Part shown: piece after piece, positions 1 to 64,000 of the stretch
How the letters are laid out: the number at the start of each line of letters is the position of its first letter
How positions within the stretch are numbered: the stretch's first letter is position 1
Made by a program: the position numbers and the translations under genes
The notes under the pieces: generated by a model
Database searches by the model: none
Seen by the model: only the letters and a program-made list of their open reading frames with translations
What the model was told of the DNA's origin: nothing
Source: Candidatus Latescibacterota bacterium
GTDB lineage: Bacteria; Latescibacterota; UBA2968; UBA8231
Assembly (NCBI GenBank): GCA_965219385.1
Contig: CBDCNM010000002.1
Coordinates: 1,730,936 to 1,794,935, forward strand
Direction: 5' to 3'
DNA length: 64,000 nt

Positions 1-740
1 CTCAGCCCGATCTCTTCGGTGCCGGTGATGGCCACGCCCAAGTCGTAGCCCAGAAGGTCGCGCAAATCCTGGTCGCGGATGCCGCCCCCGATCACCCCTA
101 TGGCCCCTGCCTGGCGGGCTTGCTGGACGGCCTGCTGGGTGATCAGGCTGCCGCCCACCAGGATTTTGCCGGCGCACTCGGGGCCGATTCTTGCCGCCTC
201 CAGGGCATCTTCGGGGTGGGCGGCGAGCAGGTGGAGTGGGCCCCAGCACTCGCCGCCCACCCCGAAGATGCCCTGCACAAAGGCGGCGCGGGTTTCGATC
301 CGCACTCCTTCTTCGGGGAGGACTTCCACCACGGTGCCGTCTATGTAGGCCAGGACCTCGACCGGCCGGGGCGGCTCCCTCAGAATCACCTGGCCGGTCA
401 CCGCCGAGATGCTTTCGACGCTGCCGCTCACCGGCGCCTCCACCGTGGTCTTGAACCACTTGATGAAGGGGCGGGTCTGGGCTATGGGCTCGCCGGCCTG
501 GATGGCTTCGCCCTCCTTCTTGAGCATGTAGCCGGGCAACTCTTCGGGGGTGACGCCCAGGCGGTTCACCAGGTTCAGGGTGGTCACGTTGCCCGGCAAT
601 TCGGTCCGGGCCACCACCTGGTCGCGCCGCACCCGGGCGCCCGGTTCGACCAGAACCTGGCCCCGGAGGGGAAGTTGCCGTTGCTTGGTGCGGGTGGCCT
701 GGGGGGTCACCCGCAGGCCGGGGGTGTAGGCGTGGGCCAT
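1..740 (-). CDS. Conserved hypothetical protein accompanying GlmL/MutL-like genes (3' end runs off the window)
   Basis: Not in the ORF track because no stop is in the window. ATG at 740, 4 bp after the upstream gene's stop; reads MAHAYTPGLRVTPQ...VQGIFGVGGECWG...LGYDLGVAITGTEEIG open to position 1. Confidence 0.75.
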   Translation of the reverse strand, partial: MAHAYTPGLRVTPQATRTKQRQLPLRGQVLVEPGARVRRDQVVARTELPGNVTTLNLVNRLGVTPEELPGYMLKKEGEAIQAGEPIAQTRPFIKWFKTTVEAPVSGSVESISAVTGQVILREPPRPVEVLAYIDGTVVEVLPEEGVRIETRAAFVQGIFGVGGECWGPLHLLAAHPEDALEAARIGPECAGKILVGGSLITQQAVQQARQAGAIGVIGGGIRDQDLRDLLGYDLGVAITGTEEIGL

Positions 741-744
741 GGGG

Positions 745-2532
745 CTATGCTCCGTACAGATTCAAAGCCTGGTTCCAGGCCGCCGATTGTCGCAGGCGGT
801 CTTCCTGGCGCTCGGGAAACTGGAGGGGCCGGCCGCGGCCGTCCAGGATCAGGCCGGCCGCGCCGCCCTGCGCCGCAGTCTGCACTTCCCGTCCGGGACC
901 GGCGCCCGCATCCCAGCCCCGAGCAGGCTGCAGGACCACCTCGGCCGCGGCCCCAAAGGCCAGGGGGAAGAGCAGGAGATCGCCTATTTGCAGGGCGCCT
1001 TCCCGGGTGCCGCCGGGCAAACCGATCCGGTAGGTGGCGCAGGTTTCTCCGGGTTTGCCGTGGCCCACGGGTGCAATGCAGGTGCCCAGGTAGATCAGGC
1101 AATCCCGCTCGAAAACATCGGTGGCGGCTTTTTCGTCAACGGTGGAGAGCACCCCGAGGTGGGGCATCATGAAGATGCTGTCCACCGCCAGGCGGGTCGC
1201 GCCCTCGGGCTGGAAGGCGTCGATCAGCAGGGCCGCGGCCTGTTGCCGCCGGGGGGCGTGGGAGAGCACGCCGCCGCTGCCCACCAGCAGGTCCAGGTCC
1301 ATCATCTGGATCAGGCTCTCGCCGCTTGCGCTCTGGTCGAATACGTCCGAGAGGGTGCGCTCGGCCTGCACCCCCTTCAGACCCACGGCCAGCTCCCGGT
1401 GCTGCGCAAAGGCCAGGCGCAAAGCCTCGCGGGCAATGCCGTGTTCGATCTGCAGTTCCTCCAGCATGTGCGGAATCGTGGTCGGGCGGATCATCTTGTT
1501 CTTGATGCGATCGCGCAAATCCGCCTCCTGGATCTGGAAGGGCACCCAGCGCAGCAGGTTGTCCAGGCCGGCTGCGGCCAGGACATTCGAGATACTGTAG
1601 GACATGCCCAGATTGGCGCTGACCGTGCGGTTGAAGACCTCCCCGAAGACGCTGAAGACATCGGTGGTGGCGCCGCCGATGTCCACCCCGATGACGTTGA
1701 TGCCCTGTTGGCGGGCAATGGTCTGCATGATCTGGCCCACCGCTCCGGGGGTGGGCCAGACCGGAGCGTCGGTCCACTCGATCAACTTCTGGTAGCCGGG
1801 GGCCTGGGCCATGACGTGCTCCAGAAAGAGGTCGTGGATGACCTGACGCGCTGGTCCCAGATTCTCTTTTTCGAGTACAGGGCGGATGTTCTCGGTCAAG
1901 GTCAGGGCGGTCTTTTCTCCTATCACTCCCTGGATCTCTTCCCGGGCATCCTGGTTGCCGGCGTAGATCACCGGCAGCTCGAAACCGGTGCCGAACCGGG
2001 GTTTGGGGTCGGCCGCGGCAATGAATTCGGCCAGTTCCACCACGTGGCTCACCGTGCCCCCGTCGGTGCCGCCCGAGAGCAGGACCATGTCGGGCCGCAG
2101 CTGGCGGATGCGCTCGATCTTCTGGTGCGGCAGGCGGCCGTCGTTGGAGGCCAGCACGTCCATTACAATGGCGCCGGCGCCCAGGGCGCAGCGCTGGGCG
2201 CTTTCGGCGGTCATGGACTGGACCACGCCGGCCACCATCATCTGCAAGCCACCCCCGGCGCTACTGGTGGAGATGTAGATGTCCACGCCCTGGGTGCCGG
2301 CGGCCGGGGTGATGATGCGCTCCCCGTCCAGGATCCGGCGGCCCGACAGTTCCTCCACTTCCTGGATGGCGTTGAGCACCCCCCGGGTGACGTCCTCGAA
2401 GGGGGCTTCCACCGTGGTGGGAGCCTCGCCCCGGAAGGTCTGGCGATAGGTATCGCCCTGCTTTTCGATCAGGATGGCCTTGGTGGTGGTGCTGCCGCAG
2501 TCGGTGGCGATGACCACCTTGAGATCACGCAT
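745..2532 (-). CDS. Glutamate mutase L (GlmL/MutL-like, actin-like ATPase fold) protein
   Basis: 595 aa; TDCGSTTTKA, SSAGGGL, LSGGTDGG and VDIGGATTDVFS motifs typical of this family. Confidence 0.85.
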   Translation of the reverse strand: MRDLKVVIATDCGSTTTKAILIEKQGDTYRQTFRGEAPTTVEAPFEDVTRGVLNAIQEVEELSGRRILDGERIITPAAGTQGVDIYISTSSAGGGLQMMVAGVVQSMTAESAQRCALGAGAIVMDVLASNDGRLPHQKIERIRQLRPDMVLLSGGTDGGTVSHVVELAEFIAAADPKPRFGTGFELPVIYAGNQDAREEIQGVIGEKTALTLTENIRPVLEKENLGPARQVIHDLFLEHVMAQAPGYQKLIEWTDAPVWPTPGAVGQIMQTIARQQGINVIGVDIGGATTDVFSVFGEVFNRTVSANLGMSYSISNVLAAAGLDNLLRWVPFQIQEADLRDRIKNKMIRPTTIPHMLEELQIEHGIAREALRLAFAQHRELAVGLKGVQAERTLSDVFDQSASGESLIQMMDLDLLVGSGGVLSHAPRRQQAAALLIDAFQPEGATRLAVDSIFMMPHLGVLSTVDEKAATDVFERDCLIYLGTCIAPVGHGKPGETCATYRIGLPGGTREGALQIGDLLLFPLAFGAAAEVVLQPARGWDAGAGPGREVQTAAQGGAAGLILDGRGRPLQFPERQEDRLRQSAAWNQALNLYGA

Positions 2533-2854
2533 GGCTTTCCTGTTCTGCGATCGCGTCGATGATCAGGTCTATGCTCCGGCGCTTTTCCAGGAACTCCACA
2601 AAGCGGTCGTACTCGGCCGGCCTGAACGCGAATTTGAGAAGGGGCGCCAGGAAGGCCAGGAACTGGCTGCCGATAAAATTGAGGGGCCGCCCGGTCTCCA
2701 GGACCACAAGGGCCGGGGTGGCCAGGCGGCGGCGCACCACAAAGCGGGCCAGGCGCTCCACCAACTCGCGCTCCCGCGGCCCAAAGTCCGCGGTACTCCC
2801 GTCGACGGCAAAGGCGTGGGCCCACCATGTTTTAAAATCATTCAGGCGCGACAT
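2525..2854 (-). CDS. Hypothetical protein
   Basis: 109 aa ORF overlapping both neighbours in the same operon; globular composition. Confidence 0.7.
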   Translation of the reverse strand: MSRLNDFKTWWAHAFAVDGSTADFGPRERELVERLARFVVRRRLATPALVVLETGRPLNFIGSQFLAFLAPLLKFAFRPAEYDRFVEFLEKRRSIDLIIDAIAEQESHA

Positions 2855-3278
2855 GGGTCTGCACGAAATGGATTACGGGGTCTTGCTCGGCGCCAAAGCG
2901 CAGGAAGCACCCCCGGAAGGAATCCAGGCGGCGAGCGCGGGCAAAGGGACTGAGGAAGATCCCGTCTTTGTGGATGTCGGCGCGCTGGAAGAGGGCCCAT
3001 GGGCGTTGTTGTTTGCGTCCTAAGTGGGCGATTTTTATGCCCCCCTCGTCCAGGGCATAGTGGGTCGGCAGGAGGTAGCGGGACAGGGAGAGGGTCAGCA
3101 CCACCAAGGTGATGAGGCCGTAGGCCAGACCCTCAAAGCTGAGGGTGACGCCGATGGTGAACCCGGCGATCAGGGCGCAGAGCAGGGCCGACTTGGCCCG
3201 TGGTTCGTCTACGAGGGGATGGGCCTTCCAGCTAAGGGCTGTTGGGACGTGCGGATTCGAGGTGGTTTGCGGCTCCAT
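2838..3278 (-). CDS. Hypothetical membrane protein (two TM helices)
   Basis: Likely start MEPQTTS at 3278 within the long track ORF; two hydrophobic segments followed by a soluble domain. Confidence 0.7.
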   Translation of the reverse strand: MEPQTTSNPHVPTALSWKAHPLVDEPRAKSALLCALIAGFTIGVTLSFEGLAYGLITLVVLTLSLSRYLLPTHYALDEGGIKIAHLGRKQQRPWALFQRADIHKDGIFLSPFARARRLDSFRGCFLRFGAEQDPVIHFVQTHVAPE

Positions 3279-3328
3279 ACCTGGAAATTCCCTGGAAATT
3301 AACTCAAGCAAGATAAAAAATAGCGATT

Positions 3329-4297
3329 CTAAATTTCCGCCGCAAAGGGGGTTTCGACGCCCAGCTCGGCGGCCAGATCCTCCAGTCTTTGTTTGTGCTG
3401 GACGGTGAGGGGGATTCCGTCGCGGGCATAGTCCTGTTCCCGCTGCCACTCCAGGGTGCCGGGCAGCTCGGCGGTTTCCTCTCCCGGCAGGGGCTGCATG
3501 CTGCGGGCCTGGCGCATGTAGCGGTCCATTTCCTTTTTGAACTCGTCCACCGGCATGAAACAGGCCACGTCGAAGACGGCGACAAAACCGCCCTGGTTGG
3601 ATTCCCAGCGGGACTGCGGAGCCTGGACCTCCGGTTTGTAGATACCGGCGAGAATACCGCCCAGACCCTGCAGCACGGCACCCAGACCCAGGGACTTGAA
3701 AAACGGCCAGGGATCGCGCCGGAAGTAGTCTTCGTCCCAGTCGATGAAGGCGGCGCCGGTGTCGAGCACCAGGTCGGGTTCGGCGCCGGAGGGCAGGCCG
3801 ATGCTGATGGGCGAGCCGCCGCTGGCGTTGAGAACCGGGTGTTCCGGCTTCAGGTCGAGGCGCTGCGAGGAGACGGCCAGGCCGATGCAATCGCGTTCCA
3901 GGGCGATGCGGGTGTACTTGCCGGCACCGCCGAAGTGGAAGTGGTTGTAGGTGGTGACCGCGGCGGTGCCGTACTTCCTGGCCTGCCGCACTGCCCAGTG
4001 GGTAGCCTGGTAGCAGGGGAAGTGGCCCAGGCCACCGTCGCCGTCGAGCACCTGGGTGGTGCGGGTCTGGTTGACCACGCGGACGGTGGGACGCGGGTTG
4101 ACCTGACCGTCGAGCATCTTGCACACGTACCCGGGGAGCTGCCAGGTGCCGTGGGTGAAGACCCCGCGCAGATCGGTCTGGACCAGGAGCCGGGCCATGA
4201 ATTCGGCATCCCCGGTCGAAGTGCCGGCTTTTTCGAAGAGGGCAATGGTCAGCCGGCGCAGATCTTCGGGGGATACCCGGATGGCGTTCTCAGACAT
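3329..4297 (-). CDS. Ldh_2 family oxidoreductase (malate/L-lactate/ureidoglycolate dehydrogenase-like)
   Basis: Start MSENAIRV at 4297; TDLRGVFTHG, VLDGDGGLGH and NHFHFG motifs. Confidence 0.85.
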   Translation of the reverse strand: MSENAIRVSPEDLRRLTIALFEKAGTSTGDAEFMARLLVQTDLRGVFTHGTWQLPGYVCKMLDGQVNPRPTVRVVNQTRTTQVLDGDGGLGHFPCYQATHWAVRQARKYGTAAVTTYNHFHFGGAGKYTRIALERDCIGLAVSSQRLDLKPEHPVLNASGGSPISIGLPSGAEPDLVLDTGAAFIDWDEDYFRRDPWPFFKSLGLGAVLQGLGGILAGIYKPEVQAPQSRWESNQGGFVAVFDVACFMPVDEFKKEMDRYMRQARSMQPLPGEETAELPGTLEWQREQDYARDGIPLTVQHKQRLEDLAAELGVETPFAAEI

Positions 4298-4307
4298 GGG
4301 GGACCTT

Positions 4308-5297
4308 TCATTGCTGCAATCGTTCCAGCACCTCTTTGTTGACCACATGCTGCGGAATTCTTCCCTCCAGACAATCGATAATGGATTGCGCCGCCCACGT
4401 CGCCACGCGCTCCCGGGAAGTGACCGTGTTGGAAGCGGAGTGGGGCATGGCAATGACATTGTCCAGACGCACCAGGTCCAGGGAGAGGCCCTCGGGCGGT
4501 TCGCTGGCCTGGCAGTCCAGCCCGGCTCCGGCCAGGGGGCCGTTCCGCAGGGCCGCAATCAGGTCTTCTTCGTTCACCAGCCCGCCGCGCGCGGTATTGA
4601 TCAGGTAGCTGCACTGCTTCATGCGCCCGAGAAAATCGGCGTTGACCATGCCCTTGTTTTCCCTGGTGAGCGGGGTGTGCAAACTGACCACATCGGCCCG
4701 GGCCAGGAGTTCGTCCAGGGGGACCAGGGTGGCGCCCAAAGCCTGGATGGCGGCCCGGTCCCCCCAGGGATCGTGGACCAGGATGGACATCTTGAAGGCA
4801 GCGGCCCGGCGCGCCACTTCGGCGCCGATGCGGCCGCAGCCGACCAGGCCCAGGGTCATGGCCGCCAGATCCTCGGCCACGGTGACGGCGTATTCGCCGG
4901 CCTTGACCCGGCGGTCACCCTCGAAGATACGGCGGATCAGCGCCAGCATGAGGGCCAGGGCCTCGTCGGCCACGGCGTCGGCCATGGCGCCGGGGGTGTT
5001 GGTGACCACGATGCCGCGCCGGGTGCACAGGTCCAGATCGATCCGGTCGTAGCCCACGCCGCTGCGGGCGATGATTTTGAGCCTGTCCGCCTTCTCCAGG
5101 GTATAGGGGTTGCCGTAGTCGCCGCCGGCCAGGATGCCGTCCATGCCCGCGAGTTGCTCGCGGGTTTCACCTTCGGGCCAGGGGGCCGCACCCGGCAGGT
5201 AGGCCACCTCGCAGCCGGCCTGTTCGAAGAGGGCGAGCACCGGGCAGGGGTCGTGGAATTTGAGCCTGGCTCTGACCAGGACGCGGGATCTGGACAT
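4308..5297 (-). CDS. D-isomer-specific 2-hydroxyacid dehydrogenase (phosphoglycerate dehydrogenase-like)
   Basis: GVGYDRID, GLVGCGRIG, INTARGG and MPHSAS motifs. Confidence 0.9.
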   Translation of the reverse strand: MSRSRVLVRARLKFHDPCPVLALFEQAGCEVAYLPGAAPWPEGETREQLAGMDGILAGGDYGNPYTLEKADRLKIIARSGVGYDRIDLDLCTRRGIVVTNTPGAMADAVADEALALMLALIRRIFEGDRRVKAGEYAVTVAEDLAAMTLGLVGCGRIGAEVARRAAAFKMSILVHDPWGDRAAIQALGATLVPLDELLARADVVSLHTPLTRENKGMVNADFLGRMKQCSYLINTARGGLVNEEDLIAALRNGPLAGAGLDCQASEPPEGLSLDLVRLDNVIAMPHSASNTVTSRERVATWAAQSIIDCLEGRIPQHVVNKEVLERLQQ

Positions 5298-5337
5298 GGG
5301 TATGCTCTTTCTTTCGGGTTAGCTGGTACAGGGGTGG

Positions 5338-6333
5338 TCAAGGACCAAAGCGGGTGCGCTGGTAGCGCGCAAAGGGGGTTTCGATGCCCAGTTCGGCGGC
5401 GATGTTCTCCAGGATTTGCTGGTGCTCGGAGCCGATGGGGATGCCGGCGCGGGCGTAGTCCTTTTGCCGCTGCCACTCCAGACCGCCGGGCAGTTCGGCC
5501 CGGTCGTACCCGGGCGCCGGTTTGGTGCTGCGGGCCTGGCCCATGTAGCGGTCCATCTCGGCTCTGAGTTCGTCCAGGGGCATGAAACTGGCCGCGTCGA
5601 AGACGGCGATGAAGGCGCCCTGGCTGGATTCCCAGCGGGACTGCGGTGGTTTGAACTCCTCTTTGTGGATGCCGGCGAGCACCCCGCCCAGCACCTGGGG
5701 CAGAACGGACAGACCCAGGACCTTGAAGTAGGCCTGAGGACACTCCTTGAAGAGTTCCTCTTTCCAGGGCAAAAAGCCCATGCTCATATCCGGGACGAGC
5801 GGGGGCTGCTCGCCGGCCGGCATGGAAAAGCTGAAGGGCGAGTTGCGGCTAAGACCCATGATGTTCCATTCGGGGTCAATTTGATAGTGGTGGCAGGAGG
5901 CGGCCATGGCGATGCAGTCGTGCTCCACGGCCAGGCGGGTGTACTTGCTGGCGCCGCCAAAGTGGAAGTGGTTGCGGGTAGTCACCGCGGCGGTGCCGTG
6001 TTCTTTGGCCCGGGCAATGGCCCACAGGGTGCCCTGGTAGCAGGGCCAGTGGCCCATGCCGCCGTCGCCGTCGAGCACCTGGGCGGTGGTGGTCTCGCTG
6101 ACCACGCGGATGTCGGGGCGCGGATTGACCCGGCCCTCCAGCATCATGTGCACATAGCTCTCGGTGTACCGGGTGCCGTGGCTGAAGATGCCGCACAAAT
6201 CGGTCTGGACCAGGAGCCGGGCCATGATCTGGGCGTGCTCGCGCGAGGTGCCTGCTTTTTCGAACAGGGCCACGACCAGGGCTTCGAGTTCATCCGGAGG
6301 GATGCGGAGGCCGCTCTCGGGAGGGGTATTCAT
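5338..6333 (-). CDS. Ldh_2 family oxidoreductase, paralog of 3329-4297
   Basis: TDLCGIFSHG, VLDGDGGMGH, NHFHFG; clearly similar to the 3329-4297 product. Confidence 0.85.
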   Translation of the reverse strand: MNTPPESGLRIPPDELEALVVALFEKAGTSREHAQIMARLLVQTDLCGIFSHGTRYTESYVHMMLEGRVNPRPDIRVVSETTTAQVLDGDGGMGHWPCYQGTLWAIARAKEHGTAAVTTRNHFHFGGASKYTRLAVEHDCIAMAASCHHYQIDPEWNIMGLSRNSPFSFSMPAGEQPPLVPDMSMGFLPWKEELFKECPQAYFKVLGLSVLPQVLGGVLAGIHKEEFKPPQSRWESSQGAFIAVFDAASFMPLDELRAEMDRYMGQARSTKPAPGYDRAELPGGLEWQRQKDYARAGIPIGSEHQQILENIAAELGIETPFARYQRTRFGP

Positions 6334-6377
6334 GGATATTTCCTCTGAGGTTTTGCGCTAGGGACCTGTAAGAGCGT

Positions 6378-6408
6378 ACTATAATAGGACGCGGAAAGGA
6401 CCTGTCAA
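6378..6408 (-). promoter_or_regulatory. Putative sigma70-type promoter for the Ldh_2 operon
   Basis: Minus-strand TTGACA (6408-6403) with TATTAT 16 bp or TATAGT 19 bp downstream, in the divergent intergenic gap. Confidence 0.4.
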
Positions 6409-6427
6409 GAGAGAGGAGAGGGTTGTT

Positions 6428-7657
6428 ATGCCGTACGATCTGGTGTTGAAGGGCGCCACGGTGGTGGATCCGTCGCAGGCTATCCACGACGTGCGGGATG
6501 TGGGGATCAAGGGGGATAAAATCGCGGCCGTCGAAGAGCGGATTGCTGAGCCGGCCGTCCGGACCGTGGACCTGGCGGGCCGGATCCTCACCCCGGGCTG
6601 GATCGACATCCACGCCCACCTCTACGCCGGGGCGACCACCTGGGGCATCGTGGCCGATGCATTCTGCCTGGCCACCGGGGTGACCACGATCGTGGATGCC
6701 GGCAGTCCGGGCTGGGCCAATTTCCTGGGTTTCAAGGAGTACATCGCCGAGCCGGCGCGCACCCAGGTTCTCACCTTTGTGCACATTTCCGGCATAGGGT
6801 TGACCTACGGGCCCATCGGGGAGATGGCGGACCTGCGCTACGGCGATCCAGAGCGCACCGCCTTTGTGATCCACAACTGGGCGGATATATGCGTCGGGGT
6901 CAAGGTGCGCCAGGGGGGACACCAGGTAGAGGACAACGGGGTGGAGCCGTTGCGCCTGGCGGTGCAGGCGGCGGAGTGGTCGGGTACGCCGGTCATGGTC
7001 CACATTGCCGTGGGCGTGCCCCTGCCCGATGTCCTGGCCCTGCTGCGGCCGGCCGATATCGTGACCCATTGCTATCAGGGCTCGGGCGACTCCATCGTGG
7101 ATGAGGCCGGCGAGGTGATTCCCGAGGTCTGGCGGGCGCGCGAGCAGGGCGTGCTCTTCGACCTGGGGCACGGGGGCGGCAGCTTCTACTACGAGGTGGC
7201 CAAAAAGGCGCTGGCCCGGGGGTTTCCCGCGGATGTCATCAGCACCGACATTCACAACCACAGCTTTGAAAGTCCGATCCAGAGCCTGCCCGAGACCGCT
7301 TCAAAGCTTTTGAACCTGGGGGTGGAACTGGAGGACGTGATACGCCAGACCACCAGTGCGCCGGCCCGGGCCATTGGCCGCGGCGACCAGCTGGGGACTT
7401 TGAGGCCGGGGACGGTGGCGGATCTGGCGGCCTTTGAGGTGCTGGAAGGGGAGTTCGAGTTTTTCGATGTGAGAAACCAGCGCGAAACCGGGCCGCGGAT
7501 GATAGCGCCGGTGCTGACTGTGCGCGCCGGCCAGGTGTATCGTCCGGCCGAGTTGCAGGAGGAGGTGGCCGAAACCCGGCGGCGGGCGCGGGAAATGAAG
7601 GCCCTGACGGGTGGCAACTTCGAGGCGTTGGGGTGGACGCCCGGGAGGGGGACTTGA
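6428..7657 (+). CDS. Amidohydrolase/deacetylase family metallohydrolase (dihydroorotase-like)
   Basis: PGWIDIHAH, GVTTIVDAGS, VMVHI, FDLGHGGGSF and ISTDIH motifs. Confidence 0.88.
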   Translation: MPYDLVLKGATVVDPSQAIHDVRDVGIKGDKIAAVEERIAEPAVRTVDLAGRILTPGWIDIHAHLYAGATTWGIVADAFCLATGVTTIVDAGSPGWANFLGFKEYIAEPARTQVLTFVHISGIGLTYGPIGEMADLRYGDPERTAFVIHNWADICVGVKVRQGGHQVEDNGVEPLRLAVQAAEWSGTPVMVHIAVGVPLPDVLALLRPADIVTHCYQGSGDSIVDEAGEVIPEVWRAREQGVLFDLGHGGGSFYYEVAKKALARGFPADVISTDIHNHSFESPIQSLPETASKLLNLGVELEDVIRQTTSAPARAIGRGDQLGTLRPGTVADLAAFEVLEGEFEFFDVRNQRETGPRMIAPVLTVRAGQVYRPAELQEEVAETRRRAREMKALTGGNFEALGWTPGRGT

Positions 7658-7789
7658 AGTGCGAATCGGTACTTCAGACAATCGGCGGGCGGCCATGTTT
7701 TCGGTATTTTGCGACGCACTGAGGATATTTCTGAGAAGCCGTCTTAAAATTCCTGGTGCGCCCAAAGCCCGAGCGAAAAGGAGAGTGCC

Positions 7790-8854
7790 GTGTTTCAACT
7801 TACCGACGATCTGAGAATCGCGGCCTTGCGCCCCCTGATTCCGCCGGCCATTCTGATGGAGGAGTTGCCGGTTGCGGAGCAGGCCTCCAATACCGTGGCC
7901 CGGACCCGCGAGCAGGCCGGGGATATCATCCACGGTCGCGACGACCGGCTGCTGATCGTGGTCGGTCCCTGCTCGATCCACGATCAGCGGGCGGCGCTGG
8001 AGTACGGGGGCCTGTTGAAAGAGTGCGCCGATCGCCTGAACGAAGATCTGTGCATTGTCATGCGGGTCTACTTTGAAAAACCCCGCACCACAGTGGGCTG
8101 GAAGGGACTGATCAATGATCCCCACTTGGACGGCAGTTTCAACATCAACCACGGCCTGCGGACCGGCCGCGGCCTGCTGGTGGAGCTGACCAATTCGGGG
8201 CTGCCCGTGGGGTCGGAGTTTCTGGATACCATCAGCCCACAGTTTATCGCCGACCTGGTTTCCTGGGGCGCCATCGGAGCGCGCACCACCGAAAGCCAGG
8301 TGCACCGGGAGCTGGCTTCCGGCCTGTCCATGCCGGTAGGGCTGAAGAACGGCACGGACGGCAATATCCAGATCGCCATCGACGCGATCGGGGCGGCGCG
8401 GCACCCGCACCACTTTCTCTCGGTGACCAAGCAGGGGATCTCGGCGATCGTGGCCACCTCGGGCAACGACTCCTGCCACATGATCCTGCGGGGGGCCGGC
8501 CAGGCCACCAACTACGGAAGGGAAACAGTGGAAGAGGCGGCCCGCAGGCTGCGGGAGGCCGGGCTGCCCCACCGGGTGATGGTGGACTGCAGCCACGGCA
8601 ACAGCAACAAGGACCACAAGCGCCAGCCCCTGGTGGCCCGGTCGATCGGCGAACAGGTGGCCGCCGGGTCGCGCGATATCTGCGGGTTGATGCTCGAGAG
8701 CCACCTGGTGGAAGGTCGCCAGGACCAGGTGGAGGGGCGGCCGTTGCACTACGGCCAGAGCATCACCGATGCCTGCATTTCGTGGAAGGACACAGTGCCG
8801 GTTCTGGAGGCCCTGGCCGCGGCGGTCAAGCGGCGACGCGGCCAGGGAAAGTGA
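7790..8854 (+). CDS. aroG: 3-deoxy-7-phosphoheptulonate (DAHP) synthase, class I alpha (AroF/G/H family)
   Basis: GPCSIHD, MRVYFEKPRTTVGWKGLINDP, AIGARTTESQVHRELASG, VDCSHGNS, YGQSITDAC. Confidence 0.95.
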   Translation: MFQLTDDLRIAALRPLIPPAILMEELPVAEQASNTVARTREQAGDIIHGRDDRLLIVVGPCSIHDQRAALEYGGLLKECADRLNEDLCIVMRVYFEKPRTTVGWKGLINDPHLDGSFNINHGLRTGRGLLVELTNSGLPVGSEFLDTISPQFIADLVSWGAIGARTTESQVHRELASGLSMPVGLKNGTDGNIQIAIDAIGAARHPHHFLSVTKQGISAIVATSGNDSCHMILRGAGQATNYGRETVEEAARRLREAGLPHRVMVDCSHGNSNKDHKRQPLVARSIGEQVAAGSRDICGLMLESHLVEGRQDQVEGRPLHYGQSITDACISWKDTVPVLEALAAAVKRRRGQGK

Positions 8855-8896
8855 GGTTCGACCAGGCCGGCCTCAAAGAGGAGGGATATCCCTACC

Positions 8897-9850
8897 ATGA
8901 AATACTTCCAGGTGGAGAGTGCGGATTTATCGGTTCCTCAGGACCCGATGGACGATCCGGTGCGGATATTGAAGATCGGCTGGAAGGGCAAACCCATCAC
9001 CGGCTTCAACCAGTCTGCGCGCCGCTGTTACGTCTACCCGGTGTTGACCCCCTCGGGGGTGGCCGTCACCAACGAGCGGCCGACGAGCGACCATCCCTTT
9101 CACCAGTCCGTCACCGTGGGCAACGATTATTTTTTTACCTACGGTACCTCGGCTGCCGGGCGCTTTGAACACCCCGGCATGTGTTTCTACACCGATATGA
9201 GCAATATGCGGGGCCGGGGCGAAGGGCGGATCGTGGCCACGACCCACAACGAGTGCACCGAAATAAGCCAGGACCACCTCGAGTTCATTGTGCGGATGCA
9301 ATGGCAGGGGCCTGAGGAGGGCTACTCTCCCAGGTACCGCCGGGTGGTGGGTGAGGAGATGCGCACCGTCAGCGTCTTTCCCGGCGACCAGGCCCATATC
9401 ATCGATGTGCGCTCGCAGTTGCGGCCGACCCAGTGGGATATCCGCCTGGGGCCGTCGCGGCACGGGTACTTCACCGTCCGCATGGCCGACCACCTGCGGG
9501 TCGTAGACAAGAAGACGGGTGAAAAACAGGGGGGCCGTCTGGTAGACTCCAAGGGCCGGGAGGACGAGGAGGTGGGCTGGCAGCACGCGGATTGGGTCGA
9601 CTATTACAGCACCAACGCGCAAGGGCGCACGGCCGGCCTTGCGGTTTTCCAGTTCCCCTCCATGGGCAACGTGGCCTGGTACGCCGGCACCTACGGCACC
9701 ATCCGGGTGAATCCTTTTCGCAAGGGAGGTTCCTTCATACACCGCGGGGAAGAGGTGGACCTGGCGATTCGGATTGTGGCCCACGACGGCGATCCCTTCG
9801 AGGCGGGTGTGGCCGCTCTGTACGAAGCCTTCAAACAAGAAACTGGATAA
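8897..9850 (+). CDS. PmoA-like/DUF6807 family protein
   Basis: YVYPVLTPSG...RPTSDHPFH, GYFTVRMA and WVDY motifs. Confidence 0.65.
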   Translation: MKYFQVESADLSVPQDPMDDPVRILKIGWKGKPITGFNQSARRCYVYPVLTPSGVAVTNERPTSDHPFHQSVTVGNDYFFTYGTSAAGRFEHPGMCFYTDMSNMRGRGEGRIVATTHNECTEISQDHLEFIVRMQWQGPEEGYSPRYRRVVGEEMRTVSVFPGDQAHIIDVRSQLRPTQWDIRLGPSRHGYFTVRMADHLRVVDKKTGEKQGGRLVDSKGREDEEVGWQHADWVDYYSTNAQGRTAGLAVFQFPSMGNVAWYAGTYGTIRVNPFRKGGSFIHRGEEVDLAIRIVAHDGDPFEAGVAALYEAFKQETG

Positions 9851-9971
9851 TCTCTACCCAGTGGCGTCAATGGACTGCTCGCGGAAGTGATCCGTATCGC
9901 CAGCCGACAGATGTCCGGTAACCGAAGCGGGTGTGGACAGGGGCGTCGCCGCAGATTGGGAATCGCCATGG

Positions 9972-12900
9972 TCATCGAGCAACTACGACTACCGCGCTAC
10001 CTGTAGAGCAGTTGTTCCGGATATTGACCTCCCCGCCGACGGGCTGCACGCAGGCTCCGTAGTAGTAGGTCCCCGGACTCGACGGCGCCGTCAGCCGGAT
10101 CAATTTGAAAGTGGTGCCCGGGGCGGACAAACCGCGCACCGGCCCCGTGCCCACCTCGGTGTCGTCGCTGGTGATCGTAGAATCGGTCGAGCGGTAGTAG
10201 CGCAGCGTCGCCGGTGCCGTCGGCGCGTTCCCCCGGTTGTGGATGGTGACCGACAAGGTCAAGGATTGACCCGGAGCCGGGCGGGGCGGGTTCACCGAAA
10301 GGGAGGCGGCCACCAGGTCCGGGACCAGGATTTCCAGGGCCAGCCCCACCGGTTCGCTCAATCCGGTGACGAGGTCTTCGACCCGCGTGCCGTCGAGGTT
10401 GGACCGCAGGATTTTCTTCGTGCCCCGGTCCGTCCAGTACAGCTTGCCTCCGGCCGAGTCGAGGGCCAGACCTATTGCTGGATCACCCAATCCGGAGACA
10501 ATTACGTCTTCAACTTGGGAGCCGTCCAGGTTGGCTCGCTGAATCCTCATCGTGCCCGGGTCCGCCCAATATACCTTGCCCCTGGCTAGGTCCAGGGCCA
10601 GGCTCCATGGGGCGTTCAACCATTCGTAGACGAGAGTTTCTGAATCGGAGCCGTCGAGGTTGGCCCGCTCGATGCTAGAGTAGCCCGTGTCTGTCCAGTA
10701 CATCTTTCCGGCGGCCAGGTCCAGAGCGAGCCCTCCCGGATCGCTCACTTCGCTGGGGTCGGTCAAGAGGTCCTCGACCTGGGTGCCGTCCAGGTTCGCC
10801 CGTTGAATCCTGCCCTCGATCGTCCTGCCGTCTTCCTCGGTCCAGTCGTCTCCCGTCCAGTACATCTTGCCCCCGTTGACGTCCAGGGCCACGGCTCTTG
10901 GACCGACAGATCCGGTGGTGACGAGGTCTTCGACCTGGGAGCCGTCCAGATTTGCCCGCTGGATCTTGAAAGTACCTACATCCACCCAGTACATCTTGCC
11001 TCCGGCGACATCCAAAGCCAAGCCTCTCGGATAATCCAATCCGGTGGTGACGAGGTCTTCGACCTGAGAGCCGTCCAGGTTCGACCGCTGGATCTTAAAG
11101 GTTCCCACGTCCGTCCAGTACATCCTGCCCCGGCTCTCGGGTACGGGTTCCGTCACTTTCACCTCGAAGTTCTGCGTGGTGGAGATGCCGCTGGCATCAC
11201 TCGCCGTCACCGCCACCGTGGCGAGACCGAGCCCTGCCGGGCTGATCGTCAACTGGCGGCCGGACAGGCTCACCGCCGCCACGCCGGGGTCATCGGACTG
11301 CACTTTGAAGGTGACCTCGGTCCCCTCCGGGTCGCGGGCGAACAGGTCGATCCGAAGGATTTCATCCTCTTCGAGACTCTGCTTGCCGATGAGATCCAGC
11401 ACCGGCGGGCGATTCACACTGACCTCCAGCAGACCGGGAAGGTCCAGGGCCAGACCCCGTGGAGCGCGCAGTCCGCTGGTAAGAAGCTCTTCGACCTGAG
11501 AGCCGTCGAGATTCGACCGCTGAATCTTAGCGCCTTCCGTCCAGTACATCTTGCCCCCGGGAATCACCAAGACGAGATCCGCTGGAGCGCGCAGTCCGCT
11601 GGTAAGAAGCTCTTCGACCTGAGAGCCGTCGAGATTCGACCGCTGAATCTTGGCGCCTTCCGTCCAGTACATCTTGCCCCCGGGAATCACCAAGACGAGA
11701 TTCGCTGGATAGCGCAGTCCGGTAGTTACAAGGACTTCGACCCGTGAGCCGTCGAGGTTCGCCCGCTGGATCTTGTCCGTTCCCACGTCCGTCCAGTACA
11801 TCTTGCCCCCGGCCACATCCAGGGCCAGACCGGCTATCTGGCCTAATCCGGTAGTGACGAGGTCTTCAATTTGAGAGCCGTCGAGGTTCGCCCGCTGAAT
11901 CTTTCGCCAACTCTGGTCCGTCCAGTACATCTTGCCCCCGGCCACATCCAGGGCCAGACCGGCTATCTGGCCTAATCCGGTAGTGACGAGGTCTTCAATT
12001 TGAGAGCCGTCGAGGTTCGCCCGCTGGATCTTGTCCGTTCCCACGTCCGTCCAGTACATCTTGCCCCCGGCCACATCCAGGGCCAGACCGGCTATCTGGC
12101 CTAATCCGGTAGTGACGAGGTCTTCAATTTGAGAGCCGTCGAGGTTCGCCCGCTGAATCTTTCGCCAACTCTGGTCCGTCCAGTACATCTTGCCCCCGGC
12201 CACATCCAGGGCCAGACCGGCTATCTGGCCTAATCCGGTAGTGACGAGGTCTTCAATTTGAGAGCCGTCGAGGTTCGCCCGCTGGATCTTGTCCGTTCCC
12301 ACGTCCGTCCAGTACATCTTGCCCCCGGCCACGTCCAGGGCGAGGTCCGTCGGCTCCTCCAACCCGGTGGTGATCAGGTCCTCCACCTCGGAGCCGTCGA
12401 GGTTGGCCCGCTGGACCTTGGCCGTCCACCGATCCACCCAGTACATCTTGCCCTCGGGGACGACGATCACCGGGGCACCGATCCCGGCCGGCAGCGAGGG
12501 GTCGGTCGGATCGACACTGTAGGTGGCGATGAGATAAGCGTCGGTAATGTCGATGAGGCCGTCGTGGTTCACATCGCCCAGGGAGATGTCGCCGTTGTTT
12601 GGGATGGTGATCGAGGCATCGAGGCTGTACAAACCCACCAGCAGCGCGTCAATGATGTCGACCCGGCCGTTGCCGTCGACGTCGCCCAGGATCCTGCTCC
12701 CACTCGCGGCCGCCTTCATCGCGGTCGAGTCGGCGGCACCGGCGCGCGCTTCGACCACGATCTCCACCGGCCCGGCGCCGGTCCGGAAATCCGGGTCGAC
12801 ATGGGTGACCACATCGCGGCCCGAGACGGTCAGCCCGTAGACCGTCTCGGTCTCGGGCGCCGCCGATCTCGTCGAAATCCCGGGGGCTGGCGCGGCTCCG

Positions 12901-13460
12901 GGGACAGTTATCGGACCATCAATGAGCACCATCCGCCGGGTCTCGCTCAGCCCGCTTCCCCTGAGACGATAGAGATAAAGTCCCGCCGCCACGGCGCGAC
13001 CGGCCGCATCCGTGCCGTGCCAGGTCGCCGTGTGCAAGCCGGCCTGCTGTTCCTGGTCTACCAAGGTAGCGACGTGCTGCCCCAGCACGTTGAACACCTC
13101 CAGCCGCACATGGCCCGGCGCCGGCAACTGGTAGGGGATGATGGTGGAAGGATTGAACGGATTGGGGTAGTTCTGGAACAGCTCGAAACGTCGGGGCAGG
13201 GCATCGGCCTCCCCGGCCGGGTGAGGGGCGGCCAGAGAGAAATACCCCACCTCGTCCGTGGCGACGCCGAGGGAACGGGTCGGATCGGCCAGATCGTAGA
13301 GCCGGACCTGCACTCCGGCAGCGGCCTGCCCGGAGGCCAGCCGCACCCAGCCCTCAAGCTGCGGCTCGGGTGCTATCGCCCCGCCCCGCCCGCTCAACAA
13401 CACCAGCCCGAGGAGACCTCCAGTCACCGACTTCACAACTTGCCGGCTCCATACGCTCAT
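9972..13460 (-). CDS. Large secreted protein: FlgD-Ig/T9SS-like domain, dockerin-like domain, YWTD (LDL-receptor class B) repeats, Ig-like domain, C-terminal CARDB-like domain
   Basis: Signal-like N-terminus from ATG 13460; LFQNYPNPFNPST; GDVDGNGRVDIIDA and GDVNHDGLIDITDA; many GKMYWTD...KIQRANLDGS repeats; PDLVAASLSV...GTYYYGACV. Confidence 0.85.
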   Translation of the reverse strand: MSVWSRQVVKSVTGGLLGLVLLSGRGGAIAPEPQLEGWVRLASGQAAAGVQVRLYDLADPTRSLGVATDEVGYFSLAAPHPAGEADALPRRFELFQNYPNPFNPSTIIPYQLPAPGHVRLEVFNVLGQHVATLVDQEQQAGLHTATWHGTDAAGRAVAAGLYLYRLRGSGLSETRRMVLIDGPITVPGAAPAPGISTRSAAPETETVYGLTVSGRDVVTHVDPDFRTGAGPVEIVVEARAGAADSTAMKAAASGSRILGDVDGNGRVDIIDALLVGLYSLDASITIPNNGDISLGDVNHDGLIDITDAYLIATYSVDPTDPSLPAGIGAPVIVVPEGKMYWVDRWTAKVQRANLDGSEVEDLITTGLEEPTDLALDVAGGKMYWTDVGTDKIQRANLDGSQIEDLVTTGLGQIAGLALDVAGGKMYWTDQSWRKIQRANLDGSQIEDLVTTGLGQIAGLALDVAGGKMYWTDVGTDKIQRANLDGSQIEDLVTTGLGQIAGLALDVAGGKMYWTDQSWRKIQRANLDGSQIEDLVTTGLGQIAGLALDVAGGKMYWTDVGTDKIQRANLDGSRVEVLVTTGLRYPANLVLVIPGGKMYWTEGAKIQRSNLDGSQVEELLTSGLRAPADLVLVIPGGKMYWTEGAKIQRSNLDGSQVEELLTSGLRAPRGLALDLPGLLEVSVNRPPVLDLIGKQSLEEDEILRIDLFARDPEGTEVTFKVQSDDPGVAAVSLSGRQLTISPAGLGLATVAVTASDASGISTTQNFEVKVTEPVPESRGRMYWTDVGTFKIQRSNLDGSQVEDLVTTGLDYPRGLALDVAGGKMYWVDVGTFKIQRANLDGSQVEDLVTTGSVGPRAVALDVNGGKMYWTGDDWTEEDGRTIEGRIQRANLDGTQVEDLLTDPSEVSDPGGLALDLAAGKMYWTDTGYSSIERANLDGSDSETLVYEWLNAPWSLALDLARGKVYWADPGTMRIQRANLDGSQVEDVIVSGLGDPAIGLALDSAGGKLYWTDRGTKKILRSNLDGTRVEDLVTGLSEPVGLALEILVPDLVAASLSVNPPRPAPGQSLTLSVTIHNRGNAPTAPATLRYYRSTDSTITSDDTEVGTGPVRGLSAPGTTFKLIRLTAPSSPGTYYYGACVQPVGGEVNIRNNCSTGSAVVVVAR
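11461..11706. repeat. Two near-identical 123-bp tandem units (41-aa YWTE repeats)
   Basis: GGAGCGCGCAGTCCGCTGGTAAGAAGC recurs at 11461 and 11584. Confidence 0.9.
11746..12340. repeat. 129-bp tandem repeat, about 4.6 units alternating A/B (258-bp higher-order period)
   Basis: GAGCCGTCGAGGTTCGCCCGCTG at 11746, 11875, 12004, 12133 and 12262; units alternately encode TDVGTDKIQ and TDQSWRKIQ. Confidence 0.95.
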
Positions 13461-14039
13461 AGCATCTAGCTCTTTGTTGTCCACACCCAAAACAAATTCG
13501 ACCAGCCACCCCCACACCGTCCGCCAGCCCCCGAGGCGCACAGCAGCCGACGCAACTGTTACTCGCACAAGTGTTTAGACCCCAACCGAGCCAGCCCTTG
13601 AAGCGTCGTTTTACCGGGAAAAAATTAAAGATCAGATGATGACGAAACCGGAAAAATGGTTGCGTGCCGCGCAGGAAATAGCGTACATTTGGAGGGCAGT
13701 CGAGTCAGGTTTAGCATCGGGGTGGCTCAGGCTTAAAGGGTACTTTTGTGGGTGTCGCTCTAAAAAATATAGGGCAACTCCGGTGCTTTTCCTATGCCTA
13801 CCTGTCGTTTTCAAGTACATTACCTAGCCCACTGGGAGGTCCGACTCATCAGCAACAATGGAGGCATACGATGGAAGGTCCATCGAATCTATCTACCACC
13901 ACCAAAGGAAAGGAGCTTTATATGGTCCCTGAGAAGCCACGTGCAAGAATAGATTTGGACGGGGGAGAATGGGAGCCCAGATGAGGGCCAAAGTCGAGTT
14001 GAAAGCATCTCTTAAAAACAAACGGAGGAATCTTCTCGT

Positions 14040-16664
14040 ATGAAACGCGCACTTAGTCTTAAAATGTTCGCTCTTGCACTTGGTTTCACCGCACTGCTTT
14101 CCATGAGTGTCGTACCCGCGGTTCTGGCACAGGAAGTAGCTGAAGAGGCGGCGCAAGAAAAAGAAGAAATGATGCAGGAAGAAGAAGTGGTAGAGTTCGA
14201 AAAAGAGATAGTGCTCGAAGAACTGGTGGTGACCGGCTCCCGGGCGCAGGCGCGCTCGGTGACGGAGTCGGCGGTGCCGATCGACGTGATCAGCAGCGAA
14301 GAGTTCGTCAAGCAGGGGGGCACCGACCTGGCCGACCTGCTGAGAAATATCGTGCCCTCTTACAATGTCAACACCCAGCCAATCAGCGATGCGGGAACCG
14401 TTGTCCGGCCTCCCAACCTGCGGAGTCTGGCACCCGACCACGCGCTGGTACTGGTCAACGGCAAGCGCCGCCACCGCGCCGCGGTGATTCACTGGCTGGG
14501 CAATGGCGTCGCCGACGGCGCCCAGGGTCCCGACCTGTCTGTCATCCCGGCAATTTCCCTCAAACGAGTGGAAGTCCTGCGCGACGGTGCTTCGGCCCAG
14601 TACGGCTCCGACGCCATTGCCGGGGTGATGAACTTTCAGCTCAAAGACGCCTATCAAGGGATTTCCGTTGAAACCAAAGTCGGCAGTTTCCAAGACGGGG
14701 ATGGCAAATTCCTCGGCGACGGCGAGCTCTTCACCGTCGCCGCCAATATGGGCCTGGGCAACGAGAACGCCTGGGCCAACCTCAGCCTGGAATACGGCAA
14801 CTCGGGCGAAACCATCCGCTCGGTGCAGCGCGACGATGCCGCGGCCCTGACCGCCGCGGGCAATCTCGAGGTGGCCGATCCGGCCCAGATCTGGGGCCAG
14901 CCCTTTGTCAGGGACGACATCAAATTCTTCGCCAACTACGGCGCCAACCTCGGCGAGCGCCTCGATTTCTATGGTCACGCCAACTATGCCGGCAAGGAAA
15001 CGGAAGGGGGTTTCTATTTCCGCAATCCCCACACCCGCAGCGGCGTGTTCAAGGGGCCGCAGATCGAATGGAACGGCCAGCAGGTAGCCTCCCTGCTGAT
15101 CGGCGATCTGGACGGCCTGGGTCAGGGCAGCGAATGCGCCCAGGTGCCCATAATCGACAACAAGCCGGATCAGGAGGCCTGGCTGCAGGTGCGTGACGAT
15201 CCCAATTGCTTCTCGTTCCTGAAAATGTTCCCCGGTGGTTTCACCCCTCGATTCGGCGCATTCACTACGGATGAATCCGTCCTGCTGGGCCTCAATGGTC
15301 TCGAGGCAGAGGTATTGCGTTGGGACTTGAGCGCATCCTACGGACGGCACGAGGCCGACTACTTTATCTTCAATACGGTGAATGCCTCTCTGGGTCCCGA
15401 CACGCCGACCTATTTCGATCCTGGCACCTATGTCCAGTCGGACGTCAACCTGAACTTCGATGTCACGTATCCTGTCAACGCGCAGCTACTCCTCGCGGCG
15501 GGTCTCGAACGTCGAACCGAAACATTCGAGATCGTCGAGGGACAGATCGAGTCCTACATCATCGGCCAGCCTTTGGCCAGCCAGGGATTTCAGCCGGCCA
15601 CCAATGGGTTCTCCGGTTTCAGCAAGGTGGCCGCCGGGATATGGGATCGGACCAACACTGCCGTCTATGTGGAAGGTGACTTCATGCCCATGGACCGGTG
15701 GTTGCTTGGCGTGGCCCTACGCAACGAGAGCTTTGATGATTTCGGCACCACAGCCAACTACAAAGTGGCCACCAACTACGGAGTTACGGACGACCTGAGG
15801 GTGCGCGGCAGCTACAGCACCGGTTTCAGGGCACCCACACCCGGCCAGCAGAATGCTTTCAATATTACGACGGAATTCAACTTCGATAAGAACGATCTGG
15901 TGAACAACGGCACAGTTCCTTCTACCAGCCGCGCAGTTGGGCTGGTCCTCGGTTTAGATGGCGAGGGGCCAGCGCTCGATGCTGAAAAGTCGGTCAACCT
16001 CTCTGCGGGCCTCGTTGTTGATCTGGGCATCGCAAGTGCGACCATAGATTACTTTAATATCAAGGTGAGCGACCGCCTGACGGTCTCGCAAGACTTCGCC
16101 CTTACCGAGGAACAGAGAACCCAGCTAATCGCAGAGGGCTTAACCAGCGCGGCCGGTCTGCAGGAGTTCCGCTTCTTCACCAATGACTTCGACTCCGCCA
16201 CCAACGGGATTGACCTCGTTGTCTCGGCACCGGTGGGTTCGGGGATGCTGAGCCTCGCCTATAACTACACGAGCAGCGAAGTCACCGACCACAACCCGGA
16301 CGTTCTAGATGCTCTCCGGCTCCAGGAATTGGAGGAGAATCTTCCCAAGCAGCGCGGGAATCTGACCCTGACCCAGGCTTTGACCGATCGCTGGAACGGG
16401 CTGGGGCGGGCCAGCTACTTCGGCTCCTGGTACGACTCTGAGGACGATGAGACCTATAATGGCAAGGTCCTATTCGACCTCGAGACCAGCGTCTCCTTTG
16501 GTGACGATACGTCTGCCATAGCCATTGGCGCGCAGAACATTCTCAACACCTATCCAGACGAAAATCCAAACGCCGCCGCGACAATCGGCAACAGCTACAG
16601 CCAGTTCACCCCGTTCGGGTTCGGCGGCGCCTTCTGGTACGTGAAGTACAGCTACAGCCTTTAG
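14040..16664 (+). CDS. TonB-dependent receptor
   Basis: Signal peptide; LEELVVTGSR TonB box; plug motifs LVLVNGKRRH and RVEVLRDGASAQYGSDAIAGV; C-terminal beta-strand signature. Confidence 0.95.
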   Translation: MKRALSLKMFALALGFTALLSMSVVPAVLAQEVAEEAAQEKEEMMQEEEVVEFEKEIVLEELVVTGSRAQARSVTESAVPIDVISSEEFVKQGGTDLADLLRNIVPSYNVNTQPISDAGTVVRPPNLRSLAPDHALVLVNGKRRHRAAVIHWLGNGVADGAQGPDLSVIPAISLKRVEVLRDGASAQYGSDAIAGVMNFQLKDAYQGISVETKVGSFQDGDGKFLGDGELFTVAANMGLGNENAWANLSLEYGNSGETIRSVQRDDAAALTAAGNLEVADPAQIWGQPFVRDDIKFFANYGANLGERLDFYGHANYAGKETEGGFYFRNPHTRSGVFKGPQIEWNGQQVASLLIGDLDGLGQGSECAQVPIIDNKPDQEAWLQVRDDPNCFSFLKMFPGGFTPRFGAFTTDESVLLGLNGLEAEVLRWDLSASYGRHEADYFIFNTVNASLGPDTPTYFDPGTYVQSDVNLNFDVTYPVNAQLLLAAGLERRTETFEIVEGQIESYIIGQPLASQGFQPATNGFSGFSKVAAGIWDRTNTAVYVEGDFMPMDRWLLGVALRNESFDDFGTTANYKVATNYGVTDDLRVRGSYSTGFRAPTPGQQNAFNITTEFNFDKNDLVNNGTVPSTSRAVGLVLGLDGEGPALDAEKSVNLSAGLVVDLGIASATIDYFNIKVSDRLTVSQDFALTEEQRTQLIAEGLTSAAGLQEFRFFTNDFDSATNGIDLVVSAPVGSGMLSLAYNYTSSEVTDHNPDVLDALRLQELEENLPKQRGNLTLTQALTDRWNGLGRASYFGSWYDSEDDETYNGKVLFDLETSVSFGDDTSAIAIGAQNILNTYPDENPNAAATIGNSYSQFTPFGFGGAFWYVKYSYSL

Positions 16665-16781
16665 AAGCCGTCTCAAACCCCCCGGCGGCCAGCGGAATTT
16701 CAAGACAGCTTCTCGGGATTCAGCTCAGGATCTGACGAATAGGAACGCCGAGCAGCAATCCTTAAGAAGCTGTCTTGAAAC
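16663..16781. repeat. Short inverted-repeat (MITE/IS-end-like) sequences
   Basis: AGAAGCCGTCTCAAA...TTTCAAGACAGCTTCT hairpin after the TonB gene, AGAAGCTGTCTTGAAA at ~16765 and a related AGAAGCCGTCTTAAAA at ~7734. Confidence 0.45.
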
Positions 16782-16908
16782 TATGTTTTTCCAGGCAAGG
16801 CATTTGATTTGAGTAGCCGAAGGCGTGGTTACCGCCGCCTCGACGCCCGACCCAGATCCGTAACAAAAGGAAGAGCGCGTTCGCGTCTATGATCGGAATT
16901 GGTTGCCG

Positions 16909-17865
16909 ATGAGACAGATCGTGCGACAACTGGACATCCTGCGGACGCTGCAGGCGCGGCGCTACGGGATGAGTGCACGCGAACTGGCGGACGAGTACAA
17001 CGTAGATAGGCGCACCATACAGCGCGATCTGGGAGACCTGCGCGAGGCCGGATTTATACTGGACGAAAAACGGCGCGCCGATCAGCGCATCTACTACCAA
17101 CTACAAAAGGACACCAGGCTGCCGCTGAACTTCCCGATCATGGAGGTCGCGGCGATGATCTTTGCTGAGCGGGCCGGCATGGAACTGGTGGGGACCCCGT
17201 TCGGTGAGCACCTGCGGTCGGCGGTCCGCCGGCTGACCCAGGCCATGCTCCCGAAGATGCGGCAATTCCTGGAGCGCGCCGCGGAGGCCTACGTGCCGCT
17301 GGCGCGCGGGCACAAGCCGTACGAGGACGCCCGCGAGGTGCTCGAAAACCTGCACGAGGCCATGCTGGAGCGCCGCGTGTGCCGGGTGAGCTACCGCACG
17401 CCAGCGGCGGAGAGCGCCCGGCAGTACGAAATCGAACCGCTACGCCTCCTGCCGCACCGGGGTGGTCTGTACGTGATCTCGCGGATGCCCTACTACGACC
17501 AGTTGATCACGCAGGCGGTGGAACGCTTCGAGGCGGTGGAGGTGACGGAGGAGCGGTTCGAGCCGCCGGACCACCTGTCCATCGAGGAGCGGGTGAGCAA
17601 TGCCTTCGGGGTCTCGTCCGAGGAGCCCATGGACGTGGTGGTTCGGTTCGCCAAGGAGCAGGCGCCCTATATCCGCGAGCGGATCTGGCATCCCAGCCAG
17701 GAGCTGGAAGAGCTGCGGCTTCGAGCCGGCGGATTCTACGAGATCAGAAGCTGGGTGTTGAGCTTCGGAGCCGCGGCTGAAGTGCTGGAGCCGGAGGAAC
17801 TGCGGGAGGCGGTGCGGGAGGAGATGCGGGCGGCGCTGGGGCTGGATGACGAGAGTGCGACGTGA
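16909..17865 (+). CDS. WYL-domain transcriptional regulator (wHTH-WYL-WCX; PafBC/DriD/BrxR-like)
   Basis: HTH SARELADEYNVDRRTIQRDLGDL; WYL region VSYRT...IEPLRL...LYV; WCX motif IRERIWHPSQE...SWVLSFGAAAEVLEPEELR. Confidence 0.93.
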   Translation: MRQIVRQLDILRTLQARRYGMSARELADEYNVDRRTIQRDLGDLREAGFILDEKRRADQRIYYQLQKDTRLPLNFPIMEVAAMIFAERAGMELVGTPFGEHLRSAVRRLTQAMLPKMRQFLERAAEAYVPLARGHKPYEDAREVLENLHEAMLERRVCRVSYRTPAAESARQYEIEPLRLLPHRGGLYVISRMPYYDQLITQAVERFEAVEVTEERFEPPDHLSIEERVSNAFGVSSEEPMDVVVRFAKEQAPYIRERIWHPSQELEELRLRAGGFYEIRSWVLSFGAAAEVLEPEELREAVREEMRAALGLDDESAT

Positions 17866-17889
17866 TCTGTCGCCGGACTTCGATATATC
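17857..17889 (+). promoter_or_regulatory. WYL-box motif copy 1 (overlaps WYL stop codon)
   Basis: GCGAC-gtgatct-GTCGC, 10 bp, TATATC. Confidence 0.65.
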
Positions 17890-18009
17890 CGCAGAGGAAG
17901 GAGCAGCGACGGGGCTTGAACGGGCGCAGTCTTCGAAAGCCGACTGCTCTAAGCTGCCCAAACCATTAAGATACACAAATCAAAGGGGCTGACTGTATGA
18001 ACCAAATGA

Positions 18010-18216
18010 ATGCCAAGAAGATCTACACTTAACCGAAACAGCTTCCTGACTAGCTATGGCACTGAGTATATGGGCGGCAGAGGTACATATAGACTCATTG
18101 GTGAAACTTGGCGGTGGCTTCACGACGAACTAGGCTTACCCGATGAGGCGAGGAAAGTCGCAGAAGCGTATGTCAAACCTGACGGCAGGTATGCCTACGA
18201 GGAGGCCGAGGCATGA
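18010..18216 (+). CDS. Small hypothetical protein or remnant
   Basis: 68 aa ORF downstream of motif copy 1; no recognisable motif. Confidence 0.35.
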   Translation: MPRRSTLNRNSFLTSYGTEYMGGRGTYRLIGETWRWLHDELGLPDEARKVAEAYVKPDGRYAYEEAEA

Positions 18217-18276
18217 TATTCTATATTCGTAGAGCACAAGGAGGAAAAATGAATCTCACGCAGAAGAGGGATCATC

Positions 18277-18435
18277 GTGCAACACGTCTTTTTTAGACCT
18301 TGGGTCGGTGACAATTTTTCAGAAGGTGGCTTGTGGTCGAAGAAAATACTCGCCTATGGCGTGAGGCACCCATCTGCTGGCTTTAGTGGCTGGAGCTGGC
18401 ATCCGTTTGTCACACGTGCGATTGAATTAGCCTAG
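18277..18435 (+). pseudogene. Internally deleted remnant of a conserved protein (possibly UDG-like fold)
   Basis: GTG start after GAGGG; VFFRPWVGDNF...KKIL joined directly to a C-terminal-like VRHPSAGFSGWSW segment; only 52 codons. Confidence 0.4.
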
Positions 18436-18544
18436 CTGGTTGGGCAGCCTTCCAACGCTATAGCCTCGACGAACACGCCATCATCTTTCTTGAACGGAGG
18501 CTTTGTATATTGAAATATCGTAATCAATCTATATCTTATATGGT

Positions 18545-18826
18545 ATGTGGAGTGTTCTTGAACACCAAAGGGTGGATAAGCAGCTACAATCCATGCCCCA
18601 AGAAATCCTCAAGCGTTACGAAAAGTGGAAAGATATCGTTATGATCTCTGGTCCCGAAGGCTTGAGGCTTATCAAAGGGTTTCACGACGAAGTACTGCGG
18701 GGCCAATGGAAAGGACATAGGTCGTCCCGGCTCGGCCTTCACTATCGCGTCATATACAAAATTGAAGCCAGCGAAATTCTCGTGCAGGTTGTCAGTCTGA
18801 CAGCACATGACTACCGGAGACCGTGA
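18545..18826 (+). CDS. RelE/HigB-family toxin (type II TA)
   Basis: 93 aa; HDEVLRGQWKGHRSSRLG..YRVIY motif; directly upstream of an HTH antitoxin. Confidence 0.85.
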   Translation: MWSVLEHQRVDKQLQSMPQEILKRYEKWKDIVMISGPEGLRLIKGFHDEVLRGQWKGHRSSRLGLHYRVIYKIEASEILVQVVSLTAHDYRRP

Positions 18827-18827
18827 A

Positions 18828-19088
18828 ATGAAAAATTACCGTCGCGCCAAGAAGCAGATTGAGGTGTCTGTAGGTGAATCCGTCCGTATTATCCGCGGGC
18901 TTCAGGAGCTTAGCCAGAATGAACTCGCTCGACGCACTGGCATTCCCCAGCCTACTATTTCAGCCATCGAAAATAACCGCGTACAACTTGGGGTTGAGCG
19001 CGCCAAAGCGCTAGCGCAAGCCTTGCAATGCCATCCGGCTGTTTTGGTCTTCCCCGGTTGGGAGCTTAGAAAGACCGCAACCGCTTGA
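18828..19088 (+). CDS. HigA-like XRE/HTH antitoxin
   Basis: ATG 1 bp after the toxin stop; LSQNELARRTGIPQPTISAIEN HTH. Confidence 0.85.
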   Translation: MKNYRRAKKQIEVSVGESVRIIRGLQELSQNELARRTGIPQPTISAIENNRVQLGVERAKALAQALQCHPAVLVFPGWELRKTATA

Positions 19089-19188
19089 GCGAAAGTCGCT
19101 ACGCCACGGCAACCGCTGACCACCGCAAGGAGCATAGATTCCTTGCCTCAACTCACGACAAACTCTCCGGTCCCATCGACATCTGCTG

Positions 19189-19404
19189 CTTCCTGAAGGC
19201 GTGTGCGAAGCGGCCTCATGCGCCAACCATTCCCGGCAGATTCTCCTGGACCATCCAGCGACTATTGCAAGGCCCCCTTCTCGGTCCGGTAGCATCGAGC
19301 TTCCGGTAGCCCTTGGTCGCAAGCGCGGTCAGCCGGGCGACCTTGGCGGAATTGATCCCCTCGTAAAAAAATTTCTGCCTGCGACGCGATCTGTCGCACC
19401 TCCT
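19189..19404. repeat. 216-bp direct repeat copy A, ending in WYL-box copy 2
   Basis: Near-identical to 24838-25053 (CTTCCTGAAGGCGTGTGCG...GCGACGCGATCTGTCGCACCTCCT). Confidence 0.95.
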
Positions 19405-19413
19405 AGGTAAGTT
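19381..19413 (+). promoter_or_regulatory. WYL-box motif copy 2
   Basis: tGCGAC-gcgatct-GTCGCa; TAAGTT begins 10 bp after GTCGC. Confidence 0.75.
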
Positions 19414-19519
19414 CCTTTTACCACAACCAGAAGGCGGAGGGATTTCTCCGCGACCTCTGCGGTGGCCGCTCTTGTGAATGTAAGCATGCGCACGCGGAGC
19501 GTGTTGTCTTTCTCAAGCA

Positions 19520-19744
19520 ATGTATCGAGAAGAGCGGCTATACAAGGTGAGCTTCAGCCTGCCCGGCTTTGAGGAAGACGTAAATAAAAAGAAGCTCGGC
19601 GCTCTGGTCGGTCTCGGCATCGTGTTCGGGAAGAAGCCCTGGCGCTTCGTGATCCGCACGCGCTACCACTGGATCGATAGACACGGCGAGTTCGATGCCT
19701 CAAACTTTCAGGTCACAATCGGCAGCGTGTGGGGGGCGCTATAA
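19520..19744 (+). pseudogene. C-terminal fragment of a probable outer-membrane beta-barrel protein
   Basis: Amphipathic strands (GALVGLGIVF, FVIRTRYHWI, FQVTIG); no signal peptide; its 3' end matches the sequence just before the second dnaB. Confidence 0.4.
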
Positions 19745-19754
19745 AAAGGAACCT

Positions 19755-21019
19755 ATGATCGCAACTATTGATACTCAGCACCCAGAGCGCACGCCGCCAC
19801 AGGCCATCGAGATAGAACAGGCAGTATTGGGGGCGATGATGCTTGAGCAGTGCGCCATCGGCCACGCCATCGAAATCCTCGACCCAAGCTGCTTTTACAA
19901 TACTTCGCATAGCCGGATCTTCGAGGTCATGCTCAGCCTCTACGAACGCGGCGTGGCCGTCGATCAGTTCACCTTAGCCGAAGAGCTCAAGCGCCGCAAC
20001 CAACTCGATGAGGTCGGCGGAGCCGTCTATCTAGCCAAGCTAGCCGCCCAGGTCACCACCGCTGCCAACATCGACGTCCACGCTCGGATCGTCCTGGAAA
20101 AGGCACTCAGCCGCCGGCTCATCGAGACCGCCAGCGACATCATTGAGCAAGCCTACAAAGGCAGCGAGGACATGCTGGAGCTAATCGACAACGCTGAGCA
20201 GCGTCTTTTTACCATTAGCGAAAACTGGATCGAAGGCGATATTGAGCCATTAGAGGAGCTCATGTACGACGCGCTCGAACAGAGTAAGCGTGTCCACATC
20301 TCTGGGATAGAGACCGGGTTTGTCGATCTCGACGCGTTGACCTCCGGCCTTCAAAAGGGCGATCTGATCGTGCTGGCAGCGTGCCCAAGCGTAGGCAAGA
20401 CGGCACTGGCGCTGACCTTGGCGCGCAACGCGGCGGTGGAGGCCGGGATCGGGGTGGTGATCTTCAGCCTGGAAACGTCCAGGATGGAGCTGGCCCGGCG
20501 CCTGATCAGCGCCGAGACCCGGGTCGATCTGCACAAGCTGCGCACCGGCCGGCTCCGCGACGACGACTGGATGCGCCTGACGCGCAAGGCCGGCCGCCTG
20601 GCCCAGGCGCCGATCTACATTCTTTACAACTGATGAGCGGACAGGTGGGGACCCCCAGCCGCGAGCAGGAAATCGCGCCCATCTCGCGCGACCTGAAGGC
20701 CCTGGCCCAGGATCTGGACGTGCCGGTGCTGGTGCTGTCGCAGCTGTCGCGCGCGGTGGAAAGCCGACCGGACCGGCGGCCTCAGTTGTCGGACCTGCAG
20801 GAGTCGGGGATCGAGCAAGCTGCCGACGTAGTGATGTTCGTTTACCGACCCGATATGTACGGCCTCAAGGCCCCCGACGGCGGCAGCCTCGAGGGCATCG
20901 CCGAGATCATCATCGCCAAGCAGCGCAACGGCCCCACAGGCTCGGTCCACCTGATGTGGAACGCCGAGAGCGCGACCTACGAGCCGCTTGTGCCTAGAAG
21001 TGGTTTCATAACCGTCTAA
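19755..21019 (+). pseudogene. dnaB: Replicative DNA helicase DnaB paralog, frameshifted by an internal deletion and 3'-disrupted by an IS end
   Basis: PPQAIEIEQAVLG, LAACPSVGKT and FSLE; at ~20620 the DDTPG...VVDY segment present in the 40972 copy is missing and the frame shifts to LQLMSG...LSQLSR...KQRNGPTG. Confidence 0.9.
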
Positions 21020-21430
21020 GGGACGATCAACAGACAGGCGAGATTAACAAAGGCTTGATACATTTCAATATGATACTCCCACCGTACCACCCGCCGTCGA
21101 AAGTTGCCCCCCCATGCGAAGGTGCATTCGACTTTCCATCGTCTCTTGTAACGACGCAACGATCGTCCATCTTGCGTTGGCGGTTTCGTTCGATTTTTCC
21201 GATGAGGACAGATCAATTCAATCCCGCGTCGCGCCCATCGAGCCCGTAGCGGATCCGAATCGGCGGCCTTGTCGTAGATCAAGCGGGTCGGATTTTTTCG
21301 CGGCCGACCACGGCCGGGGCGCGGCACACCGACCCGCTCCAAGGGTCCAGGAGTAAACGACGGCCATTCAACGAGTTGCTTCAATACTTCGCCATGGAGC
21401 GAGTCCTCTACTGGCCTCCGAGCGGCGGCT
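20994..21430 (-). mobile_element. IS5-family transposase remnant (C-terminal part plus one end)
   Basis: GRGRPRKNPTRLIYDKAADSD...YKRRWKVECTFAW...RRRVVRWE; CTAG plus end-like GAAGTGGTTTCATAACC at 20994-21013. Confidence 0.8.
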
Positions 21431-21634
21431 GGCACCAGAAGAGGAGTTTTAGCTTGGTCGGCACCGTGGGAGGAGTGTGTCACTTTATCCAACGAGCCGT
21501 TTACGCACATCCCCAAGGAACCCAACCACCCTTCTTGACGTCCACTTGAGATAAGAGGGTTAGAGCCGGCAGCGCTGCGGGCGGAATGCCCTTTTGACGT
21601 GTCATGGATAGCGCCGTAATGAAGGAGGGCTCCA

Positions 21635-22435
21635 ATGCATACCAAATGTTCCATTCTTTTCGTCCTGTTGGCCCTGGTCTTTGCCGCCTGTGAAGATCCG
21701 GCGGGACCGAGCAAGCCCAAGTACATCGAGATACGGGAAGTAACCGTCGGCCCCGCTCTGGCCAAATGCTACGGCGTCGGCCTACAGTCCTGCATGGTGA
21801 TCGACGGCTCATTTTTCTACGACGGCATCGAGGGCTTCGATTTCGAAGCGGGCTACGACTATCGTCTGCGGATCGGGGTATACGACCCCTGGGATGGAAA
21901 GGAACCGCCGCAGGATGCCGGGCGCTACGCTTATCGTCTGCTGGAGCAACTGGAAAAAACCCGCGCTTCCTCCACTCCCGTGACTTTGTCTGTGGGACCG
22001 ACGCGGGTAAAATGCGCCCGGGTCGACGACTTCTGTCTGCTGCTCAACGGCGCGCCCTACGATGATATGATCACCAACTTCGATTACGAGGCCGGGTACC
22101 ACTATACCCTCGATGCAAACAAATACGGCGATGGCCGCTATGTATTGAATGAAATCAGCTCAAAAACCGAAACGACGGGTACGGAAGAAGAGGAAATAAC
22201 CGTGGGGCCGCACAGGATCAAGTGCGACGACAACTACCCGGTTTACTGCAACGTGGTCAATGGTGCAGCGCTCCGCAGTGAAATCGTGGATTTCCAGCCC
22301 TGGCACAACTATAGCTACCGCCTGCGAGTCGAAAGATTCAGCATGTTCACCAGTGGCATGACCCCTTCGTCAGCCAATATTCCCACCTACGGCTATCGCT
22401 GGTTGGAAACCCTCGAGCGCAATTCCAACAATTGA
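21635..22435 (+). CDS. Lipoprotein with three DUF4377-like repeats
   Basis: Lipobox VFAAC; three units TVGP...C...C...I(E)GF(D)FEAGYDY.L. Confidence 0.75.
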   Translation: MHTKCSILFVLLALVFAACEDPAGPSKPKYIEIREVTVGPALAKCYGVGLQSCMVIDGSFFYDGIEGFDFEAGYDYRLRIGVYDPWDGKEPPQDAGRYAYRLLEQLEKTRASSTPVTLSVGPTRVKCARVDDFCLLLNGAPYDDMITNFDYEAGYHYTLDANKYGDGRYVLNEISSKTETTGTEEEEITVGPHRIKCDDNYPVYCNVVNGAALRSEIVDFQPWHNYSYRLRVERFSMFTSGMTPSSANIPTYGYRWLETLERNSNN

Positions 22436-22462
22436 TCCGCTCTTGAGAGACGACGAATGACG

Positions 22463-22506
22463 ATCGGCTGGCCTGGATAAATCAGGCCAGCCGATTTTTT
22501 GTTTTT
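22463..22506 (+). terminator. Rho-independent terminator
   Basis: 13-bp stem ATCGGCTGGCCTG/CAGGCCAGCCGAT followed by a T-tract. Confidence 0.85.
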
Positions 22507-22659
22507 CGGGTCCGTGTATTGTCAATATTTCCTTAAGAAAATCTCTCCTTTTCAAAAGTTTGGCCTGTGTTTTGCTATGCCGCAGGGAGTGCAGGACCCG
22601 CCCGACGGGCTGCGAAGCAAGAAAAGAAGCACTGTGAATCTCACCCAAAGGAGACCAAG

Positions 22660-23214
22660 ATGGGAAACCTGACCCCCGAAGCCGAGGAGTTTCTGGTGAA
22701 GTACTACATGGAGCCCGAGAAAACCTGGCTGGCGCTGGCCATCGGACAGGTACTGCCGAAGCTGCGAAAGGCAATAGTATCCTCGTTTTTGACCGAACTC
22801 GATGAGAGCGTAAAAATAGAACTCCTGGACCGCGGCCTTGACCGTCACTGGGAAACAGAAATCGCGGAAACGAATCTGGAATTGCGAGGAGGCGATAATC
22901 TCTACTTGATCACCATGGAGAACCCAAAGACCGAAATATGTCTCTTCTACGAAGGGAGGGATCTGGCCATAGGAATATACCCACGAGACAAGGCTTTCCC
23001 GCCGGCGAATGTTTTCGGAGGCTATTTGAAGGACATGCCTCTGAGGAGCAATAATTATTGGTGTTGGTGGTTCTATCCGGAAGTAAATCACAAAAGCTTT
23101 GATTCACTGATCACGGTGCACGACGATGACGAGCTCAGATGCAAGAAGATCGCCTATTTCACGGAGATTTTGGTGGTTCCTGCGGAGGCCATTTCGAGGG
23201 CACTGGGAATTTGA
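22660..23214 (+). CDS. Hypothetical protein, paralog A
   Basis: AAGGAG RBS; MGNLTPEAEEFLVKYY...TWLALAIGQ; similar to 23400-23933. Confidence 0.75.
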   Translation: MGNLTPEAEEFLVKYYMEPEKTWLALAIGQVLPKLRKAIVSSFLTELDESVKIELLDRGLDRHWETEIAETNLELRGGDNLYLITMENPKTEICLFYEGRDLAIGIYPRDKAFPPANVFGGYLKDMPLRSNNYWCWWFYPEVNHKSFDSLITVHDDDELRCKKIAYFTEILVVPAEAISRALGI

Positions 23215-23399
23215 AGGTGGGGGTTCTGGCCCGCCTGATTCGCCCCGACAAAAAATTTCTTCACCTTTGGGCTTGTCGAAAGAAAAATTCTTTTTCATCT
23301 TTCTGGCCTGTGGTTTTCTTTTGACCTAAGTTGCGGCTCGCCGGCCGCATTCGCAGAGCACGAGGAGGAAGCCATAAATCTCATGCAAAGGAGAGCGAA

Positions 23400-23933
23400 A
23401 TGAGAACCTTAACGCCCGAGGAAAAGAAGTTCCTGGTAGATTACTGCATGGAACGCAAGGAGAATACCTGGCTCGCACTGGCAATTGGTCAGATACAACC
23501 GGAGCTACGAAAGGCAATTGTGTCCCCATTTCTGAAGGAACTCGATGAGAGTATCAGAGAAAAACTTGAAGAGTGCCATCACTGCCAATGGGAAACAAAA
23601 ATCCCGGAAACGAATCTGGAAGGGAACTCGATCCCGATCTATATTATGACGGTTCGAGGGATCGAAATGCAGCTCCGTGTATGGGGAGGGGGATACTTGT
23701 TGGTAGGACCACCAAAGGAGCTTGACCTCGGACGGGATGAGATCGTAGCAGGTTTGAACGTCAAGCTACTCAGCAATAATAAGGCGTGGTGGTTCAATGC
23801 GGAAAGGCACATCAAGAGCTTTGAAGACCTGAGCACACTTAGCGACGACGAGGTCAGGCGCGAAAAGATCGAGTACTTCACACACATTTTCGTGTGCCTT
23901 GCGAAGAACATTTCGAAGGCACTGGAGGCATGA
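23400..23933 (+). CDS. Hypothetical protein, paralog B, coupled to the downstream nuclease
   Basis: AAGGAG RBS; MRTLTPEEKKFLVDYC...TWLALAIGQ; ATGA overlap with the next gene. Confidence 0.75.
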   Translation: MRTLTPEEKKFLVDYCMERKENTWLALAIGQIQPELRKAIVSPFLKELDESIREKLEECHHCQWETKIPETNLEGNSIPIYIMTVRGIEMQLRVWGGGYLLVGPPKELDLGRDEIVAGLNVKLLSNNKAWWFNAERHIKSFEDLSTLSDDEVRREKIEYFTHIFVCLAKNISKALEA

Positions 23934-24688
23934 AGATGGTCACCCATACGAATCTCAAGCAAGAGACTCCGCGGTTCTTCGAGGGCGCCAGGCAAGGCCT
24001 TCAGGTTCTGAGGCCAGTCATAGCTGAACTTGACCGCCACCTGGCTCGCCGGTTCAGCACCTTCAAGTACATCCATCTAGATGAAAACCGTATGTCCGAT
24101 GTGCTGGCTGACCTGCTTCGCCCCGACTCCGAGCATGGGCAGGGCGACCTGTTCCTGGCCGCTTTCGTGAATCACTTGCGGAAGGACGAAGCAACGAAGT
24201 CAGGGATGAAGAAGCGGATTCTGCGGGATGGTTCCACCTGGTCGCACGTGCGGGTCTACCGGGAAGCGCTGACAACCCACATCGACGCCTGGAACAGGAG
24301 AATCGATATCGAGATCAGCATGACGGTCGACCGGAAACGGGTTGGAATTGCGATTGAAAACAAGCCGAGTGCGGAGGATCAACCGGCGCAGTTGGACCAC
24401 TACGCCGAACACCTGGATAGTAAATACAAGGGACGATACCTGCTGTTATATCTGACCCCCGACGGAAAGCCGCCAGAGCCTAAGAGCCTTACACAAGAGC
24501 GACAAACCGAACTGGGTGATCACTTCGCCTGCGTGAGCCTGGTGAAATGGGCACAGGGGTGGCTGCAGGAGGCCGAGAATCAAGTGAGCGCCAGCTACGT
24601 GCAGCGGTTCGTTGCCGACTTCAGGCAAGTCCTTCTCCAGAGGTACGCGGATTCCGAGACGGAACCATACTTGTCCATACTCGCGTAG
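23930..24688 (+). CDS. PD-(D/E)XK nuclease family protein (PDDEXK_4-like)
   Basis: ENRMSDVLADLLRP..EHGQG, RRIDIEI, IAIENK, DQPAQLDHY, LLYLTPDG. Confidence 0.85.
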   Translation: MKMVTHTNLKQETPRFFEGARQGLQVLRPVIAELDRHLARRFSTFKYIHLDENRMSDVLADLLRPDSEHGQGDLFLAAFVNHLRKDEATKSGMKKRILRDGSTWSHVRVYREALTTHIDAWNRRIDIEISMTVDRKRVGIAIENKPSAEDQPAQLDHYAEHLDSKYKGRYLLLYLTPDGKPPEPKSLTQERQTELGDHFACVSLVKWAQGWLQEAENQVSASYVQRFVADFRQVLLQRYADSETEPYLSILA

Positions 24689-24694
24689 CTAGCC

Positions 24695-24726
24695 GCGACA
24701 TGATCTGTCGCACCCCCGGGTAGGTT
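24695..24726 (+). promoter_or_regulatory. WYL-box motif copy 3
   Basis: GCGAC-atgatct-GTCGC, 9 bp, TAGGTT. Confidence 0.7.
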
Positions 24727-24832
24727 CACCCGTTGCCCACAGGCGAACCCATTCCCCGGAGGCGCGACGAAACCCACCTGACGCCGTAGCCTCGACGAGC
24801 ACGGCATCACCTTCCTCTCCGGCCCCATCGAC
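24727..24832 (+). pseudogene. Leader and 5' remnant of a clpP copy
   Basis: Matches ~42469-42590 (CGAACCCATTCCCCGGAGG...CTCGACGAGCACGGCATCA.CTTCCTCTCCGGC); start codon lost. Confidence 0.75.
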
Positions 24833-24837
24833 ACCCT

Positions 24838-25053
24838 CTTCCTGAAGGCGTGTGCGAAGCGGCCTCATGTGTCAACCATTCCCGGCAGATTCTCCTGGAC
24901 CATCCAGCGACTATTGCAAGGCCCCCTTCTCGGTCCGGTAGCATCGAGCTTCCGGTAGCCCTTGGTCGCAAGCGCGGTCAGCCGGGCGACCTTGGCGGAA
25001 TTGATCCCCTCGTAAAAAAATTTCTGCCTGCGACGCGATCTGTCGCACCTCCT
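24838..25053. repeat. 216-bp direct repeat copy B, ending in WYL-box copy 4
   Basis: Near-identical to 19189-19404. Confidence 0.95.
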
Positions 25054-25062
25054 GGATAAGTT
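25030..25062 (+). promoter_or_regulatory. WYL-box motif copy 4
   Basis: tGCGAC-gcgatct-GTCGCa; TAAGTT 10 bp after GTCGC; GAGGTG RBS and ATG at 25095. Confidence 0.78.
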
Positions 25063-25094
25063 CATCTCTTACTACAAATAGAAAGAGGTGTGCA

Positions 25095-25571
25095 ATGCGC
25101 AGCAGCTTTTCTGTTTTGTTCGCTCTATTAGCCTTTGGCCTTGTCGCCTGCGAAGGTCCGGTGGGGCCGATGGGACCGGCGGGACCCCAAGGCGAAATTG
25201 GACCCCAAGGGCCGCAAGGCGAAACCGGACCGCCCAGGGAAGGGGTCATCATCGAGTGGAGTCTGTCCAATTCTTCCTATGACGAGGACGGCAGCATCCT
25301 CATAGAGGATGACCGGATAACCCCAACAACCTTCCAAGCCCTTTACCTCACAGACTTTGGACCTGACCAAGTAGCATACATGCCGCTTGACTATCTCATA
25401 GTGTTTGTGGTATCGCTCGCACCCGAAGAGGATGAGTGGGAGACACCGATCCTCGCCATCGCTGAGGGTATGCTCGTGATCGTAGATCCTAACAAAGATC
25501 TCCTGGCTACCGCGCTAGAATCTTTTCTTGAGGGGGTGGATGTCGACCTGGCGATTTTGGTGTCACAGTAA
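25095..25571 (+). CDS. Collagen-like (Gly-X-Y) lipoprotein
   Basis: Lipobox LVAC followed by GPVGPMGPAGPQGEIGPQGPQGETGPP and an acidic globular domain. Confidence 0.8.
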   Translation: MRSSFSVLFALLAFGLVACEGPVGPMGPAGPQGEIGPQGPQGETGPPREGVIIEWSLSNSSYDEDGSILIEDDRITPTTFQALYLTDFGPDQVAYMPLDYLIVFVVSLAPEEDEWETPILAIAEGMLVIVDPNKDLLATALESFLEGVDVDLAILVSQ

Positions 25572-26476
25572 GAGGCCCTAACAAAACTCTTTGAGGTACT
25601 TCCAACAGATGAGAATACATCCGATGTCGAGAAAGGCTTCATGGAGATCACCTCGTCGCTCCCAGCGGACTCGAAGCCGACGGAATTGGTGCAACCATGC
25701 CAACGTTCGTTCCACCACCCACCGATAGACGCCCAAGCCGCTGCCGTGGGCTTGCCCTCGCCGAGCCAACACCGAGCCGATGCCCCGCTTACGCAAGGCG
25801 CGCCGATGGGCTTGCGAATCATAGGCCCGATCCCCTTGCACCCGATCCGGCCGACGACGCGGGCGGCCGACCCGACCGGCCACCGGGGGTATGCGATCCA
25901 CCAACGGCAACAGCTGCGTCACATCATGCCGATGGGCCCCCGTCACCCCCGCCGCCAACGGCACCCCTTGGGCATCGGTGATTACATGGTGTTTGCTACC
26001 GGGTTTGCCGCGGTCCGTCGGATTGGGACCGGTGTGCGCCCCCCCCCAACCGCCCGCACCGAGGCACTATCGACCACCGCACGAGACCAATCAATCCGGT
26101 CGGCGGCCCTCAGTCGGTTCAACAGGATATGATGGACTCTTTTCCAGACCCCGGCTTGTTGCCAAGCGTGCAGGCGACGCCAACAGGTCATCCCCGAACC
26201 GCACCCCATCTCTTGAGGCAAATACTCCCAAGGGATACCCGTCTTGAGCACAAAGAGAATGCCGGTCAGCACCCTACGGTTATCCAGCCGAGGCCGCCCC
26301 CCTTGGGGGCCAACGGTTACGGGGGGCAAAACCGGTTCAATCAAGGCCCATAACCCATCGTCGAGTAACGGCTTGGCCATCAAAAACACCTCCATATCAA
26401 GACGGTAGAAGCAATACCGAAGAGGATAAGAATATAATGAAGCCTATACGCGATTCCAAGGTTTTGTTAGAGACTC
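25572..26476 (-). mobile_element. Complete IS5-family insertion sequence (905 bp, two-ORF type)
   Basis: Inverted repeats GAGGCCCTAACAAAAC / GTTTTGTTAGAGACTC; TAA target duplication at 25569-25571 and 26477-26479. Confidence 0.92.
25578..26380 (-). CDS. IS5-family transposase, orfA/orfB joined by a frameshift near the G/C run at ~26039-26047
   Basis: orfA: GGRPRLDNRRVLTGILFVLKTGIPW; orfB: GDRAYDS and RWVVERTLAWL..FRRLRVRWER. Confidence 0.88.
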
Positions 26477-26522
26477 TAAGTACCGGGTCATATAGTGTGC
26501 AGCATCATTCGAGGAGGAAGCC

Positions 26523-28601
26523 ATGCTCAGCGCCTACGAACGACAGATTCTTTTTTTCTACCTCTCCAACGCCGCCGCGTGCCTGAACCGCGCCGGCCCG
26601 GAAGCGAGGGAACTAGCCGAGTGGGTCGCCGAGAACCGCGACCTGCTGGCGCTTGAGGACGAGAGCGAAGAGCCGGGCATGTACCACGAAAAAAAGCTGT
26701 CCGCGCGGGAATGGCAGCACCTGCGGGAGACCCTCGAGGGCGGGTACTCGGCAGCCGGCGAAGGGGCGCGGGAAGACCGCACGGCGCGGCGGCTCCAGAG
26801 GCTCGGACGGGAGATGGACCTCGCGCCGGAGGACGTCGCGGTCCTCGAGATCCTGCTACGCTACCACGCGCAGCCGGCCGTCGAGTCGCTAATCGACTCC
26901 GTTTTTTGCTCCGGATCGAGATTCCGGCGGGGTCGGAAGGGGGTTTTCAACATCACAAGCCCCCACCTGCCCTGCGTCCTCGGCGTATCGGCCGGCGCGC
27001 TCCGCGCCCGCTTCGCGGCCGATGCGCCGCTCGTGAAGTCGGGGCTCGTATCCGTCGACGACGACGGCGAGGTCGAGGTCGTCAAGCGACTGCACCGGCT
27101 GGTCTCCGTCCCGGACCGCGGCGACCTCGACGTGCAGCGCCTGCTGCTCGACGCGGCGACCCCGGGCGAACTGGAATGGACGGACTTCGACCACGTGGCG
27201 GAGGACCGCGACCACATCGAAAAGATGCTCAAGGGCGCGCTGCGCACCGGCGCCCGGGGCGTGAACGTCCTGGTGTACGGACCGCCGGGGACCGGCAAGA
27301 CCGAGTTCTGCAAGACCCTGGCCGCCCGGCTCCAGGCGAACCTCTACAGTGTCGGCGAAGAGGACGACCACGGCGGCGATCCCAACCGGCACGAGCGGCT
27401 CCAGGAACTCCAGCTCGCCCAGCGCCTGCTGGCTCCGGGCCGCGGGGCGGTCCTGCTCTTCGACGAGATGGAGGACGTGCTCTCGGACCCGGGCTCGGGC
27501 TGGATGCCGTTCTCTCCGCTCGGCTTCTCCCCGCTCCGGGCCGGCGGCTCCAAGGTGTTCCTGAACCGGCTGCTCGAACGCGCGCCGGTGCCCACGCTGT
27601 GGACCTCGAACGCCGCCCGGCAGACCTGCCAAACCGTCCTGCGCCGCATGACCTTCGCCCTGGAGCTGCGCCGGCCCCCGCCTCGGGTCCGGGCGCGCAT
27701 CTGGGGGCGGGAACTGGCGCGCCACGGCATCGAAGCGACAGAGGAGAATGCGTGCTCCCTGGCCAGGGAGTTCGACGTGGCGCCGGGTGTAGCGTCTGGG
27801 GCCATCGCTGCCGCGCGCCTCTGTGGCGGCGACCTCGCCGCGGTGCGCCGCGGCGTGCGCAGCCTGTCCCGGGTAATTGTGGGCGAGACGCCGCCCGCGG
27901 AGCAGGGGACGCCGGAGAGATTCGACCCTGCCCTGACCCAGGCCGACATTGACCCGGTCGGATTCGCGGAACGCCTCGCCAAAAACCGTGGCAAGCGGTT
28001 CTCCCTCTGTCTGCAAGGTCCGCCCGGCACCGGCAAGAGCGCCTTCGTCCGCTACCTGGCCGAACAACTCGGCCTTCAGGTCACCCAAAAGCGGGCCTCC
28101 GACCTGATGTCGATGTGGGTCGGAGAAACCGAACAGCGGATCGCCGCCGCCTTCGCCGAGGCGCGCGCCGAAGGCTCCATCCTCGTCTTTGACGAGGCCG
28201 ACTCCCTGCTCGCCGACCGCCGCGGCGCCGTGCGGTCCTGGGAGGTCAGCCAGGTCAACGAAATGCTGACCTGGATGGAGAGCCACCCCCTGCCCTTCGC
28301 GTGCACGACCAACTTCGGCGAACACCTCGACCCGGCCACCTTGCGCCGCTTCACCTTCAAGATTGCGCTCGACTATCTCACCCCCGACCAGTCGCAAGCG
28401 GCGTTCCGCACCTATTTCGCGCTCGAGGCTCCGAACGAAGTTGAAGACCTGACCAACCTGACTCCCGGAGATTTCGCGGTTGTCCACCGAAAAGCCGAAA
28501 TCCTCGGCCACCTGCAAGCCCCGAAGGCTCTCGCCGAATTGCTGCGGGCAGAGTGTGAAGCCAAGCCGAACCACTCGCGCAAGATGGGCTTTTGTCGTTG
28601 A
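26523..28601 (+). CDS. Tandem-domain AAA+ ATPase
   Basis: Two complete modules: GPPGTGKT/LLFDEMED and GPPGTGKS/LVFDEADS; GAGGAGG RBS; C-terminal MGF motif. Confidence 0.92.
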   Translation: MLSAYERQILFFYLSNAAACLNRAGPEARELAEWVAENRDLLALEDESEEPGMYHEKKLSAREWQHLRETLEGGYSAAGEGAREDRTARRLQRLGREMDLAPEDVAVLEILLRYHAQPAVESLIDSVFCSGSRFRRGRKGVFNITSPHLPCVLGVSAGALRARFAADAPLVKSGLVSVDDDGEVEVVKRLHRLVSVPDRGDLDVQRLLLDAATPGELEWTDFDHVAEDRDHIEKMLKGALRTGARGVNVLVYGPPGTGKTEFCKTLAARLQANLYSVGEEDDHGGDPNRHERLQELQLAQRLLAPGRGAVLLFDEMEDVLSDPGSGWMPFSPLGFSPLRAGGSKVFLNRLLERAPVPTLWTSNAARQTCQTVLRRMTFALELRRPPPRVRARIWGRELARHGIEATEENACSLAREFDVAPGVASGAIAAARLCGGDLAAVRRGVRSLSRVIVGETPPAEQGTPERFDPALTQADIDPVGFAERLAKNRGKRFSLCLQGPPGTGKSAFVRYLAEQLGLQVTQKRASDLMSMWVGETEQRIAAAFAEARAEGSILVFDEADSLLADRRGAVRSWEVSQVNEMLTWMESHPLPFACTTNFGEHLDPATLRRFTFKIALDYLTPDQSQAAFRTYFALEAPNEVEDLTNLTPGDFAVVHRKAEILGHLQAPKALAELLRAECEAKPNHSRKMGFCR

Positions 28602-28894
28602 CTTCACTTCAAGACGGTGAGCTTGCATACACTTCGGCTGATGGCACGCTGATAGTAACTATTGTCGATTTTAATGACGAAAGAAAGGCATACTTCCAAA
28701 AAATTTATGAAGTGGAAAAATCCGACTTCAAAAAGTATAAGACGATCTTGGGCGGCGAAGTTTGGGGACATGTGATTATACTTAGCCAATCGGAGGTAGA
28801 ACAGTACGGTAGTGATATACACGCCAAAATGAAGCTAAAATTTGAGACAGAGGGAGGTACGAATTTCGAGGATGAGGATTCTTTCTTTCTTTAG
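28602..28894 (+). pseudogene. Low-GC 3' gene fragment
   Basis: Open frame without a credible start or RBS; abrupt GC drop after the AAA stop. Confidence 0.35.
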
Positions 28895-29776
28895 AAAGAA
28901 AGCTCAAGGAGAAGAAGTGACATGAAAGGACGAAACGGATAGTACCAGAAAGGCCAAGAGGACAAGCGCCCGGTAGGTCGTCCCCGGAAGTACATCATGC
29001 CGAAACCAATCCCGGAATACGCCGGAGAACATCGCCCGTGCCTTGATGACCTCTCCACCGATAAAGCGCGAAGACCGGAAATACCTTCAGGAGCAGGAAG
29101 AGGAGTAGGGTGGCCTACTGTCAAAATGCTGCTCATTTGTGCAGATAAAAAGCTTGTCTACTCACATATACAATTCCCAATGGCAAGGAGGCCGAGGCAT
29201 GATCGACATCCACGTTGAAGCACGCGAGACCAAGTTGAGAGATGAACTGACGAGCTTTTTTACTGGTCTCGGCCCGGCTGTCGATATTGACAAGCGGGCG
29301 CAGGAGGAATCTGTCGCATATGTTCGCCGGGGAAGCCGCGCCCGGAACGCCCGCCGCTACAACACCGCCGATATCTCTCCCGAGCGGCACAAAGCCCCCG
29401 AAACGGCAGCCCGGAAGACTTGACCCAACTACCGAATATTGATTAGTGTACAGAGGACAAAAGGAAGAGATACCACCCGACGATCCCCGAGTCAAAATCG
29501 TCTCTACCGGCGAATTCCTAGCCCTGAAATCGGGTCAGAGACTGAAAGAGGTGATCGCCCGCTCCGGCAAGCTCAAAAAAGGGCGTGATTATCTAGTCGA
29601 ACAAAGCCAAGGCGCTATTTCTATCACCTTCACTAATGACATCCTGCGCGGAGGGGCCGTGCTGGCTGTGGTCGAGGTCAAGAATTAAGTCATTATGCAA
29701 AAGAATTGGTGAAGTGCCTTTCGATCCGTACAAGGCTATAAAAACCGCCGGAAAGACAAAAACAAAAACGAACAAC

Positions 29777-30105
29777 ATGACTTGGAATGCTGAATATACG
29801 AACGAGTTTGGCGAATGGTGGGATGCGCTTTCAGAGAGTAAACAGGACGACATTACCGCCACGATTGAGTTGCTCCAAGAGCATGGCCCTCACCTGCCGT
29901 ATCCCTATTCATCGGGTATAAAAGGTTCGAGCCACGGACATATGCGCGAGCTTAGGGTACAAAGCGGCGGTAGGCCGATCCGTGTCTTCTATGCCTTTGA
30001 TCCGAGACGGGCAACGACCGGTTTTACGAGCAGTACGTGCCGGTGGCTGACAAACTCTACGACGAGCATCTTGCAACCTTGCGAAAGGAAGGATTAATCC
30101 CATGA
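29777..30105 (+). pseudogene. RelE/ParE (Gp49-like) toxin with internal deletion and frameshift
   Basis: MRELRVQSGGRPIRVFYAFDPRR jumps to GNDRFYEQYVPVADKLYDEHL in another frame; the usual intervening ILLIGGDK-like segment is absent. Confidence 0.8.
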
Positions 30106-31304
30106 GCGGGCACCGTCCCTTTAATGAGTTGACCAAAGACTTCGCGCCGGAGCGTCGGCAGCGCATCGAGGCCAAGAAAGTCGAGTTGCGGACCGCCATG
30201 CCGCTGCACGAACTGAGGCAGGTGAGGACCATCGTTGATATCCTGCAGTGCGGTAACCTGGAGCTGTTCCACTCTTCCATGCTGGCATGGCTGCTCGACA
30301 GCAGGGGGGAACACGGAATGGAAACGAGAGTCTTGGCGAAATTAGCTGAGATCCTCAGTCGTCGGAAAGGATGGCCTCAACTCGAAGAGGCGCTAGCAAG
30401 GGGAGGCGGAGATGTGAGGACAGAGGTGAAACGAGGTAATCATAGATACGATATCTGGCTGGAGCTACCAGATACGAAGGTCGTATTCGAGAACAAGACA
30501 AAGACAGTCGGCAACGAGTCACAACTGGGATCCTATCAAAAAGACGAAGCCTTCGTTGTGGCGGTGGGACTCTGCACCGAATCCTTTGCGGACACCGTAG
30601 CCGAGCAGTACCCACTGATCACATATGAAGACGTGCTTGCGGCAATCAAAGCTGCGGCTGACGATGGGGTGGAAACGGGAGCCTTCGGTACCTTGGTGGA
30701 GCAGTATACCCGGTACTTGGAGCGAGAACTGGAAATTATTGAGTTGGTTCGCAACCTTATTCTGTGTCCGGAGGAGATTGACCGACAGTCTCTCGCTAAA
30801 AAGGTGGGTAGCCCTCTATACGGTGAGAATGATAGAAGATTCTGGAATCTGATTGTGCTCGAGCAGTGCCGACGGATCTTGAATAAACAGGTGATGTGGG
30901 TGAACACTGAGTGGTTGATGGACAAGAACATGCAGAGCGGAGTATGGCTTGCCGGGATTCCTTGTGACTTCGTGTTTAGTGGATCGTTACGGCAATGCGC
31001 GGAGGACTTTAGTGCCTCGCTGTGGTTCCACGCGGAACTCTATGGCGACGCTTTGATGGATCCAGATGTCGATAGGGTGGTTGGGATGCTACAACTACGA
31101 AGTAAGGTGGAGGACAAAAGGAACAAAGAGTTCGCTGAGCGGTTCCAGCAGCAGTACAAGGCAAGGGATAACAGTATCCTGGCTACCCGGATCAAATCAA
31201 GCGCGTCGACCTTTTATATTGTGGGGAGGCACCTCCAGGGGCGTGATTTGCCCGGCGAGGGGATTCCCAGGGCTCTCACTGAGTTCGCGCAGACGTTTCA
31301 GTAG
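30102..31304 (+). CDS. PD-(D/E)XK nuclease family protein in frame with the first 40 aa of an antitoxin
   Basis: MSGHRPFNELTKDF...AMPLHELRQ then, from GTG 30222, ELFHSSMLAWLLD..GEHG, RYDIWL, VFENK, QLGSY. Confidence 0.78.
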   Translation: MSGHRPFNELTKDFAPERRQRIEAKKVELRTAMPLHELRQVRTIVDILQCGNLELFHSSMLAWLLDSRGEHGMETRVLAKLAEILSRRKGWPQLEEALARGGGDVRTEVKRGNHRYDIWLELPDTKVVFENKTKTVGNESQLGSYQKDEAFVVAVGLCTESFADTVAEQYPLITYEDVLAAIKAAADDGVETGAFGTLVEQYTRYLERELEIIELVRNLILCPEEIDRQSLAKKVGSPLYGENDRRFWNLIVLEQCRRILNKQVMWVNTEWLMDKNMQSGVWLAGIPCDFVFSGSLRQCAEDFSASLWFHAELYGDALMDPDVDRVVGMLQLRSKVEDKRNKEFAERFQQQYKARDNSILATRIKSSASTFYIVGRHLQGRDLPGEGIPRALTEFAQTFQ

Positions 31305-31312
31305 CGACGCTG

Positions 31313-31345
31313 CGGACATGATTTGTCGCACTCCTGGGGTAGGTT
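31313..31345 (+). promoter_or_regulatory. WYL-box motif copy 5 (variant left arm)
   Basis: CGGAC-atgattt-GTCGC, 10 bp, TAGGTT; then AAGGAGG RBS and ATG. Confidence 0.68.
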
Positions 31346-31370
31346 CACCTGTTACTACAACTGAAGGAGG

Positions 31371-31784
31371 ATGTCCATGAAGGAAGAACAGCCCGCAGCC
31401 CAGCACGGCAGCCAGCGCTGGCTGCACTGTCCCAAGGTCATAAACGTGGCTATCGTCGAGGAACTTGGTCTCTGTCCCAGAGACCAGATCGAGTGGCTTT
31501 CGCCGTTGGAATCCGACGGCTTCGCCGAATACCGGAACGCCGAATTCCTGGAGCGCCTCGACAGCCGGCCACTCGAGGATTTCTGGCCTAGGAAGGGGCC
31601 GCAGTGGGACGGGCTGGGCCTTTTTCTCCGCAATCCACCGGAAATGGTGCACTCCCTTCCCTTAGCTACTGCAAGACCCCAGCCTGGGATAGGCTCGGAG
31701 AGGGGCTTATGCCCGCAGCAAGCGCCCTTGCAGCAACGTCTGCATGTCGCGCCAGGAATAGATAGTCCGTTAATGATGCCTTGA
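31371..31784 (+). pseudogene. Truncated conserved hypothetical gene
   Basis: GSQRWL, IEWLSPLESDGFAEYR and FWPRKGPQWDGLG, then unrelated-looking sequence. Confidence 0.5.
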
Positions 31785-32318
31785 CGGCCCTTTCACCAGA
31801 CCTTCGACGGCATACCTTTCACTACCTTATCTCAATCTATATCAACACGTTACGCAGATTTGGCGAAAGGGTGTAAGGTTTTCTGAAAATCTCCCTCCCT
31901 CAAGCGTCCAGGGGCCCATGCCCTGAAACGCGGTTTGATGAAATATAAAGGCCTCCGACTCGCCCCGGGATCCACTTCCACAAAGACTTTTGTTTCGCCA
32001 CGAATTATAGATATAATAATATCCATTGATTTTGATTTGATTGCTGCTCTCAGTGATCGGCAGCGTGGACTTGACGAACGTCAGCCTGCCCGTACACGCG
32101 CGGGTGTTTCTCAACAAATAGGGCAGATAAAGGGCGTTATGAAGAGTCGAGCGTTGTGCCGTCCGACCGGGGTGTCTTCAGGGCGAAGGCCAGGGTCTCG
32201 GCGTCGAGTACGCGCAACCGGCCAGCGGCCAGCGGCGGGCAAATCACCTAGCGGCAGCGCCTATACTGAGGCGAAGGATCCGCCACCCGGTGGAGCGTTG
32301 AATATCCGAGGATGAACC

Positions 32319-34907
32319 ATGCCACGGCAAGATAAGAAGACAAAAAGAGACATCGAGAGCTACGCGCACGCGGACAAGGAGCGCGTCAACAACCCGCCGG
32401 TCGGCCTGGTCACGCCGGAGACGGATGAGGACAGCGGCAAGAAGACCTACGCCTATGACCCTCATCTCGACCCGCAACTGCAATGGGCCGGCAAGGCGGA
32501 GCACACCTCGTTCGAGGTGCCGACCGTCTCGCTCCACGTCCACGAGCGCATTGACCCGCGCACCGTCATCGAGGCGGTGCGGAAGCGCAATGGCTCCGCC
32601 CAGCAGTTGTCCATGTTCGAGACGCTGGGGGAGAATCCACCCATCCGCCAAGCCATCGAGTTCTACAAGCATCGACACAACTGGACCAACCGCCTGATCG
32701 CCGGCGACAGCCTGCTGATCATGAACAGCTTGGTCGAGAAGGAGGGTCTCGGTGGGCAGGTGCAGATGGTCTACATCGACCCGCCCTACGGCATCCGCTA
32801 CGGCTCCAACTTCCAGCCCTTTGTCGACAAGCGAGAGGTGACCGACGGCAAGGACGAGGACCTGACCCAGGAGCCCGAGATGATCCGCGCCTTCCGGGAT
32901 ACCTGGGAGCTCGGCATCCACTCCTATCTCGCCTATTTGCGGGACCGCCTGCTACTCGCCCGTGAGCTGCTGCACGAGAGCGGAAGCTGTTTCGTGCAGA
33001 TCGGCGATGAGAACGTCCACCGCGCCGGCATGGTCATGGACGAGATCTTCGGCGCGGAGAATCGATTGGCGACCATTTCTTACGCGACGACCGGCGCGAG
33101 TTCTACAACGACCTTGCCGGAGGTGTCGGACTACTTGCTTTGGTACGCCAAAGACAAGGCGCGGGCGAAATACCGGCAGTTGTACGAACCACTCACGCGG
33201 GCCGAGGTCATCGAATCCTTCAGTTGGCACGTCATGGTCGAACTGCCGGATGGGCAATGCCGCAAGCCTACGCCGGAAGAGTGCTTTGACCCTGATGAAC
33301 ATCTGCCGGAAGGCGCGCGTATCTACCGACGCATGCCTCTTGATTCCCAGGGTGTCTCTACGACCGGTCGTTCCGAACCCTATGAATGGAAGGGGCGGGT
33401 CTACCGGTGCGGCAGTGATCGGCACTGGGCGATTTCAAATGAAGGGTTGGACAGGCTCGCAGAACTGGGCCGACTGGAGGCATTAGAGGGACAATCATCG
33501 CTGATGTGGAAGCGATATGAAGACGAAGTTCCCGGCCGCCGCATCAACAACATCTGGGCCGCGCCGATGTCGCCCACCGACAAACGCTACGTAGTCCAGA
33601 CCGCCAGCAAAGCGATCCAACGCTGCATATTGATGACCACCGATCCGGGCGATCTGGTATTCGATCCCACCTGCGGCAGCGGCACCACCGCCCACGTGGC
33701 CGAGCAATGGGGTCGCCGCTGGATCACCTGCGACACCTCGCGGGTGGCGGTCGCCATTGCCCGCCAGCGGCTGATGACCGCGAACTTCGACTACTACGAG
33801 CTGGCCCATCCCGACGAAGGCGTCGGCGCCGGTTTCCGCTACCGCAGCGTCGCCACCGTATCGGCGAGAACCCTGGGCTATGACGAGCCGCCCAACGAGA
33901 CCATGCTCTACGACCAGCCGGAACTCGACCGCCGGAAAGCGCGTGTAACCGGACCGTTTACCGTCGAAGCGGTCCCCGCGCCGGCGGTGAAACCCCTCGA
34001 CGAAATCGAAGATGCCGGAACGCAACCTGCCGACATATCCGTGGCGCGTACGGGGCCGACCTTGCGGCAAGCCGATTGGCGCGACGAACTGTTCAAAACA
34101 GGCATACGCGGCAAGGCGGGCCAGCGCATCTCCTTCGCCCGGTTGGAGCCACAGCCAGGCACGAGGTGGCTCCACGCGCTGGGGGAGACCCGCCCGGACG
34201 CTTCCGGTGCGGACAGAGTCCGGGATAGCGCCACGGCTTGGACTCCCGAGCAGATCGCCGTCTCCTTCGGGCCGGATCACGCGCCGATGGAGCAGCGGCA
34301 GGTGGCCCTCGCCATCGAAGAGGCGCAAACCCTCGTCCCCAAACCGAAGATCATCCTCTTCGCGGCTTTCCAGTTCGACCCCGAGGCGTCGAAGGACATC
34401 GACGAGACCAACTGGCCCGGCGTCACGCTGCTCAAAGCGCAGATGAACGCCGACTTGCTGACCGACGATCTCAAGAAGGAGCGCGCAAGCAACGAGAGCT
34501 TCTGGCTGATAGGACAGCCCGACGTAGAGCTTGAACCGGTCTTGGACGGCGACGATGAAGGCAAATTTCGTGTCACGGTCCGGGGATTCGACTACTACAA
34601 CACCAAGACCGGCAACGTGGAATCGGGCGGTGCCGACAGGATCGCCCTGTGGATGCTGGACCCCGACTATGACGGGCGCAGCCTGTTTCCCCGGCAGGTG
34701 TTCTTCCCGATGGCAGGGTCAAACGGCGGCTGGGCCAAGCTCGCCCGCAACCTCAGGGCCGAGATCGACGAAAGCCGGATCGAAGCCTATCGCGGCACCG
34801 TCTCCCTGCCGTTCGAGGCGGGAGAGCACCAGCGCATCGCCGTCAAGATCGTCGACGATCGCGGCATCGAGAGCCTGAAGATTGTGGAAATCTCTGCATT
34901 TACCTGA
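32319..34907 (+). CDS. Adenine-specific DNA methyltransferase, type III-like R-M Mod subunit
   Basis: VYIDPPYG (motif IV) precedes VFDPTCGSGTT (motif I), the beta-class order; C-terminal IAVKIVDDRGIE. Confidence 0.93.
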   Translation: MPRQDKKTKRDIESYAHADKERVNNPPVGLVTPETDEDSGKKTYAYDPHLDPQLQWAGKAEHTSFEVPTVSLHVHERIDPRTVIEAVRKRNGSAQQLSMFETLGENPPIRQAIEFYKHRHNWTNRLIAGDSLLIMNSLVEKEGLGGQVQMVYIDPPYGIRYGSNFQPFVDKREVTDGKDEDLTQEPEMIRAFRDTWELGIHSYLAYLRDRLLLARELLHESGSCFVQIGDENVHRAGMVMDEIFGAENRLATISYATTGASSTTTLPEVSDYLLWYAKDKARAKYRQLYEPLTRAEVIESFSWHVMVELPDGQCRKPTPEECFDPDEHLPEGARIYRRMPLDSQGVSTTGRSEPYEWKGRVYRCGSDRHWAISNEGLDRLAELGRLEALEGQSSLMWKRYEDEVPGRRINNIWAAPMSPTDKRYVVQTASKAIQRCILMTTDPGDLVFDPTCGSGTTAHVAEQWGRRWITCDTSRVAVAIARQRLMTANFDYYELAHPDEGVGAGFRYRSVATVSARTLGYDEPPNETMLYDQPELDRRKARVTGPFTVEAVPAPAVKPLDEIEDAGTQPADISVARTGPTLRQADWRDELFKTGIRGKAGQRISFARLEPQPGTRWLHALGETRPDASGADRVRDSATAWTPEQIAVSFGPDHAPMEQRQVALAIEEAQTLVPKPKIILFAAFQFDPEASKDIDETNWPGVTLLKAQMNADLLTDDLKKERASNESFWLIGQPDVELEPVLDGDDEGKFRVTVRGFDYYNTKTGNVESGGADRIALWMLDPDYDGRSLFPRQVFFPMAGSNGGWAKLARNLRAEIDESRIEAYRGTVSLPFEAGEHQRIAVKIVDDRGIESLKIVEISAFT

Positions 34908-34946
34908 AAGTCCTACCTAAAAGTCCATAACACGAGGACAGCCGAC

Positions 34947-36377
34947 ATGGAAGATACCGAAAGCCGGAAACCGCCTGTAACTTATCGATTCAAAAACATT
35001 GGACCCGTTAAGGATGCAGAGCTGGAATTGGGGGACCTCACGGTAATTGCTGGCCGCAACAACACCGGCAAGACGTACATCGCTTACACACTTTACGGCT
35101 TCCTGAAAACGTGGAAGGCTTGGCCTTATGCTAATGATTTTCTGATGGCCCAGTTTCAGGCTCAATTTCCAGACATACGTGGCGTTATCAAAAAAGTGAT
35201 CCGAGAAGGTCAAGCCGCGCTCCCCTTAGATCGGAACACGCTCGACCAGCAGCGAAAAATATTGATTGAAGAAGTGGCCAGTGCTTTCTCTCGACAAGCT
35301 CTGCCCGAAGTATTTAGCTCACAACACGACGATTTCGAAGAATCTTTCGTTTTGGTCGAATTCAACGCAGGTATCCGTATCGATACTCGCTCCATTAGAG
35401 AAGATTTCCCCGAAGGAGGCTCTCTTTCAATCGAATATGATGGAAACAATGTCTTCATAGCCATTAACAACGTTAAAAGCCAAGGTCGCATTCCCGATCT
35501 GGAATCCTATATCTCGTATCACTATTTTCTTTTTTTGCTGAGGGATTACTTTCCCGAACCGTTCATTCTGTCTGCCGAGCGCTTTGGTATTTCTCTCTTC
35601 TACAGGGAGCTCGATTTTACCAAAAACCAGTTGGTTGATTTGTTACAGAAGTTGGGCGACGACAAGAGTCGAGAGAGACTTTCTCCCTTTTTCCTCATAG
35701 ACAGGGCCACGAGCCGCTACGCTCTTCCTATAAAGGATAATATCGACTACACTAGGAGCATTCCGGATCTGCGGGGGGGAAAAAGCGAAATCTATAATGA
35801 CAAGCTGTTCGATAATATCAAGGACATGATGAGCGGTTACTACGGAAATTCTGGCGACGACATTCGATTCATATCGAAGGCGCGTGGAAAGGAACGCAGC
35901 TTCAACATACCATTGCACCTCGCTTCCTCTTCTGTTCGCGGCTTGTCTGACTTCTACTTCTTCCTGCGGCACGTTGCCAAGGACAATCACTTGCTTATCA
36001 TCGACGAGCCGGAGAGCCATCTCGACACTGCTAATCAGATCCAATTGGCACGCCTGTTGGCTCGATGCGTACGCGCCGGACTAAAGGTCCTCATCACGAC
36101 CCACAGCGACTACCTCATCAAAGAGATCAACAACCTCGTCATGCTGAGCAGACCATTCGCGGATAAGGACGCGGTTATCAAGAAGCTCAAGTATGGAGCG
36201 GACGATGCTCTGGAGCCGGAGTCGATTCGTGCGTACGTGGCAGAGAAAAACGGACTGACAAGGTGCGCCGTTGACCAGTTCGGCATTGATATGCCGGTGT
36301 TCGACAAGACTATCGACGAGATCAACATGGTGGCAAACGAGCTTTCATCGCGATTGTCCGAAGATTCGGAGGCATGA
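34947..36377 (+). CDS. ABC-type ATPase (AAA_15/AAA_21, AbiEii/RloA-like)
   Basis: FKNIGPV, AGRNNTGKT, LIIDEPESHL, ITTHSDY. Confidence 0.88.
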   Translation: MEDTESRKPPVTYRFKNIGPVKDAELELGDLTVIAGRNNTGKTYIAYTLYGFLKTWKAWPYANDFLMAQFQAQFPDIRGVIKKVIREGQAALPLDRNTLDQQRKILIEEVASAFSRQALPEVFSSQHDDFEESFVLVEFNAGIRIDTRSIREDFPEGGSLSIEYDGNNVFIAINNVKSQGRIPDLESYISYHYFLFLLRDYFPEPFILSAERFGISLFYRELDFTKNQLVDLLQKLGDDKSRERLSPFFLIDRATSRYALPIKDNIDYTRSIPDLRGGKSEIYNDKLFDNIKDMMSGYYGNSGDDIRFISKARGKERSFNIPLHLASSSVRGLSDFYFFLRHVAKDNHLLIIDEPESHLDTANQIQLARLLARCVRAGLKVLITTHSDYLIKEINNLVMLSRPFADKDAVIKKLKYGADDALEPESIRAYVAEKNGLTRCAVDQFGIDMPVFDKTIDEINMVANELSSRLSEDSEA

Positions 36378-36381
36378 AGTA

Positions 36382-36930
36382 GTGCTGTCTACACAACTCA
36401 AGGCAATTCTTACAGATAAAGCTCTGGTTTCACCCAAATCCGGTAGCAACATGATCCTAGGAGAGAAAAATGTGATGAAAGTCGAAGTCACCCAGATGCC
36501 CTCGGACGTTATCGCGGTAAACATGCGTATGGTAGGCCATTTACCAGGCGTAAAAGATGGCGAATTGAAGCAGATCTGTGACTATCTACTGGTTAGCAAA
36601 TTCGAAGGCATGGATCATGCCATATTTATTGAATTGAAAAAGACTTTGAGAGAAGACAAGAAGGGTATGAAGCAGCTACGGAGGTCGCTGCCGCTCCTGG
36701 AGTGCCTGCGCTCCGTCTGCCATATCCACTATGATGTGAAAACAAACAGACTAGCGCTGGCGGTACGGTACTTTCTTGTTGGAACGAAGAACCATGCGAG
36801 GATCGATAAACAGCGTGTGAAACCACAACTGGGCGTCGAAAAGGAGAATTACAAGGATATAGAGGTACACACGTATCTGGGAGAAAGAATTCGATTTGGT
36901 CTGTTGCTCAACGAGGAGATGGGCAAATGA
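36382..36930 (+). CDS. Hypothetical partner of the ABC ATPase, possible PD-(D/E)XK-like fold
   Basis: GTG at 36382; CDYLL...FIELKK...QL pattern; overlaps the next gene (ATGA). Confidence 0.6.
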   Translation: MLSTQLKAILTDKALVSPKSGSNMILGEKNVMKVEVTQMPSDVIAVNMRMVGHLPGVKDGELKQICDYLLVSKFEGMDHAIFIELKKTLREDKKGMKQLRRSLPLLECLRSVCHIHYDVKTNRLALAVRYFLVGTKNHARIDKQRVKPQLGVEKENYKDIEVHTYLGERIRFGLLLNEEMGK

Positions 36931-37739
36931 CTCGACCGCCTAAGTCCAAGGCAATAGAGCGTCTACGGAAAGTGCTCGATGCGATACCTGAATTGAAGCA
37001 AATGTGTCGAAACTCACCGGAGTTTAAGAGGTGGCAAAGGGACACGCGGGTAGCCATCACCAACACCTTCGGGAACGAATCACAGCATATTACAGATTTC
37101 GACAAGATCCATTTTTCTTTGACAGTAATTTCCAACCTAACGAATGATTCAAATTTCCAAGCAGCCTATGTGAACGGCTTGGAATCAGCGGCGTCAGTAC
37201 TCGAATCCATGATTGAGGAGATCAACGAGTATTGGGAAGATCAAAATCAGACGCCAATACCTTCTGGAGTCCACGAGAACGAACAGATAACTACCAATGA
37301 AATCTTTATCGTTCATGGCAGGGATGAAGAGGCCAAGCACATGGTGGTGAGATTCCTCGAAAGACTGGATCTGGAACCAGTAATTTTAGCTGAAAAGCCG
37401 GGAAAAGGTCGTACGATTATCGAGAAATTTGAGCAGCACGCCCAAGTCGGTTACGCGATTGTTTTGCTTACACCGGACGATGCCGGTTCGCTTCAGGGCG
37501 ATGAAAACGCCCCCAAGCCGCGAGCGAGGCAGAACGTGATTTTCGAGTTGGGGTTTTTCATCGGGCGCCTTGGCCGAGAGCGCGTCTGCGCCTTGACCAG
37601 GGGAGACGTGGAGATTCCATCGGACTACGCAGGGATTGAATACATTCCGTTTAACTCTAACGATTGGAAGTTGAGACTTATTCGGGAGTTAAAGAGCGGC
37701 GGCTTCGAGGTCGACGCGAACCGGGCATTTCGGACATGA
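36927..37739 (+). CDS. TIR-domain (CAP12/Pycsar-effector-like) nucleotide-binding protein
   Basis: IFIVHGRD, GRTIIEKFE, AIVLLTPDD, RARQNVIFELGFFIG, EIPSDYAGI. Confidence 0.9.
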   Translation: MTRPPKSKAIERLRKVLDAIPELKQMCRNSPEFKRWQRDTRVAITNTFGNESQHITDFDKIHFSLTVISNLTNDSNFQAAYVNGLESAASVLESMIEEINEYWEDQNQTPIPSGVHENEQITTNEIFIVHGRDEEAKHMVVRFLERLDLEPVILAEKPGKGRTIIEKFEQHAQVGYAIVLLTPDDAGSLQGDENAPKPRARQNVIFELGFFIGRLGRERVCALTRGDVEIPSDYAGIEYIPFNSNDWKLRLIRELKSGGFEVDANRAFRT

Positions 37740-37888
37740 ATGCACATATCGAGACTCCGCGAGACGGAATCGTCCTCGTGCATGCCTACTTCGAATTGAA
37801 CCTGGAACGCGAGTGGGAGGTGGTGCAACGAGACATACCCCGTCTCATCACCCTCATCGAGCCGCTGGTGCCGCCGGAGGCAGGGTAA
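37736..37888 (+). pseudogene. HepT/DUF86 HEPN toxin C-terminal remnant
   Basis: CGGAATCGTcCTCGTGCATGCCTAC reads RNRLVHAY (RxxxxH) if one base is removed, followed by WEVVQRDIPRL. Confidence 0.65.
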
Positions 37889-40686
37889 TGGCGCAGACGA
37901 CCATTGACCGCCTCATCGTCAACTCTCCCTACGAGGAGCCGGCGAAACATTGGCGCTACGACCGGCAGACGAGACTGTTCGATCTGGCGGATGGACGCCG
38001 GCCGGCCGGTTACGTCGTCGCGTCGGGCGACTCCAAGGCATTCGACGACCCCGGCATCTTTGTAGAAATCCCGCTGGTCAACCAAATCCGTCCGCGAGTC
38101 GAGGCGTGGCGCAAAACCGGATATCCGGGTGTAACCAGCATCACCAAGCGGCTGCTCGAGCACTGGACCGACCCGGAAGAATTCGGGACCCGGCGCTTTT
38201 TCTTCTGCCAACTGGAGGCGGTCGAAACCCTGATCTGGCTTACGGAAGCGCCCGCCTCCGATAAGGTCGGCGTGGAGCTTCCGTCCGATGGAGGCACGTT
38301 CGAGCGGTTGTGCGCGAAGATGGCGACCGGCTCCGGCAAGACCGTCGTCATGGCGATGGTTATCGCCTGGCATATCCTGAACAAAGTCACCTATCCCCAG
38401 GACACCCGGTTCGCCAGGCACGTTCTGGTCATCGCTCCAGGTCTCACCGTACGCAGCCGTCTGGCCGTGCTGGAGCCGTCCCATGCGGAGAGTTACTACG
38501 ACGAATTCCGCATCGTGCCGTCGTCCCTGCTCGACAAGCTGCGCCAGGGCAGGGTAGTGATCCGCAACTGGCACGCACTCAATTGGGAGGCCGAGGAGAA
38601 AATCGCCGGGAAACGCGGCGTCGACAAACGCGGAGCCAAAAGCGATGAAGCCTACGTCCGAGAGGTTCTGGGCGATTTGGCGAGCGCCCGCAACGTCTTG
38701 GTCATCAACGACGAGGCGCATCACGCTTGGCGGATTCCCGCCGAATCCAAGGTCAAGGGTGTGAGCAAAGATCAGATCGAGGAAGCGACCAAATGGGTGG
38801 GCGGTCTCGATCGGATCGACAAGGCGCGCGGCATTCTCACCTGCTACGACTTCTCGGCCACGCCCTTCGCGCCTTCGGGCAAACGGAGTTCCGAGGAGGC
38901 GCTGTTCGGCTGGATCGTGAGCGATTTCGGCCTGAACGACGCCATCGAGTCCGGGTTGGTCAAAACCCCGCGCGTCGTGGTCCGCGACGACGCGGTGCCC
39001 GACGCCAAGACCTACAAATCGCGCCTCTATCACATCTACGACGATTCCGAGGTTAAAGACGACTTGAACCGGCGAGCCAAGCCCGAGGAGCCGCTGCCGG
39101 ACTTGGTTACGAACGGCTACTACCTGCTTGGCTACGATTGGCGCGAAACCGCCAGGGAGTGGGCGGCGCGACCGGACCGGCCGGACAAGGCCCCGCCGGT
39201 AATGATCACCGTCGCCAACCGCACCGAGACGGCGGCTCGGGTCAAGCATGCGTTCGACCACAAGAGGGTCCGCATCAACGAGCTGTGCGACCCTGAGCGA
39301 ACGCTGCACATCGACTCCAAAGTGCTCGCCGCCGCCGAGGCCGCCGAGGAACCGATCGCGGAGATTGACGGCGGCGAGAGCGGGGAAGACGCGGACAACG
39401 GCCACCCGCGGAAGCTGACCAGGAAACAGCAAGCCGAGTTGCTGCGCCTGCGAGTGGATACCGTGGGACAGCCCGGAAAGGAAGGTGAGCAGGTACAGAA
39501 CGTGATCTCCGTCGGAATGCTTTCGGAAGGCTGGGACGCCAAGACCGTCACTCACATCATGGGCCTGCGTGCGTTCACTAGCCAACTCCTCTGTGAACAG
39601 GTCGTCGGACGCGGCCTGCGCCGCACTTCTTACGATGTAAACCCGGACACCGGTTTGTTCGAGCCGGAGTACGTCAACATTTTCGGCGTGCCTTTCACAT
39701 TCCTGCCCCACGAGGGCGGAGAAGACGGTCCACCGCCGCCGCCCAAGCCGAAGACCGCCGTCGAGCCAGTAGCGGACAAGGCGGAATTCGAGATTTCGTG
39801 GCCGAACGTTATCCGCATAGACCACAACTACCGCCCGCGCCTGTCCCTGGAATGGCAAAAGCTGAAGCCCCTGGAGCTTGACGCTGGGCAGACGGCCCGG
39901 ATCGCGGAGCTTGCCCCGATCGTCGAGGGCAAGCCGGACGCGACGCAGATCGAGGCCATAAACCTAGACAAGCTGGCGCGGGAGTTCCGCACCCAGCGAA
40001 TCATCTTCGAGACCGCGCGGGACGTCTACGACCAGATGCAGGAGAACTGGCGGGGCGGCAAGGCGTTCCTGCTGGCCCAACTGGTGTGGTTGATCGAACA
40101 ATTCATCCGTTCGGACAGAATCAGCATCGCACCTACGTTATTTCTCCACGACGACCTCAAGCGACGCCTCATCATCACGCTCAACATGACCAAGGTGGTC
40201 CAGCATATCTGGGAGGCGATCCGCTTTGAGAACACCGAGAGTCTGGATCCGGTGTTCGACCAGGACCAACCCATCCGTTCAACCGGCGACATGCGCACCT
40301 GGTACACCGGCAAGCCCTGCGAGCGCACCGCGCACAGCCACATCAATTTCTGTGTCTATGATAGCACCTGGGAAGCGTCGGAAGCCTTTGCCCTTGACCA
40401 CGCCTCCGAGGTGGCAGCCTGGGTGAAAAACGATCACTTGGGCTTCGAAGTGTTCTACGTCCATCTCGGCGTGGTGCGGAAGTACCGTCCCGATTTTATC
40501 ATCCGGCTCAGGTCGGGTGACATGTTGGTATTGGAAACCAAGGGCCAGGACAGCGAACAAGACCGAACCAAACGCCAATTCCTCGACGAATGGATCAATG
40601 CTATCAACGCGCATGGCGGCTTCGGTCGCTGGTCCTGGGACGTGTCGAAGGCTCCTGGAGACATCCGGGACATCCTCGCGCAATAG
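37888..40686 (+). CDS. Type III-like restriction endonuclease/helicase (Res subunit)
   Basis: KMATGSGKT, INDEAHH, DFSATP, MLSEGWD, EQVVGRGLRR and C-terminal YRPDF...LETKG nuclease motif. Confidence 0.92.
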   Translation: MAQTTIDRLIVNSPYEEPAKHWRYDRQTRLFDLADGRRPAGYVVASGDSKAFDDPGIFVEIPLVNQIRPRVEAWRKTGYPGVTSITKRLLEHWTDPEEFGTRRFFFCQLEAVETLIWLTEAPASDKVGVELPSDGGTFERLCAKMATGSGKTVVMAMVIAWHILNKVTYPQDTRFARHVLVIAPGLTVRSRLAVLEPSHAESYYDEFRIVPSSLLDKLRQGRVVIRNWHALNWEAEEKIAGKRGVDKRGAKSDEAYVREVLGDLASARNVLVINDEAHHAWRIPAESKVKGVSKDQIEEATKWVGGLDRIDKARGILTCYDFSATPFAPSGKRSSEEALFGWIVSDFGLNDAIESGLVKTPRVVVRDDAVPDAKTYKSRLYHIYDDSEVKDDLNRRAKPEEPLPDLVTNGYYLLGYDWRETAREWAARPDRPDKAPPVMITVANRTETAARVKHAFDHKRVRINELCDPERTLHIDSKVLAAAEAAEEPIAEIDGGESGEDADNGHPRKLTRKQQAELLRLRVDTVGQPGKEGEQVQNVISVGMLSEGWDAKTVTHIMGLRAFTSQLLCEQVVGRGLRRTSYDVNPDTGLFEPEYVNIFGVPFTFLPHEGGEDGPPPPPKPKTAVEPVADKAEFEISWPNVIRIDHNYRPRLSLEWQKLKPLELDAGQTARIAELAPIVEGKPDATQIEAINLDKLAREFRTQRIIFETARDVYDQMQENWRGGKAFLLAQLVWLIEQFIRSDRISIAPTLFLHDDLKRRLIITLNMTKVVQHIWEAIRFENTESLDPVFDQDQPIRSTGDMRTWYTGKPCERTAHSHINFCVYDSTWEASEAFALDHASEVAAWVKNDHLGFEVFYVHLGVVRKYRPDFIIRLRSGDMLVLETKGQDSEQDRTKRQFLDEWINAINAHGGFGRWSWDVSKAPGDIRDILAQ

Positions 40687-40711
40687 GGCATTGTCGCGAT
40701 CCGCGCCCATG

Positions 40712-40820
40712 GGGATGTCGACCTGGCGGTTTTAGTGTCGCAGTAGGCGTTCCCGGCAGATTCGCCTGGACCATCCGACCCCCGTAAAAAATTTCCGCCT
40801 GCGACGCGATCTGTCGCACC
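40712..40820 (+). repeat. Mosaic of the collagen-gene 3' end and a shortened 216-bp repeat
   Basis: GGATGTCGACCTGGCGGTTTTAGTGTCGCAGTAG matches 25538-25571; TCCCGGCAGATTC.CCTGGACCATCC and CGTAAAAAATTTC.GCCTGCGACGCGATCTGTCGCACC match the repeat. Confidence 0.85.
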
Positions 40821-40833
40821 CGTGGGCGAAGTT
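40801..40833 (+). promoter_or_regulatory. WYL-box motif copy 6 (degenerate -10)
   Basis: tGCGAC-gcgatct-GTCGCa; GAAGTT 10 bp after GTCGC. Confidence 0.68.
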
Positions 40834-40971
40834 TGAGGAGAAGTCACCGACCTGACCCAACCTCAACCCACGGGAGGACACCGTGATCCAGACCATCTCC
40901 GCCTGCTGCCTGGCCCTGGCCTTGGGGGTATACTGTCGGCAGGGTGGGGGGGGCGCTCTAAAAAAGAACCT

Positions 40972-42444
40972 ATGATCGCAACTGTTGATACTCAGCACCT
41001 AGAGCGCACGCCGCCGCAGGCCATCGAGATAGAGCAGGCCGTGTTGGGGGCGATGATGCTCGAGCAGCGAGCCATTGACTGCGCCAGCGAAATCCTCGAC
41101 CCAAGCTGCTTTTACAATGCCCCGCACAGCCGGATCTTCGAGGCCATGATCGACCTCTACGAGCGCGGCGTGGCCGCTGATCAGTTCACCTTGGGCGAGG
41201 AACTCAAACGCCGCGACCAGCTCGATGAGGTCGGCGGAGTCGTCTATCTGGCCAAGCTGGCCGCCAAGGTCGCCACTGCCGCCAATATCGACTTCCACGC
41301 GCGGATCGTCCTGGAGAAGGCGCTAAGCCGCTGGCTGATCGAGACCGCCAGCGAGATCATCGAGCAGGCCTACAAAGGCAGCGAGGACGTACTGGAGCTG
41401 ATCGACAGCGCCGAGCAACGGCTTTTCAGTATCAGCGAAAACCAGATCGGCGAGGGGCCTGAGCCGCTGGCGGAGGTAATGGACAATGCGCTCAATCAGA
41501 TTGGGCGTGCTCACGACAGGATCAGCACAATCTCCGGGGTTGAGACGGGGTTTGTCGAGCTCGACGCGTTGACCTCCGGCTTTCAGAAGGGCGAGTTGAT
41601 CGTGCTGGCGGCGGTGCCGGGCGTCGGCAAGACGGCCCTGGCGCTTGACCTGGCGCGCAACGCGACGGTGGAGGCCGGGATCGGGGTGGCGATCTTCAGC
41701 CTGGAAACGTCCAGGATACAGCTAGCCAAGCGCCTGCTCAGCGCCGAGACCCGGGTCAATCTGTACAAGCTGTGCACCGGCCGGCTCCGCGACGACGACT
41801 GGATGCACCTGAGGCGCAAGGCCGGCCGCCTGGCCCAAGCGCCGATCTACATAGACGACACCCCCGGCATCTCGGTGCTCGAAGCCCGGGCCAAGGCCCG
41901 CCGGCTGCACCGCGATGCCGGGATCGGCCTGATCGTGGTGGACTATTTACAATTGATGAGCGGACGGGTCAGGGGCCCGAGCCGCGAGCAGGAAATCTCG
42001 CACATCTCGAGCGGGCTGAAGGCCCTGGCCAAGGAGCTGGACATGCCGGTCCTGGCGCTGTCGCAGCTGTCGCGCGCGGTGGAAAACCGCACGGACCGGC
42101 GGCCGCAGTTGTCGGACTTGCGGGAGTCGGGGAGCATCGAGCAGGATGCCGACATGGTGATGTTCGTTTACCGCCCCGAGATGTACGGCCTCAAGGGGCC
42201 CGACGGCGCCAGCCTCGAAGGCATCGCCGAGATCATCATCGACAAGCAGCGCAACGGTCCGTGCGGCTCGGTCATCTTGAAGTGGAACGCCGAGAGCGCG
42301 ACCTACGAGCCGATGGCCCCCGAGTGGCGGATGGAAGGAACCGGAAGAGGAGCTTTAGCCTGGCGGCCTCGGCGTCGCAGGCGTCGCCCACAGGCCGTCC
42401 GACGCGCGTCCCAGGATCCGAAAAAGTTTGACCCCGCGACATGA
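40972..42444 (+). CDS. dnaB: Replicative DNA helicase DnaB paralog (intact reading frame)
   Basis: PPQAIEIEQAVLG, LAAVPGVGKT, FSLE, IVVDYLQL, LSQLSR, SDLRESGSIEQDAD, KQRNGP. Confidence 0.93.
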   Translation: MIATVDTQHLERTPPQAIEIEQAVLGAMMLEQRAIDCASEILDPSCFYNAPHSRIFEAMIDLYERGVAADQFTLGEELKRRDQLDEVGGVVYLAKLAAKVATAANIDFHARIVLEKALSRWLIETASEIIEQAYKGSEDVLELIDSAEQRLFSISENQIGEGPEPLAEVMDNALNQIGRAHDRISTISGVETGFVELDALTSGFQKGELIVLAAVPGVGKTALALDLARNATVEAGIGVAIFSLETSRIQLAKRLLSAETRVNLYKLCTGRLRDDDWMHLRRKAGRLAQAPIYIDDTPGISVLEARAKARRLHRDAGIGLIVVDYLQLMSGRVRGPSREQEISHISSGLKALAKELDMPVLALSQLSRAVENRTDRRPQLSDLRESGSIEQDADMVMFVYRPEMYGLKGPDGASLEGIAEIIIDKQRNGPCGSVILKWNAESATYEPMAPEWRMEGTGRGALAWRPRRRRRRPQAVRRASQDPKKFDPAT

Positions 42445-42468
42445 TCCGTCGCACCCCCGGAGTAGGTT
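42436..42468 (+). promoter_or_regulatory. WYL-box motif copy 7 (overlaps dnaB stop, precedes clpP)
   Basis: GCGAC-atgatcc-GTCGC, 10 bp, TAGGTT; GGAGG RBS and ATG at 42511. Confidence 0.78.
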
Positions 42469-42510
42469 CACCTGTTGCACGCAGACGAACCCATTCCCCG
42501 GAGGTGCGAC

Positions 42511-43101
42511 ATGCCCACCAAGAAGGAACCCAGCGAACGCCGTACCCTCGACGAGCACGGCATCATCTTCCTCTCCGGCGCCATTGACGGCGGCCAGGCC
42601 CAATCTACCTGCGAAAAGATCATCGAGTTCAACGTCGGCGAGGAGGTCGACCTGATCCAGTTGATGATCAACTCGCCTGGGGGCGAGTGCGCTGCCGGGT
42701 TCGCCGTGATCGACCTGATGGACTGGTCGCGGTTGCCGATCTACACCACCGGTGTCGGCATGGTGGCGTCGATGGCGCCGGCGATCTTCATGGCCGGCGA
42801 GCCGGGCCACCGCGTACTGACGCCGCGCACCTCCATCCTCTCGCACCGGTTCAGTGCGCTTAGCTTCGGCAATCACTCGGAACTGGTGGCCCGCCGCAAG
42901 CAGGAAGACCTCCTGCACCGGCGCCTCGTGGACCACTACCTGGCGTTCTCCAACCTGACGACCGCAGAGGAGGCAGCCGAGCGCCTGCTGCGCGACGTGG
43001 ACACGTGGCTGACGCCGGTGGAGGCGGTCGCGGTGGGGATCGCCGACAAGGTGCAGGCGGACCACAAAGGGCGGCCGGGCCGGGTGGAGGCGAGACGATG
43101 A
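42511..43101 (+). CDS. clpP: ClpP-family serine protease (divergent)
   Basis: IIFLSGAID, LMINSPGG, GMVASMA (Ser), ILSHRF (His), RDVDTWLT..EAV..GIADKV. Confidence 0.88.
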   Translation: MPTKKEPSERRTLDEHGIIFLSGAIDGGQAQSTCEKIIEFNVGEEVDLIQLMINSPGGECAAGFAVIDLMDWSRLPIYTTGVGMVASMAPAIFMAGEPGHRVLTPRTSILSHRFSALSFGNHSELVARRKQEDLLHRRLVDHYLAFSNLTTAEEAAERLLRDVDTWLTPVEAVAVGIADKVQADHKGRPGRVEARR

Positions 43102-45233
43102 CCGCGGCGGAGCAAAGGGCGATCCCGGTGCGGGGCTACGCGACCAACACGGAGTTTCTGGAGGCGAAGTTCAAGGAGGTGGCTCTGCAGCTCGAGTGCG
43201 CCGGACTGCGGCGCCTGTTGGGACAGCGGAGCCTCCGGCGCTGGTGCACGGGGCTGCGCAGCGAGTCGGAGGAGACGATCCCGACGGAAAACCTCCAGCA
43301 CCAGCTGGAAATCTCGGAGCAGGAGCGGCTGCGCCACCGGGCGGTCATCGAGGCGCGGCTGCAGGCGAGCGCTCCGTCAGTGGTGCCGTTCCTGGACCTC
43401 GTGGAGCGTTGCGGCGTGACTGCCTTCGACCGGCAGGTACTCTGGCTGCTGTTCTTCAAGGCAGTGTCGCCGGAGTCCCGGGACCACTACCGGCAGCTGG
43501 GGGTGGAGACGCGGCGCACCGAGGGTGAGCATGAAGTGTGCATCGGCGACCTGCTGGAGATACTGTGTTCGAGCGGGATCGGCGGGACCATGCAGGCGCG
43601 CGCCCGGTTCAGGATCGACGCGCCGCTGATGGCCCACCACCTGGTCCGCATGGACCACTTCCGTGAGGAGCGACCGTCGATCCTGGACATCGGGGTGCAT
43701 CTACCCCAACGGATCGTGTCGTGGATCAGCGGGGACACGCATCGCTACCCGAGCGACAGTCCGTGCCTAGTGGAGTGGCCGACGGAGGACGTCAATCGCG
43801 TCGTGCTGGACAACGGGGTAGTCCAGCGACTGCTGGGGATGGTGGACCACTACGAGGAATTCCGCGCCCGCCGCTCGGAGTTGGGACTGGCGGACGGCGC
43901 TTCCTGCGGGAGCACGCTGGTAATCCTGGAGCACGGGCCGCCGGGAACGGGGAAAACCCTATTGGCACGGGCCCTGGCCTGCCGCGCCGGCAAGCCGCTG
44001 GTGAGTCTGCTGACGAAGGGGCATTATCGCGCCAGCGACGCGGAGCTGGAATACCTGTTCCGGGAGGCGCGTCTCCAGGACGGCATCCTGTTCATCAACG
44101 AGTGCGAGTCGCTGTGCTCGGAGGACAGCGATGAGCTGCGGGTCCTGCTGCGCGAGCTGGAGCACTTCGACGGCATCGTCATCATGGCGACGAACCGCTC
44201 CCAGGTGCTGGTGCCACAGTTCGACAGGCGATGCACGGTGAAGGTGCCCTTTGCCCTGCCCTCGGAGCAGGCCCGGCTGCGGATCTGGCAGCTGCACCTG
44301 GGGAGCACGCCCTTGGCAGCGGACGTGAACCTGGCGCGACTGGCTCAGGGGTACCCCATCGCCGGGGGCTACATCAAGAACGCGGCGCAGACGGCCGTGA
44401 ACGAAGCGCTGGCGCGGGAGGGGGAGCTGATCCTGCGGCAGGCCGACCTCGAGGCGGCCTGCCGGCTCCAGGAGCAGCATGTCGGGAGCGGGCTGGAGCA
44501 CGGTCTGCGCTACCGGCCGCAACCGCGCATCAACGACCTGGTGACCGGCGAGAAGCTGCGTGCGCGGCTGTGGAGCCTGGCGCTGGCGCTGACCAAGCAG
44601 AGGGATATCCTGCGCTCCTGGCTGGGCGAGGGGTGCCCGGAAGCAGGCGGTGTGCGCGTGCTGTTTCACGGCAAGGACTTCCACGCAGCGATGGCCGCGG
44701 CGGACGCGGTGGCAGGGGAAATGGAACGTCGCGTGCTGAGACTGTGGATGCGCGAGCTGAAGGAGGACTGGGCACTTGAGGTGATCGAGGCCGCGGCGAA
44801 CACGGGGCAGATCGTGGCGATCGCAGATCCGTGGGGACGGCTCGGCAACGGGCAGGCTGATGAGGGCGAGATCCTGAGGGACGTGGTAGCCGAATGTTCG
44901 CATTCGTCGGCGATCCTGTTCGTCGTCAGTGGCGAGCCTCTTCGCGGGGTGAAGGGCTGGGCGCAAAGGTTCCACGAGGCCGTGGATGTGACGCCGGCAG
45001 ATGCGGACGGGCGGGCGCACCAGTGGCGCCGCTTGCTCGGCGGTCGGGCCGACGGGATCGACGTTGAGAGGCTGGCGGAGGAGTTTCCGGCGACGGTTGC
45101 GCAGATGCGGATGGCGCTGGAGAGGGCGGCGCTCAGGACGGGGGCGGTGGGAAAAGTGGAGCTGAGGGAGGAGGAGTTGTGGGAGGCAGTGCGCGGTGTG
45201 GTGGGGGACCGGGAGGGCGGGCTGTTCGGGTGA
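43098..45233 (+). CDS. AAA+ ATPase with N-terminal helical/winged-helix region and degenerate second AAA module
   Basis: ATGA overlap with clpP; GPPGTGKT, ILFINECE, IMATNR, FDRR; the C-terminal module lacks a Walker A. Confidence 0.85.
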   Translation: MTAAEQRAIPVRGYATNTEFLEAKFKEVALQLECAGLRRLLGQRSLRRWCTGLRSESEETIPTENLQHQLEISEQERLRHRAVIEARLQASAPSVVPFLDLVERCGVTAFDRQVLWLLFFKAVSPESRDHYRQLGVETRRTEGEHEVCIGDLLEILCSSGIGGTMQARARFRIDAPLMAHHLVRMDHFREERPSILDIGVHLPQRIVSWISGDTHRYPSDSPCLVEWPTEDVNRVVLDNGVVQRLLGMVDHYEEFRARRSELGLADGASCGSTLVILEHGPPGTGKTLLARALACRAGKPLVSLLTKGHYRASDAELEYLFREARLQDGILFINECESLCSEDSDELRVLLRELEHFDGIVIMATNRSQVLVPQFDRRCTVKVPFALPSEQARLRIWQLHLGSTPLAADVNLARLAQGYPIAGGYIKNAAQTAVNEALAREGELILRQADLEAACRLQEQHVGSGLEHGLRYRPQPRINDLVTGEKLRARLWSLALALTKQRDILRSWLGEGCPEAGGVRVLFHGKDFHAAMAAADAVAGEMERRVLRLWMRELKEDWALEVIEAAANTGQIVAIADPWGRLGNGQADEGEILRDVVAECSHSSAILFVVSGEPLRGVKGWAQRFHEAVDVTPADADGRAHQWRRLLGGRADGIDVERLAEEFPATVAQMRMALERAALRTGAVGKVELREEELWEAVRGVVGDREGGLFG

Positions 45234-45403
45234 GGAGGCGGCTACGGTTGCGGTGTCCTCCTTGCCCTTTGCCCGGCCTGTAACTTTCTCGGCGAACGTA
45301 CTCCCCGTCGAATACACGAGATTCCCACCTTTCTCCAGCCACTTGCGGATCGGCGCGGAATCCTCGTCCGCCGGATCGGTTTGAATTCGTCTCGACTAAA
45401 CTG

Positions 45404-45433
45404 TTGACAGTGGACGAGGAAAGGTCTTAAGTT
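45404..45433 (+). promoter_or_regulatory. Putative sigma70 promoter
   Basis: TTGACA, 18 bp, TAAGTT upstream of an AAGGAG RBS and ATG 45473. Confidence 0.5.
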
Positions 45434-45472
45434 TTGCCCCGACCTTTCTACCCCAACTCAAGGAGTGTCTAT

Positions 45473-46441
45473 ATGGCTACGGATCTATCGGCAAATCAAC
45501 TGGTCAGTCCCTTTGATCTCCAGGCCGACGATGGCTATGTCTGGCTCAGGGGCAACCTGCACTGCCACACCACTAACTCCGATGGCAAACCCTCGCCGCA
45601 GGAGCGCCTGGACGGCTACGTCGAGCAGGGCTACGATTTTCTCTGTCTGTCCGATCACTACACCATCACCCGCATCGAAACCGTTCGGGCACCCGATGAT
45701 TTCGTGCTGGTACAGGGCGTCGAGCTGCATCCGGAAAATCCCTTTGGCGGTCTGACCCACCACTTTGTGTGCCTGAACATCCACGAGGACATGGATACCC
45801 CCAAGATGCCGCCGCAGCACGTGATCGACAAGGTCAACGAGCAGGGGGGATCCATCTGGCTGGCGCATCCCCACTGGAGTTCGGTCAAGATCATACGGGA
45901 CACCCTGCCCCTGCACGGGCTGGCCGGCATCGAGGTCTTCAACACGATTTGTCGCACCTACGGGCGGGGTGAGTCATCGGTGCACTGGGACGACTGGATG
46001 GAACTGGAGAACCGGCTCTATCCGGCCCTGGCCAACGACGATTCCCACGCCTACGACTCCGAGGAGAAAGACACCTACCAGGGGTGGACCATGGTGCGGG
46101 TCAAGGAACGCACGGTCGAAGCCGTGTGCCAGGCCCTGAAGAACGGTGCCGGCTACAGCAGCACGGGTCCCCAAATCCACGATATTCAGTTGCGGCGAGT
46201 GGACCAGCCCGGAGACGAAAAAACAGAGGTCGAAGCCACGGTGCATTGCTCCGAGGCCCAGCGGATTGTAGCGGTACACGATCTGGTCGGAATGGAATAC
46301 AGGGAGCCGGGTAAGTCCTTTGAGCGCGCCACATTCACCCTGCGGCCCAACGCCCGCTGGGCGCGCTTCGAGGTAGTGGGGCCGGATGGGGCCAAGGCGT
46401 GGTCCAATCCGTTCGACCTGACCGGCCTCGAGCGCGGCTGA
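45473..46441 (+). CDS. PHP-domain (CehA/McbA-like) metallohydrolase
   Basis: WLRGNLHCHTTNSDG, FLCLSDH, LAHPHW, IEVFN, ANDDSH, AWSNPF. Confidence 0.85.
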   Translation: MATDLSANQLVSPFDLQADDGYVWLRGNLHCHTTNSDGKPSPQERLDGYVEQGYDFLCLSDHYTITRIETVRAPDDFVLVQGVELHPENPFGGLTHHFVCLNIHEDMDTPKMPPQHVIDKVNEQGGSIWLAHPHWSSVKIIRDTLPLHGLAGIEVFNTICRTYGRGESSVHWDDWMELENRLYPALANDDSHAYDSEEKDTYQGWTMVRVKERTVEAVCQALKNGAGYSSTGPQIHDIQLRRVDQPGDEKTEVEATVHCSEAQRIVAVHDLVGMEYREPGKSFERATFTLRPNARWARFEVVGPDGAKAWSNPFDLTGLERG

Positions 46442-46483
46442 TGATGTGCACACAGCTCAACCTATACTGAAAGGTCTCGAATC

Positions 46484-47413
46484 ATGATCGAGAATAAAGT
46501 TCTGGGTGCCTATGCCTCGGTGGGTAGCCTTTCGGCGGCCGAGCAGGCCGAATGGTACGGCAAGGCCGCGCGCGAATGGGGCATAAACACCTTTGAAATT
46601 CCCCTCCTGGCCGGCGTCCCTCTGGCACCGGAACTGGTCGAAGTCTTCGCCGAGGTATCCGCCTCACTGGTGGTGACCCTGGTGGCTCAGTGGGCTACGA
46701 CCGGACAGGAGAATCCGGCCTATGGGCTTTCTTCGCTGGATGAAGCCTCGCGCCGAACCGCGCTCCTCGATGCCCAGTCCATCCTCCAGCAATGCCTGTC
46801 TCTGTCCCGGCAGGGAGTGGGGATCCGCCATGTGGCGGTGCACACCGGGCAGGAAACTGGGGGAGATCTTCCCCACGCCCTTGCCCTGCACCGCAGCTTG
46901 AGCGCATTGCGCCAGACCATGGCCGTGGTGCTGCCGGCCAGCGGCCTGGCCGTGGAAGTGGCCGATAGCCGTCCCGCAGACCATCCCATAGCCTTCCCGG
47001 CCGCCAAAAAGTCCTCGCTCAAGCTGCCCGAACTCATCCAGACCGTGGCCGCGGTGAACCGCGATCCGGGGCCGCCCATTTCCCTGATCGCGAACTGGGG
47101 CCGCCTGTTGATCAACGGCAGTGAGCCCCTGGCCGGCATCGAGCAGATCCTGGAATCGGAGGTGCCGCTGGCCGGCGTGATTCTGTCCGGGGCCGGGGCC
47201 TCGCCGGATGGCTTCATGGATTCGCACAACTCCCACCTCGACCCTCAGAGTGGCTTTACGGAGGGGGATTTCCAGGCCTGTGCCGGGGTGTTGAGATCGA
47301 GTCCGGATCCGGTATTCATCGGCATGAAGTGCAGTGTTGCCAGCAGCGGTGAGCCGCTGTCGACCGCACAGGTGTTGACCGCGCAAGCGGAGTTGCTCGC
47401 AGAGGTGAGTTGA
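46484..47413 (+). CDS. DUF4862-like TIM-barrel protein
   Basis: VLGAYAS N-terminus, YGLSSLDEASR and NWGR motifs. Confidence 0.6.
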   Translation: MIENKVLGAYASVGSLSAAEQAEWYGKAAREWGINTFEIPLLAGVPLAPELVEVFAEVSASLVVTLVAQWATTGQENPAYGLSSLDEASRRTALLDAQSILQQCLSLSRQGVGIRHVAVHTGQETGGDLPHALALHRSLSALRQTMAVVLPASGLAVEVADSRPADHPIAFPAAKKSSLKLPELIQTVAAVNRDPGPPISLIANWGRLLINGSEPLAGIEQILESEVPLAGVILSGAGASPDGFMDSHNSHLDPQSGFTEGDFQACAGVLRSSPDPVFIGMKCSVASSGEPLSTAQVLTAQAELLAEVS

Positions 47414-47853
47414 TGGTCCCCGCCTTGGTCTTGATTTTGAGCGCCAGTTGGGTTCTGGCAGGGTGTGGAGGTGGGCAAAGTGAACGGGATCCCGCCCTCT
47501 CGGGGCCGCTGTACTACTATATCGCGGCGCAGGAAGCCCTGGCCGGCGACGATTTCGCCAGCGCTCAAAAAGCCCTGCAAGCCCTGGCCGGACAGGTGGA
47601 GGAGACCCTGAAGGTGCAGGTGGATACAGCGGCTGGCGCGGGGGATATCAAGTCCATGCGGACCGCCTTCAAACCGCTCTCGGAGGAATTTGCGGTCCTG
47701 GAGATCCCCGCTGGATACGCCCTGGCCTACTGCCCTATGGCCGACGACGACAAAGGGGCGCGCTGGATTCAGAAAAAAGGCGAAATCGCCAATCCCTATT
47801 TTGGGGCATCCATGCTGCACTGCGGCGTCTTCGAGGAGGCCAAAGAGCCGTGA
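47413..47853 (+). CDS. DUF3347-like lipoprotein (possibly metal-binding)
   Basis: Lipobox LAGC; YCPMA...ARW...IANPYFGASMLHCG. Confidence 0.8.
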   Translation: MVPALVLILSASWVLAGCGGGQSERDPALSGPLYYYIAAQEALAGDDFASAQKALQALAGQVEETLKVQVDTAAGAGDIKSMRTAFKPLSEEFAVLEIPAGYALAYCPMADDDKGARWIQKKGEIANPYFGASMLHCGVFEEAKEP

Positions 47854-47893
47854 GATCCGGGCTCCTCGCCTGCGGTCCGGGCCCTGTGTTTTC

Positions 47894-48868
47894 TCACTGA
47901 AGCGCGTCGGGGTTTATGGTGTGTTCAGGGGTCCGGCCGTGCAGCACGTCCAGCACTCCCTGGGCGACCTGGAGGGACATGTTCTCCTGGGACTGCTGCG
48001 TCAGCCCGGCGATGTGGGGCGTGAGCAGGGCATTGGGCGCCTGGGAAAGCGGATGGCCGCTGGGGACCGGCTCCGCTTCGAAGACATCCAGGGCCGCCCC
48101 GGTCAGGGTGCCCTGGTGCAGGGCCTTTGCCAGGGCCACCTCGTCAATCACCCCGCCTCTGGAGGTATTGACGATTATACACCCAGGGCCGAGGAGTTTC
48201 AGGGTCTCCTCATTGATCAGGTGGTGGGTGCCAGGGGTCAGGGGCACGTGGATGCTCAAAAAATCCACCCTGGGGAGCAGCTCTTCCAGAGAATCCTCCA
48301 AAATGGCCGGGCCCGCGTAGCTGGTTTTGTCCACGAAGGGGTCGTAGCCGCGCACCTTCATGTTCAGCCCGAAGGCGGCCATCTGGGTAAGCCGGACGCC
48401 GACCCGACCCAGCCCAATGACCCCCAGGGTTTTCCCGGCCAGTTCGATCCCCTTGAAACCATCCCGCTCGCTGAAGCGCCCCTCTTTCAGGGCGGTCTGG
48501 GCCGGCAGGATCTGGCGGCCCAGGGTCAGGATCATGGCCAGGGCGTGTTCGGCGACCGCGTTGCTGTTGGCGGTGGGGGTATAGACCACTGGAATGTTCC
48601 AGGCCGCAGCGGCCCGGCAGTCGATTTTATCCACGCCCACCCCGTGCTTGCCGATGACCTTGAGGTTTTTCGCCTGTTGTAGATCCTGTTCGTCAATGGT
48701 GAAGAGGCGGACGATCACGGCGTCCGCCTCGTAGAGAATTTCCCTGAACTGGTCGTCGTCCGGCAGAAAGGTGCCATCCTGCCACGGGACCTGGCACTGG
48801 CACCCCTCGCGGAGCAGGTCCAGGCCGCATTGAGCAATGATTTCCGGTACAAAAACCATGGGGTTCAT
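47894..48868 (-). CDS. D-2-hydroxyacid dehydrogenase (SerA-like)
   Basis: HGVGVDKID, GVIGLGRVG, VNTSRGG, LDVFEAEP, LTPHIAG. Confidence 0.9.
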   Translation of the reverse strand: MNPMVFVPEIIAQCGLDLLREGCQCQVPWQDGTFLPDDDQFREILYEADAVIVRLFTIDEQDLQQAKNLKVIGKHGVGVDKIDCRAAAAWNIPVVYTPTANSNAVAEHALAMILTLGRQILPAQTALKEGRFSERDGFKGIELAGKTLGVIGLGRVGVRLTQMAAFGLNMKVRGYDPFVDKTSYAGPAILEDSLEELLPRVDFLSIHVPLTPGTHHLINEETLKLLGPGCIIVNTSRGGVIDEVALAKALHQGTLTGAALDVFEAEPVPSGHPLSQAPNALLTPHIAGLTQQSQENMSLQVAQGVLDVLHGRTPEHTINPDALQ

Positions 48869-48875
48869 GCGCCGC

Positions 48876-49709
48876 TCAGTTTTGGGGACGTTTGGGCGGA
48901 GTGGCCTGGACCCCCACCAGGCCCCCGCTGACCCGGAGAACTTCACCGGTGATCCAGGAGGCGGCCGGGCTGCACAGAAAGGCGACCCCGCGGGCGATGT
49001 CGAAGGGCTCGCCCCAGCGCCCCAGGGGGATGGCGCCGCGGATGCGCTCAATCATCTCCTCTTCGGTGAGGTTGAGGGTCTTGCAGCGCTGGGCCATATT
49101 CGACTTGTTGAAATCGGTGTAGACCGGTCCCGGGCACACCGCGTTGACCCGCACCCCATAGGCGGCCAGCTCCAGGGCCAGGGTCTGGGTCAGGCTGATG
49201 ATGCCGGCCTTGGCCACGTTGTAGGCGGCCACCAGGGCGGCCGGACTCTGGCCGTTGATCGAGGAGATATTGACGATGCAGCCGGACTCTTGCTCCTCCA
49301 TGATGCCCCCGGCGGCGCGACAGCAGTAGAACGCTCCGGTCAGGGTGATGTCCATTACCCGGTTCCACTCCCGATCGGTTATTTCCACGATGGGGCCGAC
49401 CTTCTGGCCGACGCCGGCGTTGTTGACCAGGATATCCAGGTGGCCGCGCTCGGCGGCCAGGTTTTCGAAAAAGGCGCTCACCGCGGTGCTGTCGGTGACG
49501 TCCAGGTGGGAGGCCTCCACCTTCAGGCCCTGTTGCTGCAGCTGCACGGCTTCTTCCTGGGCCTTTTCGAGCTGCACATCGGCGACGATGGCGGTGGCGC
49601 CATCGCGCGCCAGTTGTTCGACCATGCCCAATCCCAGGCCCTGGGCCGCGCCGGTCACCACGGCGATGGAGCCGTCCAGGCGGTGTGGTGAGGTTGTTTC
49701 GGAAGTCAT
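48876..49709 (-). CDS. SDR family oxidoreductase
   Basis: VTGAAQGLG, NNAG, YNVAK, VNAVCPG. Confidence 0.93.
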   Translation of the reverse strand: MTSETTSPHRLDGSIAVVTGAAQGLGLGMVEQLARDGATAIVADVQLEKAQEEAVQLQQQGLKVEASHLDVTDSTAVSAFFENLAAERGHLDILVNNAGVGQKVGPIVEITDREWNRVMDITLTGAFYCCRAAGGIMEEQESGCIVNISSINGQSPAALVAAYNVAKAGIISLTQTLALELAAYGVRVNAVCPGPVYTDFNKSNMAQRCKTLNLTEEEMIERIRGAIPLGRWGEPFDIARGVAFLCSPAASWITGEVLRVSGGLVGVQATPPKRPQN

Positions 49710-49728
49710 TTTTTTCCTCGGTTAAAGA

Positions 49729-50889
49729 TTACAGGTCCACCCAGGTCGAACCGCTGTCGCACGACTCCACGGTCTTGTAGATGAACTCCATGCCGCGCAC
49801 CCCGTCGTGGACCGTGGGGAAGTTGTAGTCTTCAGTCTTCATGGGATCGCCGTCGATGTGGTTCCGGATGGCTTCGACCACGCCGTCGTAAATGGTGGCG
49901 AAAGCCTCCAGGTACCCCTCCGGGTGGCCGGTGGGGATGCGGGTGGCTCCGGCCGCGGCGTCGGAGAGATACCCCTGGCCGCGGGTCAGGACCTGGCGCG
50001 GTTCGCCGTAGCGGTTGAATTCGAGGTAGTTGGGATTCTCCTGGGACCATTTGACGGCGCCCCCGGAGGCGTAGACCCGCAAGGCCAGGCCGTTCTCTTC
50101 CCCGGTGGCCACCTGGCTGATGCTCAGCACGCCCTTGCCCCCGCCCTTGAAGCGCAGCAGGGCGTTGACGTCTTCGTCGAGCTGGCGGTCGGGCAGGAAG
50201 GTGCTCTTGTCGGCGCACAAGGCAATGATCGGATCCCCGGTGACGTACTCCAGCAGGTTGACGCAGTGGGTGCCCACATCGCCCATGGTGCCGCCGATAC
50301 CCGACTGGGCCGGGTCGACCCGCCAGGCCGCCTGCTTCATGCCCAGCTTTTCGTGCGGAACCATGAGGAAGTCCTGGAGGTACTCGACGATGACCTTGCG
50401 CACCTGGCCCATCTGGCCGGACTGGAAGAGGTGGCGGGCGTGGCGGATGAGAGGGTGGCCGGTGTAGTTGTGGGTCAGACCGAAGACCAGCCCCGAGCCT
50501 TCCACCAGCGCGGCCAGTTCCCGGGCCTCGTCCAGGGTGTGGGTCATGGGTTTGTCGCAGACCACGTGGAAGCCGGCCTCCAGGAAGGTTTTGGCGATGG
50601 CGAAGTGGGAGACGTTGGGCGTCACAATGGTCGCGAAGTCGATGCGCTCGTCCTCGGGGAGGTCGGCCTCGGCGCCGGCCATGTCGGCGTAGGTGTCGTA
50701 GCAGCGGGTCGGGGCGAGGTAGAGCTCGGCGCCGGTGGTCCGGGTATTTTCGGGATCCTGCGAGAAGCAGCCGGCCACCAGTTCGATCTGCAGGTCGAGG
50801 GCGGCCACCATGCGGTGCACGCCGCCGATGAAGGCGCCCTGGCCGCCGCCGACCATGCCCATGCGCAATTTGCGTTTCCAGGAATCCAT
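49729..50889 (-). CDS. Gfo/Idh/MocA family oxidoreductase
   Basis: GMVGGGQGAFIGGVHR, VVCDKP, GDVGTH, GHPEGYLEAFA. Confidence 0.92.
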   Translation of the reverse strand: MDSWKRKLRMGMVGGGQGAFIGGVHRMVAALDLQIELVAGCFSQDPENTRTTGAELYLAPTRCYDTYADMAGAEADLPEDERIDFATIVTPNVSHFAIAKTFLEAGFHVVCDKPMTHTLDEARELAALVEGSGLVFGLTHNYTGHPLIRHARHLFQSGQMGQVRKVIVEYLQDFLMVPHEKLGMKQAAWRVDPAQSGIGGTMGDVGTHCVNLLEYVTGDPIIALCADKSTFLPDRQLDEDVNALLRFKGGGKGVLSISQVATGEENGLALRVYASGGAVKWSQENPNYLEFNRYGEPRQVLTRGQGYLSDAAAGATRIPTGHPEGYLEAFATIYDGVVEAIRNHIDGDPMKTEDYNFPTVHDGVRGMEFIYKTVESCDSGSTWVDL

Positions 50890-50918
50890 TTCCGGGGGTC
50901 TCCTTGTCAGTGTTTGGT

Positions 50919-51968
50919 TTAACTCAAGCCGAGAATTTTTCTGTTGGCCGCCACGTCCGCCTGGCCGCCGGCAAAGTCGTCGAAGGCCACGTCCGTGGTC
51001 TGAATGAGGTGTTGTGCGATAAAGGGGGCACCTTCGGCCGCGCCCTGCTCGGGGCTCTTGATGCAGCATTCCCACTCCAGCACGGCCCAGCTGTCGTAAC
51101 CGGCCTCGGTGAGCAGGGTGAAGACGCGGGAAAAGGCGACCTGGCCATCTCCGGGGGAGCGGAAGCGCGCCGCCCTGCCGGTCCAGGGCTGGTACCCGCC
51201 GTAGACCCCAACCCGGCCGCTGGGACAGAACTCGGCGTCCTTGACGTGAAAGCCCTTGATGCGGTCGCCGTAGAGCTGGATGAACTGCAGGTAGTCCAGC
51301 TGCTGCATGAGGAAGTGGCTCGGGTCGTAGTTGAGGCAGGCGGCCTCGTGCCCGTCGGTGTGGTCGAGGAACATCTCGAAGGTCGCCCCATCGAAGATAT
51401 CGGAGCCCGGATGCAATTCAAAGCCGATCGCGGTGCCGTGGTCGGCGGCCTGGTCCAGGAGGGGACGCCAGAGCCTGGCCAGCTCCTTGAAGGCTTCGTC
51501 GATGATGCCCTCGGGCCGCTGCGGCCAGGGGTAGAGCATGTGCCAGGCAAAGCTGCCGGACAGCACCGGGATGACCTGGGTGCCCATGTGGGCCGAGGCG
51601 CGGATGGTCTTCTCCACTTCGCCGGCGGCCCACCGGGTCCTTTCTTCGCCCTTCAGACCGGGGGGATGAAACCCCTCGAAGAGGACCTCGTAGGCCGGGT
51701 GCATGACCAGGACCTGCCCGGCCAGGTACGCGGCCAGTTCAGTGGGTTCGAGGCCCATCCCCCGGAGCTTGCCTTTGTAGTCGTCGCAGTAGGTTTTGGA
51801 TTCGGCGGCCTGGTCGATATCGATGGCGCGGCCGTCCCAGGCCGGGATCTGCACCCCTTTGTAGCCCAGGCCGGCGACCCACGGACCGATATTGTCGATG
51901 CTGTTGTAGGGTTCTTCGTCGCGCATGAACTGGGCCAGGAAAATGGCCGGACCTTTGATGCTGGCCAT
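50919..51968 (-). CDS. Sugar phosphate isomerase/epimerase (AP endonuclease 2 TIM barrel)
   Basis: GPAIFLAQF, FELHPG, YDPSHF, FHVKDAEF, VLEWECC. Confidence 0.9.
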   Translation of the reverse strand: MASIKGPAIFLAQFMRDEEPYNSIDNIGPWVAGLGYKGVQIPAWDGRAIDIDQAAESKTYCDDYKGKLRGMGLEPTELAAYLAGQVLVMHPAYEVLFEGFHPPGLKGEERTRWAAGEVEKTIRASAHMGTQVIPVLSGSFAWHMLYPWPQRPEGIIDEAFKELARLWRPLLDQAADHGTAIGFELHPGSDIFDGATFEMFLDHTDGHEAACLNYDPSHFLMQQLDYLQFIQLYGDRIKGFHVKDAEFCPSGRVGVYGGYQPWTGRAARFRSPGDGQVAFSRVFTLLTEAGYDSWAVLEWECCIKSPEQGAAEGAPFIAQHLIQTTDVAFDDFAGGQADVAANRKILGLS

Positions 51969-51979
51969 GCTCTACTCCT

Positions 51980-52809
51980 TCAGGTTACAGGTTCGGGGGC
52001 GTGGTCGATGAAACAGGCTCGGGCAAAGGGCAGGTGGGTTGCGCCCCGGGCCAGGATGTGGCTGGCGTTGCCGTGGCCCCACTCGGTGTAGGAGCGAGCG
52101 TTGGCGTAGTGGCAGACGTAGGCGCGGCGCAAGCGGTCCGCGCTGCGGTTCTGGTGCGAGCGATGGATGAGGTGGCCGTGGGGAAAAAGATCACCTCCCC
52201 GGCCCGGGCCTCGGCCAGGATTTCGCGACTGGTTTCCACCCCGGCGATTTCGGTCAGGCCCGCCTTGAAATCCCGGGTGTTTTCAGGCTGGGTCACTTCG
52301 TGGTAGATTGGATCGAGGTTGGTGCCGGGGATAAAGCTCATGCAGCCGTTTTCCTCGTCGCAGTCGTCGATGGCGATCCAGGTGTCGGGGGCGGTTTTGA
52401 TGTAGTAGGAATCCTGGTGAAAGGCCTGGCCGGGCTGGCCGGGGGGCTTGAGGAAGAGCATGGACTGCATGGCCATCAGGTCGGGGCCGATGAGCACTTC
52501 GAGGACGTCCAGGACGCGCGGGTGCAGCAAAAAGCGCTCGTGGATTTCGAGGTGGCGGTGGAACTGGATGAAGCGGAAGTAGCGGTCCTCGGCCGCGGCC
52601 GGCGAGCGCTCGTCGGTTGCGGCCGGGGGCTCTACACCTTCGAGGTGGTCCAGGTCCACCTTGTCGAGGGCCAGGTTCATGGAGTGTTGGTCCAGCTCGG
52701 ACAGCTCGGCGTCGGTGAGCAGGCTTTCGACCTTGAGGTAGCCTTTGTGGCCGAAGAAGCGGCGCTCTTCGAGACTTACCTGGTATTTTTGTCTTTCGAG
52801 GGTGGTCAT
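51980..52809 (-). pseudogene. Phytanoyl-CoA dioxygenase family protein, frameshifted
   Basis: FHQDSYY and WIAIDD..EENGC; after GEVIFF (~52185) the conserved HGHLIHRS..NRS..RRAYVCHY continues in another frame. Confidence 0.75.
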
Positions 52810-52962
52810 GGGTTTTTCGGTTTCTTTAGGATTATTATGTTCTTCCATTTTCGCACCGGTGTCAAGCTTACCTGGCCTTTGCCGCAAGGGATGTCATTGG
52901 GGGCGGATTGGCGCTGGTGACGACGAAGTCCCGGGCGGGACGGGGCGGGTTACCCCAGTGGC

Positions 52963-55000
52963 TCAGGGTTCGAGCAGGAACACCCGGGTCTCCGGAGGAT
53001 CCAGGTCGAATTCGATCTCGGAGGTATTCCGGGCATACTCGGTGTTGGCGACCACATCGCGCACATTCGAAGGGGCGGGCAGGACGAGGCGCTTAGGGCC
53101 GCCCTTGAGGGAGTGCAGCGCCACCATGCTGCTGTTGGCCAGCACGATGTCGTTGGACTCGCAGTACACGTGCGCCCCGGCAAAGCGGGCGATGTTGCGC
53201 CACAGACTGGCCAGCAACTGGACCGCGGCCATGAAAAGGGCGGCCCAGTTGCCCGGGGCACCCCTGCCGAATTCTTTCAGGGACATGCCGATGTGGTTGT
53301 GGCCGCCCTTGGTCCAGGCCAGGCCCAACTCCAGGCCGTCGGTGGGCAACAGGATCGGGCCGTAGGGCAGGGGGCCGCCGATCACGGTGGCGGCCCTCAG
53401 GTTGTGGGTGAGCGGATGATCGAAGCGGGAGAGGAGGATGCGGCGCGCGGCATTGGCCGGCAGCATCTCGAAGTGGAAGTGGAAGCCGGTGAGCCGGGTG
53501 GCCGCGGCCGGGCTGATTTGTTGGCCGTCCGAGATGCCCGAGCCGGGGCCCCACACCACCACCTTGCCAGCGCGGAAAACCTTTTGTTGTAATATTTCCA
53601 TCCTCTTTTCGTCGACGCGGAAGAGGTTGGGGAAGTAGAAGACCCGGTGGGGCGGGAAGTTTTCCAGCTCCAGGTCCTCGAACAGGTAGATGCGGTGGGG
53701 CACGCCGCAGCGGGCCAAGCCCATTTTCTGCTCCCACATGATGGCTTCGTTGAGGAAGTTGCCGTTGGTCTCCAGGACGCCCGAGTCGTCCAGGACCATG
53801 GCGATGCCGGGCATGGTCCGGTGCGACCAGCGGATGGATTCCTTGATGGCGTCGAGGTGGCGCCGCACCATGTGCTGGACCTGATCCTCTTCGAACCAGT
53901 CGTGCACGGTGAAGCCGTGCATCCAGTAGGAGTTGAAGCCGCGGGTAAAGCTGGTGGCGAAGTTGCGCCAGACAAGGGCCTGCAACTCCCGCGGATCGCG
54001 GGCCGCACCGATATGGCCCGAGCCGGCCATGAACTCGGGGTAGGCCGGACTCCAGGAGATGTGGCGACCGAAATTGTCGTAGCCGAAAAACCCGTAGAGG
54101 TTCCAGCCGAGCATGGCCTGCTTGAGGGCGTCGTGAAGGAAGAGGACCCTGCCGGTCCGCGGCCTTGGCCATGGCGCCGGCCAGCTGGCGGAAGCGCTGG
54201 TGCCACAGATCCCGATTCAGTTCCAGGTAGTCGCGCAGGTCCTGGTTGTCCGCTCCGGCCTGCCAGTAGGCGATCTGGGTGAAATCCGGCACCGATCCGC
54301 GCAGGCGGTCCCTGGGGACCGCCTGCGTTTGCAAAGCTCAGGTCCGGATCGTCGTAGGCTTTTTGCAGCGCCTCCTCGGTGGGGTACTTTTCTGCGAGGA
54401 AGCGGCGCCACTTGTGGAGCATGAAGGGGTTGTGGTCGAAGAGCCAGCCCTGCGCCACCGGCGTGGCAGCCTTCGCAGTAGTGGAAGTTGGCGTAGCCCA
54501 GAACCCGGTGGGCCCAAGGCCGCGCTTCCAGGTACTCGACCAGGGCCGCCGAGTACCTGGAGGCCATTTCCCAGAACAGGTCCGAGGCCAAGGAGGGGGT
54601 GTCCAGGACCTCGCCTTCTTCGGTGATGAAGTAGCCGGGTGGAGTTCGCACCACGAGCGCGGATCGCGGGTGCCGAAGCGCACCATAAGGTAGGCGTCCG
54701 GGGCGTGGTCCAGGGCGTATTCAGCCTGCTGATCCAGGTCGAGCAGGCCGGGCTCGGAAGCGGTTAGGGGTTGGCTGGAGACCTGGTCGCCGACCCAGAA
54801 CATCCGGCAGTGGTAGTCGCCGGGAGCGGGCATGGGTTCGATCAGGTAGACCCCCATTTTGTGCTTGCTGAAGAGCGGCACGTGGTCGCGCTGGAAGTTG
54901 TAGCCGGGCAGAGGGTGGGGTTCGCCGTCAATGAAGACGGTGGGCCGACCCAGATGGGGCCGGAGCTCTACTTTGTGGTTTTTGTTTGCGCGTTGGGCAT
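52963..55000 (-). pseudogene. Glycoside hydrolase (beta-galactosidase/GH42-like) gene with several frameshifts
   Basis: Consecutive protein-like segments in different frames (ELRPHLGRPTVFIDG; PSLASDLFWE; WRRFLAEKY; LRDYLE; MLGWN...PPETRVFLL). Confidence 0.6.
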
Positions 55001-55008
55001 GGCCGGCC

Positions 55009-55995
55009 TCAAACGATCTGGTTGAGCAATTCCTGCTCGCCGCGTTCGAGGCGGGCGATGTTCTCCATGAGGATATCGATCACATTGGATTCGTAGGCCC
55101 GGGTCTCGCCGGCGGAGTGGGGCGTGATGATCGCGTTTTCCAGATCCCAGAACGGGCTGTCCCCGGCCGGGGTCTCCCCCTCGAAGGTGTCGAGGCCGGC
55201 CCCGGCGATGGTGTTGTGGCGCAGCGCCTCGATCAGGGCTTCCTCGTCGACGCAGGCGCCGCGGGCCACATTGATCAGGAAAGCGCTGGGTTTCATTTTC
55301 TCGAGCGCATTCCGGTCAATGAGGCCCCGGGTTTCAGGGGTGAGGGGGCAGTTGAGCACCACCACATCGGCCTGCGCTAGCAACTCGTCGAGCCGCGCCG
55401 CGGGCAGGACTTCGTCGGCCGGCCCTTCGCAGGTAGAGGGGTCGCGCTTGGTGGCCACGACCCGCATTTCAAAGGCCTTGCCCAGGCGGGCGACGCGGGA
55501 GCCGATGTGGCCCATGCCGATGATCCCCAGGGTCTTGCCGGCCAACTCGTCCTCGCGCGCGGGAATGTCGGAGATCATCGGGCGCCAGAACCTTTGCTTC
55601 TGGTGGTCGCGGGCCTGGTGGATCTGACGGGTGAGTCCCAGGATCAGGGCAAAGGTGTGGTCGCTCACGGCATTGCGGTTGACGCCCCGGGCATTGGACA
55701 GGCGGATGTTGCGCCGGCGCAACTCCTCGAGCGGAAACTGGTCGTAGCCGGCGCCGATGGACTGGATGTAGTGCAGCCTGGGCGCGGCTTCGAGCAGGTC
55801 GTCCTGCCACAGGCCGGAGATGACCAGCACGTCGGCTTCGGGCAACCGGGTCCGGGTATCCTCCAGGTTCCAGGTCTGCACGTGGGCGATACCGGTGTTG
55901 CGCCGGGCAAAGGCCGTCTTCATCTGGTAGGCCACGTGGGCAAAGCAGATCGCAAGTTCGGAGATGGGAGGAAAGGAGGCGGATTGTCGGGGCAT
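55009..55995 (-). CDS. D-2-hydroxyacid dehydrogenase
   Basis: IGAGYDQF, GIIGMGHIG, INVARG, ITPHSAG. Confidence 0.9.
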   Translation of the reverse strand: MPRQSASFPPISELAICFAHVAYQMKTAFARRNTGIAHVQTWNLEDTRTRLPEADVLVISGLWQDDLLEAAPRLHYIQSIGAGYDQFPLEELRRRNIRLSNARGVNRNAVSDHTFALILGLTRQIHQARDHQKQRFWRPMISDIPAREDELAGKTLGIIGMGHIGSRVARLGKAFEMRVVATKRDPSTCEGPADEVLPAARLDELLAQADVVVLNCPLTPETRGLIDRNALEKMKPSAFLINVARGACVDEEALIEALRHNTIAGAGLDTFEGETPAGDSPFWDLENAIITPHSAGETRAYESNVIDILMENIARLERGEQELLNQIV

Positions 55996-56063
55996 GGTGG
56001 TCTCCCAGATGGATAACTGTCATTATTTATTGGTAGAGATATTCATTTTTTGCCGTGGTAAAA

Positions 56064-56092
56064 ATAAAAAAGGGCTCTCAAAACGAGAGCCC
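56064..56092 (-). terminator. Rho-independent terminator of the tRNA cluster
   Basis: GGGCTCTC-GTTTT-GAGAGCCC stem followed by a T-run on the minus strand. Confidence 0.8.
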
Positions 56093-56133
56093 CTTTCCCT
56101 GTCCAAGTTAAGAATTTATTTGGACTTATTAAT

Positions 56134-56207
56134 TGGCTGCGCCCCAGGGATTCGAACCCCGATAACATGATCCAGAGTCATGTGTCCTGCCATTGAACGA
56201 GGGCGCA
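56134..56207 (-). tRNA. tRNA-Gln(CTG)
   Basis: Cloverleaf TGCGCCC...CATGA-CTCTGGA-TCATG...GGTTCGAATCC...GGGCGCA-GCCA. Confidence 0.95.
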
Positions 56208-56216
56208 GCTAAGAAG

Positions 56217-56309
<93 letters not shown>

Positions 56310-56343
56310 TTAAGAAGCCTCGTTTTTGAGACGGCACCTCTTC

Positions 56344-56430
56344 TGGCGGAGGGTGAGGGACTCGAACCCTCAAGGGCGTGAGCCCGGCGGTTTTCAAGAC
56401 CGCTGCCTTACCAATTAGGTCTAACCCTCC
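56344..56430 (-). tRNA. tRNA-Ser(TGA)
   Basis: GGAGGGT...GCGGT-CTTGAAA-ACCGC, long variable arm, GGTTCGAGTCC, CCA end. Confidence 0.95.
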
Positions 56431-56474
56431 GTTTTTTTCAGGTTTTTCAAATATAAGAGCCGCCCCCTGGAGCG

Positions 56475-59027
56475 TCAACCCTGGTCCACTCCCTGCCCGG
56501 ATGGGGTGCCATTCCCTCCGGGCCCTTGGGCCTCTTCCCCGGCTTGGGTTGCGCCTTCCCCCGGCCCTTCCCCCTGGCCGTTCTGCATCACCCGGCTCAT
56601 GTCGATCACCCGGTCGCCCTCGTCCAGGTTGATCAGCCTGACCCCCTGGGTGTTGCGCCCAATCTGCGAAATACCCTCTACCGGCACCCGGATCATGATC
56701 CCATTCTGGGTCACCACCATGACCTCGTCCCCCAGCAGGACCTCTCTGCAGGCCACCACGCCGCCGTTGCGCTTTGTGGTCTTGATATCGATCACGCCCA
56801 CGCCCCCACGGTGTCTGGTGGGGTACTCGGACTGGTCGGTGCGCTTGCCGTAGCCCTTCTCGCAGATGGTCAACAGGGTGCCGTTTTCCTGCACCACCAC
56901 CATGCCCACCACCTCGTCGTCCCCGCGCATTTCAATCCCCTTCACCCCGGTGGAGACCCGGCCCATGGAACGCACCTCCCCCTCATTGAAGCGCATGGTC
57001 ATGCCATTGCGGGTCACCAGCACGATGTCCTGGCGGCCATCGGTAACCGCGGCGCCGACCAGATCGTCTTCCTCCAGGATCTTCAGGGCGATAATGCCGT
57101 CCCTGCGGATATACTGGTAGGCCGAAAGCACGGTCTTCTTGACGATGCCCTGGCGCGTGGCGGTGAACAGGTAACGGCTCTCGGAAAACTGGTGCACCGG
57201 CACCACCGCGGCGATCTTATCGTCCGGGTCGATCTCGAGCAGGTTGACCACCGGGCGGCCGCGCGCCTGGCGTTCGCCCTCCGGGATCTTGTAGACCTTG
57301 AGCCAGTGGCACTGCCCCTTGGAGGTGAGAAACATGATATAGGCGTGCGTCGAGGCCAAAAAGAGGTGCTCGACGAAGTCCTCCTCCTTGGTCTTCATCC
57401 CGGTGACTCCTCGGCCTCCTCTGTTCTGCACCCGGTAGGCACTGGGGGACATGCGTTTGATGTACCCGGAGCGGGATATGGTCACCACCATGTCCTCTTC
57501 CTGGATCAGGTCCTCCAGATCGAACTCCTCGGCCGCGTACACGATCTCGCTGCGGCGCTCGTCTCCGAACCGCTCCTTGATTTCCTCAACCTCGTCCTTG
57601 ATGATCTGCATCTGCAGATCCCTGCGCGCCAGGATGGCGCGCAACCCCGAGATGGTCTGGACCTGTTCGGCGTATTCGCCGTCGATTTTTCCCCGCTCCA
57701 GGCCGGTCAGCCGCTGCAGCGGCATGGTCAGAATGGCCTGGACCTGGCGTTCGCTCAGCGCCCGACGATCAATCTGGTCCAGGCCAACTCCTGCCATCAG
57801 CCGTTCGCGCGCCTCCTCGGGGCTGGCCGAGGTGCGCATGGTTTCGATCACCCAGTCAATGTGGTCCAGGGCAAAGCGCAAACCTTCGAGTATATGAGCC
57901 CGGGCTTCGGCCTTTTCCAGCTCGAACCGGGTCCGCCGCAGCACCACCTTGTGGCGGTGGTCCACATAGTGCTGCAACATCTGTTTGAGGTTGAGGATTT
58001 GCGGCCGGCCCCTGACCACTACCATCAGCATGACTCCGAAGGTGCTTTGCAGCATGCTGTGCGAGTAGAGCTGGTTCTGCACCAGCTCAGGGTGTGCCTC
58101 TTTCTTCAGCTCGACGACGATCCGCAGGCCGGCGCGGCCCGATTCGTCGCGGATATCGGCGATGCCGTTGATGGTTTTGTCGCGCACCAGTTCGGCCATC
58201 TTCTCCAGCAGGCCGGACTTGTCCACCAGGAAGGGGATCTCCGTGATCACGAGGTTCTCGCGGCCGTTCTTGAGGGTCTCGACATGGAGCCGGGCCCGCA
58301 TGTAAACTATGCCTCGGCCGGTATGATAGGCCTGCCGCACCCCACTCGTACCGTAAATTACCCCGCCAGTAGGGAAATCCGGAGCTTTGATGTGCTGCAT
58401 TAGTTCGGCGATGGCGATGTCTGGACTGTCAATCAGGGCCTTCAATCCGTCGGCCACCTCCACCACATTGTGCGGTGGAATCTTGGTGGCCATGGCCACG
58501 CCAATGCCCACGGCACCGTTGCACAGCAAGTTGGGGAACTTGGCGGGCAGAACCTCGGGTTCTTCACGAGTCTCGTCGTAATTGCGGACGTAGTCGACAG
58601 TATCCTTTTCCAGATCCGCCAGCATCTCCGTCGCTGCCCAGCTCATGCGCGCCTCGGTGTAGCGCATAGCTGCCGGTGGAAATCCGTCAATGGAGCCGAA
58701 ATTGCCCTGGCCGTCGACCAGCGGGTACCGCAGCCGGAAGTCCTGGGCCATGTGCACGAGGGTTGCGTACACGCCCTCGTCACCGTGGGGATGGTAGTTG
58801 CCGGAGGTGTCGCCGGAGATCTTGGCGCACTTGCGAAACCTCCTGTTGGGCGCCAGCGAAAGGTCGTTCATCGACACCAAGATGCGCCTTTGCGACGGCT
58901 TCAATCCATCGCGCGCATCCGGCAGGGCCCTCGCCATGTTGACGCTCATCGCATAGTCGAGAAAAGAGGTCTTGAGTTCCTCCTCGATCTTGACCGGAAC
59001 GATCCGGGAGTCTTTCTGCTCCAGCAT
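56475..59027 (-). CDS. gyrA: DNA gyrase subunit A
   Basis: RALPDARDGLKP, YHPHGD, AAMRYTEAR and the GyrA-box QNRGGRG. Confidence 0.98.
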   Translation of the reverse strand: MLEQKDSRIVPVKIEEELKTSFLDYAMSVNMARALPDARDGLKPSQRRILVSMNDLSLAPNRRFRKCAKISGDTSGNYHPHGDEGVYATLVHMAQDFRLRYPLVDGQGNFGSIDGFPPAAMRYTEARMSWAATEMLADLEKDTVDYVRNYDETREEPEVLPAKFPNLLCNGAVGIGVAMATKIPPHNVVEVADGLKALIDSPDIAIAELMQHIKAPDFPTGGVIYGTSGVRQAYHTGRGIVYMRARLHVETLKNGRENLVITEIPFLVDKSGLLEKMAELVRDKTINGIADIRDESGRAGLRIVVELKKEAHPELVQNQLYSHSMLQSTFGVMLMVVVRGRPQILNLKQMLQHYVDHRHKVVLRRTRFELEKAEARAHILEGLRFALDHIDWVIETMRTSASPEEARERLMAGVGLDQIDRRALSERQVQAILTMPLQRLTGLERGKIDGEYAEQVQTISGLRAILARRDLQMQIIKDEVEEIKERFGDERRSEIVYAAEEFDLEDLIQEEDMVVTISRSGYIKRMSPSAYRVQNRGGRGVTGMKTKEEDFVEHLFLASTHAYIMFLTSKGQCHWLKVYKIPEGERQARGRPVVNLLEIDPDDKIAAVVPVHQFSESRYLFTATRQGIVKKTVLSAYQYIRRDGIIALKILEEDDLVGAAVTDGRQDIVLVTRNGMTMRFNEGEVRSMGRVSTGVKGIEMRGDDEVVGMVVVQENGTLLTICEKGYGKRTDQSEYPTRHRGGVGVIDIKTTKRNGGVVACREVLLGDEVMVVTQNGIMIRVPVEGISQIGRNTQGVRLINLDEGDRVIDMSRVMQNGQGEGPGEGATQAGEEAQGPGGNGTPSGQGVDQG

Positions 59028-59052
59028 GGAAATTCAGTTTCCTTGTCAGCTG

Positions 59053-61432
<2,380 letters not shown>

Positions 61433-62443
61433 TGATCATCTCCAGCAACACGTGGGCTCGCTGTGCATCCAGTTCGGACAACGCGTCGTCGAGCAGGAGA
61501 ACCGGTTGCTGGACGGTTTGCTGTTCCAGAAACCGGACTTCGGCCATCTTCCAGGCGATCAGAATGGTCTTCAGCTGACCTTCCGAGGCATACGAGTCGG
61601 CGGATTGACGGTTCAACTGAAAGACCAGGTTGTCTCGATGAGGTCCGCACAGGGTATGGCCCTGACGCTGTTCCTGGTCCTTTTTCCGTTCCAGTTCGGC
61701 CAGCAACTCGGCGCACAAATCTTCTTCGGTCCTGCTCTTTGGACCCTGGTAGTCGACCGCGGCCCTCTCCTGTTGCAGAGAGAAGCGGTCGTAGTACTCG
61801 GCGAAAGGCTTTGCCAGCACCTGCAGGGCTTGCAGCCGCCGGGAGCGGATACAAGCCCCCAGTCGAGCCAGTTGTCCGCTCCAGGCCTGCAGCACCCCTC
61901 GATCCAGGATTTTACCGGTTCTTTTACTTGTGCGCAAGAGGTGGTTTCTCTGCGTCAACACCCTCCTGTAGCGCTGCAAATCGCGCAGGTACGGCGCACT
62001 GGACTGGGAGATGAGAATGTCGAGGACGCGGCGGCGCTGGTCTGGAAAACGCAGCACCAGGGATACGTCTTCGGGGGAGAAGTGAACGGTTTTAAGAACC
62101 CCCAGGACATCCGATACCCGGACCAGGGGGTTTTTATCGCAAAAAGCCCTCTTACCCTCTTTCTGCGCATAGTATATCCGCAGCTGGCAGTCGCGCCGGC
62201 CGTCGTTGCACAGGGCCCGAATATCGAAGTGCTGCCCTCCGTGAGGTACGACCTGATGGTCTTTGGCCCCGCGTACGGACTTGCCGATGGACAGATAGGA
62301 AATCGCTTCCAGGATATTGCTCTTCCCGTGGCCGTTCCTTCCTACTATCAATACCCGGTCCGCCTCTAAGGAGAGACAAAACTGGTCGAAATTGCGAAAG
62401 GGCTGCAGTGTGATCGAACGGATCCTCACCAGGATCGCTTACC

Positions 62444-63610
62444 TCAGCCGCTCGGCCGCAACGGCATCAACAAGCAAAAGTAATCCTCGCCTTCCTTCTG
62501 CTCTGCCGGGCGCATTAAGGTTGCCGTGACCGAGTTATTCAGATCGAAGATCACCTCCTGCGAATCCATCTTGCGCAGGATCTCCATCAGGTAAACCGCG
62601 TTGTAACCAATCTCCATTTCCTCTTGATCGTACTCGGCGGGAACAAGCTCGCGGGCTTCGCCGCCGACCTCCTGGCTGGTTGCCGACAACTCCAGGCTAT
62701 TGCTGCTCAGGCCCATGCGTATCTGATGGGTATACGAACTGGAAAGGATGGATACTCGCCGAACCGCGGGCAGGAAGTAGTGGTTGGAAATCCGCAGTAT
62801 TTTATCGTTCTGCTGGGGTATTACCTGCGCGTAGTCTACATAAGGCCCTTCGATCAGGCGGGACAGTAGATGGGTTTCGCCCAAATCGAAAAACACCTGG
62901 CTTTCACCCAGGACCAGCTTCGCGGGCTCGTGCTGGCTGCCCAGGAGTTTGACCAGGTGACTGCACACCTGGGGAGGAATGATTACCTCGGCTGATTCCT
63001 CCTCTCCGATCTGTGCTTTTAAATCCGCCTTTTGATGGTACCGGGCCAGGCGGGTTCCGTCCGTTGCCACCATTTCCAGGCCTTCATTGTCCAGGCGCCA
63101 GAGGACGCCGTTCAACACGGGCTTTGTTTCATCCTTTAAAACGGCGAATCCCGTTTTGTTGATCATATTGCTCAGGACCTGCGAATCCAGCTCTCCAGAG
63201 GCGCCAAAGTCTATAGAAAGGCCGCTCAGGGAGGTCGGCATACCCGGAAACTCATCGGGCGGCATGCCTGCCAGGGCGTAGGTACCTTCACTACCCTCTG
63301 CGGTGTCCAGTTTGCCGCTGAGCAACAAACGCTCCTCGCGGACCTCTAAGCTCAGCTCGGCTTCGGGCCATTCTCTTGCAATCTCGGCAAAGGTGCGGGC
63401 AGGCGCGGTGATCCTCCCCGGCTGGTGAACCCTGGCCGGGATGCTGGTACTTATGGATAAATCGAGATCCGTAGCCCCTAGAGAGAGACGGTCCGCTTCG
63501 GCGTTGAGGAGGAGGTTGGAAAGGACCGGCAATGCCGGTTTGGAGGGGACTATGTCCAGAACCGCGTCAATGCCTCGCCACAGTTCGTTGCGCTCGATCG
63601 TCAGTTTCAT
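62444..63610 (-). CDS. dnaN: DNA polymerase III beta sliding clamp
   Basis: ATDLDL, VATDGTRLA, LLSRLIEGPYVDY..VIP, LLMPLR. Confidence 0.96.
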   Translation of the reverse strand: MKLTIERNELWRGIDAVLDIVPSKPALPVLSNLLLNAEADRLSLGATDLDLSISTSIPARVHQPGRITAPARTFAEIAREWPEAELSLEVREERLLLSGKLDTAEGSEGTYALAGMPPDEFPGMPTSLSGLSIDFGASGELDSQVLSNMINKTGFAVLKDETKPVLNGVLWRLDNEGLEMVATDGTRLARYHQKADLKAQIGEEESAEVIIPPQVCSHLVKLLGSQHEPAKLVLGESQVFFDLGETHLLSRLIEGPYVDYAQVIPQQNDKILRISNHYFLPAVRRVSILSSSYTHQIRMGLSSNSLELSATSQEVGGEARELVPAEYDQEEMEIGYNAVYLMEILRKMDSQEVIFDLNNSVTATLMRPAEQKEGEDYFCLLMPLRPSG

Positions 63611-63652
63611 ACAAGATTATGGGGTTGTATCTGTATTTACTTAATACTATGA

Positions 63653-63681
63653 AAGTTAAATATATACAGGGGCTCTGTCAA
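63653..63681 (-). promoter_or_regulatory. Putative sigma70 promoter of dnaN
   Basis: TTGACA (63681-63676), 17 bp, TAACTT (63658-63653). Confidence 0.55.
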
Positions 63682-63699
63682 GTCTATTCCGGGCCTTGA

Positions 63700-64000
63700 G
63701 GCGTGCTTTTCGCGGTGTTTTGGGTATGATTAAGTTTCATATTTTATAACATATTATCCATTAGTGGTCAATCCGGGATGAGATGCGGGCGGCTCGTATC
63801 TCGTATATTTTAAAGATAAAAACTGCCCTTATGTTCAGGTGTGTATGATATAGAAAAATTAGTGTGTGTAGCCGTTATTCTTTCTTTCCACAGGGCAACT
63901 ATATCTGGGATATAATTTTTATAATAAATATTATTGTAGAGGTTCTAGTAGGGGGTGTGGATGTGTGGATAAGCTGTTGAGGACCGCTCCCTTTCCAAGT
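63700..64000. other. oriC-like region upstream of dnaN
   Basis: Sharp AT enrichment; perfect DnaA box TGTGGATAA at 63964-63972; near-matches CTTTCCACA (63884-63892) and TTATCCATT (63754-63762). Confidence 0.8.

What the first reader, a model, noticed from the sequence alone, without database searches (positions are those of the whole stretch)
16909..42468. Seven copies of a palindrome plus -10 motif define a candidate WYL-activated regulon across the island
Seen: GCGAC-N7-GTCGC, with a conserved spacer (A/G)(T/C)GAT(C/T)(T/C), occurs at 17857, 19381, 24695, 25030, 31313 (left arm CGGAC), 40801 and 42436, all in the + orientation. I did not notice it outside the island. Ten bp after GTCGC (9 bp in one copy) lies TAAGTT or TAGGTT in five copies, TATATC in one and GAAGTT in one. 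In several copies an RBS and start codon follow (25095, 31371, 40883, 42511). Copy 1 overlaps the stop codon of the WYL gene. Established knowledge: Caulobacter DriD binds CGAC-N7-GTCG-type palindromes, and mycobacterial PafBC activates promoters of the form TGTCGG-N10-TAnnnT; both are WYL proteins switched on by single-stranded nucleic acid. Inference: this motif combines both features and lets the local WYL protein activate many separate modules (lipoprotein, dnaB, clpP-AAA, others) on DNA damage or phage infection. That would be an activator-type regulon in a defence island, unlike the BrxR/CapW repressors.
Basis: partly seen in the sequence, partly recalled or inferred. Interest (0 to 1): 0.9.

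Follow-up and report, generated by a model that had tools for sequence, protein, structure and literature searches.

The report
Damage-sensor promoters heading shuffled defence genes
A short DNA signal repeated seven times in this gene island is most likely the docking site that lets a neighbouring stress-sensing regulator switch on several interchangeable gene blocks together, a kind of switch already known from other bacteria and here found in a little-studied lineage.

Summary
The repeat is real: 6 perfect GCGAC-N7-GTCGC copies (0.21 expected) plus one imperfect, all co-oriented. GCGAC..GAT..GTCGC occurs only in this island genome-wide; an eighth related copy follows a broken second WYL gene. 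The element matches the published DriD promoter design: a CGAC-N7-GTCG box replacing the -35, then 10 bp, then an xAxxxT -10. Around 79 WYL homologues the arms and 10-bp spacing persist while spacers differ between clades. Close orthologues have 62 boxes downstream against 1 upstream. Best reading: an island-local regulon of a DriD-type activator, whose promoters head modules (tandem AAA ATPase, dnaB, clpP-AAA, lipoprotein) that are reshuffled between relatives. Corrections: the motif is not a new DriD/PafBC hybrid, and activator control of defence genes is published (DdaA). Only three of seven boxes head intact genes, and none sits directly before the restriction or TIR genes. This WYL copy has a private 7-residue WCX deletion, and its clade lacks several DriD ssDNA-binding residues, so the trigger is uncertain. 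No binding or expression data. The scan has noted similar regulons on other DNA. Verdict: new member of a known kind.

The parts
16909..17865 (+). wHTH-WYL-WCX regulator (318 aa), candidate activator; 7-residue in-frame deletion in WCX after residue 267
   Evidence: Pfam HTH_11, WYL, WCX; best PDB sequence and fold matches are DriD; deletion
17857..17889 (+). Box 1 (17857-17873, overlapping the WYL stop) and weak hexamer TATATC (17884-17889); followed only by short remnant ORFs
   Evidence: box at the WYL end in 15 of 23 close and 21 of 24 mid-range orthologue loci
19365..19413 (+). Box 2 (19381-19397) with A-tract 19365-19371 and TAAGTT 19408-19413; no intact gene directly behind, frameshifted dnaB copy from 19755
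19163..19432 (+). Duplicated block (94% to 24815-25083): decayed module-head sequence plus box 2
19755..20986 (+). Broken dnaB-like copy (85-87% to the copy at 40972), split over two frames
23930..24688 (+). PD-(D/E)XK_4 nuclease gene ending 6 bp before box 3
   Evidence: Pfam PDDEXK_4, PADLOC PDC-S26
24695..24726 (+). Box 3 (24695-24711) with TAGGTT at 9 bp (24721-24726); heads a decayed clpP 5' end
25014..25062 (+). Box 4 (25030-25046) with A-tract 25014-25020 and TAAGTT 25057-25062
25095..25571 (+). 158-aa protein with lipobox-like N-terminus (read by eye) and short collagen-like repeat; first gene after box 4
   Evidence: homologue downstream of WYL in 11 of 21 close loci
25569..26480 (.). 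912-bp insertion sequence between the lipoprotein and the AAA gene
   Evidence: 23 near-identical copies elsewhere in G000
26523..28601 (+). Tandem AAA ATPase (SpoVK/Ycf46/Vps4-like), the most constant partner of this WYL family
   Evidence: within 10 kb downstream of WYL in 13 of 21 close and 17 of 23 mid-range loci
30102..31304 (+). PD-(D/E)XK_4 nuclease gene ending 8 bp before box 5
31313..31345 (+). Box 5 (imperfect left arm, 31313-31329) with TAGGTT 31340-31345
31377..31784 (+). 135-aa ORF after box 5, no family match; apparently truncated (residues 1-83 match a relative; relatives' ORFs about 230 aa)
32319..40686 (+). Type III RM Mod and Res genes enclosing a PD-T4-4/PDC-M47-like ATPase pair and a TIR gene; no box of its own
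40786..40833 (+). Box 6 (40801-40817) with A-tract 40786-40791 and GAAGTT 40828-40833
40972..42444 (+). Accessory DnaB-like helicase (490 aa; about 70% to the core dnaB), preceded by a 30-codon remnant ORF at 40883; stop codon lies inside box 7
42421..42468 (+). Box 7 (42436-42452) with A-tract 42421-42425 and TAGGTT 42463-42468
42511..45233 (+). ClpP-like protease (42511-43101) and winged-helix/AAA ATPase (43098-45233); last module of the island

Best explanation
Each copy is a DriD-type activator-dependent promoter. A dimer of the island's wHTH-WYL-WCX protein binds the two GAC/GTC half-sites, which sit where a -35 element would be (about -39 to -23), and recruits housekeeping RNA polymerase to an xAxxxT -10 ten bases downstream; many copies add an A-tract about 9-15 bp upstream. 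A stress ligand bound by the WYL domain (probably a single-stranded nucleic acid, possibly not the same as DriD's) would switch on all modules at once. The regulon is accessory and separate from the LexA SOS system. The roughly 55-bp promoter unit is the constant part of a hypervariable array behind the WYL gene: modules are duplicated, deleted and re-joined around it. In this genome the array is partly decayed. Shown: sequence, spacing, linkage, conserved reading residues, module reshuffling. Inferred: binding, activation, start sites, ligand, recombination mechanism.
For: (1) Protein: best PDB hits are DriD by sequence (E 9e-11) and by fold (E 2e-14, ranked above PafBC, CapW and BrxR; low TM-score 0.25). 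DriD's base-reading Arg37 and Arg41 (PMC10853764) align to R35 and R39; R39 is kept in 77 of 77 aligned proteins and R35 in 71 of 77. (2) Site: DriD consensus ATACGAC-N7-GTCGTAT; the promoter probe printed in PMC13004042 reads GTCGC, 10 bases, CAATCT (my count); PafBC consensus tGTCgg-N10-tAnnnT (PMC8635444). (3) Linkage: in 23 loci with 72-88% WYL homologues, 62 boxes in 203.6 kb downstream against 1 in 198 kb upstream; in 24 loci at 43-55%, 30 against 6. (4) Spacing: TAnnnT at offset exactly 10 in 39 of 57 and 23 of 28 distinct flanks, against 0 of 59 and 0 of 29 in the reverse direction. In the distant clade (30-42%) 13 of 32 loci have a box with TAnnnT at 10 upstream of the WYL gene, with 11 different spacers. 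(5) Among 62 family genomes, 19 of 20 with a close WYL orthologue carry the exact 17-mer against 3 of 42 without (kin and physical linkage make this non-independent). (6) In 19 of 21 mid-range loci a terminator-like hairpin begins 0-3 nt after the hexamer; a transcript starting about 7 nt downstream would lose most of it (-11.5 to -19.1 falling to 0 to -7.6 kcal/mol), which fits a start site there. (7) lexA and five of seven recA copies examined have a TTGAC -35; none of the seven recA upstream regions has this box. (8) Between unrelated modules, identity is confined to A-tract, palindrome, ACC and hexamer.
Against: No binding, expression or start-site data were obtained. This WYL copy alone lacks 7 WCX residues that 73 of 73 evaluable homologues have (76 aligned, 3 unreadable through frameshifts); WCX is DriD's main dimer domain. 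ssDNA pocket: DriD Y168, R176, Y192 and R288 are kept, but R178, R204, W206, R207 and Y240 align to Y, I, Q, A and S; R207A and Y240A impair DriD. DriD's Ala20, needed small for polymerase contact, aligns to Arg18. Three of seven boxes head debris; copy 1 lacks the -7 T, copy 3 has 9-bp spacing, copy 6 starts with G. G017, G062 and G072 carry boxes with no close WYL match. Four stand-alone boxes in relatives precede only 16-66-codon ORFs. My relaxed arm pattern was set after seeing the first loci, and genome-wide it gives no excess over a reversed control (12 against 40).
Confidence: 0.75

Rival explanations
1. The copies are passengers: module heads multiplied by duplication in an unstable array, with no present regulatory role at least in this genome.
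For: Copies lie in larger duplicated blocks; three head debris; this WYL has a private deletion and the second copy at C1 is broken; boxes persist in three genomes without a close WYL match.
Against: Arms are 95-100% identical between unrelated modules while flanks fall to about 25-30%; the 10-bp spacing holds across clades with different spacers.
Confidence: 0.09
2. The WYL protein binds the box as a repressor (BrxR/CapW-like), blocking polymerase until a ligand releases it.
For: The box covers the -35 position; the island holds defence genes; spacer positions RYGATC give a 3 of 6 match to TTGACA at 16-bp spacing (my reading).
Against: No good -35; geometry identical to DriD activation promoters; helical linker and best fold match are DriD/PafBC, not BrxR/CapW.
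Confidence: 0.06
3. The palindrome is the core of a site-specific recombination site (inverted arms around a 7-bp asymmetric overlap) that shuffles cassettes, as in integrons or shufflons.
For: Co-oriented copies; spacer 82% identical even between unrelated modules; 77 sites fall into 26 upstream and 31 downstream classes in 51 combinations; alignment ends fall in 38 of 40 box windows against 78 of 115 other gene junctions and 35 of 118 in-gene windows.
Against: None of 10 tyrosine-recombinase matches in G000 is near the island (nearest about 270 kb) and none is among 108 array-flank proteins scanned. The 8 bp left of the box track upstream and downstream class equally (0.71 each), so there is no sharp crossover in the spacer. 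The one-sided -10 spacing is unexplained, and distant clades have single boxes with free spacers.
Confidence: 0.05
4. The promoters are real but are read by another regulator, such as the 29% WYL paralogue at G000 C1:318804 or a core factor.
For: G000 has two further WYL-domain matches; the C1:318804 gene has its own GAC-N7-GTC palindrome upstream; boxes occur in G017, where no WYL domain was found.
Against: That paralogue carries an internal stop; boxes cluster behind this WYL clade only; the LexA box is a different sequence.
Confidence: 0.05

Closest known systems
DriD regulon of Caulobacter crescentus (PMC10853764, PMC13004042; passages read)
   Same: wHTH-helical linker-WYL-WCX architecture; CGAC-N7-GTCG box; two reading arginines; box over the -35 position at a fixed distance from the -10 (10 bp in the printed probes by my count); no consensus -35.
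   Different: About 23% identity. Boxes lie downstream of the regulator, head modules in one variable array and do not mark recA. Five ssDNA-pocket residues and the Ala20 contact are replaced. The spacer is conserved within the clade and an A-tract lies upstream.
DdaA of Moraxellaceae (PMC12392091, passages and two sections; PMC13010146, passages)
   Same: WYL activator with a DriD-like palindrome; controls defence genes; alanine in place of the first ssDNA arginine.
   Different: DdaA is a core, genome-wide regulator replacing SOS (recA, ssb, uvrA, RM, CRISPR), with its motif about 50 bp upstream of the start site. Here LexA is present and the boxes are confined to accessory arrays.
PafBC of mycobacteria (PMC8635444, PMC6789036; passages)
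   Same: GTC half-site followed by N10 and TAnnnT; two arginines read the GTC triplet.
   Different: Heterodimer reading a non-palindromic site; here one gene and a full palindrome.
SiwR of Mycobacterium smegmatis (PMC10693628; passages)
   Same: Homodimeric WYL activator of neighbouring genes through a palindrome upstream of the -10.
   Different: One promoter and two DinB-like genes, not a multi-promoter array.
BrxR and CapW (listing only, and passages in the DriD papers)
   Same: WYL regulators placed at the head of defence islands.
   Different: Repressors with a different linker and dimer mode; weaker fold match.

Membership tests
DriD-type homodimeric WYL activators | wHTH, three-helix linker, WYL and WCX domains in one chain | tested here: met
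   Pfam; helices 77-89, 97-112, 115-127 in the model; DriD best hit
DriD-type homodimeric WYL activators | Two base-reading arginines in the recognition helix | tested here: met
   R35 and R39 align to Arg37 and Arg41; R39 in 77 of 77, R35 in 71 of 77
DriD-type homodimeric WYL activators | CGAC-N7-GTCG box at a fixed distance from a -10, no consensus -35 | tested here: met
DriD-type homodimeric WYL activators | Conserved ssDNA-binding pocket | tested here: inconclusive
   4 of 9 listed DriD residues that I aligned are kept, 5 replaced; DdaA also lacks the first arginine yet responds to damage
DriD-type homodimeric WYL activators | Intact WCX dimer domain | tested here: inconclusive
   7-residue deletion in this copy only; model confidence under 50 at 253-265
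DriD-type homodimeric WYL activators | Binds the box and activates transcription on ligand binding | not testable with these tools
   needs EMSA and reporters
DriD orthologues proper | Box in own upstream promoter and at core damage genes | tested here: not met
   Box lies after the WYL stop in the close clades; none at 7 recA upstream regions or among top genome-wide matrix hits outside the island
DriD orthologues proper | Falls in the DriD or DdaA clade of a WYL tree | not tested
   no tree with reference proteins was built
DdaA | Genome-wide damage regulon with motif about 50 bp upstream of the start | tested here: not met
   LexA present in 5 of 5 genomes
PafBC | Heterodimer with non-palindromic -26 element | tested here: not met
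   single gene, full palindrome
BrxR/CapW repressors | Operator over a strong promoter upstream of the regulator; helix-hairpin linker | tested here: not met
Integron or shufflon cassette array | Linked tyrosine recombinase | tested here: not met
Integron or shufflon cassette array | Crossover confined to the overlap region | tested here: inconclusive
   flank tracking shows no sharp point

The most novel reading that the evidence does not exclude
The repeated promoter is also the pivot of a recombinase-free plug-in array. The shared 35-55 bp unit gives enough homology for modules to be exchanged, duplicated or deleted, so any incoming gene lands under the WYL switch. The clade's altered pocket may sense a ligand other than DriD's ssDNA, and its constant output, the tandem AAA ATPase with accessory DnaB and ClpP, may be an undescribed stress or anti-phage pathway.
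Probability: 0.25. Interest if true: 0.7.

Novelty: new member of a known kind. Interest (0 to 1): 0.45.

Why it matters
It extends the DriD promoter rule (palindrome, 10 bp, -10), which its authors predicted to be general for homodimeric WYL activators, to Latescibacterota-like, Acidobacteriota, Myxococcota and other lineages, with dozens of natural promoter variants. It gives a testable list of genes co-induced by an accessory sensor beside LexA, and points at an uncharacterised tandem AAA ATPase as the conserved output. If the promoter also drives module shuffling, it would explain how defence arrays stay both variable and co-regulated.

Tried and rejected
No RNA holder listed for 16800-25560, so no expression test. 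Contigs of four unclassified runs were laid at 85% likeness: one 1408-bp contig with no differences covers box 1; joins such as 25068 to 26523 (4 of 4 runs), 17882 to 22635 and 22470 to 17811 (1 run each) resemble module junctions seen in relatives but may come from other strains or species; the WCX deletion was not among the 12 of 86 indel rows shown, so it is neither confirmed nor excluded. Rfam: 0 matches in 16000-46000. Viral contigs: no relative of the WYL alignment. A loose pattern without the -10 hit 34 of 41 genomes and was uninformative. A matrix trained on 20 sites from other genomes ranked five island copies first, but counts above scores 14 and 16 equalled the reversed control. LexA-box hypothesis rejected: lexA promoters carry a GAAC-N4-GTGC/GTTC-type box (label recalled). 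The conserved 190-bp stretch before boxes 2 and 4 shows no clear coding or family match and looks like decayed module heads. Literature searches with no paper on this family or lineage: WYL + Latescibacterota (1 irrelevant hit); WYL/AAA ATPase/defense island/regulon/DnaB (0 hits); some searches returned only the known regulators. Earlier-finding look-ups by sequence and place returned nothing. Rows dropped: 6 of 77 relaxed-pattern sites judged spurious; one search left out 9 listed sites and all WYL-end sites, keeping 47. No complex prediction and no phylogenetic tree were run.
Full report
Observation. The palindrome GCGAC-N7-GTCGC occurs 6 times in the window against 0.21 expected, at the stated places, and a seventh copy with left arm CGGAC lies at 31313. 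In the 5.8-Mb genome, the pattern with the GAT spacer core has 6 of 6 sites in this island. One further related copy, at C1:125453, follows the 3' remnant of a disrupted paralogue of the same WYL gene and precedes an ORF resembling the island's PD-(D/E)XK nuclease genes (resemblance by eye). The copies are not independent events: 19163-19432 repeats at 24815-25083, 24693-24832 repeats at 42434-42588, and dnaB is duplicated.

Anatomy. The island runs from the WYL gene (16909) to about 45233 and is mostly lower in GC than its flanks. It holds a RelE/HTH pair, two PD-(D/E)XK_4 nucleases, a tandem AAA ATPase, a type III RM system enclosing a PD-T4-4-like ATPase pair and a TIR gene, dnaB, a ClpP-like protease and a winged-helix AAA ATPase. 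Boxes 4, 6 and 7 head intact genes (lipoprotein-like gene then, past an insertion sequence, the AAA ATPase; dnaB behind a 30-codon remnant; clpP-AAA). Box 5 heads an apparently truncated ORF. Boxes 1, 2 and 3 head debris. No box stands directly in front of the RM, ATPase or TIR genes, so their control by this regulon could only be by read-through.

The regulator. The 318-aa protein has HTH_11, WYL and WCX domains. Its best solved relatives by sequence and by fold are DriD, then PafBC, with CapW and BrxR lower (model pLDDT 73; TM-scores are low because domain arrangement differs). DriD's base-reading Arg37 and Arg41 (PMC10853764, passages) align to R35 and R39, kept in 71 and 77 of 77 aligned proteins. 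Against a simple transfer of function: of nine DriD ssDNA-related residues that I could align, Y168, R176, Y192 and R288 are kept while R178, R204, W206, R207 and Y240 are replaced. The alanine at the R207 position is clade-wide (74 of 77), and a first-arginine-to-alanine change is reported for DdaA (PMC12392091, section read). DriD's Ala20 aligns to an arginine. This copy alone lacks seven WCX residues present in 73 of 73 readable homologues.

Comparative test of the site. One search returned 79 loci (best 80 of 244 confirmed stretches); the closest come from records titled Candidatus Latescibacterota, so the host is probably of that group. With a relaxed arm pattern chosen after seeing the first loci, the 23 close loci (72-88%) have 62 boxes downstream and 1 upstream of the WYL gene over about 200 kb each; the 24 mid-range loci (43-55%) have 30 and 6. 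A box sits at the WYL end in 15 of 23 and 21 of 24; 16 of 23 close loci have two or more. TAnnnT lies exactly 10 bp after the box in 39 of 57 and 23 of 28 distinct flanks and in none read in the other direction. In the 32 distant loci (Acidobacteriota, Myxococcota, Deltaproteobacteria and others) 13 have a box with TAnnnT at 10 bp upstream of the WYL gene, with 11 different spacers. The spacer is clade-specific (RYGATCY, ATACCCT, free), so arms and spacing, not the spacer, are the deep invariant. Among 62 family genomes, 19 of 20 with a close WYL orthologue have the exact 17-mer against 3 of 42 without; these genomes overlap the loci above, are kin, and the boxes are physically linked to the gene, so this is supporting, not independent, evidence. 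Some genomes carry boxes on satellite modules far from the WYL gene, which implies action in trans; four stand-alone boxes precede only very short ORFs.

Promoter reading. [quoted passage not shown] PafBC's consensus is tGTCgg-N10-tAnnnT (PMC8635444, passages). The element here is therefore the standard DriD design, not a new hybrid. Two further features fit a promoter. An A4 tract lies 6-20 bp upstream in 15 of 22 distinct non-WYL upstream classes against 4.5% background, an UP-element-like position (inference). In 19 of 21 mid-range loci a terminator-like hairpin starts right after the hexamer, and a transcript from about +7 would lose most of its stem: the WYL mRNA would stop there while the activated transcript runs on into the AAA ATPase gene (inference). 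lexA is present in 5 of 5 genomes checked with a different box, and none of seven recA upstream regions has this box, so the regulon is accessory to SOS.

Shuffling. Seventy-seven sites in 23 arrays fall into 26 upstream and 31 downstream sequence classes in 51 combinations. Alignment ends fall in 38 of 40 box windows, 78 of 115 other gene junctions and 35 of 118 in-gene windows; part of this excess is trivial because the box itself is shared. Between unrelated modules identity is confined to the A-tract, palindrome, ACC and hexamer. The bases just left of the box follow upstream and downstream class equally, and no tyrosine recombinase is linked (the 108 proteins scanned were 57 of 79 close-clade and 51 of 86 mid-range representatives). 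Selection to keep whole promoters, plus homologous or microhomology exchange between them, explains this better than site-specific recombination; the mechanism is not shown. The most constant target is the tandem AAA ATPase (13 of 21 close, 17 of 23 mid-range loci), then lipoprotein, PD-(D/E)XK_4 and dnaB.

What is known. An activator-type WYL regulon that includes RM and CRISPR-Cas is published for DdaA (PMC12392091, passages and two sections; PMC13010146, passages), and SiwR activates neighbouring genes through a palindrome before the -10 (PMC10693628, passages). PMC6789036 was read in passages; PMC9186387, PMC9122601 and PMC11662680 were seen only in search listings. Six searches found no paper on this WYL clade or on multi-promoter WYL arrays; the library lacks most subscription journals, and I did not open the supplements of the DriD and DdaA papers, whose homologue tables could list this clade. 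The scan's own notes hold eight similar island regulons on other DNA; I did not test them and they are not counted as support.

Verdict. What is distinctive is the array of promoter-led modules reshuffled between relatives, the altered ligand pocket and the promoter-terminator overlap in the sister clade. Whether the regulon still works in this genome is open. Interest 0.45.

Noticed in passing
L092-L125 (mid-range WYL loci), just after the WYL stop: In 19 of 21 loci a terminator-like hairpin with a T-run begins 0-3 nt after the -10 hexamer, so it would stop the WYL mRNA but not a transcript started at about +7.
   Followed up: partly
G000 C1:123941-126900 (L018): Second, broken copy of the WYL gene interrupted by AT-rich ORFs with TPR-like sequence (read by eye), followed by a box and a nuclease-like ORF.
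   Followed up: partly
window 25569-26480: 912-bp insertion sequence with 23 near-identical copies elsewhere in the genome, suggesting recent activity; family not tested.
   Followed up: no
window 16647-16780: Inverted-repeat element between the TonB-receptor gene and the WYL gene with seven weak matches elsewhere in the genome; REP-like by recall.
   Followed up: no
G000 C1:714657, C1:716993, C2:3262889: A different GCGAC-N7-GTCGC palindrome inside a repeated stretch of about 200 bp; two copies are inverted 2.3 kb apart.
   Followed up: no
window 42511-45233: ClpP-like protease with Ser, His and Asp at the expected motifs (by eye) overlapping a winged-helix/AAA ATPase gene: an ATPase-plus-peptidase pair reminiscent of IetAS (weak IetA matches).
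   Followed up: no
window 32319-40686: A PD-T4-4/PDC-M47-like ATPase pair and a TIR gene (PDC-S35) are nested between the Mod and Res genes of a type III RM system; L070 has an AbiJ-domain gene in the same position.
   Followed up: no
L069 18804-19781 and L165: One relative carries a tandem duplication of the whole WYL-headed array with a second full WYL gene.
   Followed up: partly
G000 C2:1271121 and C2:1234856: Two recA genes in 4 of 5 genomes checked; one of each pair examined has a TTGAC -35 with LexA-type boxes.
   Followed up: no
upstream flanks of close WYL loci (L069-L091): ClpP homologues lie within 10 kb upstream of the WYL gene in 12 of 21 loci, a different neighbourhood from this window's TonB receptor.
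   Followed up: no
G000 C1:318804: A 29% WYL paralogue with an internal stop has its own GAC-N7-GTC palindrome and TATCTT upstream.
   Followed up: partly
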